Source: Amoebophrya sp. A120
Lineage: Eukaryota; Protista; Dinoflagellata
Assembly (NCBI GenBank): GCA_905178155.1
Contig: CAJINV010000003.1
Span: 1,962,395-2,026,394 of the forward strand
Direction of reading: 5' to 3'
DNA: 64,000 bases
Shown here: one piece after another, positions 1-64,000 of the stretch
Position numbering within the stretch: the first letter of the stretch is position 1
How the letters are laid out: every line of letters starts with the position of its first letter
The notes under the pieces: model-generated
What the model was told of the DNA's origin: nothing
Database searches by the model: none
The model's input: only the letters and a program-made list of their open reading frames with translations
Position numbers and translations under genes: made by a program

Positions 1-1223
1 CTTCCTTCCCTGTCGCTAACCCTAACGCTATGCCTTAGTGGAAGCAAGTACAACCTGCTGGATACATCTCCACATGCATACCGAAGTTTTTCCACCGCGG
101 AAATACTCTGCGCAGCTAAACTATGTTGAAAACGACGAGCCCCAGTCACGAATTTTCTTGTACCACCTGCTTTGCTACCCACGAAACATCGGAAACTTAC
201 TACCGAGAGCAGTACCGAGCGTGAACCCCCGACACGACATACAGACTTTGCTTTTTCCACCCCGCACTGCAATAGTTCCCGCCGTTTTGAAGAATTTGGT
301 TTTGTCATTGCTCTCTCATTCAGTTTCATACATAGGACGGCTCCAGTCACCATTTTAGAATTCAAGCAAGAGCTATACACGGCCTAGAATATTACGACAG
401 CCACAACCCTCGCGTGGTTGTGGGGGGGGCGCATGCACTCAATGCACCTGAAAAGCGCAAACGGTCCATGCTCTTGGTGCCGCTTCTAATTTCCATTTCT
501 TATACTCGGCATCGATCATAATATCGCACAAATCATACATGTTTAGATAGAAGACAGTCTTCCAACATTCACAATGACAATATTGAGTACATAGCAGCAA
601 ATAAATTCTACTCAAGAACAAGAAGAATACAGACCAACACCAATCCTATGCAATAGCGAAAGGCACAATCGCATGGGCATGTGTTTAGAACGTAAGGTTA
701 CGAAAGTGCAATTCGAAGCAATTTTCCTTAGCGTTAGGTTACGAACGAGTGAGACGTCAACATTCTAAAAATCAGTTTGGGAAATTGAACGTGAATAAAG
801 CATCGACAACGAATAATATTCAATACAATGTACAGAGAATGGTGCTGCGGCGGCCATTATTGATACCCAGATCCAGGGAGAAAGATCCAGCTGCCAGTTT
901 CACCCTGCTTCTCTAGGACAGCGATAGGGACCGCCACAGCCGACAGGTACGTAATTTAATTTTGCGCCAGAAAGCTGCTGGCTATTTTCGTCAATCTACA
1001 TCATACGACGCTTCAACTATAGGAATAGAAGCATTGAGCTTGGAGGTTGCCAACAGCTGCGTCACAGTGTCAGTGATTTTGTACTTTTACGAATCTGGAC
1101 GGACTTTTCCATGAAGCGGTGCAGTCGTTAAGCTTAAGTCGTGCTTACCACGTGTTCCATCTTTGCTTCTTGTAGTTTTTCTTTTTTATCTTCGTTACTG
1201 CAAATTCGTAGCTGATCCCTGTC

Positions 1224-4200
1224 TTACTTCGTTTGCAGGAAGATGTACTTCGCTACGAAGCCGCTGCTTGATTCGAAGACGCGGTCTTGTTGTACCTGCT
1301 GCAGCAGGAAGGACGAGGCCGTGGCGATGCTGGCGGGTCCTTCGGTGTAGTATTCGGTGACTAACACCTTGATGATCGCCGCCGTCGCGGACAAGACCAC
1401 GGCCGTCGCGACCACCAGAATGGTGGCCGCGTCTCCCCGGGGGCCAAACTGCTGCCGGACGAACGCCAGAAACTTGGCTCCGACGATGGCGGAAAAGAAG
1501 GAAACCGTTCCGTACCAGAGCGCGTAGGGCATCATGATGCGGTGCAGGAACATGTACTGGAACGTCGTCGACGTGGAGGTGAAAACGACGCACGAGGCAC
1601 TGGTGGCGATCGCGGTCGCGGGGTCGATTCCCATGTGCAGAAAGAAGGGCGAGAAGATCAGCCCGCCACCGATCCCAAACAACCCGCTACCGATGCCCGC
1701 AAAGGTCGCGACGGCCGGGAAGTGCCAACTAGGCATAACTTTTCGTGGGCTCGCAGAGGTGGAGATCCCATTCGAGGAGGATCTCGCGTCGGTTCGGATG
1801 TGCACCGTTTTGTTGATATTCTTCTGATAGTACCCGGTCTTGTTGCTTGTGGGGGGTATATTAATGTGCAGGTCGTTGTAAAAATTATCGGGAGCAGCAG
1901 AGCTGCTGCCAGGAGGGCGGAACAGCTGGTTCCGGTAGAAATAGGCTGTGCAGGTGAGTGAGCAAACCACCGGAATCGATATCCACAAGTAGGACATTGT
2001 GGACCCACGTGGGTACAGATGACTCCGGTACCCGGCCAAAATGGTGATTACCAGCAGCACGGCCATCAGGGTCTCGTCCCGCTTGTCGCGCAGCAGTGTC
2101 TGAACCACCGCAAAGAAGTGCTGCCGCAGTTTGGTACTTATTTCCCCGCTCTTTGTAGCAGCTTTCTGCAGGTAGAGCGACCCGTCGTCCTCGTCCGGCC
2201 AGACGGAGCGGTTAATACTATTCGTGTTCATGATTGTCCCGATGTTGTTCTTACCTTGAAGATTACTATGCACTGGACTTGCTGTGTTGCTAGAATTGCT
2301 GGTGGGACTTTTGGAGTGCTGTGTCAAGTCTACACCGAACGCCGACGGCATCGCTCCGGGGACAAGTCGTGGCGATTTCGTGCTCTGGGAAGATGAGCCA
2401 CTCGTTGTGTACGAGTCAGAGGAGTGAAGGTTCAGAACCAAATCGCGTTGCTTGTCTTCAACTACGTCCGTGTTTATTTCCACGTCGGACGCGGATCCCG
2501 GTGACACGAGCGGAATCTTTTTCTCCTTTTCTTCTGACGATGGAGAAACTCCTGCCAAAGACGTAGCCGCGTGCGCGGATGATCCGCCCTCGCGCCATTT
2601 TTCAATACCCTGCGAGAACGTTTTCATCGCCATCAGCGACAAGAGGATGGCTAGACAAACCACCAAGACGCACGGGTGCACGGAGACGTTAAACAAGACT
2701 CCGAATACCGTTCCAGCCAGCGCCTGGGGTACCACTGCGCACACGACGTTCATGTCCGGTCTCGGTTTCAGCGGGCCGGACGCTGTTGTGCCAGCAGTTT
2801 TAGCATACGACTTCATAGTCAAAAGCACGAAAAATCCTCATGGGTCGTTTTGGTCGCATAACAAACACCCTATCTTTGCAGCACGTGGCAGCGCAGAAAT
2901 TCAAATCTACTGGTAAAACTGACACTGACGGAACTCCTATGTACCTGCTTTACTCGCGTTTCGGGATCGCATGGGCGAGAAAACGCTGTTCGTGTTCCCT
3001 CCTTCTTTTTTCGATGGCGACTCTTCTTCGGATTATCAAATGCAAAAATGTCTGGGTCTGGAAGCATCCGAACTTGTGATGCGTATTTCAGATCCTACAG
3101 AGATCTGTGATGCATAACGTGCAAAAGGTATCCACTTCTGGCCATGCTGAGAGGGCATTTCTCATGCAGAATACGCATCACCAAGGAGCTGCAGAACCTG
3201 TGATGCTAGTCCCTGCATTCCAGACGTGGGGGAGCTTGGAAAAACTGCATGACAAATCTCGCAATCTTCCAGACCCAGACATTTTTGCATTTGATACGGA
3301 TTCCACAAAGGCAATGGCGTCGGGGATTCCGCGACCGTGCGTCGGGCCTTGCGCAGCGGGGTGTGGCGAGGAAACCAGGAAGACCCGGCCGCACTCCCGC
3401 ACAAACCCGGTGAGCTTCTCGACCGTCAGACCACAGCTGGCCACGATCACGCGCATGGCCCCCCCGAAAATGATCGCCTTGGACAGCGGCACCGCCTGGT
3501 GCGGCGACATGTCGTTGCAAAACATCAGCACCACCACGAAAATTCCCCCGCCCCCGATCCCCGACGCGGAGGCGAGGATACCCGCGAAAAAGAGCGCGAG
3601 GGTGGTCAAGACGGTCTCGAAGAAGTAGTCGTAAAAGAGCAACCAATTCCACTCCAACTCCCGGCGGACACTTCGCTGGTGCAAGGGAAGGTTCGCAAAA
3701 CCGGGCCGGTGCCGCGTCTGGTCCGGCAGCGCATTCTCGCGCGGAACGATCTCTTCCTCCAAAATCTGTTCCCGCATCTTTCGGCGCCGGCTGCTGAGGG
3801 AGTCGTCCTTTTCCGCGGGACCCCACCCAAAACGCTCCACCGATTTGCGAAACGAGAATCCGCCTCCTGCTCCTTTGTTTGTTCGTAATTGGATCTGCAT
3901 GGGCTCGACGAGGGATCCCGGGAGTGGGCGCACTGGAAACGACACCCGTGGCAAGGGGTCAACAAAGTGCTTGTGCCCGGTTGTACTAGACGTTGTCCAT
4001 CCTGGAGGTGTTGCAACCGTGGAGGCTTGTTCCTCTTTTCCTTTGTTCTTGGGACCGGCGGTTTCCGCATCACGGCTCTCTACAGCAGACAAGGTAGTGC
4101 AAATCACCGTCCAAATCACTGCGTAATATTTCCGACAGGCAGAATGTCGCTGTAGTCCCGCTCCCGCTGCCGTTGCACCATAACACACACCAAGAGAGCC

Positions 4201-4251
4201 GCCGCTAGCACCTCCATGCCGACCAGAGGTCGGATTCTTCTTCTTAAACAT
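1224..4251 (-). CDS. TauE/SafE (sulfite exporter-like) multi-pass membrane protein, 3 inferred exons
   Basis: Two hydrophobic halves, each with the family Gly motif (ASASGIGGGGIFV; SGLFGIGGGLIFSP...AIATS). The frame joins across the TIR element 3034-3296 (VES|EEESPS) and an inferred GT-AG intron 2783-2944 (SKA|ASGPLKPRPD). Confidence 0.8.
3034..3296. mobile_element. TIR intron element, family 1 (263 bp), in TauE exon
   Basis: Perfect 31-bp TIR TATCAAATGCAAAAATGTCTGGGTCTGGAAG; TSD CGGAT at 3029-3033 and 3297-3301; removal restores the frame. Confidence 0.93.
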
Positions 4252-4910
4252 ACTTTGATAAGGTCATTGAATTCGTCCGTACCCGCAGCTACAAGACTTC
4301 TTTCTTCTTCCTGTATATCATTTTAGGACGCTTCACGTGCTGCCGGCATTCAGGTACATTGCTAGCAACACACGATGATTTATCCCCCCGAGACATTATC
4401 ACGAGGCCGACACTGTCGAACATTTGATGCGATGACGATAACGATTCAAGGACGAGCAAGGGTTCAACGAAATCGAAAGCGATTCTGAATGTATGATCTA
4501 TGCGATGTTTTTTAGCGATCTTCCCGGCCGCTGCAGAGATGGTACTACAACTACACAAGCTTAAGTATATGGGGGTACTTGACAGAAACGAACTATCCCG
4601 CGACGAACAACAGCTATATTCACTAACCTGTGGCCTCTCGACGCGAAATCTTGATTTCGATGTTGTAAGGCCTTCTAAATGTCGTCGTGGCGCAACGTGC
4701 TAGTTGTCGCCAAGTACTGGTCGATGTGTGGCCGGTCTCACACTGCACGAGATTCTTCTTGTTCTCCAAAATTGCCAGAAGGTCCGAGATCATCTTCTAC
4801 TGGTACTGCAAGATGGCTCCTCGATAGCTACTTGCCGTGCTCTAGTATCCTGCCAAAACTCGTGTCAAAAACTGGTGGCGTGCTATCAGTGACGACATAT
4901 TGATGCTTGT

Positions 4911-5119
4911 TATCCAAGAAAAAAACGTTGTTAGTGTAAATTTGTGATGCTCAACATGCAAGATGATTGCGTCTGTCGTGCTTGGCATGCATCGCCGGGT
5001 CCATTAAAGGGCGTTTTCACGTACTATCTGCGCATGACAGGTTTTTGCTGTCATGTCAGGCAAACTTGTAATGCTGTTCCTCCAAAAAAGTTACACCTAC
5101 AATGTTTTTTTCTTGGATG
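4911..5119. mobile_element. TIR element (209 bp, family 6-like) outside any recognisable CDS
   Basis: Left end TATCCAAGAAAAAAACGTTGTTAGTGTAA; right end reverse-complements to CATCCAAGAAAAAAACATTGTAGGTGTAA; TSD CTTGT at 4906-4910 and 5120-5124; internal TGTGATGC/GCATGACA motifs. Confidence 0.8.
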
Positions 5120-5860
5120 CTTGTTGTCTATCATTTACATTAGATGTGGAGGTATGTGATGACTCTGCCGGGAGCTTGCCCGGCCGAAGTCAATCGCAAA
5201 TTTGCTTTAAATCAAATAAAAGTACTCGTCATCGTGTCAGGTTGCTTTTCGTATACCGTCGAGAGCAAGTCGCAAAAGTAAAACAAGTGTATTTTATTAC
5301 GTTTCAGATACATGCTGGTGGATGTTCGAATAAAGAAAGATTTACGATAATGTACGGGTCGCGCACCCGCTCCCGCTGCAGCGCACAGCACCTACAACAT
5401 GCGAGAAGAGCGTGGTGCAGGTGCACGATGACGGTTCATAAGATTCAGATTCCAACAGGGAGATATTATCGCATTACACCAACGGTAAAGGTGAAACGCG
5501 GTGAAGCTGGAGTTGGTGTGCCGCATAAACTTTTTTTAAGCTCGTCTTTCGGATGTCAAAATCAAAAAAATAATTGGTGGCCGTGCGATTGCGAAGCCAC
5601 TACGTTTTTTTATTTTTTCGGAGCTATTTTACACGGGCAGTAGAGAAGTATCTGTTGAGGGGAGCAAAGTATTCAGAAGTATCATTGCATCTTGAGCATC
5701 TTCCCATATCAGCTAGACATCACCTGCCTTCGCTGTATTAAAGAGATAGACACATAGCCACCAAAGCGTGGTTTTGCGCATCATCTACTTGTACGCGGAA
5801 GGAGTCCAAGCAAAGACCTACAGTAAATGCTTTACTTGCGCCGATTCGGTACCCGCTGCC

Positions 5861-8800
5861 TCACGCACCGATGAGATCCGCGTTCTGGTTTAGCGACGGT
5901 GAGTCCCGGCTTCGCGCGGAAGCAGGCTTTCTCTCTTTCTCAGCAGCTGCGTCCTCCTCGCGTAGTTCTCGCTTTTCCTTTTTCTTCTTTTTCTTTTCCG
6001 CCCCGTCGTCGCGCGACTCTTTTTTCTCCTTTTTCTTTTCCTTCTTTTCTTTTTTTTCCTTCTTCTCGCGACGCATGGTTTCCTTACTGGCAGCCTGTGC
6101 GTCCTGTAGGAATTTCCGCGCCTCTTTGGCTTTTCGTTCTTTTTCCTCCTCCTCCTTCGCCCGTTGCTCTTCTGCCTGGCCTAGAAAGCAATCCGCGGAA
6201 ATTCTGTGAATCAAGTAGGCAACGTCGATCGCAGCGGGACAGTAAAAAACGACCGTGAGTGGGAGCCGACCCTTCATCTTTTGCTCTCGCTTACTGCCAA
6301 AGGCCTGCACCACCAGCTGCAGCAGATTCCCCTTCGCGCCCCATCTGAAAGTATAAAGCAAGCATTTCCATTCCCATTGCAAGAATTCCACTTTAGAAAA
6401 CTGCAATAGATCTGTTGGTGTTCATCTTTCTCCGATGTGAACTTCATCTTATTTGGAGTACAACGTCGTAGTCCGATGCTCTCACGACAACAGACAAGTA
6501 AGTACCTCAGCAGCCTTTCTTGGGAGTCTTCCGCGTATGAAAATTTGCGCGTAAAATTGGACTCGCGGTCGGTGGAGACCAATGTGATGCCGTCCAGGGT
6601 GACGGAAATCCAGAATTTCCCGTTTGGCTCCTTCTTGTTCACAATCAGCATGTCGGAAGGCATGCGCGTCATCGCGCGATCGGAATCCGAAAGCTCAATC
6701 GTCTGCTCACCCAACCAGAAGTAACCCCCGTACACCCGAAGCGATTGAAAGGTAGTCATGAACCTGTGGATGGAGCAGATTTCGGACATCCACTCTTCTC
6801 TCTGAATCACCGTAAGGGCACAAAGAAATTTCATTCGTCATGTTCTGGAGGCGGGTCGCCACAAATTGAACTTTCGATAAAAACAATTCCGAAAAACCTG
6901 CTGCAGCTTGTCGATAGCAACCTGATACGTAAAAATTGCTCATATTCTTTACCTGCTCATGATCTCGATTGGTGGCTGCTTCGCGTAATATTTAAAGGTC
7001 GTTTCCCATTGTTTCAGTATGGCTTCTGACCAGTTCGTTTTACTTTGCTGCAAGTGCGAATCAGGAATCAGCCTTCGCAGTTCGTCAGGTGAAAAGCCTT
7101 GTTCCAGCTGTCTTTTCCACGTGCTGCGCTCCAGTAAACACACTGCGGTAGCGCAAGCAGCGATCTGCAATTTTTAGCACAAATTGAAACTCAAGAAATA
7201 GGAATAGCAATACATAGGTTGGCATTCATATAGTCACGGAAGTAGGCCCCACACCAAGAAATCAAGTCATACTAGGTACCTGTTCGTCCGACTCTGGTAT
7301 GGGATATTTCAACCACTCCAGGCGTGCTTGCCTTGTGACGAGGTGGGCGTGCATAATGTCGTGCGGAGAAAGGAGCTCGTTCGGTTTCAGAAAGCGGCGC
7401 TTCCAGAGAAATTTCGACTGCCGTCGCGTCGCGTCATAGAGCTTGTTCCACTTGGCCAGCAGGTCCCACACGTTCGCGTGGTCGGGAATCAAACGGTGCT
7501 GATCCAGCCCCTCCGTCACCTGAAAGAAGGAAAATTCCGCGGGGTGCGTGGAGATGGACAGCTGGGCGGCCAGCTTGGAACCCAGGTCCGCGAGTTGCAT
7601 CGGCTCCGTGACTTGAAATTTCCGCGTCGTGTCGTCCATCAGCGTCACGGTGACGGGAATTTTCTTCACGTTCGAACTACCATCGTTGTCCGGGCTCGTT
7701 TATCCTGTGCAAAAGCATCGTACTCGTACTAATCGCAGTCATGCAAGACGAGTTTCATTTTCAAGCTAATAAATCAGCATCACAAATTCCTTTTGTCATG
7801 CTGAGCTAATTTGTGTTGCAATACTACGAGTACGAGACTTTTGCAGTTCTTATCGTTGTCACCTCGAACTTCTCCATGTGCTTGAAGCACTGCGACACCA
7901 CTGCCAGTACCTCGGCGCAGCCTTCTTCCGTTCGTGTGCGCATTTTGTGCTTCATCAAGAAGGCACGAATATACTCCAGGAGCTCCCCCGCAGGCTCGAC
8001 GTACTGGCACATGAACTCCATCACCTGATTTCATTTTCATAACCAATTGGAGGTCCGTTCGGACGAAATTAATTTGATGTTTGGTAAAAAAAAAATTCTG
8101 CGCTGCCGCTGCATTACGTTTGGACTGATGTGTTACTAACTTTTACTTCTCACCGCGAGTGTCTTTCATACGTAAAAAAAATTTGTTCACTACCAATGGA
8201 ATTCTTGCACTTCTCCTCGAAAAGTGCAACTATGCGTGAGGGCTACAAAAGGTAGCCCCTTGGACGTCGTGGCCTTTTAGACCACATGTGCTAACAAATA
8301 AAACTATAACTACAGCAGCACGCGTCGTTGCGTTTCAAATAGAACTACGGTATACCTTTTCCTTTCTAGCGGATGGAGCAAATAAAAATGCATACAGATT
8401 GATACAGATCGATAAATCCTTAAATCACAAGTAACGCAGGCGCAATTTGAAATACCTTCCAACCAAGCAGCTCGCTTCTTCGATTTGGGTTGTTGTTGAT
8501 TTGCTTCATCAGCTGCAGGTAGATTTCCGTGCGCAGGATGGGTTCTCCTTTTGCCTTGAACACGATGGCGTACGCGAGCGGCATGCGCTTCGCCTCCGTT
8601 ACCGGTCGGTCGTTCATTATGGGAGTGTCAGAGTTGAAATCGACAAAGTTGAAATAGCTTGTAATGCATAAAATCGATACCAGTTGCAAGCCCAATTTGT
8701 AAGCGGCGCATGACAAATTTCGCAACCGTATAAATCCAGTTTGTCATGCTGTTTTGGCACAGAAGACTGCTTTTGTCATGCTCCTTTAGCAGCTCTATCC

Positions 8801-11800
8801 CAAACCCTAAATAGGCTCACAATCTGCCTCACTTGCCATCCCGGCAAGACAGGCACTTCATGCCTTGCAGTTTCTGCATGAGAAATTATTTCAACTTTGT
8901 CGATTTCAATCCTGACGCTTCCATATTCATCCAACCGAGAATATTTCGGTGTACTGACATGGCCGCCTGCGCGTAGGTATCCGGCAGGATGGAGAGGGGT
9001 CCCGGAATATCAAATGTAAAAGTGATGTCTGGGTCGGGAAGAATGCAACTTGTCATGCTAAATCTAGAGCATGCAAAAATCTGTATTGCATGACTGCCAA
9101 AAGTCGTCCAGTTTTGACCAAGTCGGGAGGGAGTTTCTCATGCAGGATAGGCATGAGAGAGATCGCACAGAATCTGTCATGCTAGGTCCTGCATTCCAGA
9201 CTTCATGGGTCATGGAGAAGCTGCATGACAAATCGCGCATTCTTCCAGACCCAGGAGACATTTTTACATTTAATACGGAAGTTTGGAGCGCGACCACGAC
9301 AGAATGCCGCCGCTGTCCATGGGATGGAAGACCCGCCCGTCTTCCAGGCGCAGCGTGCGCACCACCTTGGGGTTGCACAACGGGCACGTCGCCAAATCCC
9401 CGTACACCGAGATGGCCGTCTCCAGGTCGCGCTGCGTAGCGTCCTTCCCAAACATGGTGCCTCGTCTGCCCTGGTCTTTGCGCACACACTTCTCTATTTC
9501 GATCAACAGCTCCCGATCCAGGTCCATACCCTTACCGGCCCGGAGCAGATTCGCGGCTTTTTTCACCAGCAGCTGCTTCTCTCGGATGCCGTTCATTTTG
9601 CTCGGACTAGAAGAGCTTGTGGAGGATGACGAGGACTTTTCCGGGCTGGCACTGGGAGAACAAAAGTTTTGCTTGTATTCGTCGTAGCACTTTTGCAGCG
9701 CCTCTTTGACAAATTCATCGGAATGCAAATTCCGGAACATGGCGCGGGCTTCTTCCAGCTCGGAGGCGGCTATACCATTCGACACGGCGCACTCCAGCAA
9801 GGTACTCAGGGCTTTCTGGTCCATTTCCGCGACGGCATCCGCGAGACGCCCGCAAATCTGGTGTCAGTTGCAAACGAATGTTAATGGCGTATTTCTCATG
9901 CAGTGGCACCAATGCACGTGGTGCTGATGGGAAGGTGTGTGCATGGCAGGGTAAGTACCATCAACGAAACACGTACGCAGACAAACAAAGCGTACACCAT
10001 GGCAAGGGAGAAGTACCCTCAAGTTCATCAAGATCAAGTAGAAGTACTCAAAACCACAAACCTGGTCTTGTTGCATGGGCGTCATCTTTGTGACAGTCAT
10101 GTGCCGGCTGCTGCGCGTCATCCTCCTGATCGTGTTCCGTATCTTGGCCGCTTCGTGGCTGTCACCGGCGGCCTCGGCAGCCTGTTCTTGTTTTTCGAGC
10201 TCGGAGCGACGTTGCTTTTCTTCCGCGGCGCGAGCCTCCTCGGCATCCCGGCGGGCTTGCTCGATTTTTGCTGCATCCACTCGCGAGCACACATCGGTGT
10301 GCAACTTCGCAACCGTGACATACAGCTTGTGTGCCTCGGGATCCAGCCACTTTGACCTGTAACAATCGATTTTTTTCGCTTTATTACACGACAGCACCAG
10401 CGAGTGGCGAGCAACTACAATTGTTCCCGAGAATGAATATGAAGACGAAGAGCGGAATTTGAAGTTTTTTCTCCTACGTTCATGCTCGATGTAAAACCAA
10501 AAATTGATTCGTATGGATGATGTTACGCGTCCTCCCCCAAGCCTGACTGCTGGCAGGTTTCTATCAGATTGCGCACGGACAAAATCGCCTTTTCGTTGTC
10601 AACTGGAATTGGTTCCGCCGCGTCGATACTTCGCAAAGCGTTGATGAGCGGCGTCTGGATGGCAATCTGCGACGCCCGCCATTTGATTTCGTCCAAATCC
10701 TTTGACGCTTTGATTTTTAGCTTCGCAAAGACCGCCAGCGCCTGGTCGAGTTCGACGAAGTCCATGGACTTGAGCAGTTTCGGCAGTCCCTGGAAGAGGT
10801 CGCGCTCCTGCTGCATCTTGTGTAACAGCTCTTCCAGGGTTTTGCACATGGGTGGCACCGGGTAGGCCTTGTACGCCCGGGCGAGCAGCACGTTGCACTG
10901 TTCGATCTCCGACTGCAAGCCCTGGAGGGCACCGAACACCACGCATCCGTGCTGGTTTTCGCCCTGGTACAACTTGTGCTTGTTGATGTAGGCAGAAATG
11001 TCGCGCTGGTACTTTTGGCTCGCTTTTACCTGTTTCCGCACAACGAAACCTCGGTACACGCGCTGAATCTTCGTGACCACACCCGTGTAGGCAAACCGCC
11101 TCGCGGTATCCAGCGCCCTCTGCGCCGCGGACTTACAAAAAACCTTGGTCTTTCCCATTTGGAAATCCTTCGCGCGCACGCGGGCTGTCATGTTTTCTTG
11201 TAGCTACTAGGTCACAAGCACATAACATGACCAGATGGAGATGAATAAAGAGCGAAACAAAAATCGCGATAATGATGATGAACACAATGCGAGTCTCACA
11301 AAATTTTTACATAGACCGGATAAAAATTCGAAGCAGTAGTAAGTACAATCCCCGAGCAACACTGGCAGCTTCTCAAATGCCAGGGCGAGTGTTTCTGGTG
11401 CGGAGATCGGTTTCCCGGTTTTGCCCTCGAGTTCTTTGCGCAACTCCAAGGGGACGACACACTGGTAGCGCCCGAGGAAGTCCTTGATCGGCATGCGGAG
11501 CGGATACCCCTGCTGCCGGATTTTCACCGCTTCCATAGCGCCCGAGTAGATAAGCTGCTCGTATACCATGTTGGGCACGAATTTGTTGGCCACCTTGTCC
11601 GCGTTGGGCTTGATGCAGCGGATGAAGTGCGGCTGCGACTTGTGGATGTTGTCCATCAACAGGCTGAGGGACTCCTTGAAGCTCATGGCCACCGTCTTCT
11701 TCTTCCCGGGCCCCCGACCGCGCCCCGCGGCGTTGGACGCGGCTTCCTGCTCCTCGGTCATGTCGCGCCCGATTTTTTGGAGGATCAGGTTGTATGACAG

Positions 11801-14800
11801 TGCACAGCTCCCCCTCCCCCTCATTTGTCATGCTAAACTTCAAATCCAGGCGCTGCCTTGTGGCACTGTTTGCATGACAGACTCCGGAAGCCCAAAAAAT
11901 AGTACTACACTCGTCCTGTGCAAGTTTGTCATGCAAAACCGCCACTCGTGCTGACGCTTGTATTGCCGTTCATGCTATACAAATGAGGGGGAGGGGGAGT
12001 TGTGCACTTTCATAGGTTGTTGCTGTGCTTCATCAGGTCCACGGCCTCGGAGGGCGGCGTGTCCTGGTTCTTGAGCAGCCACCCAGTGTATCCTGAGTAA
12101 AAACGTCCCCACACCAGAGTCAAGATGCGAAATCTGCTAGACAAATCAACCAGCTTTGCTTGTTTGGCATGACAAGTTTGTCCTCGTAGTGTAATCCTTT
12201 TTTGCTAGTTCAGAAGCATCACAGATCTAGCATAGCCTGCTGATTCTAGCATCACAAATTCCGAAACACGAACAGCAAATGCTTCTCATAGGGCTCCGCA
12301 TGAGAAACTTTTTTGGCATGCAGAATTGCATGACAACTATGGGGAGGTGGGGACGTTTTTACAAATGATACAGTGCAGTTGTACTTCACTTCGCCCGCAT
12401 AGTGGTCCAGCGTGAACTCCACACTGTCTGCGTGCCGCATCGGCTTGTAGCGAGCCTTGCTGGACGACGACGAGGACGACGACGAGCTCGGCGTAGAGTC
12501 CGAGGAACCGGCGGGCGGGGTCCCGCCAAAAGCCTTGGTGCACTTCGCGACGTAGGTTTTGTCAGTCGCTTTTGGCACCGACAACTCCTGGTCCAGCAAA
12601 GACATCAAGCCCGCTTTGCCCTGAATCAACTCTAGGATGTCCTCGTTGTCTGCAAACTTGATTTCGTCTATCGCGACCCCCTCCGCTTGGTAATCGGCCA
12701 TTTCGGTCTTGAAGACGAATGCGTTGAAGTGTTGCTGCAGGCACTCGTTCGACAGGTTGATGCACAGCTGCTCCCAGCTGTTGTGCTCAAAATGCTCGAA
12801 ACCGGCGATATCGAGCAACCCAATGCGCCGGAATTCCTTTGAGGAGCCGGCTGCATTTTCAGTATTTGTGCATGTTGACAGCAAGAGGTGGTGAAATCGT
12901 AGATTTTGATTCTGCCAAGTAGACGCGAGAACAACTGCAGAAAATGAGCAAGCAGTTCGTTGTGCGGAAAACGAAAATGGAGCGGCAAATGATATTCGAT
13001 AAAGCCAATCCACCACCTTAGTAGAACTTCAACTTCTCTACCTGTGTCTGCCACGAGCGTGACGTTGAGCCGCTGCACCAGCCAGCGAAAGAGCTTTCCG
13101 TAGAAGAGTTTCATGGTTACGTCCCTGGACACGTGCGCCTTCGCCGAGGGCTGGGGCGCGTGCGTGACGTCCTTCCCGACGACCAATCGTTTGAAGGCCA
13201 GCGACGAGAGCAACGTCTCACTGTCGCACGAAAAGCACGCGGCGGCCTTGCTGCAAGCCTCGGCGTCTTGGATTTTGCACCCCTCGCCCCCGTTCACCTC
13301 CGCGTCCTGGAACACGCAATTGCTCATGTGGAGGAGACCCGCGACGATGGAGAACATGGCCTGGCACTCTTTCGACGACAACCCGAGCTCCTGCAGTGCG
13401 GACTGGAGCTGCTCCCAGTCCTCCGCGTCGTTGATGCCGTCCGCGTTCGTGCAGGCGTTCTTGAGGCACTGGTAGTCCTTCGGGTTGTCCGAGTCCAAAT
13501 GAAACTCGTCGCTGCTGCTCCCCGCACCCGCGAGCAGGCTGTAGAAAATGTGGTAGTTGCGCTCCACGGAGGATTGGTCGATCACGCGCGTCGTCTCCAA
13601 AAGGTAATCGGTGATCGAAGCCCCCATAATGGAAAGGTTCGTATCGAACTTTACCTGAAGTTGTTGCAGTTACAGGAGTACAATCAAAGGAGAGCGTCAC
13701 TCACTTTTCAGATGAATATAAGTGCAAGTAGATCTTCCAAGCATATTCTCATGCTCGGGCGCTCTTGATTCTCTCTTTTTGTATAGACAAACAAAAGAGG
13801 AAGAATGTGACCTCTGGAGTTACATATTCGACAGCAAAAGCGGCACTCGCTACCAGTGCGTAAGCATAAGTACCTCGCACCACTTTCCGAACCGGGAGCT
13901 GTTGTTGTTTCTTGAAGTTTTTGCGTTTCCGAAGGCTTCCATGAGAGGGTTTGTAGAGAGGATCTTTGCCTCGATACCCGCCCGGCTGCCCGCTACTTCG
14001 GCAATGTACCCGAGGACGGTCTTTGTGGATTCGGTTTTCCCCGCACCGGACTCGCCGGAGATCAGGATCGCCTGGTCCTTACCCGAGTCAAAGAGCCCCT
14101 GGATGGCGTTCGCGCCGATGGAGTAAATGTGCGGCGAAAGTTCCGTGGTGTCCGTATGGATGTGTCAGGAGGATTGAAATCGACAAAGTTGTCATGCATT
14201 AAATGCAACGCAAAAACTGTCTTTATTGCAGAGGACGCAAGGGAGGCAGATTGTAAGCCTGTTGAGGTGTAGAAATAGAGCTGCTAAAGTAGCATGACAA
14301 AACGCGTCGCATTTACCCAAACAGCATGACAAACTGGATTTAGGCTCTACCCAAGTTTGTCATGCGCCACTTGGAAACTGGGCTTCAATTGGCATCCATT
14401 TTATGCATCACAAACTAAAACTATTTCAACCTTGACGATTTCAATCCTGACGCTTCCATAGTCCGCCGCTTTGGCGTAGACATCCACGATTTCCGAGGAG
14501 TACAGGTTGAGCATCTGGTATCGCAAGAAAAAACTGTTTCACTGTGAACTTGTGATGCAGAAAGTGCATCTGAGAAGTGTTTGTCTTGCTACACATGCAA
14601 GACAATGGATTTCTGGCTGTGTTTTCCCTTAGGAATCTCGCATGGCAAATTTTCTCTGTGATGTAGAGCAAACCTGTGATGCAAAACCTGCAAAATCCTT
14701 ACAGTGAAACACTTTTTTCGTACGATATCTGGAACGGGTTTACCGCAATCACGATGGAGGACACATTCGAGTATATCTCGTCGCGAGCGTACCTGGATTT

Positions 14801-15178
14801 TCGTGAAAGTTGTAAACTTTTCGTGCGATTATAGCGATTGGTTTATCTTTATTCCGCACAAGCACAGGTAACTCTTTCATGCAGATAACACAGTGGAAGT
14901 TGCTTCTTCATCTTGTTATCTATTTTTTCACTTTATACGATAGTTTACCTTTTTCTCAATGTTTCCAGAATAGCCCCAGGGGAAACCGTTTCCATGGAAA
15001 CGATATTGCCCACGCCTTGCAGGTGCTCATCGTGCACCACCCCAAGAGTTTCTGAGGTGGGCAAGACGACGGTGTCTCCATTATCGCACGTGTACGTAGT
15101 CTTGCCGTCGCCTTCTTCCGACACAAAGCCTGGCGTGAAGACCAGGCTCTTGTGGGGCACCCAGAATTTCTCCGACAT
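5861..15178 (-). CDS. Myosin heavy chain A: motor, IQ, MyTH4, FERM-like domain, K/E-rich tail
   Basis: After splicing: NPFQMLNLY, GESGAGKTE, NNNSSRFGK, LLDIAGFE, PHFIRCIKPN, GKTKVF, IQRVYRG, EIYLQLMKQINNNP (MyTH4), then a FERM-like region. Seven TIR elements plus inferred GT-AG introns at 14793-14948, 13655-13873, 12851-13041, 11185-11346, 10357-10526, 9858-10061, 8025-8455, 7165-7279, 6764-6952 and 6345-6505. Confidence 0.92.
7701..7852. mobile_element. TIR intron element, family 4 (152 bp), myosin A
   Basis: Imperfect TIR (TGCAAAAGCATCGTACTCGTA / TACGAGTACGAGACTTTTGCA); TSD TCGTT; removal gives FEVTT|SPDNDGSSNVKKIPV. Confidence 0.85.
8618..8925. mobile_element. TIR intron element, family 2 (308 bp), myosin A
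   Basis: TIR TATGGGAGTGTCAGAGTTGAAATCGACAAAGTTGAAATA (few mismatches); TSD TTCAT; removal gives RNILGWMN|DRPV, matching RNILGWMTDHPV in the paralogues. Confidence 0.92.
9008..9275. mobile_element. TIR intron element, family 1 (268 bp), myosin A
   Basis: Ends TATCAAATGTAAAA...TTTTACATTTAATA; TSD CGGAA; removal gives WSRSKLP|GPLSILP. Confidence 0.9.
11793..12014. mobile_element. TIR intron element, family 3 (222 bp), myosin A
   Basis: TIR TATGACAGTGCACAGCTCCCCCTCCCCCTCATTTGT (2 mismatches); TSD GGTTG; removal gives KHSNN|LILQKIG. Confidence 0.92.
12089..12370. mobile_element. TIR intron element, family 5 (282 bp), myosin A
   Basis: Ends TATCCTGAGTAAAAACGTCCCCAC...GTGGGGACGTTTTTACAAATGATA; TSD CAGTG; removal gives HYAGEVKYNCT|GWLLKNQD. 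Confidence 0.9.
14155..14460. mobile_element. TIR intron element, family 2 (306 bp), myosin A, inverted relative to 8618-8925
   Basis: Ends TATGGATGTGTCAGG...CCTGACGCTTCCATA; TSD GTCCG; removal gives YAKAAD|TTELSPHIYSI. Confidence 0.9.
14519..14727. mobile_element. TIR intron element, family 6 (209 bp), myosin A
   Basis: Ends TATCGCAAGAAAAAACTGTTTCACTGT...ACAGTGAAACACTTTTTTCGTACGATA; TSD TCTGG; removal gives AVNPFQ|MLNLY. Confidence 0.88.
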
Positions 15179-17382
15179 GACGACAGCTTTCGACAGCTTT
15201 GATCAACGACCACGAGATGAACAAGAGAAGAATCCTGTAAAAAGAACTTTACGGGACGAGCAAGGCGACCGCGCGCTGCTCCTCGTGGTCCATGCAACAC
15301 TATTGCGCCACTGTCTCGTCCTACTCGTGTTGTAGGATCGATCCTCAGGGCTTTGATCGTGGTGTCGTCGTGATGGAGCAAGTGGCTCCTTACGTCGTAA
15401 TACAACTGCTTCCCAGCCCCAGGTCGTTCAAGAAACTAATTGTTTGACGTTTCCTTCAGTCTTTTGTTCGAACAATATCGCCGCAAGGACTGGTGCGACG
15501 CCTTTCAGAAAAACCAAAGGTGGAACTCCCGGACGATGTTGATGGCGCCGCGCTCAAAATAACTCGTTCGATGGCTCGACGATGTTGATCAGACAAGCGT
15601 CCTGCAGCCATCCTGTTTGTAGCGGCACCATTGTTCTTGTAACCGAGTGCGATCCCCATCTTCCTGGGTCGCCACTCCTAATCTTGTTCACGGGAGAGGA
15701 AAGTTGTAACACGACGAATGGAAATAGATCTAGATGCAGGAAAATTCAACCGAGCTCATACTAGCGCATGGCTTGATTGCGGCGGAGAGCGCCAGTCAGA
15801 CAAAGAGCTGAGGGAGAATAGATCTTCTGGCGAACCACGAAAATCTTGGAACATCCATGGAGGCCACCATGCGGCATATTTCCTTAAGAACTGAAATTTT
15901 CATTATGCATCTCGTAATAGACGAGGAAGCAGCTGCAGCTCTCCTACTAGGCCAGTAAAATACCAGGAACCGCGCAATAAGCACTGGCACTGCTACAACT
16001 ACCCGTTGTTGCATTCACAAAACAGGCACGGAAGCCGCGGTCGCGGATAGAGAACACAGTTGTCCATCATGTGGAAAACACGAAAAAGCTGCACTCAGGC
16101 GTAGCAGTAGCGGGGACGACTAGATGTACTTAGTTTTGGAAAAGAAAAGTGGAGGTATTGTCTTGTAGCACCCAGAATTCTGTTCATTGCAATGGTGCGC
16201 TTCATTTTGCATTTTCTGTTTGGAAGTCGCTACCTTCTAGATATCATGCGGTGCTAATAATTGTAATTCCGAGCCCGGGATCTACTAGACTGCTGCAGTC
16301 TAGCTGTGCAGACGCAGAGTTAATGTTCACTCTTCCTTTTTCACAACAAAATGTTGTGGGCTTTCTGGAAAATTGCCTCAAAGTAAATCTTGAGATAGAC
16401 CTTGCGCGACTAGTACCCGGCTCCGATAATTCATGCTGATTCCACCTTCTACTTTGACAGCCAAACTAGAAAGACAAATTTTTCGTACTTCGATAATTGG
16501 AAGAGCTCTGTAATTTTAGTACTATGCGCGAGAATGTAGTGCTGCTCTTACTTTACAAATACAAGTAGTTAGTCGTTCTTCTTGGGGGTTTCTCAGTACA
16601 ACAATAAAAAATGCATTGCGGGGGGTTGTGAGTGCGACTGTGGCTCTCGACAGAAGCGTTCATCTCGTGCGCTAACGCTATGGAGTTGTTGCATTTTTCA
16701 TCCGTAAACATATGATGATCGCCGTTGGGTCGGACTCTGATCGTCGTCGTGAAGTAGGGTTTTCTGAAATTTTATGTAAAGATACCGAAAAAGATGTGCA
16801 AATGTGAACGAAAAAATGAACTAAATAAACAACTGACCGTGGCTACTTCACCCTTTATTGCGCACGGAATTAGTTTAGTATCCTACATGAATTACAACCA
16901 AAAAGAAGCACAAGCACAGCCTGAACTTTATGAATTGTAATTTAGTGTACAATGGAGCAAGGCGTTCGCGGTCCTCGTGACAACGTGAGCGCCAGAATAA
17001 GTAGACAGACGTCTAGAAGAAGTGTAATCTATGTATAAAAACGAAAAAGGAACTCAAAAGTTGAACGATGTGTAAAAAACTGTTGCGATGGTTTTCAACT
17101 GTGTTTTGTGTGTTGTGATGTATCAGACAAAAAAGAAAATGACTACTGACTCACGCAGCGGGTTGCATAGCATTTACCTTACGACCACGACATCGCAAGC
17201 GAGTTTTAGTTTATGACTCGCGAACGTCGTCGAAATAACAAGATCGCTAGTGCTACACCAGACTGCAAATTTCATGTACAAAATTCCTTGAGTAGGTAAG
17301 TACTTATGTGAAAAACATGTAAAGAAGAATGTTGATTTTCGTACGTGTGGCGATAAAAATTCTGAAATGCTTTATCTTCCGC

Positions 17383-20300
17383 CTATTTCTTCTTGTCCTT
17401 TTTGTCATCCTTCTTTTCCTTTTTGTCGTCCTTCTTTTCCTTCTTATCCTTCTTGTCGCCTTCGGATTTTCGTTTTTCTCGTTCGTCCTTCTTGTCCTTT
17501 TTGTCCTTGCCCTTCTTTTTGCCGCTCTCCTCCTCCTCGGCTCGGTCGAGGAACTTGACGATTTCGTCCGCCTTCTCACTTTCCAACACCATGTACACAT
17601 CCCCCTGCGGGATGTTCATGGCCAGCGAGACCCGGTTCTTGACCGCCGCCCACGCGCGAATCTTGTGTCGGTGCGAGTCCCCGTACCCGAACTTCGCCAG
17701 CTCTTTTCCGTCCTTGCTGTCGAAAAGCGTAACATCCGTGCAGGTGACCGCCATCAACATGGACGCCGCACCCAAATCCGTGATGGTCTCCACGCGGATC
17801 TGGGACACCCCCTCCAGCCCCTCCGGCTTGCTGCCCACTTTCTGCACGCAGGGAAACTGGCGCGAGGCAAAGGCTTTTAAATTCTGGTGCGCCTTCAGCA
17901 CGCGGGACATGCGCTCCAGTTTCGGCTTCTCCTCCTCCTTCTTCCAGTCGCTCTCGTAGGCCTTCTGCACCAATTTCACCCACTCGTCCTTGCTCTTGGC
18001 CTTGATGCACTTCTTCGGCACCAGGGACTCGATGGTCTTTTCGTCGATGACCGGGACGCCGCTGTCCCCGCGCCAGAAGAACGCGTTGCCCGCGCCCACC
18101 TTGGCGATGCGCGACTCGTCCTCCGGGACCGCATAGTAGTAGAACTCCGCCACGGCCTGGCCGACGATCATGTCCGAGAAGGCCATGTCCGCGGACTGAA
18201 TCTTCTCCTTGGGGCGCAGCATCCGTTTTTTCAAGACCATCTTGTTCTTCTTGCACACCTTCCCGACGCTGGCCTCGTCCGGGGCCGGCTCGTCCATGTC
18301 CACGCGGAACACCTGGAAGTGCTCCACGTCGGTGGACAGGGAAAAGGCGGAGATCGCCTTCTTGTTCAGCTGCTTCATGGTGTCCTTGGCCTGCATTTTG
18401 ATGATCTGCGGTTTCCGCACCTCTTTCTCCGCAATCATGTCGAAGCTGTCACAGGTGTACACCTCGACCTTCATCTCCGCGTCGCCCGCCGGGGCGGCCT
18501 CCTCCTCCTCCTCCCCGGACTTGCCCCAGTTCTGGAGGCAGTCCTTGCACTGCTTCACCACGTTGAAGATCTCGCGGGAGTGGTCATCGTCCAGCCCGCG
18601 GTACTCCAGTTCGTAGCGCACGAGGAACGCGTCGATGTAGTTCTTGAAATTCGGAATCGGTTGCGCCAGCTTGCACATGAACACCATCAACTTCCACCCC
18701 AGCAGCCGGGACCGCTGCCCCGGGTTGTTGTTGATCTGCTTCATCACCTGCGCGTACATCTCGGTGCACAGCTCCTCGCGCTGGTCGCGGGCCTTCCACA
18801 CGATCGCGTACGCCAGCGGCGCGCGCCGCTTCTCGTCGACCGGGTGGTCCGTCATCCAACCGAGAATGTTGCGGTACGCGGACAGAGCGGTGGTAGCTTG
18901 CTTCTGGTTGTCGATCTGTGTTTCAGTTTGAAATTTTCATGAAAATATATGTTTTTCTTTTTTAATTTTATCCCTACCCGTCCGATCGGGTGCCCCATGT
19001 ATGGTTCGCTGCCACCGAGGACAATTTTACATGGCCCTAGAAATTTGCGTTTCGAGCACAACCAGCACAACGACCAAAAAAAGTCGTGTGCATTTACATC
19101 ATGAGTAAGGACCGACACAGAGATGCCGCGCTTTCCGATAACGTGCGTACATACCAAATATAGCCGCCGGGGCGGGGGTAGTGAGGTCGTGGGCGTTTTT
19201 TTTCCGACCGCCGCCTTGGCCGCGGCTTTGCTTTTTCTGGGCTCGCCATACCGCCGTGAGTAACGTTATGCCGCACGGTATGGCGGTCACTTGAGAAACG
19301 TCACAAATTTTGGCACATTTCCAAAATTCCTTTCCGAAAGCGAGCCCCCATGCTATGGGGCCGATCCGGGCGCCACGGGGGGCGCCCAAAAAGCGAAGAA
19401 AAATCGGGCCCGTAGCATGCGGGTTGGCTTTGCGCGTCTGGCGCGCTTTTTCTCTTTTGCGTTTTTATTTTCACGCCGGCGCTTTTTGCAAAGCTCCCCA
19501 GGCTCTGAAACCGGCGAAAAGACGGCCGCTTTCGCGGCCGCCCAAAATGCTTCGAAATCGCGGCCGTGCCATGCTGTTGCGCTGTTCTGATTTTGGGCGC
19601 GTTTTTTGCGCGCCTCTTTTTGGGCGCCCCAAATCGCCAGAAACTAAGGCGGTGGGCTCCGCAGAAGGGCGCCCCTTTTGCCGGCTCCCCTGCGTCGTTT
19701 TATCAAGTGCGAGTCGATAGTTTTCGACCGGGCTTGTTTGATATCAAAGCCCCGCCCGCTTGATAATTGAAATTTTTTTATGTCAAAAAACGCTTTCGGC
19801 CGCTTGAAAACTGCCGGTCGTTTTGCTGGCTGGGTGGCAAAAAAACTCCCCGGTTAGAACCGTTCGGTGACCTCACTACATACTATTGCAGCTGCTGGTG
19901 CTATGCACAGACTCAAAGAACTCTACGCAATGGATGAAGATGAACCATATAGCGGTGGATGTAGACTTCAATATGCTCCTGCATATTTTCATCACCTCCG
20001 CGAAAGAACTAGTAGTAGATACCTTCGTCAAGGTGCCGTTGAGTTTGTGCTTGGACCAGGAGAGCGTGCCATTGGGTTCCATGGGCATGACTTTGGTGCC
20101 GTCATCCGTGTACACAGGTTTGACCACAGCCGGGTTGATGTTCTCGAACTTCGAGAAGTCTCCGTACAGGTTGATGAGTTGCATTTGTGCTTCGTCCCCG
20201 GCCATGTTTCCGCCCCGGGTGGCGGCTTTCACCGCTTTGTCGGACACGTCCAACAGCTCCTGGTCGCAGCCTGCGTCCTTGCCCGCCCGCATCAAATTGG

Positions 20301-23300
20301 TGCACGCCGTGATCAGTTTCAGCTTCTTCTTCTCGTCCTTCTCCGCCTTCAACGCCTTGACGGAGGCCCCCAACTTCGCGGCCACGAAATCCGGATCGCG
20401 CAACTTGTTCATCACGTCGCGCTGTTCCGCGATGTCCTCAGGCGACACGCCGTTCTCCAGGCACTCCTTGATGTGTTTTTCAATTTCCCCGAAGTCATAC
20501 GTCGCCACGGCCTCGTTCAGAGCGTCCAAGAACTTCGGGTCAATCTCCTTCACCACCGTCATCTTGCGTCCCGCGGACAAAAGTTTTTTCAGTTCCTCCG
20601 TCAAAGCCTCCACCTCCTTCGCGTTGCCCGAGGCCTTGGCCGCCTCCAGCTTCTTGCGAATCTCATCGATCTTCTGCTGCTCGCTCTTCTCGTCCAGCTT
20701 ATCCAGTGCCGCCATGTCCACCTTGCCCTTCACGTTGTTCCACTCCTTCACGACCCGAGCAGCGTGTTCGAAGGCGTTCTCGTCCAGCCACTTGCCCTGG
20801 TCCTTGTCCAATCCGTTCTTCTCCAGCTGTTGTTTTTAATCATATATACGAAGACCGATCGAGGAGAGGTGGACGATAGTAGAAGTAGAACCCCAACCCC
20901 TTCAAGGTGGACCGTGGATGCATGCAAAATTGAAATCGTATTCGTTATCAAAATATCGAAGTTCAGTAGCATGTAGTATGTGTAAAAATACTTAAGTAAG
21001 TACCGTTTCAACAATGAGTTTGGCGCGTTTGCAGGAGGACAGGTCGGAGGGGTTCAGGGGCAGCTTCAGCCCTTTCATGCCGTTCATCAGGGGCACCTGC
21101 GTGACCAGCTTTTTCAAGCGCTCACTCATTTCCTTGATGATTGCGTCTTCAATTTTCAGTGCGGTGAGCTCGCCCACCGCCTTCTCCAGGGCCATGATGT
21201 CGAAAGACTTGCGCAGATCCCCCGCGTCCTTGTATACTGCGTATTCCTTCTCCAGCTTCTTGACCGCGCCCAGGAAGGTCGCGTCCGCCACCTTCACGAA
21301 CGTGATGCCCTCGCACTCGCGAACCCACCCGTTGGCCTGGTCCACGTTCTTCTTCATGGTGGCCACATCCTTCATCAAGGACATGGCGGACGTGTTCGGG
21401 CCGGTGTAAAGCGGGTACTGCTTCATGAAGGCACTGATCAGCTTCTTCAGTTCGCGCGCGCGCTTCATTTTCTTGCGGATGCGGAAGCCGCGGTACATCT
21501 TCTGGATGATGATCGCCTTGGCGATCTTCGCGTACCGGGCTTTCTCGTCCAGCAGCTGCAGACCCTTCATGCGGATCATCACCTTGGTCTTCCCCATCTG
21601 GTACTCAATTTTCAGTTCTGGGTGCCCGAAGGCGTCCGCCATGCCGCCCAAGATCTCCTTGATGATGGCCGGATCTGCGTTCTTGGCGGCCAGCTTCTTC
21701 CCCACCTTCTTCTCCGCGGCGGCGCGCAGCGGCCCCGGGAGGCAGCAGCGGTACTTCCGCAAAAAATCATCTGGGGGCGCACGGTAGGGGTAACCCTGGC
21801 GACGGATCTTGACCAGCTCCATCACACCCGAGTAGATCAGCTGCTCCAACACCTTCTTCTTAGTGAAAATGTTCGGCTTCTTCTCGTCGTTCGGCTTGAT
21901 GCAACTGTAGTTGTTTCAATAGTGAAGTTTCAATTTGCTTCCGAGCAACACCATGGTCTGGCCGTGTGAAACTGCTCAGCTTGGCCCGTACCGCGGCCGT
22001 GCGTTATGGTCATTGCTGACCATGAGTTGTGAAGTTTTAGACCTACCAGGTCCAGGGCCGGCACAATTACATTTACATCCTACTCCCAAATGTTGTATTT
22101 CTATACATGTAATATGAACACCTCACACTCACTCGTAAAAATGATGTACTTAAGTACACGAACTGCATTTATCGTAAAGTTCACTTTTACAAAGACGCAC
22201 TGATAGCACATAAATCTGTAGTATGAGTACCGAACGAAGTGTGGCTCGGCCGACTGAATCTTCTCCATCAAGACCTTCAGCGAGTCGCGGAAGAGCTTCG
22301 ACACCGTGGCCTTCTGTTTCTTTCCTTCTTCCGCTAAGCCGTCGGCGATGACCTTCAGTAAAGCGTTCTTGGTGGTAGACAGCACGTCCACGGCTTCCGG
22401 CGGAGGTTCGTCCTTGTTCTTCTCGTTGACCCACTTCGCGACGTCGTATTTTACGTAGCCGGCGTAATGGAGCAGCGTGAATTCGGGCTTGCCAAATTTG
22501 TCCGGAGTGTACCATTTGTTCTTCTTGTCCGCCATGACCTTGTTCAGTTTGTCGATGAATTTTTTGTCTGCCTTCGCGTTGTCGTTGGGCATACCCTTGG
22601 ACTCGTCGTCGCAAATGGCCATAATCGACTCTTTGGCGGCGGCAATCGTGTCCAGAATCTCCTGGTTGTCCGCGAACACGATGTCCTCGCAGGGGACACC
22701 CTCAGCCTTGTAATCCCGGAGCTCTCGCTTGAAAATGTAGTCGTTGAAGTGCTGTGAGAAGGTTTTTGTGGACAAATTCAAATCAGTGCTTAATATGCAG
22801 AAGGAGCGCACAATTTCAATTTGAGATGACCAATAATATCGATCAGTGCATCAAGTAACACCTCAACCCAAGCAGGACCGCCATCAAAGATGGCATTATA
22901 CGCTGGAAAAACTAACATGAAGATATCGTCGCAGAGTTGAAACAAAACGAAGTCGTCGGAAGCAGAAGACAGAGTATTCTGCGACTAGCACTAGACCTAA
23001 TCCTAAGCTTATTGTTTCATAATTAACTCGAAATCTTTCTGACGGTCGTTTGAGTTGTACCTGCTGCAAGTTTTCGTTGGACAGGTTAATCGTGATTTGT
23101 TCCCAGGTGTTGAAGGGGAAGGATTCAAACCCGGCGATATCCAGCAACCCGATTTCGATTCCGCTGGCGCCGGCGTCCCCGGCAATGACCTTGTTCAGGT
23201 AGGCAATCATCCAGGTGAAGACCCGGGAGTAGATCAGGGTGGCCAAACCGTCGCGAGAGTTGGACGAGTCAACTACTTTCAGGGACTTGATCGTAATTTC

Positions 23301-24678
23301 CTTGCCGACCTGGAGCTTCTTCGAAACGCACGCCTTTTCGAGGATCCCCTGGTCCACCTCCAGCCCCGCGGCCGCCTCGGCGCCCCCGCTCGCGAACTTG
23401 GACGTGTCGTTTCCCGCGTCTTTGAAGACGATGTTGCCGAGCAGCAAAATCCCCGCCATGATCTTGAAAAACTGCTCCTTTTGGTCGTCCGGCATGAGAC
23501 AATCCTTCAGCGCGTGCAACACCTCCTGGTACTCGGCCTTGTCGTCGAAGCCGTCGGCCTTGGGGGACCCGCTCTTCAAAAAGCCGCAGTTCTTGGGGTC
23601 GGTTGGCACCTTGTACTTGCCCGGGTCTCCGTAGATCAGCATGTAGAAGATGTGGAAGTCGCGCTCCAGGGAGCTCTGCGCCAACACCCGCGACTTTTCC
23701 AACAGGTAGTCCACCACCGCGGCCCCCGCGATGTTGCCCGCTCCGTCGAAGTACAGGGCCGTCCACTTCCCGAACCGGGAGGAGTTGTTGTTTCGGGAGG
23801 TCTTCGCGTTGCCCATGGACTCCAGGATCGGGTTGCACTGCATGATGCGGTCCTGCACCCCGGTCTTGGACCCGGCGCAGTCGGCGAAGAACCCCAGCAG
23901 GATCTTGCACGCCTCCGTTTTTCCCGCCCCGGACTCCCCGGAGATCAAGATAGCCTGGTTCTGCTTGTCGATGCGACACCCGTCCAGCGACCACTTGCCG
24001 ATCGCGTAGGCGTGCGGGTCGTAGTCGTGCGGGTCGGACCCCTTTGCAAACTTGTCAATGTTCTCCGCGGTTTCGAGGTTTAGCCGCTGGAACGGGTTGC
24101 AGGACACAATGATGGTGTCGACGAAGGTGTACATCTTGTTCTTCGCGTAGCGGTCCTTCAGCGTCTGCAGCACGGCGGCGTTGGTCACGTTCCGGATCGT
24201 GGTCACGTCGTTCAATGCGGCGTAATGGTCGTCCTCCACGTCCGCTACCTCCTTCAACTGGTCGGGGGTCAACCCGATTTCCCCCGAGTCGGTCTTGTAC
24301 ATGGTCTATCAAATCTAAAAATGTCTGGGTCTGGAAAGATGCAACTTGTGATGCGCATTTCACATCACACAAAAATCTGTCATGCATGTAAGCCAAAAGG
24401 TGCACATTTCCGGCCACCGAAAGAAGGGCTTTGTCATGCGGATGACGCATTAGGAGACCTTCTCAAAACCTGTCATGCTAGGGCGTGCATGGTAGACCTT
24501 CTGGGTCATGCCAAAGCTGCATCACAAACCTCTGCATTTTTCCAGACCCAGACATTTTTACATTTGATATGGTCAGCTTCGTCACGCCCTTGATGTCTTT
24601 CTTCTCCTGCACTTGCCCCGTGGCCTTGGCCTCTGCGTACCCCTCCTCGGGGTGAGGAATCCAAACCTTCGTTGACAT
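17383..24678 (-). CDS. Myosin heavy chain B: motor, IQ, MyTH4, divergent FERM-like domain, K/D/E tail
   Basis: GESGAGKTE, NNNSSRFGK, DIAGFE, HFVRCIKPN, IQKMYRG, EMYAQVMKQINNNP. One TIR element and GT-AG introns at 22752-23060, 21905-22230, 20827-21003 and 18916-20022. Confidence 0.93.
24307..24569. mobile_element. TIR intron element, family 1 (263 bp), myosin B
   Basis: TIR TATCAAAT(C/G)TAAAAATGTCTGGGTCTGGAAA; TSD TGGTC; removal gives VTKLT|MYKTDSG; the paralogue C site is uninterrupted. Confidence 0.93.
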
Positions 24679-25495
24679 CTTTCTGGACTGGTGATGTGCT
24701 TTAGTTTTTCCTGTTTGCTTTCTTGTTTAGTACGAAATTTTAGGAAGCAAAGAACGCGATTTTTTCACACACTTTGACTTTATTTTGTTTTGCAAAAACA
24801 AAGTTTGTTGAAGCCAGGAAAATTGTGTTCGTCGTGTTGTATTTTATTGATGCGATGGCTTCTGCTCTACTTCGTCGTGTGAATTTTACTTCGGTATATT
24901 AGCTCCAACTCCGGGTTACGTTTGTCAGAGAAACTACAGAATGAATTCACAAAGTTCAAGTTGTTTTATTGTTGTACAAAAGAATTTCAAAAGGGATAAT
25001 TGCAAAATTACGGCCTGCCAGCGGCAGCTCGGCACCAACACCTACTCATGTGCAGCCTCATAAATTCGAAAATTTGTTTTACCAATTGCGATGTTGTTCG
25101 GGAATTTGAAAATTTTGTGATAAAAAAGATGTTAGCTAGTCAAAAATTGGGTCACAATTACCACAGGGGCGAAGGTGACTGGCGGTTTTTTTTTTGGCTT
25201 CAATGATACAATCTTCAACTAAACGACGGTGGAAAAACTACGGGAAATAGACGCGTCAGAGGATGTAGGAAAGCAACCAAGGTACGTACCGAATGGGTTG
25301 TGGCTGAACGAGCAGTTCCTATTGCTACGATGAAACCGACCGCTGTTGCGTATTACAACTTCACTTCGCACGATATTATGCCATCATTTACGCGTACGAT
25401 GCTATTGCTGTTCATGCTGACGATAAGATGAAATAGGTAAGCACATTCACACTGCTTGAGGACGACACCGACTCCGTCTACAATCTCATTAATTC

Positions 25496-25547
25496 CGAGC
25501 ACGGACCGAAGATGCTTCGAGCACGGACCGAAGATGCTTCGAGCACG
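25496..25547. repeat. 22-bp tandem repeat, about 2.4 copies
   Basis: CGAGCACGGACCGAAGATGCTT twice plus CGAGCACG, no spacers. Confidence 0.85.
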
Positions 25548-25820
25548 AAAGCTCGTGGGACCGAAAAAATCTTTTCATATGCAGATTGTCAGAGCTAGTC
25601 CTAGTACTGAGAAATGAACCGACACGTTTTAAAATGCTTCGCCTGCGGTGGTTCAAATTCGCACGAACGGGTCTGATTTCCGTCCGGGACTGGACTGGAA
25701 CTGATGGAGATGAGATTTATGAATATACTTCTCAGAAATCTTGTTCTTGATCTTGTCGCAGTAGTAGAGCCCTTTTTCTATCTTAATCTAAAACACGTCG
25801 CAGTCTTTTCTATTTCATCT

Positions 25821-28800
25821 TTACTTTCCGGATTTTCGTTTTTCTCGTTCGTCTTTTTTGTCACTTTTGTCCTTGCCCTCCTTTATCCCGTTTTCTTCCT
25901 CTTCCATCCGGTCGAGAAACTTGACGATTGCGTCCGCCTTCTCACTTTCCAGCACCATGTAGACATTCTTGCCCGGAATATTGATGGCGAGGGAGACCCG
26001 GTTTTTCGTCGCGGCCCACGCCTTAATTTTGTACTTGTGCGCAGCCGCCCCGATCCCAAACTTGGCCAGGTGCTTGCCATCCCTAATATCGAACATGGTG
26101 ACGTCGTTGCACGTGATTGCCATCAACATGGCCTCCGCCCCTAAATCCGTGATGGTTTCCACGCAGACCTTGGAGACCCCATCCAACCCCTCCGGCTTGA
26201 ATCCGACCTTGTGCACGCAGGGAAACTGGCGCGAGGCAAAGGCCTTCAGGTTCTGGTGTGCTTTCAGAACCCGGCACACGCGCTCCAGTTTTGGCTTCTC
26301 CTCCTCCTTTTTCCAGTCGGTCTCGTAGGACTTCTGCACTAACTTTACCCACTCGCCCTTGCTCTTTTCCCTCAAGCACCTCTTCGGGACCAGCGCCTCG
26401 ATCGTGGTCTCGTTGATGACCGGCGCGCCGCCGTCGTTGCGGCGGAAGAACGCGTTGGCGGCGCTCACCTTGGCGATGCGCGACTCTTCCTCCGGGACGG
26501 CGTAGTAGTAAAAATCCGACACGGCCTGGCCGACGATCATATCCGAGAAGCCCATGTCTCCCGACTGGACCTTTTCTTTCGGGCGCAGCATTCGTTTTTT
26601 CAAAACCATCTTGTTCTGGTTGCACACTTTCCCGACGCTGGCCTCAAACGGGGGCGGCTCGTCCATGTCCACGCGGAATACCTGGAAGTGGTCCACGTCG
26701 GTGGACAGCATGAAAGCCGAGATCGCCTTTTTGTTCAGAAGCCGCATTTTGTCCTTGGCGAGCATCTTGATGATCATCGGTTTTCGGATCTCCTTCTCGG
26801 CAATCAGGTCGAAGCTTTCGCAGGTGTACACCTCCACTTTCATCTCCGTATCCCCCGTCGGCGCAGCCTCATCCCCGTCGTCCACCCCGGCCTTTCCCCA
26901 CCTCTCCAGCAACTCCTTGCAGTGCTTCACCACGTTGAAGATCTCGCGGGAGCGCTCGTCACTCAGCCCGCGGTACTCCAGTTCGTAGCGCAGGAGGAAC
27001 GCGTCGACGTAGTTCTTGAAATTCGGAATCGGTTGCGCCAGCTTGCAGAGGAACACCATCAACTTCCACCCCAGCAGCCGCGACCGGTGCCGCGGGTTGT
27101 TGTTGATCTGCTTCATCACCTGCGCGTAAATCTCGGTGCAAATCTCGTCCCGCTGGTCGCGGGCCTTCCACACGATCGCGTACGCTAGCGGCGCACGCCG
27201 CTTCTCGTCGACTGGGTGGTCCGTCATCCAACCTAAAATGTTGCGAAAAGCGGACAGCACGGTTGTCACGTGCTTCGGGTTGTCGATCTGTATTTGAATT
27301 TTTAGTGTGAAATCAAAATTATTGCACCCTGCCGGCCCTATGATGTCCGTCCGTTCTTCGATTCCACCGTCGAAATTTGCTTGTGCTATTTTTTGGTAGC
27401 CATTATTTTTCATTTTATGAGAAGAAAACTGTATTTCAACATGACTCTTGGTTCTAATAAACAACAAGTATGCCAGCATGATGGGATAACAAAGTTCTCC
27501 GACTGCAAGCGAAACATCGACACGGCTATGTTGAACTTCACAGTGATATGAAAGCTGTGTATCTGTACATTCGTCAGCGTGCCGTTGAGTTTGTACTTGG
27601 ACCAGGAGAGCGCGCCATCCGGTTCCATCGGCATGACCTTGGCACCGTCGTCCAAATAGACGGGTTTGACTACGGTTGGGTTCATGTTCTCAAACTTCGA
27701 GAAATCCCCGTACAGATTGATGAGTTGCATTTGTGCTTCCGTCCCGCCCATGTTTTCGCCCCGGGTAGCGGCTTTCACCGCCCGGTCGGAGATGGTCAGC
27801 AATTCCTGGTCGCAACCGGCGTCCTTCCCTGCTTTCATCAGATTTGTGCACGCGGTGATCAGCTGGAGCTTCTTCTTCTCGTCCTTCTCCGCCTTCAACG
27901 CCTTCACGGTCTTCCCCAGTAAAGCGCCCACGAACTCCGGATCGCGCAGCTTGTTCATTAACTGGCGCTGCTCCGCGATGTCCTCGGGGGACACGCCGTT
28001 CTCCAGGCACCCCTTGATGTGTTTTTCAATTTCCGCGAAGTCGTAGGTGGTGACGGCCTCGTTCAGCGCCTCCAGGAACTTCGGATCAATCTGCTTCACC
28101 ACCGTCATCTTCCGCCCCGCGGCGACCAGCTTCTTGAACCTTGTGAGCGCCTCCACCTCCTTTTTGTTGCCCGAGGCCTTGGCCGCATCCATCTTCTTTC
28201 TGATCTGATTTACGACAATCTTCTGCTGCTCGGTCTGCTCGTCCAGATTATCCAGCGCCGCGAGGTCCAACTTGCCCTTCACGTTGTCCCACTCCTTCAA
28301 CACCCGAGAAGCGTACTTGAACGCGCCCTCTTGCAGCCACGTGTCCTGACCCTTGTCCAAACCATGCTTCTCCAGCTGTAGTCGTTTGTGGTCAGGTCGT
28401 GTACTTACTAACAGAATCATGAATGTTGCTTCTAAACATAAACAGAAGAACGCACACCCACGCGCTACTGCAAAAATATAGTACGTTAGCCACAGGCACA
28501 CCGCGCCACCAATTTAAATCTGAATTTTTGAACGTTCCACCTTCATGCGAAAAAAACATGAAACAAAAAAAAACCGTAGAGATACTTACCTGTTCGACAA
28601 TGAGTTTGGCGCGCTTGCAGGAAACCAGGTCGGCAGGGTTCAGGGGGAGCTTCAGCGCTTTTATGCCGTTCATGAGGGGCACCTGCGTGACGAGCTTTTT
28701 CAAGCGCTCACTCATTTCCTTGATGATCGCGTCTTCAATTTTCAGTGCGGTGAGCTCGCCCACCGCCTTCTCCAGGGCCATGATGTCGAAAGACTTGCGA

Positions 28801-31800
28801 AGATCCCCCGCGTCCTTGTATACTGCGTACTCCTTTTCCAGCTTCATGACCGCACCCAAGAAGGTCGCGTCCGCAACCTTCACGAAGGTGATGCCCTCGC
28901 ACTCGCGGACCCACGCGTTGGCCTGGTCTTTGTTCTTTTTCATGGTGGCCACATCCTTCATCAAAGACATGCCGGACGTGTTCGGGCCGCTGTAGAGCGG
29001 ATACTGCTTCATGAAGGCACTGATCAGCTTCTTCAGTTCGCGCGAGCGCTTCATTTTCTTGCGGACGGCGAAGCCGCGGTAGATCTTCTGGATGATGATC
29101 GCCTTGGCAATCTTCGCGTAGCGGGCCTGCTCGTCCAGCAGATTGAGGCCCTTCATGCGGATCATCACCTTGGTCTTCCCCATCTGGTACTCGATCTTCA
29201 ACTCCGGTTGCCTGAAGGCGTCCGCCATGCCGGCCAAGATCTCCTTGACGATCGCCCGGTCCGGGCTCGTCGCAGCCAGCTTCTTCCCCACTTTCTTCTC
29301 GGCGGCAACCCGCAGTGGGACCGGGATGCAGCACCGATACTTTTTCAGGAACTCCTCCGGGGACGCCCGGTAAGGGTAGCCCTGCCGACGAATCTTCACC
29401 AACTCCATCACACCCGAGTAGACCAGCTGCTCCAACACCTTCTTCTTCGTGAAAATGTTCGGCTTCTTCTCGTCGTTCGGCTTGATGCAACTGTTGGAGT
29501 TTTTCATACAGTAGAAGTAGCAATGAAGATGTATCATGTGTGATAGATAGATTTTTTTCTAGTAAAGAAGTGTCGTCAGAGATGCAATCGCTCGGTCTAT
29601 TTTCCATTGAAAAAAACGCGGCGTTTCTTGATATGGTTCACGACTACGACTGAACCTATCAAATTAGTTTTAGGTCAAAGATGCAGATCATCGTCAAAGG
29701 CAAGTGCAGATCTCATAGTCATCTACAGTAGATAAATTGACTTGTTTTCAAAAAAGCGTATTACAACCAGAATTGTACCGAACGAAGTGTGGCTCGGCGG
29801 AATTGATCTTGTTGATCAAAACCTTTAGCGAGTCGCGAAAGAGCTTCGAGACCGTGGCCTTCTGTCTCCTCCCCTCTTCCGCTAGGCCGTCAGCGATGAT
29901 TTTTAGAAGGGGATTCTTGGTGGTAGACAACACTTCGACGGCCAGCGGGGGTGGTTCATCCTTGTTCTTCTCGTTAACCCACTTCGTGACGTCATATTTG
30001 ACGGGCCCGGCATAATGCAGCAAAGTGAACTCGGTCCTGCCAAATTTGTCGGGGGTGTACCACTTGTTCTTCTTGTCCCCCATGATCTTGTTCAGCTTGT
30101 CGATCAACTTTTTGTCCGCCTTCGCGTTTTCACTGGGCATCCCCTTGGACTCCTCGTCACAGATCGACATAATCGAGTCTGTCGGTGCCGCAATCGTGTC
30201 CAGAATCTCCTGGTTGTCCGTAAACGCAATGTCCTCAAAGGGGACTTCTTCAGCCTTGTACTCCGGGATCTCCCTCTTGAACACGTAGTGGTTGAAGTGC
30301 TGTGACAACGTTTTTGCACTTTTTCAGAAGTAGAACTGAAGCACGTCACATTTTTACAACTTGGTCATGAACTCAGTAACTGGGTGGCTTGTCATTCAGA
30401 AGAGCATTCGCTTTCGAACTAGTAGATAAGCTCGTACTTTTTTTTGTCTTTATTTTTGCGATTATACCGACATCATTCAAATTATACCTGCTGCAAGTTT
30501 TCGTTGGACAGGTTGATCGTGAATTGCTCCCAAGTATTGAAGGTGAAAGACTCGAACCCGGCGATATCTAGCAACCCAATCTCGTCCGCCCTGCCGCCAG
30601 CGGCGCTCTGGTCGTGGTCCCCGGCAATGACTTTGTTCAGGTATTGAATGACCCAGGTAAACATCCGCGAGTAGACCAACGTAGCCAACCCGTCGCGGGC
30701 GTTCGATGCGTCCAGGACTTTTAGGCCTTTGATGGTAATTTCGTTGCCGATCTGGAGCCTGTTCGAAACGCACGCCTTTTCCAGCACCGCCTTGTCCACG
30801 TCCAGCGCCGCCGCCGCCTCGGCGCCCCCGGTAGAGAACTTGGAGGTGTCGTTTCCCGTGTCCTTGAAGGTAATGTTGCCCAGCAGCAAAATCCCGGCTA
30901 GGATCTTCAAAAACTGCTCCTTCTGGTCGGCCGGCATGAGACAATCCTCCAGCGCCTGCAACACCTCCTGGTACTCCGCCTTATCGTCAAAGCCGTCGGC
31001 CTTTGCGGACCCGTTCTTCAAAAAGCCGCAGCTCTTGGGGTCGGCGGGCAGCTTGTACTTGTTTGCGTCGCAGTAAACCAACATGTAGAAGATGTGGAAG
31101 TCGCGCTCCAGGGAACTCTGCGCCAGCACCCGGGACTTTTCCAGCAGGTAGTCCACCAGTGCGGCCCCCGCGATGTTGCCCGCGTTGTCAAAGTGCAAGG
31201 CGGTCCACTTCCCGAACCGGGAGGAGTTGTTGTTCCTCGAGGTCTTCGCGTTCCCCAGGGCCTCCAGAATTGGGTTGCACTGCATGATGCGGTCCTGCAC
31301 GCCGCTCTTGGAAGCGGCGCAGTCGGCGAAAAAACCGACCAGGATCTTGCACGCCTCGGTTTTCCCCGCCCCGGACTCCCCGGAGATCAAAATCGCCTGG
31401 TTTTTCCTGTCAATGCGGCACCCGTCCAGCGCCCACTTATGGATGTGTCAGAGTTGAAAGCGACAGAGTTGAAATAATTTGTCATGCATAAAATGGGTGC
31501 CAGCTGGAACCCAGTTCCCAAGTGGCGCATGACAAATTTCGGTGGTCCCTAAATCCAGTCTCTCATGCTGTTTAGGCAAAGAAGAGTGATTTTCTCATGC
31601 TACTTTAGCAGCTTGAGCTGTAACCCCAAACAGGCTTACAATCGGCCTCACTTGCCTGCTCTGCAACAGACGCACCTCGGGTCATGCATTTTATGCATCA
31701 CAAATTATTTCAACTCTGACGATTTCGATCCTGACACTCCCATACCACTTGCCGATCGCGTACACGTGCGGCTCGTGGTCGCGCGGGTCTTCCGCGTGGG

Positions 31801-32164
31801 CAAAATTGTCCATGTTCTCCGCCGTTTCTAAATTCAGCCGCTGGAACGGGTTGCAGGACACGATGATGGTGTCGATGAACGTGTACATCTGGTTCTTCGC
31901 GTAGCGGTCCTTCAGCGTCTGCAGCACCGCAGCGTTGGTCACGTTCCGGATCGTGGTCACGTCCGGAAGCGCACCGTAGTGCTCGTCGTCCACGTCCACA
32001 ACCTCCTTCATTTGCTCGGGACTCAGCCCAATCTCCCCCGAGTCGGTCTTGAACATGATCAACTTCGTGACGCCCTTCAGGTTCTTCTTCTCCTGCACTT
32101 GCCCCGTGGCCGTGGCCGCCACGTACCCCTCCTCAGGGTGGGGAATCCAAACCTTAGTCGACAT
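25821..32164 (-). CDS. Myosin heavy chain C, close paralogue of B
   Basis: Same motifs as B. GT-AG introns at the same four coding positions (30300-30487, 29491-29778, 28376-28589, 27288-27568), one private TIR element and a shorter charged tail. Confidence 0.92.
31438..31744. mobile_element. TIR intron element, family 2 (307 bp), myosin C
   Basis: Ends TATGGATGTGTCAGAGTTGAAA...TTTCGATCCTGACACTCCCATA; TSD CCACT; removal gives YAIGKW|ALDGCRID; the paralogue B site is uninterrupted. Confidence 0.92.
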
Positions 32165-33768
32165 CCTCGACTGACCTGTTGTTCCCTATGTAACTAAAAG
32201 TCAAAGTAAATTCGTAGAAGAAGTTTTCTACGTACTATATAGCTCGGTGAGCAATTAGGATTTCATCTCTTTTTCTTTTTTTTGTAGTTTGTACAAGCGA
32301 CAAAGATCGCGTTTGTCGCTTGGCATACTTCTTCGAAATAAAACAATTCGCAAATTTGTCAATCACTGATAAAACTTAGTACAGATTTTCTGAGAAGTGT
32401 ACCTGCATTCGAATCGGGAGTTGGGCTGAAAAGCACAAACAAAAAGTTGAGACGGTTTCATATCGATAGCTACTGAAAGATTGGGTAATTAATACATAAT
32501 GTCTTCGATGGGAATACTAGCGGCGACTGATGGTTTTTAGTATTTTTCTGAAAAAGCATGCACATGCGGTTACTGCGCCGAATGAAACCGAAAACGCTTC
32601 AGAAGATATCGCAAAACAAGAATGACACTGTACCGAAGGCCGCTTGGGCTTTGCATGGGGAGCGATCAACCGAGGACGTGCATGTGCTCCTGCAGAATGG
32701 CGTTGATCCACCTGACGGTAGAGAAATTTAGATCCGATTCACGACGACCACGACACCGACATCACTTACAATAATGAATCAGAGTACGGACGACCGAGCC
32801 CCGGAGCGTCGATGCTCGCGGTCTATCAAAAGTAGTTGTCCATTGCTGTCAAGTCAACGCCATGCTGTCACACCGATTTTTATCATCCATCTCCTCAACA
32901 TCCGACATTACGATTGCAGAAGCAGAACCGAATCCGAAGGCTGTGAATGTCAAATGCTTCGCCTGTGCCTGAGAAGTAATTCGATCAACTGCACCGACGC
33001 AAGACGTCTTCTACGAGGCCGCCTGAGCCTCGGGCTCTGTCTCCGGCAAGGAAGAGACACGCACACGCAATGAATAGTAACGCAGGCCTCGAACAATTTT
33101 GCGGCTACTGCATCGTCTTCTTTTGGCCGCGTTGGTGCGGCCCGCTCTTTTTTTTTGTATTTTGACTCTGTTGAACTACAAGTAGACCTAGACACGAGAA
33201 CGAAAAAGATAATAATATTTATTATGGTAGCGTCCTACTTGTTCCTCGTCCTTCGCGCTGTATGCGTCTTCGGCATCGTTACAGAGAGACTGATGTCATA
33301 GATTGACAATGACTCAGTCACGTAGTGCTGTTGCACAAGCAGAATGTGATAGGGAGGGGGAGTCAAAATGGCCATTTACAAAAAACGAAATTCCCATGGG
33401 TGTGGGTCGTGAACGTATTATATGAAAATCTGTTTACAGGGAAGTACTTAGAAAAAGGTGTTTTACTGTTTATCCATGTTTTTTACTCGTATGCAAAACA
33501 GCAAAACCAAATACAACGACACTGGCGAGAGTGGTTGAAGATTCATTTTTGACCAACACACACTAAACAGTAGTGCGCGAAAGCCCGAAAAGATGAACGC
33601 GAATTTTGCACGCCTCCATAATGAAGGCGTATCTACTTATTATTCTGCATCTTCTGAAGGTCGTCTTAGAACTAGAAGCAAATAAGAATAAGTTACTTCT
33701 GAGTTGGGACCGTGTGCTTGATCCAATGCTTTCTGTTGAGCTTTATCCCGACGAACGATTCATATTGA

Positions 33769-36700
33769 CTATGAACCGTCGCCCGCCGACTTCCTTTCTT
33801 TTTTCTTTTCCTTTTTTTCTTTACCGTCGGCGTCGTCGCGTGACCTTCTTTCTTTCTTCTCCTTCTTTTTCGCGTCGTCCCCCTCTTCGCGCGACTTTCG
33901 CTCTTTTTTCTCCTTCTTGCTTTCCCCGCCGTCTTCTTTCGCGTCCTTTTGCTTCTTCTCCTTTTTGTCCTTTTCTTCGCCTCCTGCATCGTCGTCCGCA
34001 TTGTCTTTTTCTTTCTTCTCCTTCTTTTCTTTCTTTTCTTTTTCTTCTCGTTTTTCCTTCCTAGCTTCGCGGTCCTTCTTTACCTCTTCGCAAGTGAACG
34101 GCGTGATCGCGATGGGGCCCTCGCCGGGGGTGTTGACGGTGGCCGACCCGGGTCGCGCGGCTGGGGCTTTGCTATCCGCTGGCGCTCCTTCGGCGGCTCC
34201 TGTGGGTGCCCGCTGAGGAATGGACACCTTTCCCGCGGGCGCGGGGGTCGAAGTTGGTACAGCTGCGGGTTTAGTATTTTCATCTCCTGTCCGGGGGGTG
34301 GGTTCCGCGGAGGAACTTGTTGCACCACCTGCACTGGTCGCGGTGCTAGCGGCTGGAGCTGCTGGTCGCGCTTGTGTCGTGCTTGGAGTGGGTGGTGGCG
34401 GGGTCACCACGGTGGCTCCTCCACCCGGTCCGCCTGCTGTCACCACTGCCCCGGTTGTGCCCAACTCCTTTCGCAGGGATTCCAACATGTTGGCTATCAA
34501 GACGCCCTGGTCCATCTGAAAAACGATGTAGGTGGGTCCCTTGGGAATCTGGATGGCGCAGCTGAGACTCTGTCCGTCGCCCGCCCAGCCCGTCACCCGG
34601 TGACTGTTCGCGGCCGTCATGCCGAACCGCGCCAGCTCGCGGCCGTCCCGCTCCGCGCACAGCGTCAGCCCGGACAGCCCGACCGCCACGATCAGGCTCG
34701 GGGCGCCGAGGTCCATCAGCGCCTCGCTGTTTGGCGGCAGCGCGAGGCTCCGCGGCTTCTCTTGGGGCAGCTGCTTCGCGCGCACCTGCACCGTGCCGAA
34801 CCCGCGCATGCTTTGCAGCCGAGAAAACGCGCGCTGCAACTGGTCCAGCCGGGTGGCCCCGTCCGAGACCAACTGCAAAAATTCCCTGTCGTACGCCTCT
34901 TTTACCTCCTTCACCCAGGTCGCCTTCCCCCGCTCTTCCAACGCCAAAGCGGGGACCAGGGAGGAAATTGTATTCTCGTCGATCACTTTCTCCTTTTTCG
35001 GCTGCCTCACCATCGCGCAAGCCGCCGCACACACGGCCAACGTCTGCACATCCTCCTGGATGCGGTAGTCTAAATACTGCTGGAAGGCCTGCAGCACGGT
35101 CAACGAGGAGAACCGCGAGTCCGCCGCGTTCACCTTCTCCTTCGCGCCGATCCAGCGCCTGCGCAGGATGAACCGATCGGTGGCGCCGAGAACGGTCCAC
35201 ACCTTGGCGTCCTGGGGGACGGGCTGGTTCATGTTCGACGGAAGGTACATGTCGAACTTGGGCACGTTCTCCGCGGAGACCCCGATCACCACCAGCAGTT
35301 TTTTCAGGACGTCGCCCACCTTGCCGTCCTTGCCCACCTTCACCATCCGCGCTTTCAAATCGTTGCCCTTCTCGTCCTTGTTGGGCGTGTTGTTGCGCCA
35401 GTTCAAACTTTCCGCGTCCCAGATGCTCACCGTCTTGCGGTCCTGGCCCGCCGCGGCGTTGCTATTAGCGTTACCAGTCGCCGCCGCGGCCTCGGCGGCG
35501 GCCTTCTCCCCCGCGGCCGGCGGCGGGGCGGTTTTGGCTATGGCGTTCTCAAATGTTACATTCTCAACTGTTACATGAATTTGTAATGCAAGAACGGCGA
35601 AAGTGAAAGGGACAAGATTGCGCCTTTTGCATTACAGATTTGGCACAGATTTGCATGCTGTCAGTCTAGCCCTTCGGATATTTGTCATGCGAAACAGCTT
35701 AATCGTGGCGATCTTGGTGGTAAATTTGCATGACAAATCATGTAACAGTTGAGAATGTAACAGTTGAGAACGCCATATTGGCCAGCGTGTCCATGCACTG
35801 GGTGGCCATGGTCAGTAATTCCTTCTTTTCGGGCAGCTCCTTCTCGAACTTCTGTTTGGACTTGACCAGAAACGCCCGCACGTACTCAATGAAGTCCGGC
35901 GTGGGGATGGCGTGCTGGAAGATGAAGGCGAGCAGCTTCCACCCCAAGAGCTGGGACCGCAGCCCCGGGTTGTGGGTCAGCTGCTTGATCACCTGCGCGT
36001 ACATCTCGTTGGTCAGCGCCGCCTCGGATCGCGCCTTCCACACAATCGCGTACGCCAGCGGCGCGCGCCGCTTCTCGTCCACGGGGTGGTCCGTCATCCA
36101 CCCGAGCACGTTTCGGTAAGCCGCGGTGGCGGTGGAGTTCATGCTGGCGTCCCCGATGTTCGTCAACGGGGCGGAGAGCTTATTCTTGCTCCACGCGAAC
36201 GTGCCACCGGGCTCGCACGGAAGAATCTTATTCCCGTCCGGACCCGTGATCGGCTTTACCACATCCGTGTTGATGCAGGGGGCCTTACTCATGTCACCGT
36301 ACAACGCCATCACCATGTCGAGGTTACCCGACGCCACTTTACCGTCCCTGGGGTTGATGTTGCGTGTCATTCACATATTGATACACTTGATCAGGTCGAG
36401 TTCAAAATGAAAATTCAAACGCACTGGTGCCGGCCCAGCTGCAAGCAGGGCCGTTTGTTCTACAACAGTGCATGATCAAACACAGACTAGCATATGCAAA
36501 TACTTGAAAGGGGAACAAACAACACTGTGATAATACCTTTGGAACAGGGATCCGCGTCGAATATGGGCGATGCGCGAAGCATTTTCCGCCTTGGTGAGAA
36601 GATCGGCGTCGACGCCCGCATCTTGTCCTGCAAGAGCTAGATTCGCGACCTTGGTGGCCAGGCCGTGAAGGTCTTTCTTGGCTTCCAGGGTTTTCAGACA

Positions 36701-39700
36701 GGAATGCAGCTGTTCCTCGATCCACCCGGGGTCCATGAGCTTCGTCAACATTTCTCGCGCAGGCTTCAGATCGTTTGCGTCCACCTGTCCATTCGCCACG
36801 CACGTTGACAGGGACGCTTGGATCCCCCGCTTGTCGCAATTGTTGATGGCCGCCGTCAACAACTTTACGAGCTCCTTGGGAGAATCGTGCTTCAACACGT
36901 GCTTTTCGAGCTTCTCCTCGTCCAGCTTGCTCTTCAGCCGCTCCCACTGCGCTTGTAGCTTCACAAATTTCGCGCCCGCCTGCTCGTCCAACCAATCGGA
37001 CTGGTTTTTTAACCCCTTCTGGGTAGCCTGTTTGTCAGAAACAAGAGTAACTTAATGTTAAGTGTTGATGAAACTGTTTGAAATAGTACTTCATCAGGCA
37101 TAGGCAGCCTCGTGGGCTGCTATAAAGCAATATCACATTCATATCATTTATCTACCGACGCTAACACATGCTCCTGAAATAAAAGCTGTTGACCACAGGA
37201 AGAACAAGCTAATAAAAGTTGAAGAACTTTACCTGCTCCACGACGTGCTGCAGCCGCTTGCATGCGTCGAGGTCCGACGGGCTTGGGTCGGTTCGGTCGG
37301 ACAGACCGGCCATGGCGGTGATCAGCGGCAGCTGCACGGAGAGCATGTCGAGCCGGACCGCCAGGCGCTTGGCCACTTCGTCCTCGATTGCCAGATTGGT
37401 CAGCTGGGAGACCGCGGTCTGCAACTGATCCAAATCGACCGTCTTCAGCAATGCGTTCATGTCCTTGTAGACTTCGTACTCCTTGTGGAGCTTCGTTTGA
37501 CAGGTGAGAAACGCCGCTTCGCACACCTTCAGCTTGGTGCTCATGGACTCGATCTCCGCCCGCCACTTCTTCACCTGGTCGCACTCCGCCTTCAACTTGC
37601 CCAAGTCGTTCTTAAACGTCGCCAACGCGTTGGTGTTGGGCGTGTTCGGTTTGTACAACTTGGAACCCGTCGTCTTCATCCAGTTTTGCGTCATGCCGCG
37701 GAGCTCCCGCGCCCGCTTCGTCATCTTCCTCGCGCGGTAGCCGCGGAAGGCCGCCTGGATTTTGATGGTTTTCTCGAGTGTGGCAAACCGCACCTGCTCG
37801 TCGAGGACTTGGTGGCCCCGAAGACGGGCCATCACCTTGGTTTTTCCCATCACGTACTGGCCCTTCAACTCCGGTTGGTGGAACACCTCCGGAAGGCGGT
37901 CCAGAATCAGCGTAACCACCGCCGGGTCGGGGAGCTTTTTGCCCGCTTTTTTCTCACATTCCATCCGGAGTTTCACCGGAAAGCACGCACGGTATTTGCG
38001 GCAGAACTCGGCGGGCAAAGCGCGTAACGGATACCCCTGCTGCCGGATTTTCACCGCTTCCATCGCGCCGGAGAAAATCAGCTGCTCCAACACCTTCGCG
38101 CGCGTGAAAATCTTCGGATTCTTCTCGTCGTTGGGCTTGATGCACCGGACAAAATGCGGCACGGCGGAACGAATTCGCTCCATTAGCGTTTTCAGCGACG
38201 CGCGGAACTGGGTTGAAACCGTCAACTTTTTCTGCTTGCCCTCTTCTTCCAGTTGCTTCCCTAAATCCCTCAGCAACTCGTTCTTCGAGGTCTTCAGCAC
38301 GTCCATCGCCTCGGGCGGCGGGTCGTCCGTGTTTTTTTCATGCACCCAGCCGCCGACATTGTAGGTGACCTTGCCGGCGTAGTGGGTCAGCGTGAACTCC
38401 GGCGGGTCCTTGTTGAACTTGTCCGCCTCGAAGTAAGCATTCTTCTTGGTTTCCATCAGCTTCCCCAGATTGTTCATAAACGTCTTGTCCGTTTGCCGCA
38501 TCCCTTTGGTGGCGTCGTCCAGTACGCTGAAGATGGAGTCCCTGGGCGCGGCAATCGTGTCCAGGATCTCCTGGTTGTCCGCGAACGTGATGCCCTCGAC
38601 GGAAACCCCCTCCGCCTTGTAGTCCGCCATTTCGCGCTTGAACACGAATTCGTTGAAGTGCTGCTGCAGGTTCTCGTTGGATAAATTGATGGTGATCTGC
38701 TCCCAGGTGTTGTTGGGGAAGGACTCGAAGCCCGCGATATCCAGTAAACCCACCTCGATCTTCTTCGCGCTGCTGTTCCCGATGTCCCCGGCGACAACTT
38801 TGTTTAAGTTTTCCATCAGCCAGGCGAACAGCCGCGAGTACACCAGCGTGGCTAACCCGTTCCGCGCCTCGTTCGCCAGCTCCGGCTTCAGTTGCTTCAC
38901 CGTCACGTCCTTCCCGACGATCAGCTTCTTGTTCGTGATCGCGGTCTGCAGCACCTTGTCGTCGCACTCCCAGGCGGTGGACACTTCCTTGGTCTTGTCG
39001 CAGATGGACGAATCGTTTTTCCCCGCTTTAAAACTCACGTTCCCGAGCAATAAAATGCCCGCCACCGCCTTGAACAGGTCGGCGCGCTTCTTCTCGCCGA
39101 TGGTGACGTCCTCGAAGGCCGACACCACCTCGTTGTACTCGGTTTTGTCATCCACGCCGTCGGCGAGCTGGGCTCCGCTTTTCAGGTAGTTGAAGTCGCT
39201 CCACTTCGTGCCCTTCGGCAGCCCGTACTTCGCCCCGTCGGGGCCGTGCAGCAGCATGTAGAAGATGTGAAAGTTGCGCTCCAAACTGGTCTGCTTCAGC
39301 ACGCGCGACTTCTCCAGCAAATAGTCCACCAGCAGCGCACCGTCGATGGAGCCCTTTTGCCCGAACATGATCGCGGTCCACTTCCCGAACCGGGACGAGT
39401 TGTTGTTCCGGGAGGTCTTCGCGTTCCCAAAAGCTTCCAAGATCGGGTTGCACTGCATGATGCGGTCCTGGATGCGGCTCTCGTTGTGCCCGGCGGAGTC
39501 CGCGAAGAACCCCAGCATGATCTTACACGCTTCGGTCTTCCCCGCCCCGGACTCTCCGGAGATCAAAATCGCCTGGTTCAAACTCTCGCGCACGCACCCC
39601 GACAGAGCGGTCTTGGCGATGGAGTACACGTGCGGGGGCTGCTCCCGGGAATCCGCCGCGTTGATGTACTTGTCCATCACCTCGGGCGTGTCCAGGCCGA

Positions 39701-40924
39701 GCCGCTCGAAGGGGTGTGAAGTGTAAAAATGTCTGGGTCTGGAAGGATCCGAACTTGTGATGCGTGTTTCGGATCCTACAAGAAAGATCTGTGATGCATA
39801 AACGTGCAAAAGCTGCCCACTTCTGGACTTGCAGAGAGGGCATTTCTCATGCAGAATACGCATCAGCAAGGAGCTGCAGAACCTGTGATGCTAGGCCCTG
39901 CATTCCAGACGTGGGGGAGCTTGGAAAAACTGCATGACAAATCTCGGAGTCTCCCAGAGGGCGCAGACATTCTTGCATTTGATAAGGGGTTGCAGGAGAC
40001 GATAATTTGGTCGATCATCGTGTAGATCTCCCCCTTCCCGTACCTATGCATTGCAAAAGTATCGTACTAGTAGTAATTGCATTCATGCATTACAAATTTT
40101 TTTCTTAAGGTAAATCCGCATGACAAATTTTATTTCTGATGCTGGGGAAATTTGTATTGCATTTATACGAGTACGATACTTTTGCAATGCATAGTACCGG
40201 GTTTCCAACGACTGCAGCACCGCGGCGTTCACCACGGACCGCAGCTGACACACGTATGAGAGTGCACAACTCCCCCTCCCACTCATTTGTATTGCATGAA
40301 CAGCAATAAAAACACCAGTACACGTGGAGCCTGCGCATGACAAATTCATGTAGTACTCCTGTTTGGGCTTCCGGAATCTGTCATGCAAACAGTGCTAAAG
40401 GGAAGCACTTGGATTTCCGGTTTTGCATGACAAATGAGGGAGAGGGAAATTTGTGCACTCTCATAACACGTCGGGTAAGCCCATTAAATGGTCGTCCTCC
40501 ACGTCCGCGACCTTGGTGATCTCGTCCGCGGTCAGCCACACCACCTCCTCATATGCATTGCAAAAATGTCTGGGTCTGGAAAAAGTGATCTTGTGATGCT
40601 GGCCTTACATTCCAAGAAAATCTGTATTGCATGACTAACAAACGCACAGCGTTCTTTGTGATGCAAAAACGCAGTTTGTCGTGCGCGCTACGTATGAGAC
40701 AGCGTTGCAGGAACTTGTCATGCTTGGCTGCATTCGAAAGCGTTTCAGTCATCCACAGTTCAGCATCACAAGTTTCCAGACCCAGACATATTTGCATGTG
40801 ATACCTGACTCGCGTTCTCGATCTGGTAGCCGCGGACCTTCTTGCCCTTCATGTCCTTAGTCTGCCCCGTGTCCTTCGCCATCACATACCCCTCGACGGG
40901 GTGTGGAATCCACTGCTTCAACAT
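33769..40924 (-). CDS. Myosin heavy chain D: motor, IQ, MyTH4, FERM-like domain, P/A/T linker, K/E tail
   Basis: Starts MLKQWIPHPVEGYV (compare MSTKVWIPHPEEGY in B and C). Motor motifs intact, IQAAFRG, EMYAQVIKQLTHNP. Five TIR elements and GT-AG introns at 37028-37232 and 36348-36536. Confidence 0.92.
35539..35777. mobile_element. TIR intron element, family 7 (239 bp), myosin D only
   Basis: 40-bp TIR with one mismatch (TATGGCGTTCTCAA(A/C)TGTTACATTCTCAACTGTTACATGA); TSD TTGGC; removal gives MDTLA|KTAPPP; absent in copies E and F. Confidence 0.93.
39715..39984. mobile_element. TIR intron element, family 1 (270 bp), myosin D
   Basis: Decayed TIR; TSD AGGGG; interior nearly identical to 3034-3296; removal gives SCNP|FERLGL. 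Confidence 0.9.
40045..40193. mobile_element. TIR intron element, family 4 (149 bp), myosin D
   Basis: TIR TATGCATTGCAAAAGTATCGTACT; TSD GTACC; removal gives LETRY|GKGEIYT; readable as GT-AG. Confidence 0.92.
40255..40465. mobile_element. TIR intron element, family 3 (211 bp), myosin D, inverted relative to 11793-12014
   Basis: Ends TATGAGAGTGCACAA...TTGTGCACTCTCATA; TSD ACACG; removal gives GLPDV|CQLRSV; empty site in copy F near 60224-60228. Confidence 0.92.
40552..40803. mobile_element. TIR intron element, family 1-related (252 bp), myosin D
   Basis: Ends TATGCATTGCAAAAATGTCTGGGTCTGGAAA...TTTCCAGACCCAGACATATTTGCATGTGATA; TSD CCTCA/CCTGA; removal gives ENASQ|EVVWLT; readable as GT-AG. Confidence 0.88.
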
Positions 40925-42092
40925 CTTGCTTCTTCGCGAGGAGGGCGGGCGGGGGGGCTGAAACTAACTAAAGGAAGCGTAAAAGTGAATGGTCAAACTT
41001 TTTTGGAAAATAACCAGTTTGATGTTACAACTTAGAACTTAAAAGCGCTTAAAGTAAACGTGCTTTTTGTCGGTCTCGTCAAAAATACCGGCAGCGCCAT
41101 GGTGCACGTGGGTCGTGATCATCATGGAACAAATAAAAATATTTCATTTGCATTTGGGACAGTAAAACAATCATGTAGCACAGGGTATCGAATTGGGATG
41201 ATGGGTGTCACAGTGGCGTTTGGCTTGCTAGGCCACTGTTGCAAATGAGAGAATGAACGTAAATAAAATCTGAGTATATATAACTTGCTCTACCGTGATG
41301 CCGGCTGAAAAAGAGCGAGCAGTGGCTGTGGCGCCTAGGTGCACGATGAAGTAGCAGACGTTTCTTATCAACAAGCACGAGTTGCAGGACGAGTCAAAAA
41401 GCACAGCACGATACCGACTCAGATTGTTATTAGTCACTTTCTGCTGGGATGTTCTTGATCAGTACGACTGCAGACCGACAATTTTAGTCTTGCCTTTGGC
41501 TTTGCGCCATGGTCATTCACATAGTACAACCGATTTTGATTTATAATTAACCACTGCCTGGATTGCAAACAAAGAGTAGTTCATTTTCATAGAGGGACCG
41601 AATTTCACGAATGAAATACTGGAGAAGCGCCAGAAAATGAGAATAGATGCGAACGCCAATGGTCTCCCATTTCGGAAGATCATAGGCACTCGCCACTTGA
41701 GAAAGCGCTTGATTTAGATAAAGCCTTTAGTGCAATTAGAAACGTCGCGTCGCTCAATCCTTATTTCTCCGCATATTTCCGTCCATGAGGACATGCATCA
41801 TGCTACTTGCGATTGCGCATCATGAGTTAAATACCTGCACTGTTACTCTCGCATCATCAGATATGCATCTTTAGGTGTAGCAAGTATTCGTGTCAAACGA
41901 TAGTCGGCACTCGAATAAATCAATGCACATATTATCAGTAATTTTCTTGTGGCCCGCATGCAGCTCGGTCCTGAAACAAGGCAAACAGCATCACAAACAA
42001 AGCTCGATGTACAATCACAAGTCAAATTGTTGAAGCCTTCAGCAAGCAAGTTCGCCCGGAAACAGGGCGCACCCCAAAAAAACAAAACTGAA

Positions 42093-45000
42093 TGAAGTCT
42101 CCGACTGATATCATTTGACAAAGATTGCCCCAGGGTGCAACGTGCAGAGCCTGAGACGGACATTGTCCAATGATATAGAGCCCGGCGAGGCAGTATCGCC
42201 TACGCAGGCCCGCGTCGTGCGCGACATGTGGATCGACAGCGGAGATCTAGATCGCAAATTCGCAAACTCACACTCTGATCGAACCAACGCAAGGATACAA
42301 GTGGCGCTGCTCACTCAACCACCACCTTTGCGGGGCGATACAGTCCTGGCCGACACTCTAGCTAACTAACGACGAACAACAACAACGAAGCTTTTTTCTT
42401 GTCTCGTCACCTGGCGAAGCCAACCCTTGCAAGCTTTTGAAGGGAGGGAGCGGACGGGTCTTTTCAAAACTTGCAGCGGAGCCACGCCTTTCCTGCAGGC
42501 GACGGCTCGAACTCAATAGTTTCCATCTCAAGTAGCTACTTTTTTCGGGCTTTTGAGGTACTCGCAAAGGGGAGGTGGCGCACACTAACTCACCTCGACT
42601 TTCACCGCGAAAGCCGTGCGGCCCCACATACAAAAAGATCGCCGCGCTCTCAGGATGGAAGCTAGCTAGGAAGTGAACACCAACAGCAGAACCGTCTGTA
42701 GCTAATTCTTGTGCCAACCAGAATTAGCTAGGGCGCACTAGAAATCTTTTTCAGTCTTCGTATCCTTTCCTGCGTCTACGATTTCACTCTGGATCAACGT
42801 ATTGCGCATGCTCAGATCCTTAATGAAATCTCCGACTGATATCATTTGACAAAGATTGTCCCAGGGTGCAACGTGCAGAGCCTGAGACGGACACTGTCCA
42901 ATGATATAGAGCTCGGCGAGGCAGTATCGCCTACGCAGGCCCGCGTCGTGCGCGACATGTGGATCGACAGCGGTGATCTAGATCGCAAATTCGCAAAATG
43001 CGTAACATCCACCACTTCCGATCCTGAGAACAGCGAAGCTTTTTGAAGGGTGCACCCCTGCCCTAAACACTTCACTACTGTGAAGCGGCGTAGCCCTTTG
43101 CGGAAATGAAAACCAGAGGCAGCAATTGGTCGACCCACTGAAGTCAATTAGTTGTCCTCAGCAAAGTCGAAGATTTTGGCCAAACCATTTTTCCAGGTGC
43201 GAGACACTCTAACCGCGAACGATTCTAGTTTTGCTAGATAATCGCTCCAGTTGCCGCCAGCGCGACAGCATCCTATGCGCGCGGGGAAACCGATGATGGC
43301 TGTAGCTTCTTCGTTCGGGAGTCGATGTTTCAATTTTTCAAAGAAATCGCCGAGCGCCTGTTGGAACCACGCCAACCGCTTTGCCTGCGTTTCCGCATTA
43401 CCCTGCTGGTTCTTCGGCGGTAGCCCTGGCTTGTGTTGGCCATACAAGTTTGCTACTAACTTGCTTGCACGGGTTGAAACCTTTCGCAGATCCGCCGTGC
43501 CCGGGACTCTTTTGTAGGACTTCGCGCACGTGTTTGCTGGTGGATATTTGAAAAGTATCTTCTTCGCTATACCTTCCGCTTTTCCTATGGTCAGGCAGTT
43601 TGTCTGGTGCGCGATCACATTCATGTTGTCTGCTAGAATTGATCCCCGCACATGCACCAGCGGCACTCTTTCCGGCTTTACTTTCTGGCTTGCTTTTCTC
43701 TTCGGCTTCTCCAACAGTGCCAAGGTACTTTCCGAGTACCCTTCGCACTTTGTCTGCAGACTTTGCGCTGGCACTGTGCTCAGCACCAGATAGGTGTCGT
43801 CTGTTGGCGGTAGGTCTACCCAGCTTGCTCCTTTCCATACTTGGAATATCGATTTATTCTTCTGGAATCTGCTCACCGTGTGAAACTTCGAATGCAAATA
43901 AGCAAGCCTGCTTTTGTATTTTGGAACTAAAACCAACGCCCGGGGGCGCTGTGCTTCCGGGACTTTCATGTAGTCCACCAATTTCTTGAGGACCGGCATA
44001 ATTGCAAAGCTGCCTGGATGCCACCAACTCAATTCCAGCGCCATTTCGTGGTCTGTGGTCTGGTACGCGTCCGTGATGTGGTTTTTGAAATAATCCACCA
44101 GTCTGCTGTGACCCTCACGATCACGCATCGCGTCCACTGTTGGCGTGATTTTCAGCCTTGAGCATACCGACGACAACGCTTCTGGTTTTAGTCGTTTGCT
44201 CGGGTTCTGGTCGTACAGCGTACTGCTGAGCTGTAGTCGGCTGATCGCGTCTGCTATCACATTATGCTTGCCCCGCACATGTTGCGCCAGCATTTTTATT
44301 CCCAACCTGTTTTGCATCAACTTGATGGCCTTGGCTTTTTCTGCGAGCCACTGTTTCCGCCCGGTCCCAAAGTTGATGTAGTGCATGGCACTGGTATTGT
44401 CTGTCCGCAGAAGGATAATTCTGCCCGCAAAACGTTCGCCGTATTTTTTTAGCCATTCTGCGACTGTGGTCAGATCCCTTTTGTTGGAGTGTCTTTGGTC
44501 GATTTCTTCGCTGAAGTCGCCCTCGTGCCGCACTTCGTCCCCGTCCGCCGTCAGCCCCCAATGAAACCCGCTAGCATCACTTGTGACGATCATGAAAGAG
44601 GCGGGATCAATATCTTGGAAGATTTCGGGATGATCAAGCAATTCCGGAGTAAACAGGAAAGATAAGCCCTCGGTCGTGGAAAAGATGGGGATAAAAGGAT
44701 CGTCTTTGAGGACTTGAAGCCACCAAGAAAAATCTGCTATGACCGCAGCGGAGAGCTGGGGAGATGGACTGAAAGACTTGCGTCCTTTGGTCCATGCAGC
44801 GATAGCCCCCGAATCCCCAAGCAAGTCGTAAGCGTTCCGCAGAAATGCGCGCCCAGCCGAGACAACAAAGGAGATGAAGTTCAACTTTCCTACTATCGAC
44901 GCCAGATCTTTTGCGTTCGTTGATAATCCGTTCGCGGCCTCTTGCAAGCATTTTCTAATGCTGCAATATACTTTTCGCGTTGTTCTGGGTCCACGTAAAT

Positions 45001-45656
45001 CCGCATCTTGATGGCGTTGATCATGAACCCTATCCAGCAGATGCACTGCGTCGGATAAGTCATCTTATCCAGCTTATCCGCCCGGAATCCATGTAAAACC
45101 AATCCTGGAACGAAGGAAAAGGCGCGAAGTTTTAGAGGCACGAAGGTCGTCCCCTTACCGCTCACGCGTCGGATTTCGGAGGCGGCTTCGCAACACTCAG
45201 GGGCTTCCGACCGAAGATGACGAATAAATAGCTGAGAACAGTTTAACCGGGACTGGCAGCGACGCACACTGTGTGCAAACATTACACAAGATGCACACTG
45301 CGCGCAAGCGGGAACTAAAGTGGCAAACACATCTTGCGTTGCGGGCCTTCTGGCCACATGCGTTCTAGCATGCTAAACTTTTGGACGTGATGTCTTTCAT
45401 TACGTCCCAACTGAGCCCAAGCAGCGAAAGAGGCTGTCGCGTCGACGACTTACTTTGGCTAACCGAAATCCTACAGCCTTACCGCACGGCGCGTCGGATT
45501 TCGTGCCGTAATCACTCAAGCTAACGAGGTCTTTCAGCCTTTAACTTAGTCCTTTCTATCCTATACTAATAGCTACTTTTTTCGGACTTTTGAGGTACTC
45601 GCAAAGGGGAGGTGGCGTACACTAACTCACCTCGACTTTCACCGCGAAAGCCGTGC
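42093..45656 (-). mobile_element. Internally deleted tyrosine-recombinase-class retroelement (DIRS order, Ngaro/PAT-like split direct repeats), copy 1
   Basis: On the coding strand the order is A1 (45656-45570), ORF, B1 (42997-42822), A2 (42619-42533), B2 (42266-42091). DIRS-type RT end and RNase H. The left junction is defined by comparison with the uninterrupted flank at 62101-62160. No gag, RT catalytic core or recombinase seen. Confidence 0.8.
43148..45100 (-). pseudogene. Retroelement pol remnant: RT C-terminus (frameshifted near 44935), RNase H, adenine-MTase-like domain, macrodomain
   Basis: KMTYPTQCICWIGFMIN (RT end, other frame); LASIVGKLNF...GRAFLR; TSDASGFHWG...LRTDNTSAMHYIN...HVRGKHNVIADAISR (RNase H); PTVDAM...DAY...WWHP...VLVP (MTase-like); RGSIL...IAHQTNC...GIAKKI...NLYGQ...FPARIGCCRAGGNW (macro). 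Confidence 0.8.
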
Positions 45657-48600
45657 TGCAACTTCATTGTTGCTATTCGCGCCCGTCGCCGCCGCGGCCT
45701 CGGCGGCGGCCTTCTCCCCCGCGGCCGGCGGCGGTGCGGTCTTGGCCATCGTGTCCATGCACTGCGTGGCCATGGTCAGCAATTCCTTCTTTTCGGGCAG
45801 CTCCTTCTCGAACTTCTGTTTGGACTTGACCAGAAAAGCCCGCACGTACTCAATGAAGTCGGGCGTGGGGATGGCGTGCTGGAAGATGAAGGCGAGCAGC
45901 TTCCACCCTAAGAGCTGGGACCGCAGCCCCGGGTTGTGGGTGAGCTGCTTGATCACCTGCGCGTACATCTCGTTGGTCAGCGCCGCCTCGGACCGCGCCT
46001 TCCACACGATCGCGTACAACAGCGGCACGCGCCGCTTCTCGTCCACGGGGTGGTCCGTCATCCAACCGAGCACGTTTCGGTAGGCCGCGGTAGCGGTGGA
46101 GTTCATGCTGGCGTCCCCGATGTTCGTCAACGGGGCGGACAGCTTATTCTTGCTCCACGCGAACGTGCCCCCGGGCTCGCACGGAAGAATCTTATTCCCG
46201 TCCGGACCCGTGATGGGCTTTACCACATCCGTGTTGATGCAGGGGGCCTTGCTCATGTCACCGTACAACGCCATCACCATGTCGAGGTTACCCGACGCCA
46301 CTTTACCGTCCCTGGGGTTGATGTTGATGCGTGTTTATTCAGATATAGAAGAGTGCACATGATCAGCGATCGAGTTTTCAAAATTCAAACGCACTGGAAC
46401 TGGTGCCGGCCTAGATGCGAGACGAGCCGTTTCCGTTTGTTTCTACAACAGTGCATCTGCATGTATGACTAGAATACAATTAGCATATGCAAACAGAAAC
46501 ACTTTAGGAAACACGGGGAAAAAACACCAGAAGTGATTAATACCTTTGGAACAGGGACCCACGTCGAATATGGGCGATGCGCGAAGCGTTTTCCGCCTTT
46601 GTGAGAAGATCGGCGTCGACGCCCGCATCTTGTCCGGCAAGAGCTAAATTCGCGACCTTGGTGGCCAGGCCGTGAAAATCTTTCTTGGCTTCCAGGGTTT
46701 TCAGACAGGAATGCAGCTGTTCCTCGATCCACCCGGGGTCCATAAGCTTCGTCAACATTTCTCGCGCAGGCTTCAGATCGTTGGCGTCCACCTGTCCATT
46801 CGCCACGCACGTTGACAGGGACGCTTGGATCCCCCGCTTGTCGCAATTGTTGATGGCCGCCGTCAGCAACTTTACGAGCTCCTTGGGAGAATCGTGCTTC
46901 AACTCGTGCTTCTCGAGCTTCTCCTCGTCCAACTTGCTCTTCAGCCGCTCCCACTGGGCTTGCAGCTTCACAAATTTCGCGCCCGCCTGCTCGTCCAACC
47001 AATCGGACTGGTTTTTTAACCCCTTCTGGGTAGCCTATGCGTCAGAGAAAATAAAAACTTTCACTTTGTTTTAATTGAAAAGAAAAACCTCATTAGGCTG
47101 AGGCTAGCTCTAGCAGGTGAAGACTGCAGCAGAAGCAAAATCACATAACGCTATGAAAGCATGCTACCACGAAACAAGTTGACAGGAAGAACGAGCTAAA
47201 AGTCGAAGAAACTTTTATTTACCTGCTCCACGACGTGCTGCAGCCGCTTGCATGCGTCGAGGTCCGACGGGCTTGGGTCGGTTCGGTCGGACAGACCGGC
47301 CATGGCGGTGATCAGCGGCAGCTGCACGGAGAGCATGTCGAGCCGGACCGCCAGGCGCTTGGCCACTTCGTCCTCGATTGCCAGATTGGTCAGCTGGGAG
47401 ACCGCGGTCTGCAACTGATCCAAATCGACCGTCTTCAGCAATGCGTTCATGTCCTTGTAGACTTCGTACTCCTTGTGGAGCTTCGTTTGACAGGTGAGAA
47501 ACGCCGCTTCGCACACCTTCAGCTTGGTGCTCATGGACTCGATCTCCGCCCGCCACTTCTTCACCTGGTCGCACTCCGCCTTCAACTTGCCCAAGTCGTT
47601 CTTAAACGTCGCCAACGCGTTGGTGTTGGGCGTGTTCGGTTTGTACAACTTGGAACCCGTCGTCTTCATCCAGTTTTGCGTCATGCCGCGGAGCTCCCGC
47701 GCCCGCTTCGTCATCTTCCTCGCGCGGTAGCCGCGGAAGGCCGCCTGGATTTTGATGGTTTTCTCGAGTGTGGCAAACCGCACCTGCTCGTCGAGGACTT
47801 GGTGGCCCCGAAGACGGGCCATCACCTTGGTTTTTCCCATCACGTACTGGCCCTTCAACTCCGGTTGGTGGAACACCTCCGGAAGGCGGTCCAGAATCAG
47901 CGTAACCACCGCCGGGTCGGGGAGCTTTTTGCCCGCTTTTTTCTCACATTCCATCCGGAGTTTCACCGGAAAGCACGCACGGTATTTGCGGCAGAACTCG
48001 GCGGGCAAAGCGCGTAACGGATACCCCTGCTGCCGGATTTTCACCGCTTCCATCGCGCCGGAGAAAATCAGCTGCTCCAACACCTTCGCGCGCGTGAAAA
48101 TCTTCGGCTTCTTCTCGTCGTTGGGCTTGATGCACCGGACAAAGTGCGGCACGGCGGAACGAATTCGCTCCATTAGCGTTTTCAGCGACGCGCGGAACTG
48201 GGTTGATACCGTCAACTTTTTCTGCTTGCCCTCTTCTTCCAGTTGCTTCCCTAAATCCCTCAGCAACTCGTTCTTCGAGGTCTTCAGCACGTCCATCGCC
48301 TCGGGCGGCGGGTCGTCCGTGTTTTTTTCATGCACCCAGCCGCCGACATTGTAGGTGACCTTGCCGGCGTAGTGGGTCAGCGTGAACTCCGGCGGGTCCT
48401 TGTTGAACTTGTCCGCCTCGAAGTAAGCATTCTTCTTGGTTTCCATCAGCTTCCCCAGATTGTTCATAAACGTCTTGTCCGTTTGCCGCATCCCTTTGGT
48501 GGCGTCGTCCAGTACGCTGAAGATGGAGTCCCTGGGCGCGGCAATCGTGTCCAGGATCTCCTGGTTGTCCGCGAACGTGATGCCCTCGACGGAAACCCCC

Positions 48601-50911
48601 TCCGCCTTGTAGTCCGCCATTTCGCGCTTGAACACGAATTCGTTGAAGTGCTGCTGCAGGTTCTCGTTGGATAAATTGATGGTGATCTGCTCCCAGGTGT
48701 TGTTGGGGAAGGACTCGAAGCCCGCGATATCCAGTAAACCCACCTCGATCTTCTTCGCGCTGCTGTTCCCGATGTCCCCGGCGACAACTTTGTTTAAGTT
48801 TTCCATCAGCCAGGCGAACAGCCGCGAGTACACCAGCGTGGCTAACCCGTTCCGCGCCTCGTTCGCCAGCTCCGGCTTCAGTTGCTTCACCGTCACGTCC
48901 TTCCCGACGATCAGCTTCTTGTTCGTGATCGCGGTCTGCAGCACCTTGTCGTCGCACTCCCAGGCGGTGGACACTTCCTTGGTCTTGTCGCAGATGGACG
49001 AATCGTTTTTCCCCGCTTTAAAACTCACGTTCCCGAGCAATAAAATGCCCGCCACCGCCTTGAACAGGTCGGCGCGCTTCTTCTCGCCGATGGTGACGTC
49101 CTCGAAGGCCGACACCACCTCGTTGTACTCGGTTTTGTCATCCACGCCGTCGGCGAGCTGGGCTCCGCTTTTCAGGTAGTTGAAGTCGCTCCACTTCGTG
49201 CCCTTCGGCAGCCCGTACTTCGCCCCGTCGGGGCCGTGCAGCAGCATGTAGAAGATGTGAAAGTTGCGCTCCAAACTGGTCTGCTTCAGCACGCGCGACT
49301 TCTCCAGCAAATAGTCCACCAGCAGCGCACCGTCGATGGAGCCCTTTTGCCCGAACATGATCGCGGTCCACTTCCCGAACCGGGACGAGTTGTTGTTCCG
49401 GGAGGTCTTCGCGTTCCCAAAAGCTTCCAAGATCGGGTTGCACTGCATGATGCGGTCCTGGATGCGGCTCTCGTTGTGCCCGGCGGAGTCCGCGAAGAAC
49501 CCCAACATGATCTTACACGCTTCGGTCTTCCCCGCCCCGGACTCTCCGGAGATCAAAATCGCCTGGTTCAAACTCTCGCGCACGCACCCCGACAAAGCGG
49601 TCTTGGCGATGGAGTACACGTGCGGGGGCTGCTCCCGGGAATCCGCCGCGTTAATGTACTTGTCCATGACCTCGGGCGTGTCCAGGCCCAGCCGCTCGAA
49701 GGGGTGTGAAGTGTAAAAGTGTCTGGGTCTGGAAGGATCCGAACTTGTGATGCGTGTTTCGGATCCTACGAGAAAGATCTGTGATGCACAAACGTGCAAA
49801 AGGTGCCCACTTCTGGCCTTGCTGAGAGGGCATCTCTCATGCAGAATACGCATCAGCAAGGAGCTGCAGAACCTGTGATGCTAGGCCCTGCATTCCAGAC
49901 GTGGGGGAGCTTGGAAAAACTGCATGACAAATCTCGGAGTCTCCCAGACCCAGACATTTTTGCAATTCATAAGGGGTTGCAGGAGACGATGATCTGGTCG
50001 ATCATCGTATAGATCTCCCCCTTCCCGTACCTATGCATTGCAAAAGTATCGTACTAGTAGTAATTGCATTCATGCATTACAAATTTTTTTCTTAAGGTAA
50101 ATCCGCATGACAAATTTTATTTCTGATGCTGGGGAAATTTGTATTGCATTTATACGAGTACGATACTTTTGCAATGCATAGTACCGGGTTTCCAACGACT
50201 GCAGCACCGCGGCGTTCACCACGGACCGCAGCTGACACACGTATGAGAGTGCACAACTCCCCCTCCCACTCATTTGTATTGCATGAACAGCAATAAAAAC
50301 ACCAGTACACGTGGAGCCTGCGCATGACAAATTCATGTAGTACTCCTGTTTGGGCTTCCGGAATCTGTCATGCAAACAGTGCTAAAGGGAAGCACTTGGA
50401 TTTCCGGTTTTGCATGACAAATGAGGGAGAGGGAAATTTGTGCACTCTCATAACACGTCGGGTAAGCCCATTAAATGGTCGTCCTCCACGTCCGCGACCT
50501 TGGTGATCTCGTCCGCGGTCAGCCACACCACCTCCTCATATGCATTGCAAAAATGTCTGGGTCTGGAAAAAGTGATCTTGTGATGCTGGCCTTACATTCC
50601 AAGAAAATCTGTATTGCATGACTAACAAACGCACAGCGTTCTTTGTGATGCAAAAACGCAGTTTGTCGTGCGCGCTACGTATGAGACAGCGTTGCAGGAA
50701 CTTGTCATGCTTGGCTGCATTCGAAAGCGTTTCAGTCATCCACAGTTCAGCATCACAAGTTTCCAGACCCAGACATATTTGCATGTGATACCTGACTCGC
50801 GTTCTCGATCTGGTAGCCGCGGACCTTCTTGCCCTTCATGTCCTTAGTCTGCCCCGTGTCCTTCGCCATCACATACCCCTCGACGGGGTGTGGAATCCAC
50901 TGCTTCAACAT
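45639..50911 (-). CDS. Myosin E: D-type copy truncated after MyTH4 (no FERM or tail); may be a pseudogene
   Basis: Near-identical to D through MyTH4. The frame runs into the retroelement A1 repeat and stops at ...EVAARLSR*. Confidence 0.75.
49705..49971. mobile_element. TIR intron element, family 1 (267 bp), myosin E, same site as 39715
   Basis: TSD AGGGG; right end CCCAGACCCAGACATTTTTGCAATTCATA. Confidence 0.9.
50032..50180. mobile_element. TIR intron element, family 4 (149 bp), myosin E, copy of 40045
   Basis: Same sequence, TSD GTACC. Confidence 0.9.
50242..50452. mobile_element. TIR intron element, family 3 (211 bp), myosin E, copy of 40255
   Basis: Same sequence, TSD ACACG. Confidence 0.9.
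50539..50790. mobile_element. TIR intron element (252 bp), myosin E, copy of 40552
   Basis: Same sequence, TSD CCTCA/CCTGA. Confidence 0.88.
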
Positions 50912-52079
50912 CTTGCTTCTTCGCGAGGAGGGCGGGCGGGGGGGCTGAAACTAACTAAAGGAAGCGTAAAAGTGAATGGTCAAACTTTTTTGGAAAATAA
51001 CCAGTTTGATGTTACAACTTAGAACTTAAAAGCGCTTAAAGTAAACGTGCTTTTTGTCGGTCTCGTCAAAAATACCGGCAGCGCCATGGTGCACGTGGGT
51101 CGTGATCATCATGGAACAAATAAAAATATTTCATTTGCATTTGGGACAGTAAAACAATCATGTAGCACAGGGTATCGAATTGGGATGATGGGTGTCACAG
51201 TGGCGTTTGGCTTGCTAGGCCACTGTTGCAAATGAGAGAATGAACGTAAATAAAATCTGAGTATATATAACTTGCTCTACCGTGATGCCGGCTGAAAAAG
51301 AGCGAGCAGTGGCTGTGGCGCCTAGGTGCACGATGAAGTAGCAGACGTTTCTTATCAACAAGCACGAGTTGCAGGACGAGTCAAAAAGCACAGCACGATA
51401 CCGACTCAGATTGTTATTAGTCACTTTCTGCTGGGATGTTCTTGATCAGTACGACTGCAGACCGACAATTTTAGTCTTGCCTTTGGCTTTGCGCCATGGT
51501 CATTCACATAGTACAACCGATTTTGATTTATAATTAACCACTGCCTGGATTGCAAACAAAGAGTAGTTCATTTTCATAGAGGGACCGAATTTCACGAATG
51601 AAATACTGGAGAAGCGCCAGAAAATGAGAATAGATGCGAACGCCAATGGTCTCCCATTTCGGAAGATCATAGGCACTCGCCACTTGAGAAAGCGCTTGAT
51701 TTAGATAAAGCCTTTAGTGCAATTAGAAACGTCGCGTCGCTCAATCCTTATTTCTCCGCATATTTCCGTCCATGAGGACATGCATCATGCTACTTGCGAT
51801 TGCGCATCATGAGTTAAATACCTGCACTGTTACTCTCGCATCATCAGATATGCATCTTTAGGTGTAGCAAGTATTCGTGTCAAACGATAGTCGGCACTCG
51901 AATAAATCAATGCCCATATTATCAGTAATTTTCTTGTAGCCCGCATGCAGCTCGGTCCTGAAACAAGTCAAACAGCATCACAAACAAAGCTCGATGTACA
52001 ATCACAAGTCAAATTGTTGAAGCCTTCAGCAAGCAAGTTCGCCCGGAAACAGGGCGCACCCCAAAAAAACAAAACTGAA

Positions 52080-55000
52080 TGAAGTCTCCGACTGATATCA
52101 TTTGACAAAGATTGCCCCAGGGTGCAACGTGCAGAGCCTGAGACGGACATTGTCCAATGATATAGAGCCCGGCGAGGCAGTATCGCCTACGCAGGCCCGC
52201 GTCGTGCGCGACATGTGGATCGACAGCGGAGATCTAGATCGCAAATTCGCAAACTCACACTCTGATCGAACCAACGCAAGGATACAAGTGGCGCTGCTCA
52301 CTCAACCACCACCTTTGCGGGGCGATACAGTCCTGGCCGACACTCTAGCTAACTAACGACGAACAACAACAACGAAGCTTTTTTCTTGTCTCGTCACCTG
52401 GCGAAGCCAACCCTTGCAAGCTTTTGAAGGGAGGGAGCGGACGGGTCTTTTCAAAACTTGCAGCGGAGCCACGCCTTTCCTGCAGGCGACGGCTCGAACT
52501 CAATAGTTTCCATCTCAAGTAGCTACTTTTTTCGGGCTTTTGAGGTACTCGCAAAGGGGAGGTGGCGCACACTAACTCACCTCGACTTTCACCGCGAAAG
52601 CCGTGCGGCCCCACATACAAAAAGATCGCCGCGCTCTCAGGATGGAAGCTAGCTAGGAAGTGAACACCAACAGCAGAACCGTCTGTAGCTAATTCTTGTG
52701 CCAACCAGAATTAGCTAGGGCGCACTAGAAATCTTTTTCAGTCTTCGTATCCTTTCCTGCGTCTACGATTTCACTCTGGATCAACGTATTGCGCATGCTC
52801 AGATCCTTAATGAAATCTCCGACTGATATCATTTGACAAAGATTGTCCCAGGGTGCAACGTGCAGAGCCTGAGACGGACACTGTCCAATGATATAGAGCT
52901 CGGCGAGGCAGTATCGCCTACGCAGGCCCGCGTCGTGCGCGACATGTGGATCGACAGCGGTGATCTAGATCGCAAATTCGCAAAATGCGTAACATCCACC
53001 ACTTCCGATCCTGAGAACAGCGAAGCTTTTTGAAGGGTGCACCCCTGCCCTAAACACTTCACTACTGTGAAGCGGCGTAGCCCTTTGCGGAAATGAAAAC
53101 CAGAGGCAGCAATTGGTCGACCCACTGAAGTCAATTAGTTGTCCTCAGCAAAGTCGAAGATTTTGGCCAAACCATTTTTCCAGGTGCGAGACACTCTAAC
53201 CGCGAACGATTCTAGTTTTGCTAGATAATCGCTCCAGTTGCCGCCAGCGCGACAGCATCCTATGCGCGCGGGGAAACCGATGATGGCTGTAGCTTCTTCG
53301 TTCGGGAGTCGATGTTTCAATTTTTCAAAGAAATCGCCGAGCGCCTGTTGGAACCACGCCAACCGCTTTGCCTGCGTTTCCGCATTACCCTGCTGGTTCT
53401 TCGGCGGTAGCCCTGGCTTGTGTTGGCCATACAAGTTTGCTACTAACTTGCTTGCACGGGTTGAAACCTTTCGCAGATCCGCCGTGCCCGGGACTCTTTT
53501 GTAGGACTTCGCGCACGTGTTTGCTGGTGGATATTTGAAAAGTATCTTCTTCGCTATACCTTCCGCTTTTCCTATGGTCAGGCAGTTTGTCTGGTGCGCG
53601 ATCACATTCATGTTGTCTGCTAGAATTGATCCCCGCACATGCACCAGCGGCACTCTTTCCGGCTTTACTTTCTGGCTTGCTTTTCTCTTCGGCTTCTCCA
53701 ACAGTGCCAAGGTACTTTCCGAGTACCCTTCGCACTTTGTCTGCAGACTTTGCGCTGGCACTGTGCTCAGCACCAGATAGGTGTCGTCTGTTGGCGGTAG
53801 GTCTACCCAGCTTGCTCCTTTCCATACTTGGAATATCGATTTATTCTTCTGGAATCTGCTCACCGTGTGAAACTTCGAATGCAAATAAGCAAGCCTGCTT
53901 TTGTATTTTGGAACTAAAACCAACGCCCGGGGGCGCTGTGCTTCCGGGACTTTCATGTAGTCCACCAATTTCTTGAGGACCGGCATAATTGCAAAGCTGC
54001 CTGGATGCCACCAACTCAATTCCAGCGCCATTTCGTGGTCTGTGGTCTGGTACGCGTCCGTGATGTGGTTTTTGAAATAATCCACCAGTCTGCTGTGACC
54101 CTCACGATCACGCATCGCGTCCACTGTTGGCGTGATTTTCAGCCTTGAGCATACCGACGACAACGCTTCTGGTTTTAGTCGTTTGCTCGGGTTCTGGTCG
54201 TACAGCGTACTGCTGAGCTGTAGTCGGCTGATCGCGTCTGCTATCACATTATGCTTGCCCCGCACATGTTGCGCCAGCATTTTTATTCCCAACCTGTTTT
54301 GCATCAACTTGATGGCCTTGGCTTTTTCTGCGAGCCACTGTTTCCGCCCGGTCCCAAAGTTGATGTAGTGCATGGCACTGGTATTGTCTGTCCGCAGAAG
54401 GATAATTCTGCCCGCAAAACGTTCGCCGTATTTTTTTAGCCATTCTGCGACTGTGGTCAGATCCCTTTTGTTGGAGTGTCTTTGGTCGATTTCTTCGCTG
54501 AAGTCGCCCTCGTGCCGCACTTCGTCCCCGTCCGCCGTCAGCCCCCAATGAAACCCGCTAGCATCACTTGTGACGATCATGAAAGAGGCGGGATCAATAT
54601 CTTGGAAGATTTCGGGATGATCAAGCAATTCCGGAGTAAACAGGAAAGATAAGCCCTCGGTCGTGGAAAAGATGGGGATAAAAGGATCGTCTTTGAGGAC
54701 TTGAAGCCACCAAGAAAAATCTGCTATGACCGCAGCGGAGAGCTGGGGAGATGGACTGAAAGACTTGCGTCCTTTGGTCCATGCAGCGATAGCCCCCGAA
54801 TCCCCAAGCAAGTCGTAAGCGTTCCGCAGAAATGCGCGCCCAGCCGAGACAACAAAGGAGATGAAGTTCAACTTTCCTACTATCGACGCCAGATCTTTTG
54901 CGTTCGTTGATAATCCGTTCGCGGCCTCTTGCAAGCATTTTCTAATGCTGCAATATACTTTTCGCGTTGTTCTGGGTCCACGTAAATCCGCATCTTGATG

Positions 55001-55643
55001 GCGTTGATCATGAACCCTATCCAGCAGATGCACTGCGTCGGATAAGTCATCTTATCCAGCTTATCCGCCCGGAATCCATGTAAAACCAATCCTGGAACGA
55101 AGGAAAAGGCGCGAAGTTTTAGAGGCACGAAGGTCGTCCCCTTACCGCTCACGCGTCGGATTTCGGAGGCGGCTTCGCAACACTCAGGGGCTTCCGACCG
55201 AAGATGACGAATAAATAGCTGAGAACAGTTTAACCGGGACTGGCAGCGACGCACACTGTGTGCAAACATTACACAAGATGCACACTGCGCGCAAGCGGGA
55301 ACTAAAGTGGCAAACACATCTTGCGTTGCGGGCCTTCTGGCCACATGCGTTCTAGCATGCTAAACTTTTGGACGTGATGTCTTTCATTACGTCCCAACTG
55401 AGCCCAAGCAGCGAAAGAGGCTGTCGCGTCGACGACTTACTTTGGCTAACCGAAATCCTACAGCCTTACCGCACGGCGCGTCGGATTTCGTGCCGTAATC
55501 ACTCAAGCTAACGAGGTCTTTCAGCCTTTAACTTAGTCCTTTCTATCCTATACTAATAGCTACTTTTTTCGGACTTTTGAGGTACTCGCAAAGGGGAGGT
55601 GGCGTACACTAACTCACCTCGACTTTCACCGCGAAAGCCGTGC
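52080..55643 (-). mobile_element. Deleted tyrosine-recombinase-class retroelement, copy 2
   Basis: Appears identical to 42093-45656 at +9,987, with the same split direct repeats. Confidence 0.8.
53135..55087 (-). pseudogene. Retroelement pol remnant (RT end, RNase H, MTase-like, macrodomain), copy 2
   Basis: The 632-aa ORF translation is identical to 43148-45046 and carries the same frameshift. Confidence 0.8.
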
Positions 55644-58600
55644 TGCAACTTCATTGTTGCTATTCGCGCCCGTCGCCGCCGCGGCCTCGGCGGCGGCCTT
55701 CTCCCCCGCGGCCGGCGGCGGTGCGGTCTTGGCCATCGTGTCCATGCACTGCGTGGCCATGGTCAGCAATTCCTTCTTTTCGGGCAGCTCCTTCTCGAAC
55801 TTCTGTTTGGACTTGACCAGAAAAGCCCGCACGTACTCAATGAAGTCGGGCGTGGGGATGGCGTGCTGGAAGATGAAGGCGAGCAGCTTCCACCCTAAGA
55901 GCTGGGACCGCAGCCCCGGGTTGTGGGTGAGCTGCTTGATCACCTGCGCGTACATCTCGTTGGTCAGCGCCGCCTCGGACCGCGCCTTCCACACGATCGC
56001 GTACAACAGCGGCACGCGCCGCTTCTCGTCCACGGGGTGGTCCGTCATCCAACCGAGCACGTTTCGGTAGGCCGCGGTAGCGGTGGAGTTCATGCTGGCG
56101 TCCCCGATGTTCGTCAACGGGGCGGACAGCTTATTCTTGCTCCACGCGAACGTGCCCCCGGGCTCGCACGGAAGAATCTTATTCCCGTCCGGACCCGTGA
56201 TGGGCTTTACCACATCCGTGTTGATGCAGGGGGCCTTGCTCATGTCACCGTACAACGCCATCACCATGTCGAGGTTACCCGACGCCACTTTACCGTCCCT
56301 GGGGTTGATGTTGATGCGTGTTTATTCAGATATAGAAGAGTGCACATGATCAGCGATCGAGTTTTCAAAATTCAAACGCACTGGAACTGGTGCCGGCCTA
56401 GATGCGAGACGAGCCGTTTCCGTTTGTTTCTACAACAGTGCATCTGCATGTATGACTAGAATACAATTAGCATATGCAAACAGAAACACTTTAGGAAACA
56501 CGGGGAAAAAACACCAGAAGTGATTAATACCTTTGGAACAGGGACCCACGTCGAATATGGGCGATGCGCGAAGCGTTTTCCGCCTTTGTGAGAAGATCGG
56601 CGTCGACGCCCGCATCTTGTCCGGCAAGAGCTAAATTCGCGACCTTGGTGGCCAGGCCGTGAAAATCTTTCTTGGCTTCCAGGGTTTTCAGACAGGAATG
56701 CAGCTGTTCCTCGATCCACCCGGGGTCCATAAGCTTCGTCAACATTTCTCGCGCAGGCTTCAGATCGTTGGCGTCCACCTGTCCATTCGCCACGCACGTT
56801 GACAGGGACGCTTGGATCCCCCGCTTGTCGCAATTGTTGATGGCCGCCGTCAGCAACTTTACGAGCTCCTTGGGAGAATCGTGCTTCAACTCGTGCTTCT
56901 CGAGCTTCTCCTCGTCCAACTTGCTCTTCAGCCGCTCCCACTGGGCTTGCAGCTTCACAAATTTCGCGCCCGCCTGCTCGTCCAACCAATCGGACTGGTT
57001 TTTTAACCCCTTCTGGGTAGCCTATGCGTCAGAGAAAATAAAAACTTTCACTTTGTTTTAATTGAAAAGAAAAACCTCATTAGGCTGAGGCTAGCTCTAG
57101 CAGGTGAAGACTGCAGCAGAAGCAAAATCACATAACGCTATGAAAGCATGCTACCACGAAACAAGTTGACAGGAAGAACGAGCTAAAAGTCGAAGAAACT
57201 TTTATTTACCTGCTCCACGACGTGCTGCAGCCGCTTGCATGCGTCGAGGTCCGACGGGCTTGGGTCGGTTCGGTCGGACAGACCGGCCATGGCGGTGATC
57301 AGCGGCAGCTGCACGGAGAGCATGTCGAGCCGGACCGCCAGGCGCTTGGCCACTTCGTCCTCGATTGCCAGATTGGTCAGCTGGGAGACCGCGGTCTGCA
57401 ACTGATCCAAATCGACCGTCTTCAGCAATGCGTTCATGTCCTTGTAGACTTCGTACTCCTTGTGGAGCTTCGTTTGACAGGTGAGAAACGCCGCTTCGCA
57501 CACCTTCAGCTTGGTGCTCATGGACTCGATCTCCGCCCGCCACTTCTTCACCTGGTCGCACTCCGCCTTCAACTTGCCCAAGTCGTTCTTAAACGTCGCC
57601 AACGCGTTGGTGTTGGGCGTGTTCGGTTTGTACAACTTGGAACCCGTCGTCTTCATCCAGTTTTGCGTCATGCCGCGGAGCTCCCGCGCCCGCTTCGTCA
57701 TCTTCCTCGTGCGGTAGCCGCGGAAGGCCGCCTGGATTTTGATGGTTTTCTCGAGTGTGGCAAACCGCACCTGCTCGTCGAGGACTTGGTGGCCCCGAAG
57801 ACGGGCCATCACCTTGGTTTTTCCCATCACGTACTGGCCCTTCAACTCCGGTTGGTGGAACACCTCCGGAAGGCGGTCCAGAATCAGCGTAACCACCGCC
57901 GGGTCGGGGAGCTTTTTGCCCGCTTTTTTCTCACATTCCATCCGGAGCTTCACCGGAAAGCACGCGCGGTACTTCCGGCAGAACTCGGCGGGCAAAGCGC
58001 GTAACGGATACCCCTGCTGCCGGATTTTCACCGCCTCCATGGCGCCGGAAAAAATCAGCTGCTCCAACACCTTCGCGCGCGTGAAAATCTTCGGTTTCTT
58101 CTCGTCGTTGGGCTTGATGCACCGGACAAAATGCGGCACGGCGGAACGAATTCGCTCCATTAGCGTTTTCAGCGACGCGCGGAACTGGGTTGAAACCGTC
58201 AACTTTTTCTGCTTGCCCTCTTCCTCCAATTGCTTCCCTAAATCCCGCAGCAACTCGTTCTTCGAGGTCTTCAGCACGTCCATCGCCTCGGGCGGCGGGT
58301 CGTCCGTGTTTTTTTCATGCACCCAGCCACCGACATTGTAGGTGACCTTGCCGGCGTAGTGGGTCAGCGTGAACTCCGGCGGGTCCTTGTTGAACTTGTC
58401 CGCCTCGAAGTAAGCATTCTTCTTGGTTTCCATCAGCTTCCCCAGATTGTTCATAAACGTCTTGTCCGTTTGCCGCATCCCTTTGGTGGCGTCGTCCAGT
58501 ACGCTGAAGATGGAGTCCCTGGGCGCGGCAATCGTGTCCAGGATCTCCTGGTTGTCCGCGAACGTGATGCCCTCGACGGAAACCCCCTCCGCCTTGTAGT

Positions 58601-60999
58601 CCGCCATCTCGCGCTTGAACACGAATTCGTTGAAGTGCTGTTGCAGGTTCTCGTTGGACAAATTGATCGTGATCTGCTCCCAGGTGTTGTTGGGGAAGGA
58701 CTCGAAGCCGGCGATATCCAATAAACCCACCTCGATCTTCTTCGCGCTGCTGTTCCCGATGTCCCCGGCGACAACCTTGTTTAAGTTTTCCATCAGCCAG
58801 GCGAACAGTCGCGAGTACACCAGCGTGGCTAACCCATTCCGCGCCTCGTTCGCCAGCTCCGGCTTCAGTTGCTTCACCGTCACGTCCTTCCCGACGATCA
58901 GCTTCTTGTTCGTGATCGCGGTCTGCAGCACCTTGTCGTCGCACTCCCAGGCGGTGGACACCTCCTTGGTCTTGTCGCAGATGGACGAATCGTTTTTCCC
59001 CGCTTGAAAACTCACGTTCCCGAGCAATAAAATGCCCGCCACCGCCTTGAACAGGTCGGCGCGCTTCTTCTCGCCGATGGTGACGTCCTCGAAGGCCGAC
59101 ACCACCTCGTTGTACTCGGTTTTGTCATCCACACCGTCGGCGAGCTGGGCTCCGCTTTTCAGGTAGTTGAAGTCGCTCCACTTCGTGCCCTTCGGCAGCC
59201 CGTACTTCGCCCCGTCCGGGCCGTGCAGCAGCATGTAGAAGATGTGAAAGTTGCGCTCCAAACTGGTCTGCTTCAGCACGCGCGACTTCTCCAGCAAGTA
59301 GTCCACCAGCAGCGCACCGTCAATGGAGCCCTTTTGCCCGAACATGATCGCGGTCCACTTCCCGAACCGGGACGAGTTGTTGTTCCGGGAGGTCTTCGCG
59401 TTCCCAAAAGCTTCCAAGATCGGGTTGCACTGCATGATGCGGTCCTGGATGCGGCTCTCGTTGTGCCCGGCGGAGTCCGCGAAGAACCCCAACATGATCT
59501 TACACGCTTCGGTCTTCCCCGCCCCGGACTCTCCGGAGATCAAAATCGCCTGGTTCAAACTCTCGCGCACGCACCCCGACAAAGCGGTCTTGGCGATGGA
59601 GTACACGTGCGGGGGCTGCTCCCGGGAATCCGCCGCGTTAATGTACTTGTCCATGACCTCGGGCGTGTCCAGGCCCAGCCGCTCGAAGGGGTGTGAAGTG
59701 TAAAAGTGTCTGGGTCTGGAAGGATCCGAACTTGTGATGCGTGTTTCGGATCCTACGAGAAAGATCTGTGATGCACAAACGTGCAAAAGGTGCCCACTTC
59801 TGGCCTTGCTGAGAGGGCATCTCTCATGCAGAATACGCATCAGCAAGGAGCTGCAGAACCTGTGATGCTAGGCCCTGCATTCCAGACGTGGGGGAGCTTG
59901 GAAAAACTGCATGACAAATCTCGGAGTCTCCCAGACCCAGACATTTTTGCAATTCATAAGGGGTTGCAGGAGACGATGATCTGGTCGATCATCGTATAGA
60001 TCTCCCCCTTCCCGTACCTATGCATTGCAAAAGTATCGTACTAGTAGTAATTGCATTCATGCATTACAAATTTTTTTCTTAAGGTAAATCCGCATGACAA
60101 ATTTTATTTCTGATGCTGGGGAAATTTGTATTGCATTTATACGAGTACGATACTTTTGCAATGCATAGTACCGGGTTTCCAACGACTGCAGCACCGCGGC
60201 GTTCACCACGGACCGCAGCTGACACACGTCGGGTAAGCCCATCAAATGGTCGTCCTCCACGTCGGCCATATCACAGTGAAAAATGCCCCCCACCCCTGAA
60301 ATTGCAAGAATCTGTGATGCGAAGTTTCCAAATGAAAGCTTTTTGTCATGCATGAAAGGAGTACGAATCTTTCTGATGCAGATTCTAGTCGTGTCTCGCA
60401 TCGCTTGCATGACAAGCACCGCTCTTGCTGGGATCTTTTGCAATACAAATTTTTGCTATTCACGATCGGAAATCTGTGATGCTGATACACGCAAGAGGGC
60501 GAATGTTTCATTTGGAAAGATTTGCAATACAAATGCTTTCAAGTTCGGGGGTGGGGGCATTTTTCATTGTAATAGGCCACTTTCGTGATCTCCTCCGCGG
60601 TCAGCCACACCACCTCCTGATATGCATTGCAAAAATGACTGGGTCTGGAAACATGGAACTTGTAATGCTAGTCCTACATTTCTGTAAGATCTGTATTGCA
60701 TGACCAACAATAAAGTAGCAACGCGCTCTTTTGTCATATAAAAGCGCAGCTTGTCATGCGGACTGCGCATGGCAAAGTGTTCGGCAAACTTGTCATGCTT
60801 GGCTGCCTTGGGAAGTATTGCAGTCGTCCACAGTTCAGCATCACAAGTTTTCAGACCCAGACGTCGTTGCATTTGATACCTGACTCGCGTTCTCGATCTG
60901 GTAGCCGCGGACCTTCTTGCCCTTCATGTCCTTCGTCTGCCCCGTGTCCTTCGCCATCACGTACCCCTCGACGGGGTGCGGAATCCACTGCTTCAACAT
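55626..60999 (-). CDS. Myosin F: D-type paralogue truncated after MyTH4, with its own 5' end; may be a pseudogene
   Basis: Same truncation as E. The 5' exons carry synonymous changes and a different element set (60269 present, 40255-type absent). Confidence 0.75.
59692..59958. mobile_element. TIR intron element, family 1 (267 bp), myosin F, copy of 49705
   Basis: Same sequence, TSD AGGGG. Confidence 0.9.
60019..60167. mobile_element. TIR intron element, family 4 (149 bp), myosin F
   Basis: Same as 40045 and 50032, TSD GTACC. Confidence 0.9.
60269..60574. mobile_element. TIR intron element, family 5-like (306 bp), myosin F only
   Basis: Ends TATCACAGTGAAAAATGCCCCCCACCCC...GGGGGTGGGGGCATTTTTCATTGTAATA; TSD GGCCA; removal gives ITKVA|DVEDDH; absent in D and E. 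Confidence 0.92.
60621..60878. mobile_element. TIR intron element (258 bp), myosin F, same site as 40552 but diverged
   Basis: Perfect TSD CCTGA; ends TATGCATTGCAAAAATGACTGGGTCTGG...CAGACCCAGACGTCGTTGCATTTGATA. Confidence 0.88.
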
Positions 61000-62224
61000 C
61001 TTGCTTCTTCGCGAGGAGGGCGGGCGGGGGGCTGAAACTAACTAAGGCGTAAAAGAATGGTCAATAAATTTCTTTCGAAAGTAACCAGTTTGTTACAACT
61101 TAGTCTTAGCATTAAAAGCGCTTGAAGTAAACGTGCTTTTTGTCGGTCTCGTCAAAAATACCGGCAACGCCATGGTGCACGTGGGTCGTGATCATCATGG
61201 AACGAATAAAAATATTTCATTTGGGACAATAAAACAATCATGTAGCACAGGGTATCGAATTGGGAAGATGATGGGTGTCACAGTGGCGTTTGGCTTGCTA
61301 GGCCACTGTTGCAAATGAGAGGATGAACGTGAAAAAGAAAATCTGAGTATATTAAATAATTCTGCCGTCATGCCGGCTGAAAAAGAGCGAGCAGTGGCGC
61401 CTAGGTGCACGATGAAGCAGACGTTTCTTATCAACAAGCACGAGTTGCAGGACGAATCAAAAAGCGCAGCACGATACCGAGTCAGATTGTTCTTCGTCAC
61501 TTTCTGCTGAATTGTTCTTGATCAGTACGACTGCAGACCGACAATTTTAGTCTTGCCTTTGGCTTTGCGCCATGGTTATTCGCATATTAAAACCGATTTT
61601 GACAATTAACCACTGGATTGCAAACAAAGAGTAGTTCATTTTCATAGATAGACCGAATTTCACGAATGAAATACTGGAGAAGTGCCAGAAAATCGGAATA
61701 GATACGAACGCCAATGGTCTCCCATTTCGGAAGATCATAGGCACTCGCCACTTGAGAAAGCGCTTGATTTAGATACCGCCTTGATTGCAGTATAGAAACG
61801 TCGCATCGCTCAATCCTTATTTCTCCGCATATTTCCGTCCATGAGGACATGCATCATGCTACTTGCGATTGCGCATCATGAGTTAAATACCTGCACTGTT
61901 ACTCTCGCATCATCAGATATGCATCTTTAGGTGTAGCAAGTATTCGTGTCAAACGATAGTACGCACTCGAATAAATCAATGCCCATATTATCAGTAATTT
62001 TCTTGTAGCCCGCATGCAGCTCGGTCCTGAAACAAGTCAAACAGCATCACAAACAAAGCTCGATGTACAATCACAAGTCAAATTGTTGAAGCCTTCAGCA
62101 AGCAAGTTCGCCCGGAAACAGGGCGCACCCCAAAAAAACAAAACTGAAAGAAACCATCAAACAAAGTCAAATCAAATCAAATTCACAAAATGTGCATCAC
62201 CCGAACGGCTGAATCCGTATCTTT

Positions 62225-64000
62225 TTACTTGAGTCCCGGCCGGGTTGTCGAGAATGAATACTCAGCGCTCCGCATACGATTCGTCTGGCTCGCGTTGTAC
62301 AGCTGTGCGTGGTGTGCAGCGGCAGAAAGACCGCGCCTGGAGACTACGGCTCTATTGAGAGAGTCCATCTGGGCATCCAGTATTTCCTGCATTCTGGCAC
62401 CAATCCTCTCCATTTCCAAAAGCCGCTCCCGGCGCGTCAAAGGCTGACGTCGTTTTGTAGATTCGTTGTCGTTCGGCTGATGTCGCGGAAAACAGTGCGA
62501 TTACGTATACCTCTTGCTATTCCATTGGAAAACCGCAAAATCAAATTAATCTATACGAGAAAAAACGCCTGCGGAAATGTATGTAGGTATACCTTTTCTG
62601 GGTCGTCGGCATCCCCACCCGCATCGCCAGCAGCACCACCAGCCCCCTTTTTCGGGGTTCGGAGGTTGTCACTTACAGCTGATGTCGCGCTGCCGGCGAC
62701 TTCAGTCGACGCAGTTGCCCCACGACTGGCAGTTGGTGGTACCAGAAGCAGCCGAAATTCATCCTCGTCTTTGTCTTTCTCGTTCCCTCTAGTACCGCCC
62801 CGACGCGGTGGCGTCGAGGAGGCCAGTCGCTGCTTGAACTCTGGACTACGCAGTTGCCGCTCGATCCGGGATATCAAATGTAAAAATGTCTGGGTCTGGA
62901 AGATTCTGAGACTTGTCATGCACGTTTTGCATGGGCCATGATGTCTGTGATGCATGCCCTAGCGTCACAGACTTTTTGAGGGCTCTGCGATGCCTATTCC
63001 GCATGGCAAATGGAAATGCCCTCACCGCGTAGCCAAAATTGCATTCCCTTTGCTACTTATGCAATACAGATTTTTTTGGAATCCAAATGCAGCATCACAA
63101 GTTCGGATTCTTCCAGACCCGGACATTTTTGCATTTGATACGGGACTCGACGCCGGACTTCAACGTGGCCACAGCTTGCTGCTGCCTCGGCGTGGACATC
63201 GATACTGTCGCTGACTCCGACAAGAGCAGGCCTTTGCTTCGTGATCCTCGCAGCGTGGTCGCATTATCGCTCTTCTCCTCTGATGCTCCTGGCTGAGGAT
63301 TTTTCTCTTGTTCACCTGCAACTACTCCCGCTGGGTCTGCCTCTGTATTTCCTCCTCTGGATTTGTTCTTTTGCGGGGGAGTGCTTTTGACGAACTGCGC
63401 CGGTTGTCCAGATCTTCGTGTAGAAGAAGTTCCAGGCGACTCGCCGGCGACCACCATAGAACCACTTCCCGGTGCGCCGGAAGCAGATGGTGCGACCGTG
63501 ACCACGGTATTGATGTTCTGCCACGGATTACTTGCGCTGCTACGAGCCCCGCCCGGACGCGTCGCGCTCCCCGGCCGGGCTCGCGCGTTGCTTGGTGGTT
63601 TATTTCGGGGACCAGGAGGTCTTTGCGGTGCACGGAGGTGTTGCCGCTTGTAGGCTAAAGAGAGACTCGTCGAACAACCAGAATTATCGCCAATATTGCC
63701 CGCTCTCAAAGTGCTCACGGTCACAGTACCTCCGCCGTCGGTACCGTCACGCTGCGGGGCGGAAGCAGAACTGGCTTGCGCGACGACCCCAGCGCCGCTG
63801 CTGCGCGATACTAGAAAAACGCGCGGGCTTGGACTGGCTGCTGCTCGTACTCGCATCGGAGTGGCCGCGGCGCTGCTGGACGAGGGACCACTTTTTATTG
63901 TCGCGCCGCTTGGGGGCAGCACGGAGTAGGGCTGTCGGGCGTCTTTATCCGGCTGACTTTTCAAAAGCTGCCGTTGTAAGTGTCTCGCATAGGGTAGATC
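62225..64000 (-). CDS. 3' part of an unknown low-complexity (S/A/G/P-rich) protein gene; 5' end probably outside the window
   Basis: Three ORF pieces join in frame across element 62872-63140 (VESR|IERQLR) and a GT-AG intron 62444-62592 (DPEK|PLTRRERL). No domain recognised. Confidence 0.6.
62872..63140. mobile_element. TIR intron element, family 1 (269 bp), inverted relative to 3034-3296
   Basis: TIR TATCAAATG(T/C)AAAAATGTC(T/C)GGGTCTGGAAGA; TSD CGGGA; removal restores the frame. Confidence 0.92.

Follow-up and report, generated by a model that had tools for sequence, protein, structure and literature searches.

Inverted-repeat introner elements in myosin genes of Amoebophrya sp. A120: apparent removal from RNA with one target-site copy and a possible hairpin-guided mechanism

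How a eukaryote removes tens of thousands of introns lacking splice dinucleotides is a question raised by a 64,000-nt stretch of the Amoebophrya sp. A120 genome (the window), in which exons are interrupted by short elements with terminal inverted repeats (TIRs) and target-site duplications (TSDs). The original prediction described 24 exonic inserts at 17 sites, with TAT...ATA termini and a 5-bp TSD, as MITE-like transposons with TIRs that serve as non-canonical introns; a rescan gave the same counts, and the interpretation is supported by the results below. A TSD-first scan of the window returned 25 rows, compared to 0, 0, 0, 2, and 1 in five shuffled controls. Two rows (8363-8523 and 21373-21655) were discarded as weak, their termini being two mismatches off TAT/ATA, and two elements with a TSD differing at one base (40552-40803 and 50539-50790) were added. 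The final set comprises 25 inverted-repeat elements, 149-308 nt long, with TAT...ATA termini and a 5-bp TSD; 24 of them interrupt coding sequence, and these occupy 17 independent sites. The predicted inserts are all exonic, and one insert of the same system in a 3' UTR (4911-5119) has to be added to them.

Myosin genes had been named as hosts, which is correct, and two further genes belong on that list: a minus-strand gene for a TauE-family membrane protein with a 263-nt family 1 element (3034-3296, exact 5-bp TSD, no spanning RNA piece among those listed), and a minus-strand gene with a 269-nt family 1 element (62872-63140), whose upstream exon gave no Pfam match. Myosin gene 1 (transcript span 5116-15682, minus strand) carries the 209-nt UTR element, which has one decayed terminal base, at least seven GT-AG introns, and seven coding elements of 152 nt (7701-7852), 308 nt (8618-8925), 268 nt (9008-9275, family 1), 222 nt (11793-12014), 282 nt (12089-12370), 306 nt (14155-14460), and 209 nt (14519-14727). 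Myosin genes 2 and 3 contain elements at 24307-24569 (263 nt, family 1) and 31438-31744 (307 nt), respectively. Myosin copies A, B, and C show reciprocal empty sites, each with a single 5-mer. Copy A has elements at 35539-35777 (239 nt, tail exon), 39715-39984 (270 nt, family 1, one decayed terminal base), 40045-40193 (149 nt), 40255-40465 (211 nt), and 40552-40803 (252 nt). The second and third of these sites are also occupied in copies B (49705-49971 and 50032-50180) and C (59692-59958 and 60019-60167), and the last two are duplicated in copy B (50242-50452 and 50539-50790, the latter with an imperfect TSD). At the 40255 site, copy C (55629-60999, minus strand) is empty with a single 5-mer, and a 306-nt element at 60269-60574 is found in copy C only, the site being empty in A and B. 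The site at 40552 is shared with a 258-nt element of copy C (60621-60878) that has an exact TSD and a diverged interior; in copy A, the base differing between the two TSD copies is non-synonymous, and the site can serve as a natural indicator of where the cut falls. A copy-specific base 26 nt away distinguishes this site from its counterpart at 50539-50790.

The anatomy of the elements is uniform at their ends and variable inside. The 5-bp TSD is exact in 23 of the 25 elements, matching the 3-5 nt direct repeat at introner borders, and the TIRs are 20-58 nt long. Read inward over the 18 sites, the first three positions are T, A, and T, each in 35 of 36 ends, and positions 11-15 are A in 24-31 of 36; this arrangement of TAT, seven variable nucleotides, and an A stretch is the pattern of introner inverted repeats (IRs). 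Interior similarity separates 10 groups over the 18 sites and TIR similarity about eight, close to the roughly seven TIR families originally proposed. Every copy in the window has stops in at least two frames. Shortness, TIRs, a TSD of fixed length, lack of coding capacity, and empty sites together identify the elements as MITEs, and they form repeated families, as the introner elements of A120 do.

These elements are almost certainly the published A120 introners. Both the class and its occurrence in this same genome have already been described (Farhat et al. 2021, PMC7789003; Gozashti et al. 2025, PMC12130899), bearing out the suggested link to introners with inverted and direct repeats in Amoebophrya. 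The shared features in the account of Farhat et al. are MITE-like elements with IR ends and border direct repeats, intermixed with GT-AG introns; their IR motifs consist of TAT, seven variable nucleotides, and AAA, and the non-canonical borders were validated by RNA-seq, with the mechanism left open (PMC7789003). The direct repeats given there measure 3-5 nt and the IRs 8-20 nt, whereas the TSD is strictly 5 bp here and the TIRs are longer. The A120 families in the 38 of 58 rows considered from Gozashti et al. are likewise TIR DNA elements, with lengths of about 150, 209, 260, and 305 nt, and one of them, fam38, is annotated as "5-bp TSD, TA/TA Termini" (PMC12130899, supplement 8).

All families share an internal motif, TGTVATGC, present in 2-5 copies in each window element and typically located 33-49 nt inward from each end, whereas the description of the repeats by Farhat et al. 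gives no family-specific IR motif (PMC7789003). It occurs 62 times in 4485 nt of elements vs. 3 times in 40,358 nt outside. A literature search for a prior description of this motif found none, although the figures of Farhat et al., the later A120 family rows, or Roy et al. 2023 may contain one. A second Amoebophrya assembly provided approximately 300 further copies. Its loci were fetched with the family 1 TIR and are biased toward that family, and the set of 308 elements required the motif; motif counts are therefore quoted from a set of 153, in which 150 copies contain it. Another 454 copies of the motif lie outside called elements in 392 kb of these loci, and probably mark uncalled or decayed elements. 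This assembly represents either A120 or a sister lineage: a weak test with one exon as query gave no match, and the best match of its RPB1 was AT5.2, at 86%, while the matches listed included none from A120.

RNA-like contigs show the loss of the element plus exactly one TSD at eight sites, as deduced from piece coordinates and record lengths, with compensating errors conceivable within a gap that spans several elements. The eight represent 8/9 sites in the stretch covered (8/18 overall), all in myosin gene 1 and including the UTR, and at none of them is GT-AG possible; absence from RNA with non-GT-AG borders, as in introners, thus applies to 8/9 covered sites by this length bookkeeping. Removal of the element with one TSD predicts lengths of 2473 and 2645 nt, identical to contig records 8 and 7, compared to 2493/2660 and 2453/2630 nt for the alternatives. 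RNA pieces have edges at 9276 and 12371, directly next to two elements, and the UTR copy is absent from RNA, with a predicted depth of 8.25 that equals the observed 8.25. The evidence comes from one sample of presumed RNA status. None of the runs listed for this stretch is annotated as RNA; we take X1 and X3 to be RNA because GT-AG introns are missing and depth varies by gene. In a raw-read RNA run (X9), only 24 partial reads fall on TIRs. The exact removal of element plus one TSD that had been predicted thus agrees with the contigs at all eight sites.

The reading frames agree with this unit. Removing each element with one TSD opens a 1541-aa frame in myosin gene 1, compared to 716 aa when only the element is removed, 688 aa when both TSDs are lost as well, and 673 aa when the elements are kept. 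The predicted coexistence with GT-AG introns is also seen here, with seven such introns alongside the elements. After removal, copy C aligns over 933 aa with the deposited A120 protein CAD7939285.1, without gaps across four elements, and a deposited A120 protein is 100% identical to one window exon; a search for deposited proteins of copies A and B found none. In the essential gene RPB1, removal of four coding copies, one of them 972 nt long, results in gapless or near-gapless alignments; one site with a TSD mismatch in this gene falls within an ordinary intron.

Removal very probably takes place at the RNA level. Excision from DNA in a transcribing stage, similar to the internal eliminated sequences of ciliates, would also account for the precise loss of TA-bounded, transposon-derived elements with TIRs and TSDs together with one repeat, but is very improbable. 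A DNA-like run with flat depth keeps the elements: its contigs extend 25-31 nt into element ends and show no break at any listed TSD, with an even depth of 22-31 into these ends (contigs drop rare variants), and even the RNA-like runs retain element sequence at depth.

Conventional splice sites do not explain the borders. Sliding the boundaries through the TSD reaches GT-AG at only 2 of 17 sites, those of the 40045 and 40552 types, as originally predicted, which is compatible with chance at a simulated rate of 4% (P = 0.15). Among 110 second-assembly copies GT-AG is possible in 7 (null 4.4 ± 2.1), GT alone in 50 (49.1 expected), and AG alone in 52 (54.4 expected), so that the GT(GC)-AG borders of canonical U2 introns are absent as a rule from both sets. 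Published family data are similar: GT and AG each occur in roughly one copy in four, for example in 998 and 1014 of 3852 fam3 copies (PMC12130899). We looked for a consensus in the TSD or the flanks of the second-assembly copies and found none, and the elements are tolerated in either orientation relative to the gene (21 vs. 17).

A hairpin combined with a short direct repeat is a classic substrate for template switching. The direct repeat itself might thus be read, either by repeat-mediated RNA recombination or by a reverse-transcriptase switch during library preparation that mimics splicing, and a removed length that is constantly element plus TSD would agree with this. We consider such a reading improbable, since seven frame-breaking inserts in one gene and four in RPB1 need correction in the cell. 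In addition, the frame is kept in those second-assembly coding copies, 30 of 139, whose TSDs have 1-3 mismatches (the non-coding comparison set contains only four copies), and mismatches are spread evenly over the five positions. Mismatched TSDs might also indicate the cut register: at 22 and 30 sites of the second assembly, codon log-odds for registers 0-5 were 2.5, 7.3, 2.7, 7.9, 10.8, and 8.0, and the only stop occurred in register 0.

What the copies do share is the pairing of their ends, and recognition of a hairpin by a ruler-like measurement is likely. In predicted folds, the ends pair at most positions in 16/18 elements and from position 8 onward in the other two; folding z-scores of -4.9 to -13.8 merely restate the TIRs. 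With transcription in either orientation, this pairing would place both TSD copies at the foot of the stem. The removed unit, by length at the eight sites, is the element plus 5 nt in coding sequence and UTR alike. A ruler that uses the stem, with its TAT/ATA and the A/U tract at positions 11-15, and disregards GT, AG, and TSD identity may place both cuts at the same depth, k nt into each TSD copy. As the copies at 4911 and 7701 are removed exactly despite lost outermost pairs (the first 7 nt of the latter are unpaired), pairing at the very base of the stem is dispensable. Due to TIR symmetry, either orientation offers the same ends, U-tract, and motif near the 3' end, and recognition by sequence is therefore compatible as well.

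Whether the spliceosome is involved is more evenly balanced, and we give non-spliceosomal chemistry about an even chance. The full proposal that the published A120 introners are cut from RNA by dedicated non-spliceosomal machinery measuring from an end-to-end RNA hairpin is held tentatively, at slightly below even odds. The second, structure-guided pathway of the original prediction fits the data, but an adapted U2-type spliceosome is nearly as likely: a realistic possibility is one that does without U1-dependent reading of GT, with the hairpin or the TAT/ATA ends setting the sites and the branch site lying in the motif or at an A nearby. Of 89 spliceosomal proteins, A120 encodes 83, among them U1-70K, U1A, and U1C, and it has U2, U4, U5, and U6, with U1 snRNA not found (PMC7789003); a review classes Amoebophrya under spliceosome adaptation (PMC11282704), and an altered spliceosome handles non-GT-AG introns in the tunicate Fritillaria (PMC13326754). 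Each orientation ends with a U-tract at 11-15 nt from the element end and a copy of the motif at 33-49 nt, and termini are slightly less prone to decay than the bases of the TSD (per-copy counts of 13/834 vs. 42/1390, P = 0.03). Yet T/A changes of the termini are found at either end (9/234 and 4/228), and all seven ordinary introns of myosin gene 1 (three with provisional edges) lack both the motif and the end pairing. Furthermore, any fixed register would draw at least one splice-site dinucleotide from the random TSD, unlike known adapted spliceosomes; that of Fritillaria retains AG/AC, AG/AT, and YAY (PMC13326754).

For the dedicated, hairpin-measuring machinery, the closest parallel is found in the non-conventional introns of euglenids, which have terminal pairing, TSD-like repeats, and a proposed MITE origin, lie beside GT-AG introns, and are excised as circles (PMC12501133, PMC11282704). 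In Euglena, they also set the precedent for a spacer rule measured from a paired motif (PMC12501133). By analogy with what has been suggested for them, an endonuclease and a ligase could hypothetically act on the A120 elements. The euglenid CAG/CTG signature and the purine after the 3' site (PMC12501133, PMC11282704) have no counterpart consensus here; a search for the paired CAG/CTG signature at the element ends found none. The introners of Micromonas and Aureococcus and the introns of Fritillaria are similarly MITE-derived and of genomic scale, but keep or co-opt fixed splice dinucleotides, whereas the elements here keep none (PMC11282704, PMC13326754).

The anatomy suggests that insertion would involve a DDE transposase acting in trans with a 5-bp staggered cut. 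TGTVATGC is a candidate transposase site shared across families, the likely common binding site in our prediction, and with such a site one enzyme could move many families with different TIRs. The expectation that long TIR copies would encode the transposase was not confirmed: none was found in five long copies or in 107 of 127 long frames from about 477 kb of loci, similar to the report of no transposase in A120 in the account of Farhat et al. (PMC7789003). In the A120 family fam38, with a length of about 810 nt, ORFs show weak likeness to Copia/Gypsy integrases, and Ginger termini are lacking (PMC12130899), whereas the long copies here, compared to it by description, showed no such ORFs. The family 1 TIR had no match in viral contigs, and an Rfam search gave no hits. 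The IS3EU lead was right about the TA..TA termini, which, like TIRs on both sides, are shared with IS3EU/GingerRoot, but we rejected this identity: the usual TSD there is 6 bp (PMC10045372), and among 200 short TAT..ATA pairs of the second assembly, 153 had an exact 5-bp repeat and none a 6-bp one. Ginger2 elements have termini of the TG..CA type. The 4-5 bp TSD of Ginger2 agrees with the elements studied here, which end in TAT..ATA instead.

A more speculative and rather doubtful extension would unite all A120 introner families in one system, with a single trans-acting factor binding TGTVATGC (on both strands of DNA or in both orientations of the RNA), one transposase spreading hundreds of TIR families, and a second, spliceosome-independent machine for nuclear splicing that measures 5 nt at the stem foot and accepts inserts up to about 1 kb between these ends in any exon sequence. 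The present analysis narrows the question of how such introns are removed: what is lost is the element together with exactly 5 nt, GT and AG occur at chance levels, orientation and TSD identity are irrelevant, and UTR copies and the cargo-bearing 972-nt RPB1 copy are treated like all others. Copies with mismatched TSDs could reveal the cut register, and the shared internal motif offers a bait for a binding factor. If true, a sequence-independent, scarless intron would amount to a new chemistry of splicing and provide a useful tool; if the spliceosome is responsible, the elements show how far its rules can relax.

Inverted-repeat and target-site duplication (TSD) scans of the window recovered the element coordinates of the original prediction, and a scan starting from the TSD returned 25 rows, compared with 0-2 in five shuffles. 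With two weak rows removed and two copies added whose TSDs differ at one base, the final set comprises 25 elements of 149-308 nt, all in host genes on the minus strand. The 24 predicted exonic inserts were confirmed. Myosin copies A, B, and C are nearly identical and repeat in tandem with a period of about 9987 nt; with their shared sites counted once, the inserts occupy 17 independent sites. An additional element (4911-5119) lies in a 3' UTR. Our own count likewise found GT-AG borders attainable at only 2 of the 17 coding sites. Copies A/B and copy C show reciprocal empty sites, each with a single 5-mer.

The tandem array (35400-61000) contains three myosin copies with motor and MyTH4 regions. 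The 5' part of the middle copy matches copy A and its 3' part copy C, as if it arose by unequal crossover or through an artefact of the assembly. A 638-residue stop-free frame between the copies (43148-45064 and 53135-55051) had no Pfam match; it could encode part of a myosin tail as an exon, or represent a gene of its own. Outside the array, a TauE/SafE-family membrane-protein gene (1224-4263, minus strand) has low depth in the RNA-like runs.

Removal from transcripts was assessed over positions 1-16000 using four sequencing runs, of which X1 and X3 represent one sample whose RNA status is a guess. Both lack ordinary introns, and their pieces have edges at the TSD borders 5116, 7695, 9276, and 12371. 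For myosin gene 1 (5116-15682, minus strand), removing seven GT-AG introns and seven elements with one TSD each yields 2473 and 2645 nt, matching to the nucleotide the lengths derived from contig records 8 and 7, respectively, compared with 2493 and 2660 nt if the element alone is removed and 2453 and 2630 nt if both TSDs are lost. Only the one-TSD model gives a 1541-residue open myosin frame, in line with the prediction that this excision rebuilds conserved myosin motifs, and under it the two records share 30 nt, as expected. The element in the UTR is likewise missing, as the bin depth of 8.25 predicted from the remainder of record 6 equals that observed. Thus, contig-length bookkeeping, rather than raw junction reads, supports removal of the element plus one TSD at eight of the nine sites in this stretch; no X1 or X3 piece spans the element at 3034. 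In the DNA-like run X5, depth stays even at 22-31 whether over exons, introns, or spacers, and summed depth on elements is thousands of times higher, as expected of a very high-copy repeat. Its contigs cross the TSD unbroken and extend 25-31 nt into the element ends, evidence against an empty allele being common in the X5 sample. X9, an RNA run from 2026 that carries the species label of the window, matches only the terminal inverted repeats (TIRs) of family-1 (3263-3296 and 9025-9065) with other flanks, which suggests a related strain sharing this family.

The elements are real and well supported; the class, as the original prediction had stated, and its presence in this genome are already known. 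A deposited protein of Amoebophrya sp. A120 is 100% identical to a window exon, and this protein aligns with copy C over 933 residues without gaps after removal of four elements and one TSD each; the public annotation therefore already handles them as introns. The consulted sections of Farhat et al. 2021 (PMC7789003) describe 29,850 A120 introner copies with direct repeats of 3-5 nt and inverted repeats opening with TAT, followed by seven variable bases and then a run of A, and report that neither U1 snRNA nor a transposase was found. Gozashti et al. 2025 (PMC12130899) class most A120 introners as TIR DNA elements, and fam38 has a 5-bp TSD and TA/TA termini (within 38 of the 58 A120 table rows).

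A scan with the family-1 TIR pattern found one metagenome assembly (147 loci, 476,593 nt), which may or may not be A120; the best match of its RPB1 is from Amoebophrya AT5.2 (86%). Among 200 short TAT..ATA pairs, the flanking repeat is an exact 5 bp in 153, contains one mismatch in 25, and is an exact 6 bp in none; 124 of the 153 match window families at 68-94%. Clear frames flank 39 of 308 copies on both sides, 32 on the same strand, all needing a 5-nt spacer, and seven called on opposite strands. RPB1 carries four coding copies, one of 972 nt with an unrelated interior, and aligns without gaps, or nearly so, with its closest homologue once they are removed. A fifth element (L068:6533-6772) lies within an ordinary GT-AG intron, about 20 nt from the donor, forming nested introns. 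Four long copies of 457-972 nt (L068:5017-5988, L044:3862-4492, L043:571-1051, and L022:4307-4763) combine family ends with unrelated interiors resembling captured cargo; no transposase-like ORF was seen in them, nor a transposase among the long frames scanned in these loci. Insertion phase is uneven in 132 coding copies (30/44/58, P=0.012), perhaps reflecting target or codon-composition bias. The proposed resemblance to IS3EU/GingerRoot holds for the TA..TA ends and fails for the TSD, which is usually 6 bp there according to the portion of PMC10045372 consulted, compared with 5 bp here, so membership is rejected.

All window families share the motif TGTVATGC, with 62 occurrences in 4485 nt (18 independent elements) versus three in 40,358 nt outside (shuffle mean 0.4); it is absent from seven ordinary introns, three with provisional edges. 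In the second assembly it occurs in 150 of 153 copies (500 motif copies versus a shuffle mean of 3.4), and at nt 29-58 it points inward in 190 of 306 ends and outward in 34. Repeated subterminal motifs are typical of transposase sites, so TGTVATGC is most likely a candidate binding site of one common transposase. It did not turn up in a literature search or in the texts consulted, though figures and supplements may carry it, and is possibly new. In one pair at the same site (40552-40803 in copy A, 60621-60878 in copy C), interiors have diverged markedly, with ends and most motif copies still alike.

Splice dinucleotides are a disfavoured cue: of 110 coding copies whose TSD is exact, seven could have GT-AG borders (null 4.4 +/- 2.1), 50 GT alone (null 49.1), and 52 AG alone (null 54.4), with no consensus in the TSD or flanks. 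Repeat matching is disfavoured too, as 1-3 TSD mismatches occur in 30 of the 139 coding copies that were positioned through homology of their interiors; differences in this set affect 13/834 sites at the termini versus 42/1390 per TSD copy (P=0.03). Element orientation is free (21 vs. 17). In predicted folds the element ends pair, from position 8 onward in two decayed copies; even so, the element at 7701, one of these two, is excised precisely. Together, these observations favour a remover that would measure by a ruler from the paired end structure. Euglena non-conventional introns, with fixed spacers from a paired motif, offer a precedent for such a spacer rule (PMC12501133, in part). Mismatched TSDs of the second assembly singled out no one cut register. 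Because any register leaves one border dinucleotide random, non-spliceosomal chemistry would be slightly ahead of an adapted spliceosome, for which speak the retention in A120 of nearly all spliceosomal proteins, including those of U1 (PMC7789003, same sections), symmetric element ends that could be read as sequence, and the adaptable spliceosome of Fritillaria (PMC13326754, excerpt). Searches of the Amoebophrya literature with intron or spliceosome terms found no paper resolving the mechanism, and the relevant part of a 2024 review leaves it open (PMC11282704). How these introners are removed is an important question, which the present analysis has not solved but has narrowed.

What the first reader, a model, noticed from the sequence alone, without database searches (positions are those of the whole stretch)
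14155..14460. The same element restores the frame in either orientation
Seen: all host genes are minus-strand, yet three families occur both ways round. 14155 has GCATGACAAACTGGATTTA where 8618 has TAAATCCAGTTTGTCATGC. 11793 has GCACTGTTTGCATGACAGACTCCGGAAGCCC where 40255 has GGGCTTCCGGAATCTGTCATGCAAACAGTGC. 62872 is inverted relative to 3034. Known: spliceosomal donor, branch point and acceptor signals are directional. Inference: removal depends on the symmetric TIR hairpin plus the direct repeat rather than on linear splice signals.
Basis: partly seen in the sequence, partly recalled or inferred. Interest (0 to 1): 0.82.

Follow-up and report, generated by a model that had tools for sequence, protein, structure and literature searches.

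The report
Hairpin introns spliced either way round
Small transposon-like introns in genes of the parasitic dinoflagellate Amoebophrya are missing from its transcripts whichever way round they sit, which suggests that the cell likely finds them by their self-pairing ends rather than by ordinary splice signals, a detail added to an already described intron class whose mechanism is still unknown.

Summary
The window is Amoebophrya sp. A120. The element at 14155-14460 is one of its known introner elements: TAT...ATA inverted ends and a 5-bp target duplication (Farhat 2021). Three families occur in both orientations in minus-strand genes. RNA contigs from one sample lack element plus one duplication for families A and B in both orientations. 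The inverted family C copy had no RNA cover. In a related assembly, family B sits 31:29 relative to the host strand. Target duplications there match coding background, with no GT/AG co-option. The arms are 62-87% self-complementary over 60 nt, so any linear end signal is also symmetric. Either-orientation introners with ordinary splice sites are known in Polarella. Tests for RNA-level selection on the stem were negative (G-U 254 versus A-C 250). Best model, about 50%: a paired stem plus a fixed-distance ruler, as shown in Euglena. The scan earlier noted similar introns in other dinoflagellates. Known system, useful new constraint.

The parts
14155..14460 (.). Family A introner, 306 nt, TAT...ATA ends, reverse orientation relative to 8618 and 31438, inside a myosin motor exon
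   Evidence: removed with one duplication in RNA contigs X1 and X3 by exact length arithmetic
14150..14154 (+). 5-bp target duplication GTCCG, left copy
14461..14465 (+). 5-bp target duplication GTCCG, right copy
8618..8925 (.). Family A introner, forward orientation, same host gene, duplication TTCAT
   Evidence: removed in RNA contigs by exact arithmetic
31438..31744 (.). Family A introner, forward orientation, in a paralogous myosin; empty site with one CCACT at 23991-23995 in the neighbouring paralogue
   Evidence: the annotated protein P0003 reads through the join; no RNA laid here
9008..9275 (.). Family B introner, forward orientation
   Evidence: removed in RNA contigs by exact arithmetic
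62872..63140 (.). Family B introner, reverse orientation
   Evidence: direct RNA joint 62866 to 63141, skip 274 = 269+5, five letters fitting either side, in X3 and X4
3034..3296 (.). Family B introner, forward orientation, in a TauE-family gene
   Evidence: gene not covered by the RNA runs
24307..24569 (.). Family B introner, forward orientation; empty site near 32056 in the paralogue
   Evidence: P0002 reads through the join
39715..39984 (.). Family B introner, forward orientation, one degenerate end; tandem copies at 49705-49971 and 59692-59958
   Evidence: no RNA cover of the copies
11793..12014 (.). Family C introner, forward orientation
   Evidence: removal inferred: the X3 contig runs 252 nt past 12371 while the exon in between is 69 nt
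40255..40465 (.). Family C introner, reverse orientation; copy at 50242-50452; empty site with one ACACG at 60224-60228
   Evidence: splicing untested, no RNA contig bridges 50242
7701..7852 (.). Short introner whose transcript 5' end is TAAG, not TAT, with terminal pairs predicted open; still removed
   Evidence: exact arithmetic
12089..12370 (.). Introner of another family in the same myosin gene
   Evidence: the RNA piece ends at 12371 and the contig runs on
14519..14727 (.). Introner next to the finding, 53-nt exon between them
   Evidence: removed by exact arithmetic
35539..35777 (.). Introner; empty site with one TTGGC at 45742-45746
40045..40193 (.). Short introner with a possible GT..AG register; copies at 50032 and 60019
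40552..40803 (.). Introner with a 4-of-5 duplication and a GT..AG register; copy at 50539; same site as 60621-60878, which has 5 of 5
60269..60574 (.). Introner present only in the last myosin copy
5116..15178 (-). Host gene: myosin with motor, IQ and RA-like domains, carrying seven introners in coding sequence and several GT-AG introns

Best explanation
These miniature inverted-repeat elements are missing from the transcripts together with exactly one 5-base duplication in either orientation, and they are likely recognised by a stem that their two ends are predicted to form, with the cuts likely placed at a fixed distance from the stem base. The element inserts into an exon and duplicates 5 bp (shown by empty sites in paralogues). 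The arms of the pre-mRNA would pair in either orientation (predicted). An unknown machine would then cut 0-5 bases outside the stem on each side, 5 in total, and join the exons (inferred). That machine could be a U1-less spliceosome with a new adaptor or a separate nuclease-ligase. The duplication would only fix the number of bases to remove and would not be read as a signal (inferred).
For: Precise removal in both orientations: family A by exact arithmetic, 394 = 394 and 406 = 406; family B by arithmetic and a direct joint. At least one cut must fall in host-derived bases, and those match coding background at all 5 positions (90 sites, chi-square p 0.13-0.91). GT..AG registers occur at chance level, 4 versus 3.8 expected. 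Family B orientation is 31:29 among 60 strand-called copies. No 5-mer is strand-biased beyond multiple testing, and YTRAY lies in the last 45 nt of only 56 of 102 elements, versus 68 on the antisense strand. Beyond about position 15 the arms differ between families yet pair within each element. Folds: -113.7 kcal/mol, z -5.6 for 14155; -133.8, z -9.1 for 8618. 62-100% of the first 30 bases pair with the far arm on either strand (17 elements). Precedent: Euglena introns need a paired motif, fixed spacers and pairing behind the motif (PMC12501133). U1 was not found in A120 (PMC7789003).
Against: No signature of RNA-level selection on the stem. G-U 254 versus A-C 250 in 119 elements, and 35 versus 56 in the outer 12 pairs (p=0.035, the wrong direction). 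No covariation at arm positions 4, 5, 7 and 15; weak at 10 (p=0.014) and 14 (p=0.001). The element at 7701 is removed although its terminal three pairs have predicted probability 0.01, which weakens a ruler from the exact stem base. At the strictest strand threshold the ratio was 19:9. Inverted repeats are expected from DNA transposition alone. All RNA evidence is contigs from one sample. The cut positions, a lariat or circle, and the machinery were not observed.
Confidence: 0.5

Rival explanations
1. Symmetric linear signals: a relaxed, U1-less spliceosome reads short motifs inside the inverted repeats, which read alike in both orientations; the hairpin is a by-product of transposon origin.
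For: Arms are 62-87% self-complementary over 60 nt. Canonical donors here are mostly just GTA (15 of 16), and cutting one base upstream of the element gives N-TA-T, a donor with a relaxed first base. Variable end positions behave like a degenerate motif, not like base pairs. No G-U excess. Either-orientation introners with linear sites exist in Polarella (passages), and Fritillaria uses the U2 spliceosome on non-canonical ends (passages).
Against: No residual preference for G at the would-be +1 (28 of 90, background 31.5%) or AG at the would-be acceptor (8 of 90). The only near-universal motif is TAT[CG]...[CG]ATA, which is little information, and 7701 lacks it at the 5' end yet is spliced. 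No universal branch motif.
Confidence: 0.27
2. Recognition on DNA: a protein, perhaps transposase-derived, binds the repeats or the internal TGCATSACAAA-type motifs in double-stranded DNA, which is symmetric by nature, and guides co-transcriptional cutting of the RNA.
For: The internal motif family is shared across element families, at a median of 4 per element, arranged head-to-head; 108 of 118 window hits lie in elements covering 6038 of 64000 bases; 16 exact matches versus 0.16 expected. The lack of G-U asymmetry fits DNA-level constraint.
Against: No such protein was looked for or found. The motifs are equally explained as transposase binding sites needed only for mobility. Base-exact RNA cutting from a DNA mark has no precedent that I found in the papers read.
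Confidence: 0.1
3. The direct repeat is itself read: the machine aligns the two identical 5-mers at the stem base and joins by a slippage- or recombination-like step.
For: Net removal always equals element plus one copy. Among 12 coding-site mismatches between the copies, 7 are synonymous and 8 fall at third codon positions, more than a free intronic copy would give, though n is small.
Against: One-mismatch duplications are as frequent in strand-called coding sites (12 of 102) as elsewhere (10 of 86). About 2% mismatch per base is in line with element age (median nearest-neighbour identity 0.92). In Euglena the spacers are arbitrary in sequence.
Confidence: 0.1
4. The elements are excised from DNA (as ciliate IESs are), or the joined form is an assembly artefact.
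For: Removal restores the pre-insertion site exactly. Runs X1, X3 and X4 are only guessed to be RNA, and 703 joints were not shown.
Against: The same contigs also lack the GT-AG introns. Contigs of the DNA-like run X6 run 25-30 nt into five elements instead of breaking or skipping at the junction.
Confidence: 0.03

Closest known systems
Introner elements (IEs) of Amoebophrya sp. A120 (Farhat et al. 2021, PMC7789003; abstract, sections 10, 11, 12, 16 and supplement passages read)
   Same: Same organism; repeated non-canonical introns, inverted repeats starting TAT, direct repeats of 3-5 nt, predicted hairpin joining the exon ends, some copies canonical by chance
   Different: Nothing in kind. 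In the parts read, 'orientation' refers only to gene orientation. Element orientation, its ratio and the neutrality of the duplicated bases were not reported there; figures were not seen.
Nonconventional introns of Euglena (Nomura et al. 2025, PMC12501133; abstract, part of results, section 10 read)
   Same: MITE-like, non-GT-AG; paired inverted motif with sequence-free spacers; pairing shown necessary by knock-in
   Different: Motif CDG/CHG with 3-nt and 5-6-nt spacers and a purine at the exon start. Here the motif is TAT/ATA, 5 nt of spacer in total, no flank preference found, split of the spacer unknown.
Either-orientation introners of Polarella glacialis and Aureococcus (Roy et al., 10.1101/2020.10.14.339549, passages; Huff et al. 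2016 not held, known only as cited there)
   Same: TIR elements that make introns in both orientations with clean removal of one duplication
   Different: They recruit GT/GC/GA or AG from the duplication and show an orientation bias in the classes quoted; here neither was found.
Non-canonical MITE introns of Fritillaria borealis (review PMC11282704 section 6; preprint 10.1101/2025.08.15.670264, one passage)
   Same: TIR-derived non-GT-AG introns on genome scale
   Different: Dominant end dinucleotides (AG-AC, AG-AT) and a modified U2 spliceosome; here no dominant pair of end dinucleotides in any register.

Membership tests
Amoebophrya A120 introner elements | Host is Amoebophrya A120 | tested here: met
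   100% identity over 500 aa to a protein named Amoebophrya sp. A120
Amoebophrya A120 introner elements | Inverted repeat at intron ends starting with TAT | tested here: met
   14155, 8618, 31438 and most others; degenerate at one end in 4911, 7701 and the 39715 group
Amoebophrya A120 introner elements | Direct repeat of 3-5 nt at the boundaries | tested here: met
   5 of 5 in 23 of 25 window elements, 4 of 5 in 2
Amoebophrya A120 introner elements | Repeated in families across the genome | tested here: met
   families A, B and C in the window; depth over elements far above flanks in run X6
Amoebophrya A120 introner elements | Removed from RNA without GT-AG ends | tested here: met
   one sample, contigs only
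Euglena-type nonconventional introns | CDG...CHG motif with 3-nt and 5-6-nt spacers | tested here: not met
   ends are TAT...ATA with 5 flanking bases in total
Euglena-type nonconventional introns | Pairing of the ends required for splicing | tested here: inconclusive
   strong predicted stems but no G-U excess and little covariation
Euglena-type nonconventional introns | Excised as full-length circles, not lariats | not testable with these tools
   only assembled contigs of this organism's RNA were available
Aureococcus/Polarella-type introners | One or both splice sites recruited from the target duplication | tested here: not met
   duplication composition equals coding background; canonical registers at chance (related assembly)
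Aureococcus/Polarella-type introners | Intron made in either orientation | tested here: met
U2 spliceosomal introns | GT/GC donor and AG acceptor in some register | tested here: not met
   none for the 8 elements with direct or inferred RNA support; GT..AG register at 2 of 18 independent window sites
U2 spliceosomal introns | Branch point and lariat | not testable with these tools
   motif scan found no universal YTRAY; no lariat reads available
MITE (non-autonomous TIR transposon) | Cognate transposase in the genome | not tested
   no whole genome held; Farhat 2021 reports none in A120

The most novel reading that the evidence does not exclude
Amoebophrya has a second, spliceosome-independent RNA splicing machine that reads no sequence at either junction. 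It recognises any long stem closed by a transposon's inverted repeats and removes it with exactly five flanking bases, making insertion in either orientation at any exonic site silent, convergent with Euglena.
Probability: 0.3. Interest if true: 0.85.

Novelty: already known. Interest (0 to 1): 0.42.

Why it matters
About 30,000 such introns exist in A120, and how they are spliced is an open question (PMC7789003). Both orientations are spliced, there is no clear orientation bias, and the host bases at the junction look unconstrained. All information for finding the intron must therefore lie in the element's symmetric parts. That rules out the route used by other introners, which co-opt GT or AG from the target. 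It narrows the question to stem versus symmetric motif, which one minigene series or one lariat/circle sequencing run would settle. Matched forward and reverse copies in one expressed myosin gene (8618 and 14155) are a ready test pair.

Tried and rejected
No whole genome was held, so the genome-scale counts come from a related assembly (JACKZZ01 contigs, not shown to be the same species), not from A120. The raw-read RNA run X10 gave only 24 partial, element-like reads. X8 and X9 showed no spliced joints and looked like DNA. The gene copies holding the inverted family C element and the mismatched duplication at 50539 had no RNA cover, so neither that orientation nor the cut register could be tested. 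Frame agreement across the join (78 of 79) was set aside as weak: any clean insertion into coding DNA gives it. The idea that TTGAT at the 3' end is a universal branch point was rejected (56 of 102). Sense versus antisense folding energy did not differ (60 of 119). Mismatched duplications gave no stop codon that would fix the register (0 of 12). Two viral-contig matches were bare 19-mers with no element. Pfam found nothing for the 638-aa ORF at 43151-45064. Literature searches and the passages read from the papers they listed showed no orientation analysis or mechanism for Amoebophrya introners. Subscription papers, bioRxiv supplements and the figures of Farhat 2021 (Fig. 3, S19-S25) were not seen and may bear on this. 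Huff 2016 was not held.

Full report
What is there. The window holds 25 short elements of 149-308 nt, at 18 independent insertion sites once tandem duplicates are merged. They have inverted ends, mostly TAT...ATA, and a 5-bp direct repeat that is perfect in 23 and 4 of 5 in 2. Seventeen sites lie in coding sequence of minus-strand genes: a TauE-family gene, an array of myosins and one unnamed gene. A 500-residue stretch of one myosin is 100% identical to a protein named Amoebophrya sp. A120. Farhat et al. 2021 (PMC7789003; abstract, sections 10, 11, 12, 16 and supplement passages read) describe in A120 about 29,850 repeated non-canonical introns with inverted repeats starting TAT, 3-5-nt direct repeats and predicted hairpins, and did not detect U1 snRNA. 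These are those elements.

The observation. With 65 nt trimmed from each end, so that the self-complementary arms do not decide the result, 14155 aligns to 8618 and 31438 in the opposite orientation (z 14.5 and 20.0, against 1.3 and 2.0 for the same orientation). 40255 is opposite to 11793 (12.7 against 3.0) and 62872 is opposite to 3034 (13.4 against 4.4). The pairs are 76-78% identical: relatives, not copies of one element. Paralogous myosins provide empty sites with a single copy of the 5-mer, for example at 23991, 45742 and 60224 (read), so the repeat is a target duplication.

Are both orientations spliced? Contigs of runs X1 and X3 (one sample, RNA by the tool's guess) leave 394 letters between window 13651 and 14946, and 406 between 7695 and 9276. 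Removing each element with one duplication, plus the GT-AG introns, predicts exactly 394 and 406. That covers 14155 (A reverse), 8618 (A forward), 9008 (B forward), 7701 and 14519. These are sums over several introns; the single junctions were not displayed. For 62872 (B reverse) the joint is direct: 62866 to 63141, 274 skipped, five letters fitting either side, in X3 and X4, on a contig that also lacks a CT..AC intron. For 11793 (C forward), removal is inferred from a contig that runs 252 letters where the exon has 69. For 40255/50242 (C reverse) there was no cover. DNA-like run X6 gave contigs that run 25-30 nt into five elements, which argues against excision from DNA. All RNA support is from one sample and from contigs.

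No ordinary splice sites. No register that gives the same mRNA reads GT..AG for any of the eight elements with direct or inferred RNA support. Two of 18 sites (the 40045 and 40552 groups) have such a register. The 16 canonical introns recovered start GTA in 15 cases and have A-rich ends.

A larger sample. Only element sequence matched the window, so this is a relative, not shown to be the same species. I found 188 unique elements and called the host strand with a codon model for 102. The model called 25 of 25 window elements correctly, though it was trained on window genes. Of 84 flank translations, 7 hit Pfam, all on the called strand: 5 forward and 2 reverse elements. Of 114 family B copies, 60 were strand-called: 31 forward, 29 reverse. 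Other thresholds gave 41:49, 38:41, 20:20 and, at the strictest, 19:9. Among 25 strand-called nearest-neighbour pairs, 14 were in opposite orientation, at up to 95% identity. In 90 sites with a perfect duplication, base composition matched coding background at all five positions (p 0.13-0.91). GT..AG registers numbered 4 against 3.8 expected from random coding insertion, and G[TCA]..AG 9 against 10.4. No 5-mer was strand-biased beyond multiple testing (best p 0.017 of 954 tested). YTRAY lay in the last 45 nt of 56 of 102 elements, and of 68 on the antisense strand. No RNA was tested for this assembly.

Mechanism. The removed piece includes five host-derived bases that look random, so at least one cut falls in unconstrained sequence and must be placed by distance from something in the element. 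Both orientations work, so that something is symmetric. Polarella introners work in either orientation with ordinary sites (10.1101/2020.10.14.339549, passages). For the stem: strong predicted folds; arm sequences that differ among families beyond about position 15 while pairing within each element; too little universal sequence for linear recognition; and the experimental precedent in Euglena, where a paired motif, fixed spacers and pairing behind the motif are required (PMC12501133). Against the stem, or neutral: G-U 254 versus A-C 250 in 119 elements, and 35 versus 56 in the outer 12 pairs; no covariation at positions 4, 5, 7 and 15, weak at 10 and 14; and 7701 spliced with its terminal pairs predicted open. 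Stems near -100 kcal/mol in young elements may simply not show such selection (inference). I put stem-plus-ruler at 0.5, symmetric linear motifs at 0.27, DNA-level marking at 0.1 and a read direct repeat at 0.1.

Novelty. The elements, the hairpin idea and either-orientation introners are all in print. An orientation analysis for Amoebophrya was not found in searches or in the text read; figures, subscription papers and bioRxiv supplements were not seen. Other papers were seen as passages only: PMC12130899, PMC9860276, PMC12621601, 10.1101/2025.08.15.670264; PMC11282704 as passages and section 6. Earlier scan notes report similar hairpin introns in other dinoflagellates (unchecked). Verdict: a real feature of an already known system, with a new and testable constraint on an unsolved splicing mechanism.

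Noticed in passing
window 17400-61000: Tandem array of myosin genes, with three units about 9,990 bases apart and largely 96-100% identical; copies differ by presence or absence of single introners (35539, 40255, 60269), giving natural filled and empty pairs.
   Followed up: partly
window 42088-45659 (copy at about 52075-55650): Roughly 3.6-kb insert with split direct repeats (179 nt twice, 90 nt twice) and a 638-aa minus-strand ORF without a Pfam hit; the layout recalls DIRS/Ngaro-type retroelements (recalled, untested); it appears to cut off the 3' part of two myosin copies.
   Followed up: partly
window 40552-40803 and 60621-60878: Same insertion site in duplicated genes but only 79% identical, while neighbouring elements in the same copies look nearly identical; the 40552 copy has a mismatched duplication that would reveal the cut position if RNA reads covered it.
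   Followed up: partly
window 4911-5119: Element at the 3' end of the myosin transcript, starting CAT instead of TAT; RNA contigs of X1 and X3 stop at 5116, at its A-rich edge: a polyadenylation site supplied by the element, or internal priming.
   Followed up: no
window 18916-20022: A 1,107-nt GT-AG intron holding a GC-rich insert with a perfect 15-nt inverted repeat, unlike the introners; the paralogous intron is 281 nt.
   Followed up: no
L013, L017, L018, L022, L025, L041, L042, L054, L058, L071, L100: Of 12 mismatches between the two duplication copies in coding sites, 7 are synonymous and 8 are at third codon positions, which may mean that both copies are used in mRNA through a sliding cut; n is too small.
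   Followed up: partly
all elements, e.g. window 14404-14414: A shared internal motif (TGCATSACAAA and variants), about 4 per element in head-to-head arrangement across otherwise unrelated families: candidate binding site of the unknown transposase or splicing factor.
   Followed up: partly

What the first reader, a model, noticed from the sequence alone, without database searches (positions are those of the whole stretch)
43148..44600. DIRS-order retroelement pol fused to a macrodomain
Seen: after RNase H and a degenerate adenine-MTase-like region, the same ORF continues into about 170 aa (roughly 43666-43150) with RGSIL-IAHQTNC-GIAKKI-KYP-PGT-NLYGQ-FPARIGCCRAGGNW. Known: this matches the Poa1p/TARG1/DarG-like macrodomain pattern (ADP-ribose binding or removal), and viruses use macrodomains against host ADP-ribosylation. 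The MTase-like domain is a normal DIRS part. Inference: I do not know of a macrodomain as a standard DIRS component, so it could be captured counter-defence cargo. The usual GCG loop reads GCC here, so this copy may be inactive.
Basis: partly seen in the sequence, partly recalled or inferred. Interest (0 to 1): 0.78.

Follow-up and report, generated by a model that had tools for sequence, protein, structure and literature searches.

The report
Recombinase retrotransposon with ADP-ribose eraser
A broken jumping gene, likely in a marine parasitic dinoflagellate, ends its copying-enzyme gene in a whole domain predicted to fold like the enzymes that strip ADP-ribose tags from DNA and protein, which its active ancestor likely carried to undo such tags, although no intact relative with the domain was found.

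Summary
The fusion is real. One stop-free frame (43148-45064, minus strand) runs RT thumb, RNase H, methyltransferase-like domain, a short linker and a whole ALC1/TARG1-class macrodomain (model pLDDT 92; Z about 17 to Bt_1257, TARG1, DarG). It lies inside a 3.6-kb element with split direct repeats (A1..B1-A2-B2), so the layout is PAT-like, not DIRS1-like. The copy is dead: no gag, recombinase or RT core was detected, pol has a frameshift, and three conserved macrodomain residues are changed, one matching SCO6735 Gly128. The SCO6735 residues His24, Asn27 and Gln85 are kept. The nearest pol relatives are from Amoebophrya, and none of the 53 pol relatives tested carries a macrodomain. The only second copy is an identical tandem duplicate. 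The macrodomain subfamily occurs in giant viruses, but the tree names no donor. Best reading: cargo fixed in the Pol of one parent family (0.6); an anti-ADP-ribosylation role is untested. Earlier scan notes report TARG1-type domains in LTR/Gypsy Pol on other DNA; none for this order.

The parts
42091..45668 (-). Whole element, about 3.58 kb, internally deleted split-direct-repeat retrotransposon; its two ends are an 8-bp inverted pair (45668-45661 and 42098-42091)
45570..45659 (-). Repeat A1 (5' end)
   Evidence: 3 differences in 90 bp to A2
44956..45132 (-). Remnant of the RT C-terminal part, in another frame than the main ORF (frameshift between 44956 and 44935); the RT catalytic part upstream was not detected
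   Evidence: tblastn of P0002, P0006, P0015, 39-47% identity
43148..45064 (-). Open frame of 638 aa stop to stop; homology to pol starts near 44935
44237..44590 (-). RNase H domain; three conserved Asp kept, the conserved Glu reads Asp
   Evidence: alignment A2, codons
43769..44200 (-). Adenine-methyltransferase-like domain, normal end of pol in relatives
43664..43768 (-). Linker of 35 codons, lysine-rich in its second half
   Evidence: sequence
43151..43663 (-). Whole ALC1/TARG1-class macrodomain of the Gln type (SCO6735/Bt_1257-like), followed by the stop
42819..42997 (-). Repeat B1, 150 bp after the stop
   Evidence: 6 differences in 179 bp to B2
42533..42622 (-). Repeat A2 (196 bp after B1)
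42088..42266 (-). Repeat B2 (3' end)
52075..55646 (-). Second copy of the element, identical over 3572 bp, within a 9987-bp tandem unit
   Evidence: 0 differences
45669..49880 (-). Host myosin gene copy (motor, IQ, MyTH4) whose last exon is cut off by the element's 5' end; context, not part of the element

Best explanation
This is a dead, internally deleted copy of a split-direct-repeat retrotransposon, likely of the PAT-like tyrosine-recombinase kind, whose parent family likely carried a captured macrodomain at the end of Pol, predicted to bind and strip ADP-ribose. Shown: repeat layout, domain order, in-frame fusion, fold class, decay. Inferred: as part of Pol the domain would travel with the reverse transcriptase and would remove ADP-ribose from the element's single-stranded cDNA, its RNA ends or its proteins, by the Gln/Asn-type chemistry described for SCO6735; this would counter host ADP-ribosylation. 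The donor was likely a member of a subfamily common in giant viruses (unresolved). The present copy cannot move by itself and its macrodomain is probably impaired.
For: The domain lies between the element's own repeats, 150 bp before B1, so it is no neighbouring gene. It is whole, intron-free, in frame, joined 35 codons after the point where relatives end, and followed at once by the stop; 30 of 34 other pol proteins that reach the methyltransferase-like part end within 50 residues of that point. Its codon use matches pol (GC3s 0.56 against 0.58; flanking myosin exons 0.86). His24, Asn27 and Gln85 of SCO6735 are kept, and the matching H, N, Q are in 193, 199 and 201 of 202 relatives (PMC9411070, passages). 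Repeat divergence of 9 in 269 bp implies about 1.7% decay per copy, at which 1.3 new stops are expected in 600 codons (chance of none 0.28): the changed residues fit recent decay of a once conserved domain. Of 74 viral and 31 prokaryote-genome macrodomains in the tree, 30 and 3 fall in the 232-tip clade that holds the query (support 0.84); three of these viral loci carry nucleocytoplasmic-virus hallmark genes.
Against: No second family member with the fusion: of 150 hits only the window's own protein has both parts, a search for longer proteins with the macrodomain gave only the window's protein among 459 candidates, and 13 pol relatives scored nothing with the macrodomain profile. In run X2 only one contig covers the element's body at 80% likeness or more. 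Conservation of the domain could have been kept in the donor, not in the element. The codon test is weak, as any weakly biased sequence would resemble pol more than myosin. The tree gives the query a long branch and weak nodes (0.69, 0.62, 0.13). No activity, no expression and no host ADP-ribosylation of the element was shown.
Confidence: 0.6

Rival explanations
1. One-off chimera: a macrodomain gene fragment of viral or host origin was joined to pol in this lineage of dead or non-autonomous copies and never served an active element.
For: Only this locus and its tandem twin have it; the copy is otherwise rearranged (large internal deletion, frameshift); related loci in X2 share the repeat region but not the body.
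Against: A chance join would rarely be in frame, whole, at the exact end of pol and closed by a stop; codon use matches pol; no close donor exists in the databases (best identity 46%).
Confidence: 0.25
2. The domain was true cargo, but for housekeeping in the element's own cycle: clearing ADP-ribose-phosphate products or ADP-ribose caps at nucleic-acid ends during circle formation, as Poa1p-like enzymes would, or only binding ADP-ribosylated chromatin to steer insertion.
For: Poa1p structures head the Foldseek list (E 5e-8) and PHROG 335 is named phosphatase. The link to ligation chemistry is recalled, from no call.
Against: By VIA-align Bt_1257, TARG1 and DarG rank above Poa1p, though within about 1 Z unit; by sequence profile Bt_1257 and SCO6735 are closest. 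All other relatives do without the domain, so it is no core step.
Confidence: 0.1
3. The host keeps the RNase H-methyltransferase-macrodomain frame as a co-opted gene, read from the truncated myosin gene upstream.
For: The 600-codon frame has no stop and lies in the myosin gene's direction; a gene of 481 aa was called on it (P0001).
Against: No stop is expected by chance in 28% of cases at this age; conserved residues are changed in both RNase H and the macrodomain; raw RNA reads of X9 and X10 gave no cover of the element, but they barely cover the locus at all, so this is no test.
Confidence: 0.05

Closest known systems
PAT-like tyrosine-recombinase retrotransposons (PAT, TOC, kangaroo; PMC3266345 and PMC6681497, passages)
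   Same: Split direct repeats in the order A1..B1-A2-B2; pol with RT, RNase H and a methyltransferase-like domain.
   Different: Extra C-terminal macrodomain; B1 and A2 lie 196 bp apart; no gag, recombinase or RT core detected in this copy; no tree with reference elements could be made.
Unnamed Amoebophrya pol proteins P0002, P0263 (AT5.2 gene models), P0003, P0004 (A25)
   Same: 37-46% identity over RT thumb, RNase H and methyltransferase-like parts.
   Different: None has the macrodomain. P0002 and P0263 have an intact-looking RT and, upstream, a region with recombinase-like motifs (read by eye; no profile hit).
SCO6735 (PDB 5E3B) and Bt_1257 (2FG1, 2AFC), Gln-type ALC1-like macrodomains
   Same: Best profile hits (E 9e-14 and 1e-9), Z 17.5 and 15.2; His24, Asn27, Gln85 equivalents kept; long loop after the Gln.
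   Different: About 21-24% identity; Gly128 equivalent is Cys and the next residue Arg; fused to pol instead of standing alone.
Human TARG1 (4J5Q/R/S), DarG (5M3E, 5M3I), yeast Poa1p (6LFQ-U)
   Same: Same fold class, Z 16-17, rmsd 2.2-2.9.
   Different: The catalytic Lys of TARG1 and DarG is Gln here, as in SCO6735.
Hydrolase-bearing YR retrotransposons and ALOG-bearing DIRS1-type elements (PMC6681497, PMC3537659, passages)
   Same: YR retrotransposons with an extra domain.
   Different: Other domains and places; the word macro occurs 0 times in PMC3537659 and only in a species name in PMC3783388.

Membership tests
PAT-like YR retrotransposon | Split direct repeats A1..B1-A2-B2 | tested here: met
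   A 90 bp and B 179 bp, both 96.6-96.7% alike, in this order
PAT-like YR retrotransposon | pol with RT and RNase H | tested here: met
   RNase H motifs and RT C-terminal remnant; 10 of 25 aligned proteins hit RVT_1. RT core missing in this copy
PAT-like YR retrotransposon | Methyltransferase-like domain after RNase H (absent from Ngaro and VIPER) | tested here: met
   Indirect: 7 of 25 aligned proteins hit Dam, best E 1e-9; Atlas 0.93
PAT-like YR retrotransposon | Tyrosine recombinase and gag ORFs | tested here: inconclusive
   Not detected in this deleted copy or the window; in relatives P0002, P0263, P0015 only motifs read by eye, no profile hit
PAT-like YR retrotransposon | RT/RNase H tree places it with PAT, TOC, kangaroo | not testable with these tools
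   No named reference elements were available from any call
DIRS1-like superfamily | Long inverted terminal repeats with an internal complementary region | tested here: not met
   Self-comparison shows only direct repeats in the element; the 8-bp inverted ends are far shorter
ALC1/TARG1-class macrodomain | Macro fold, closest to this class | tested here: met
   pLDDT 92; ranks 1-18 by Z are Bt_1257, TARG1, DarG, Poa1p, SCO6735 entries
SCO6735-type hydrolase | His24, Asn27, Gln85 | tested here: met
   Alignment to 5E3B and column counts
SCO6735-type hydrolase | Gly128 in the phosphate-binding loop | tested here: not met
   Cys here; Gly in 93% and Cys in 1 of 202 relatives; next residue Arg in 1 of 202
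TARG1 or DarG proper | Catalytic Lys84 / Lys80 | tested here: not met
   Gln at the position that PMC9411070 (passages) gives as equivalent
SCO6735-type hydrolase | Removes ADP-ribose from thymidine in ssDNA and from protein | not testable with these tools
   Needs an assay

The most novel reading that the evidence does not exclude
A tyrosine-recombinase retrotransposon family of a parasitic dinoflagellate took an ADP-ribose eraser from a giant virus and fused it to Pol to protect its single-stranded cDNA or Pol from host ADP-ribosylation. With the TARG1-type captures noted in animal LTR elements, this would be an independent capture, of another enzyme subtype, in another retrotransposon order and another eukaryote supergroup, pointing to ADP-ribosylation as a general anti-retroelement defence.
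Probability: 0.25. Interest if true: 0.78.

Novelty: new variant of a known kind. Interest (0 to 1): 0.5.

Why it matters
Macrodomains are known counter-defence tools of viruses and antitoxins of DNA-ADP-ribosylating systems. I found none described for DIRS-order retrotransposons in six paper searches. If active family members keep the fusion, they give a direct test of whether eukaryotes mark retroelement cDNA or proteins with ADP-ribose, and a case of gene flow from giant viruses into a transposon. If it is confined to this dead copy, it is a curiosity.

Tried and rejected
No host genome was held, so family members could not be searched directly. Folding the domain without an alignment failed (pLDDT 35). 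Two scans of metagenome contigs found no relative of the pol part (325 and 13 pattern matches, none confirmed). The JmjC tail of P0002 first looked like alternative cargo at the same place; rejected as unproven, because P0263 is 77% identical over the first 1500 residues yet ends in a DEAD helicase, which fits gene models running into different neighbours; their DNA could not be seen. Contig depth: the element's body has 46.7 in X2, like other single contigs there (43-46), which hints at one copy and so at an assembly or strain origin of the tandem twin; in X1 the element has 41 and element-free flank contigs about 365; the tool says depth is no copy number and X1's RNA label is a guess, so neither is used as evidence. 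X6, X7, X8 gave only 3, 2 and 1 short pieces, none over the macrodomain. Rfam: 0 matches over 41800-45900. No profile confirmed the recombinase of the relatives. No complex was predicted.

Full report
Observation. The minus-strand frame 45064-43148 is open for 638 codons. Its first 400 residues from 44950 match retrotransposon pol proteins and its last 170 match macrodomains: in a phmmer search of 1.84 billion representatives (2039 hits at E 0.001; best 150 listed), 54 of the 150 score above 30 bits with the pol part, 97 with the macrodomain part, and only the window's own protein P0001 with both. Three public runs hold the stretch 42944-45616 on one contig with no difference (X1, X2, X4); one of them may be the source of the window, so they show accuracy, not spread.

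The element. Self-comparison shows two direct repeats in the order A1 (45659-45570), ORF, B1 (42997-42819), A2 (42622-42533), B2 (42266-42088), each pair about 96.6% alike. This is the split-direct-repeat layout of PAT-like, Ngaro and VIPER elements; PAT-like elements resemble DIRS1 in structure but for their termini, and Ngaro and VIPER lack the methyltransferase domain (PMC3266345, PMC6681497, PMC3783388; passages). The region after RNase H aligns with relatives of which 7 of 25 hit Pfam Dam, so the PAT-like reading fits best; I could not test it with a reference tree. The copy is defective: an RT remnant at 45132-44956 is out of frame with the main ORF, nothing upstream matches the RT core or the upstream part of the longest relative, and the conserved RNase H Glu reads Asp.

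Host and locus. The best pol hits are Amoebophrya proteins (P0002 46%, P0003 38%, P0004 37%, P0263 42%), so the host is likely a syndinian of that genus (inferred; no strain is assigned). The element cuts off the last exon of a MyTH4 myosin gene and sits at the junction of a duplicated myosin gene, not at a simple empty site: its left and right flanks come from opposite ends of the gene. A second, identical copy lies 9987 bp on; the units have no difference from 41982 to 47722 and 30 differences from 47723 to 49335, which fits unequal crossing-over between paralogues or a haplotype or assembly effect. It is no independent insertion.

The macrodomain. With 60 relatives as alignment the model has pLDDT 92. 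VIA-align gives Z 17.5 to Bt_1257 (rmsd 2.4, 149 aligned), 17.2 to TARG1, 17.1 to DarG, 16.3 to Poa1p and 15.2 to SCO6735, against at most 14.6 for other macrodomain classes; the profile ranks Bt_1257 and SCO6735 first. PMC9411070 (passages) reports that SCO6735 removes ADP-ribose from thymidine in DNA and from protein, that Q85A abolishes and N27S nearly abolishes activity, and that G128E causes a substantial loss. Counting along the 5E3B alignment (20-residue offset worked out by me), His24, Asn27 and Gln85 are kept here, and Gly128 is the Gly that reads Cys. Among 202 relatives this position is Gly in 93%, the next is Leu, Ile or Met in 96% (Arg here), and a Tyr kept in 98% is Cys here (the relatives were picked by likeness to the query, which inflates agreement). 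So the domain was an enzyme-like member of the Gln type and is probably impaired now.

Cargo or accident. For cargo: the domain is inside the repeats, whole, intron-free, in frame, 35 codons after the usual end of pol and closed by a stop; 30 of 34 other pol proteins reaching that region end within 50 residues (the other four are P0091, P0027, whose excess is an internal insertion in alignment A2, and the gene models P0002 and P0263); codon use matches pol (a weak test). Repeat divergence implies about 1.7% decay, enough for the changed residues and compatible with no new stop. Against: no other member with the fusion was found, only one contig covers the body in X2 at 80% likeness, and two related loci there share only the repeat region. 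These searches are limited: one search scored 459 candidates, another the top 7989, and the host genome was not held.

Origin. The closest relatives are 43-46% identical and mostly unnamed. In a FastTree of 308 domains the query lies on a long branch in a clade of 232 (support 0.84) that holds 30 of 74 viral-contig and 3 of 31 prokaryote-genome domains (the genome scan read 18 of 64 parts with one pattern). Of 39 neighbouring proteins scanned from 15 of these viral loci, an NCLDV capsid (L011), a viral poly(A) polymerase (L005) and an Rpb2 (L004) mark giant viruses, and L020 has a PARP. A giant-virus donor is a fair lead; the data do not establish it.

Mechanism. Shown: anatomy, fold, decay. 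Inferred: in the parent, Pol carried the domain into the replication complex. DIRS-1 is reported to amplify through linear single-stranded cDNA (PMC7192593, search listing and start of abstract only; a DIRS1-type, not a PAT-type element), the kind of substrate that DarT-type transferases mark and this enzyme class cleans. I therefore favour removal of host-added ADP-ribose from cDNA, RNA or Pol, at 0.6 for cargo of an active family and lower for the defence role as such.

Novelty. Searches for macrodomain or macro domain with DIRS, tyrosine recombinase, retrotransposon, Gypsy, retroelement or Appr-1 gave 0, 0, 2, 2, 3 and 7 papers; I saw only the listings, and no title concerns the matter. The Amoebophrya genome paper has no occurrence of DIRS or tyrosine recombinase in its main text (PMC7789003, passages; supplements not read). 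Repbase, Dfam and subscription papers could not be searched. I recall, from no call, that macrodomains have been seen in some other retroelements. Five earlier notes of this scan describe TARG1-type domains in Pol of LTR/Gypsy elements on other DNA (unchecked); none was found for this order. Verdict: a real, unusual variant of a known kind of element, known so far from one dead locus; interest 0.5.

Noticed in passing
proteins P0048, P0045, P0154, P0072 (ENA contigs of 10-13 kb for the first three): The same macrodomain subfamily sits in long proteins after a zinc-knuckle-like and a protease-like motif (read by eye) and before a SET domain (Pfam); these look like gag-protease polyproteins of another retroelement, a possible second capture of this subfamily.
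   Followed up: partly
window 45216 joined to 41854 (or the matching place at 51841 or 61910): One contig of poly(A) metatranscriptome run X7 (depth 2.8) joins these points, skipping most of the element; the ends are not GT-AG. It may be a non-canonical splice, a deletion allele or a chimera.
   Followed up: partly
window 45668-45661 and 42098-42091: The element's outermost 8 bases are inverted copies, so a circle junction would be a 16-bp palindrome, as a recombinase site might be; untested.
   Followed up: no
window 3029-3300, 9003-9279, 24307-24572, 39719-39987, 49709-49974, 59696-59961, 62872-63146; also 8617-8925, 14155-14460, 31437-31744: Two families of 270-310-bp elements with inverted ends, 70-91% alike; those at 24307, 31437 and 39719 lie in or at the edge of myosin coding regions and resemble the introner elements described for Amoebophrya (PMC7789003, passages).
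   Followed up: no
window about 10500-60200: An array of at least six myosin motor genes on the minus strand; the middle one of the last three is a mosaic of its neighbours.
   Followed up: partly
proteins P0002 and P0263: Two closely related Amoebophrya gene models of this element family end in a JmjC/cupin domain and a DEAD helicase; probably gene-model fusions, but the DNA was not seen.
   Followed up: partly
protein P0059: A distant pol relative has a C5 cytosine methylase-like region at its N-terminus (Pfam E 1e-4).
   Followed up: no
L020:1564-3060: A viral contig encodes a PARP with WGR domain about 2 kb from a macrodomain of this subfamily.
   Followed up: no
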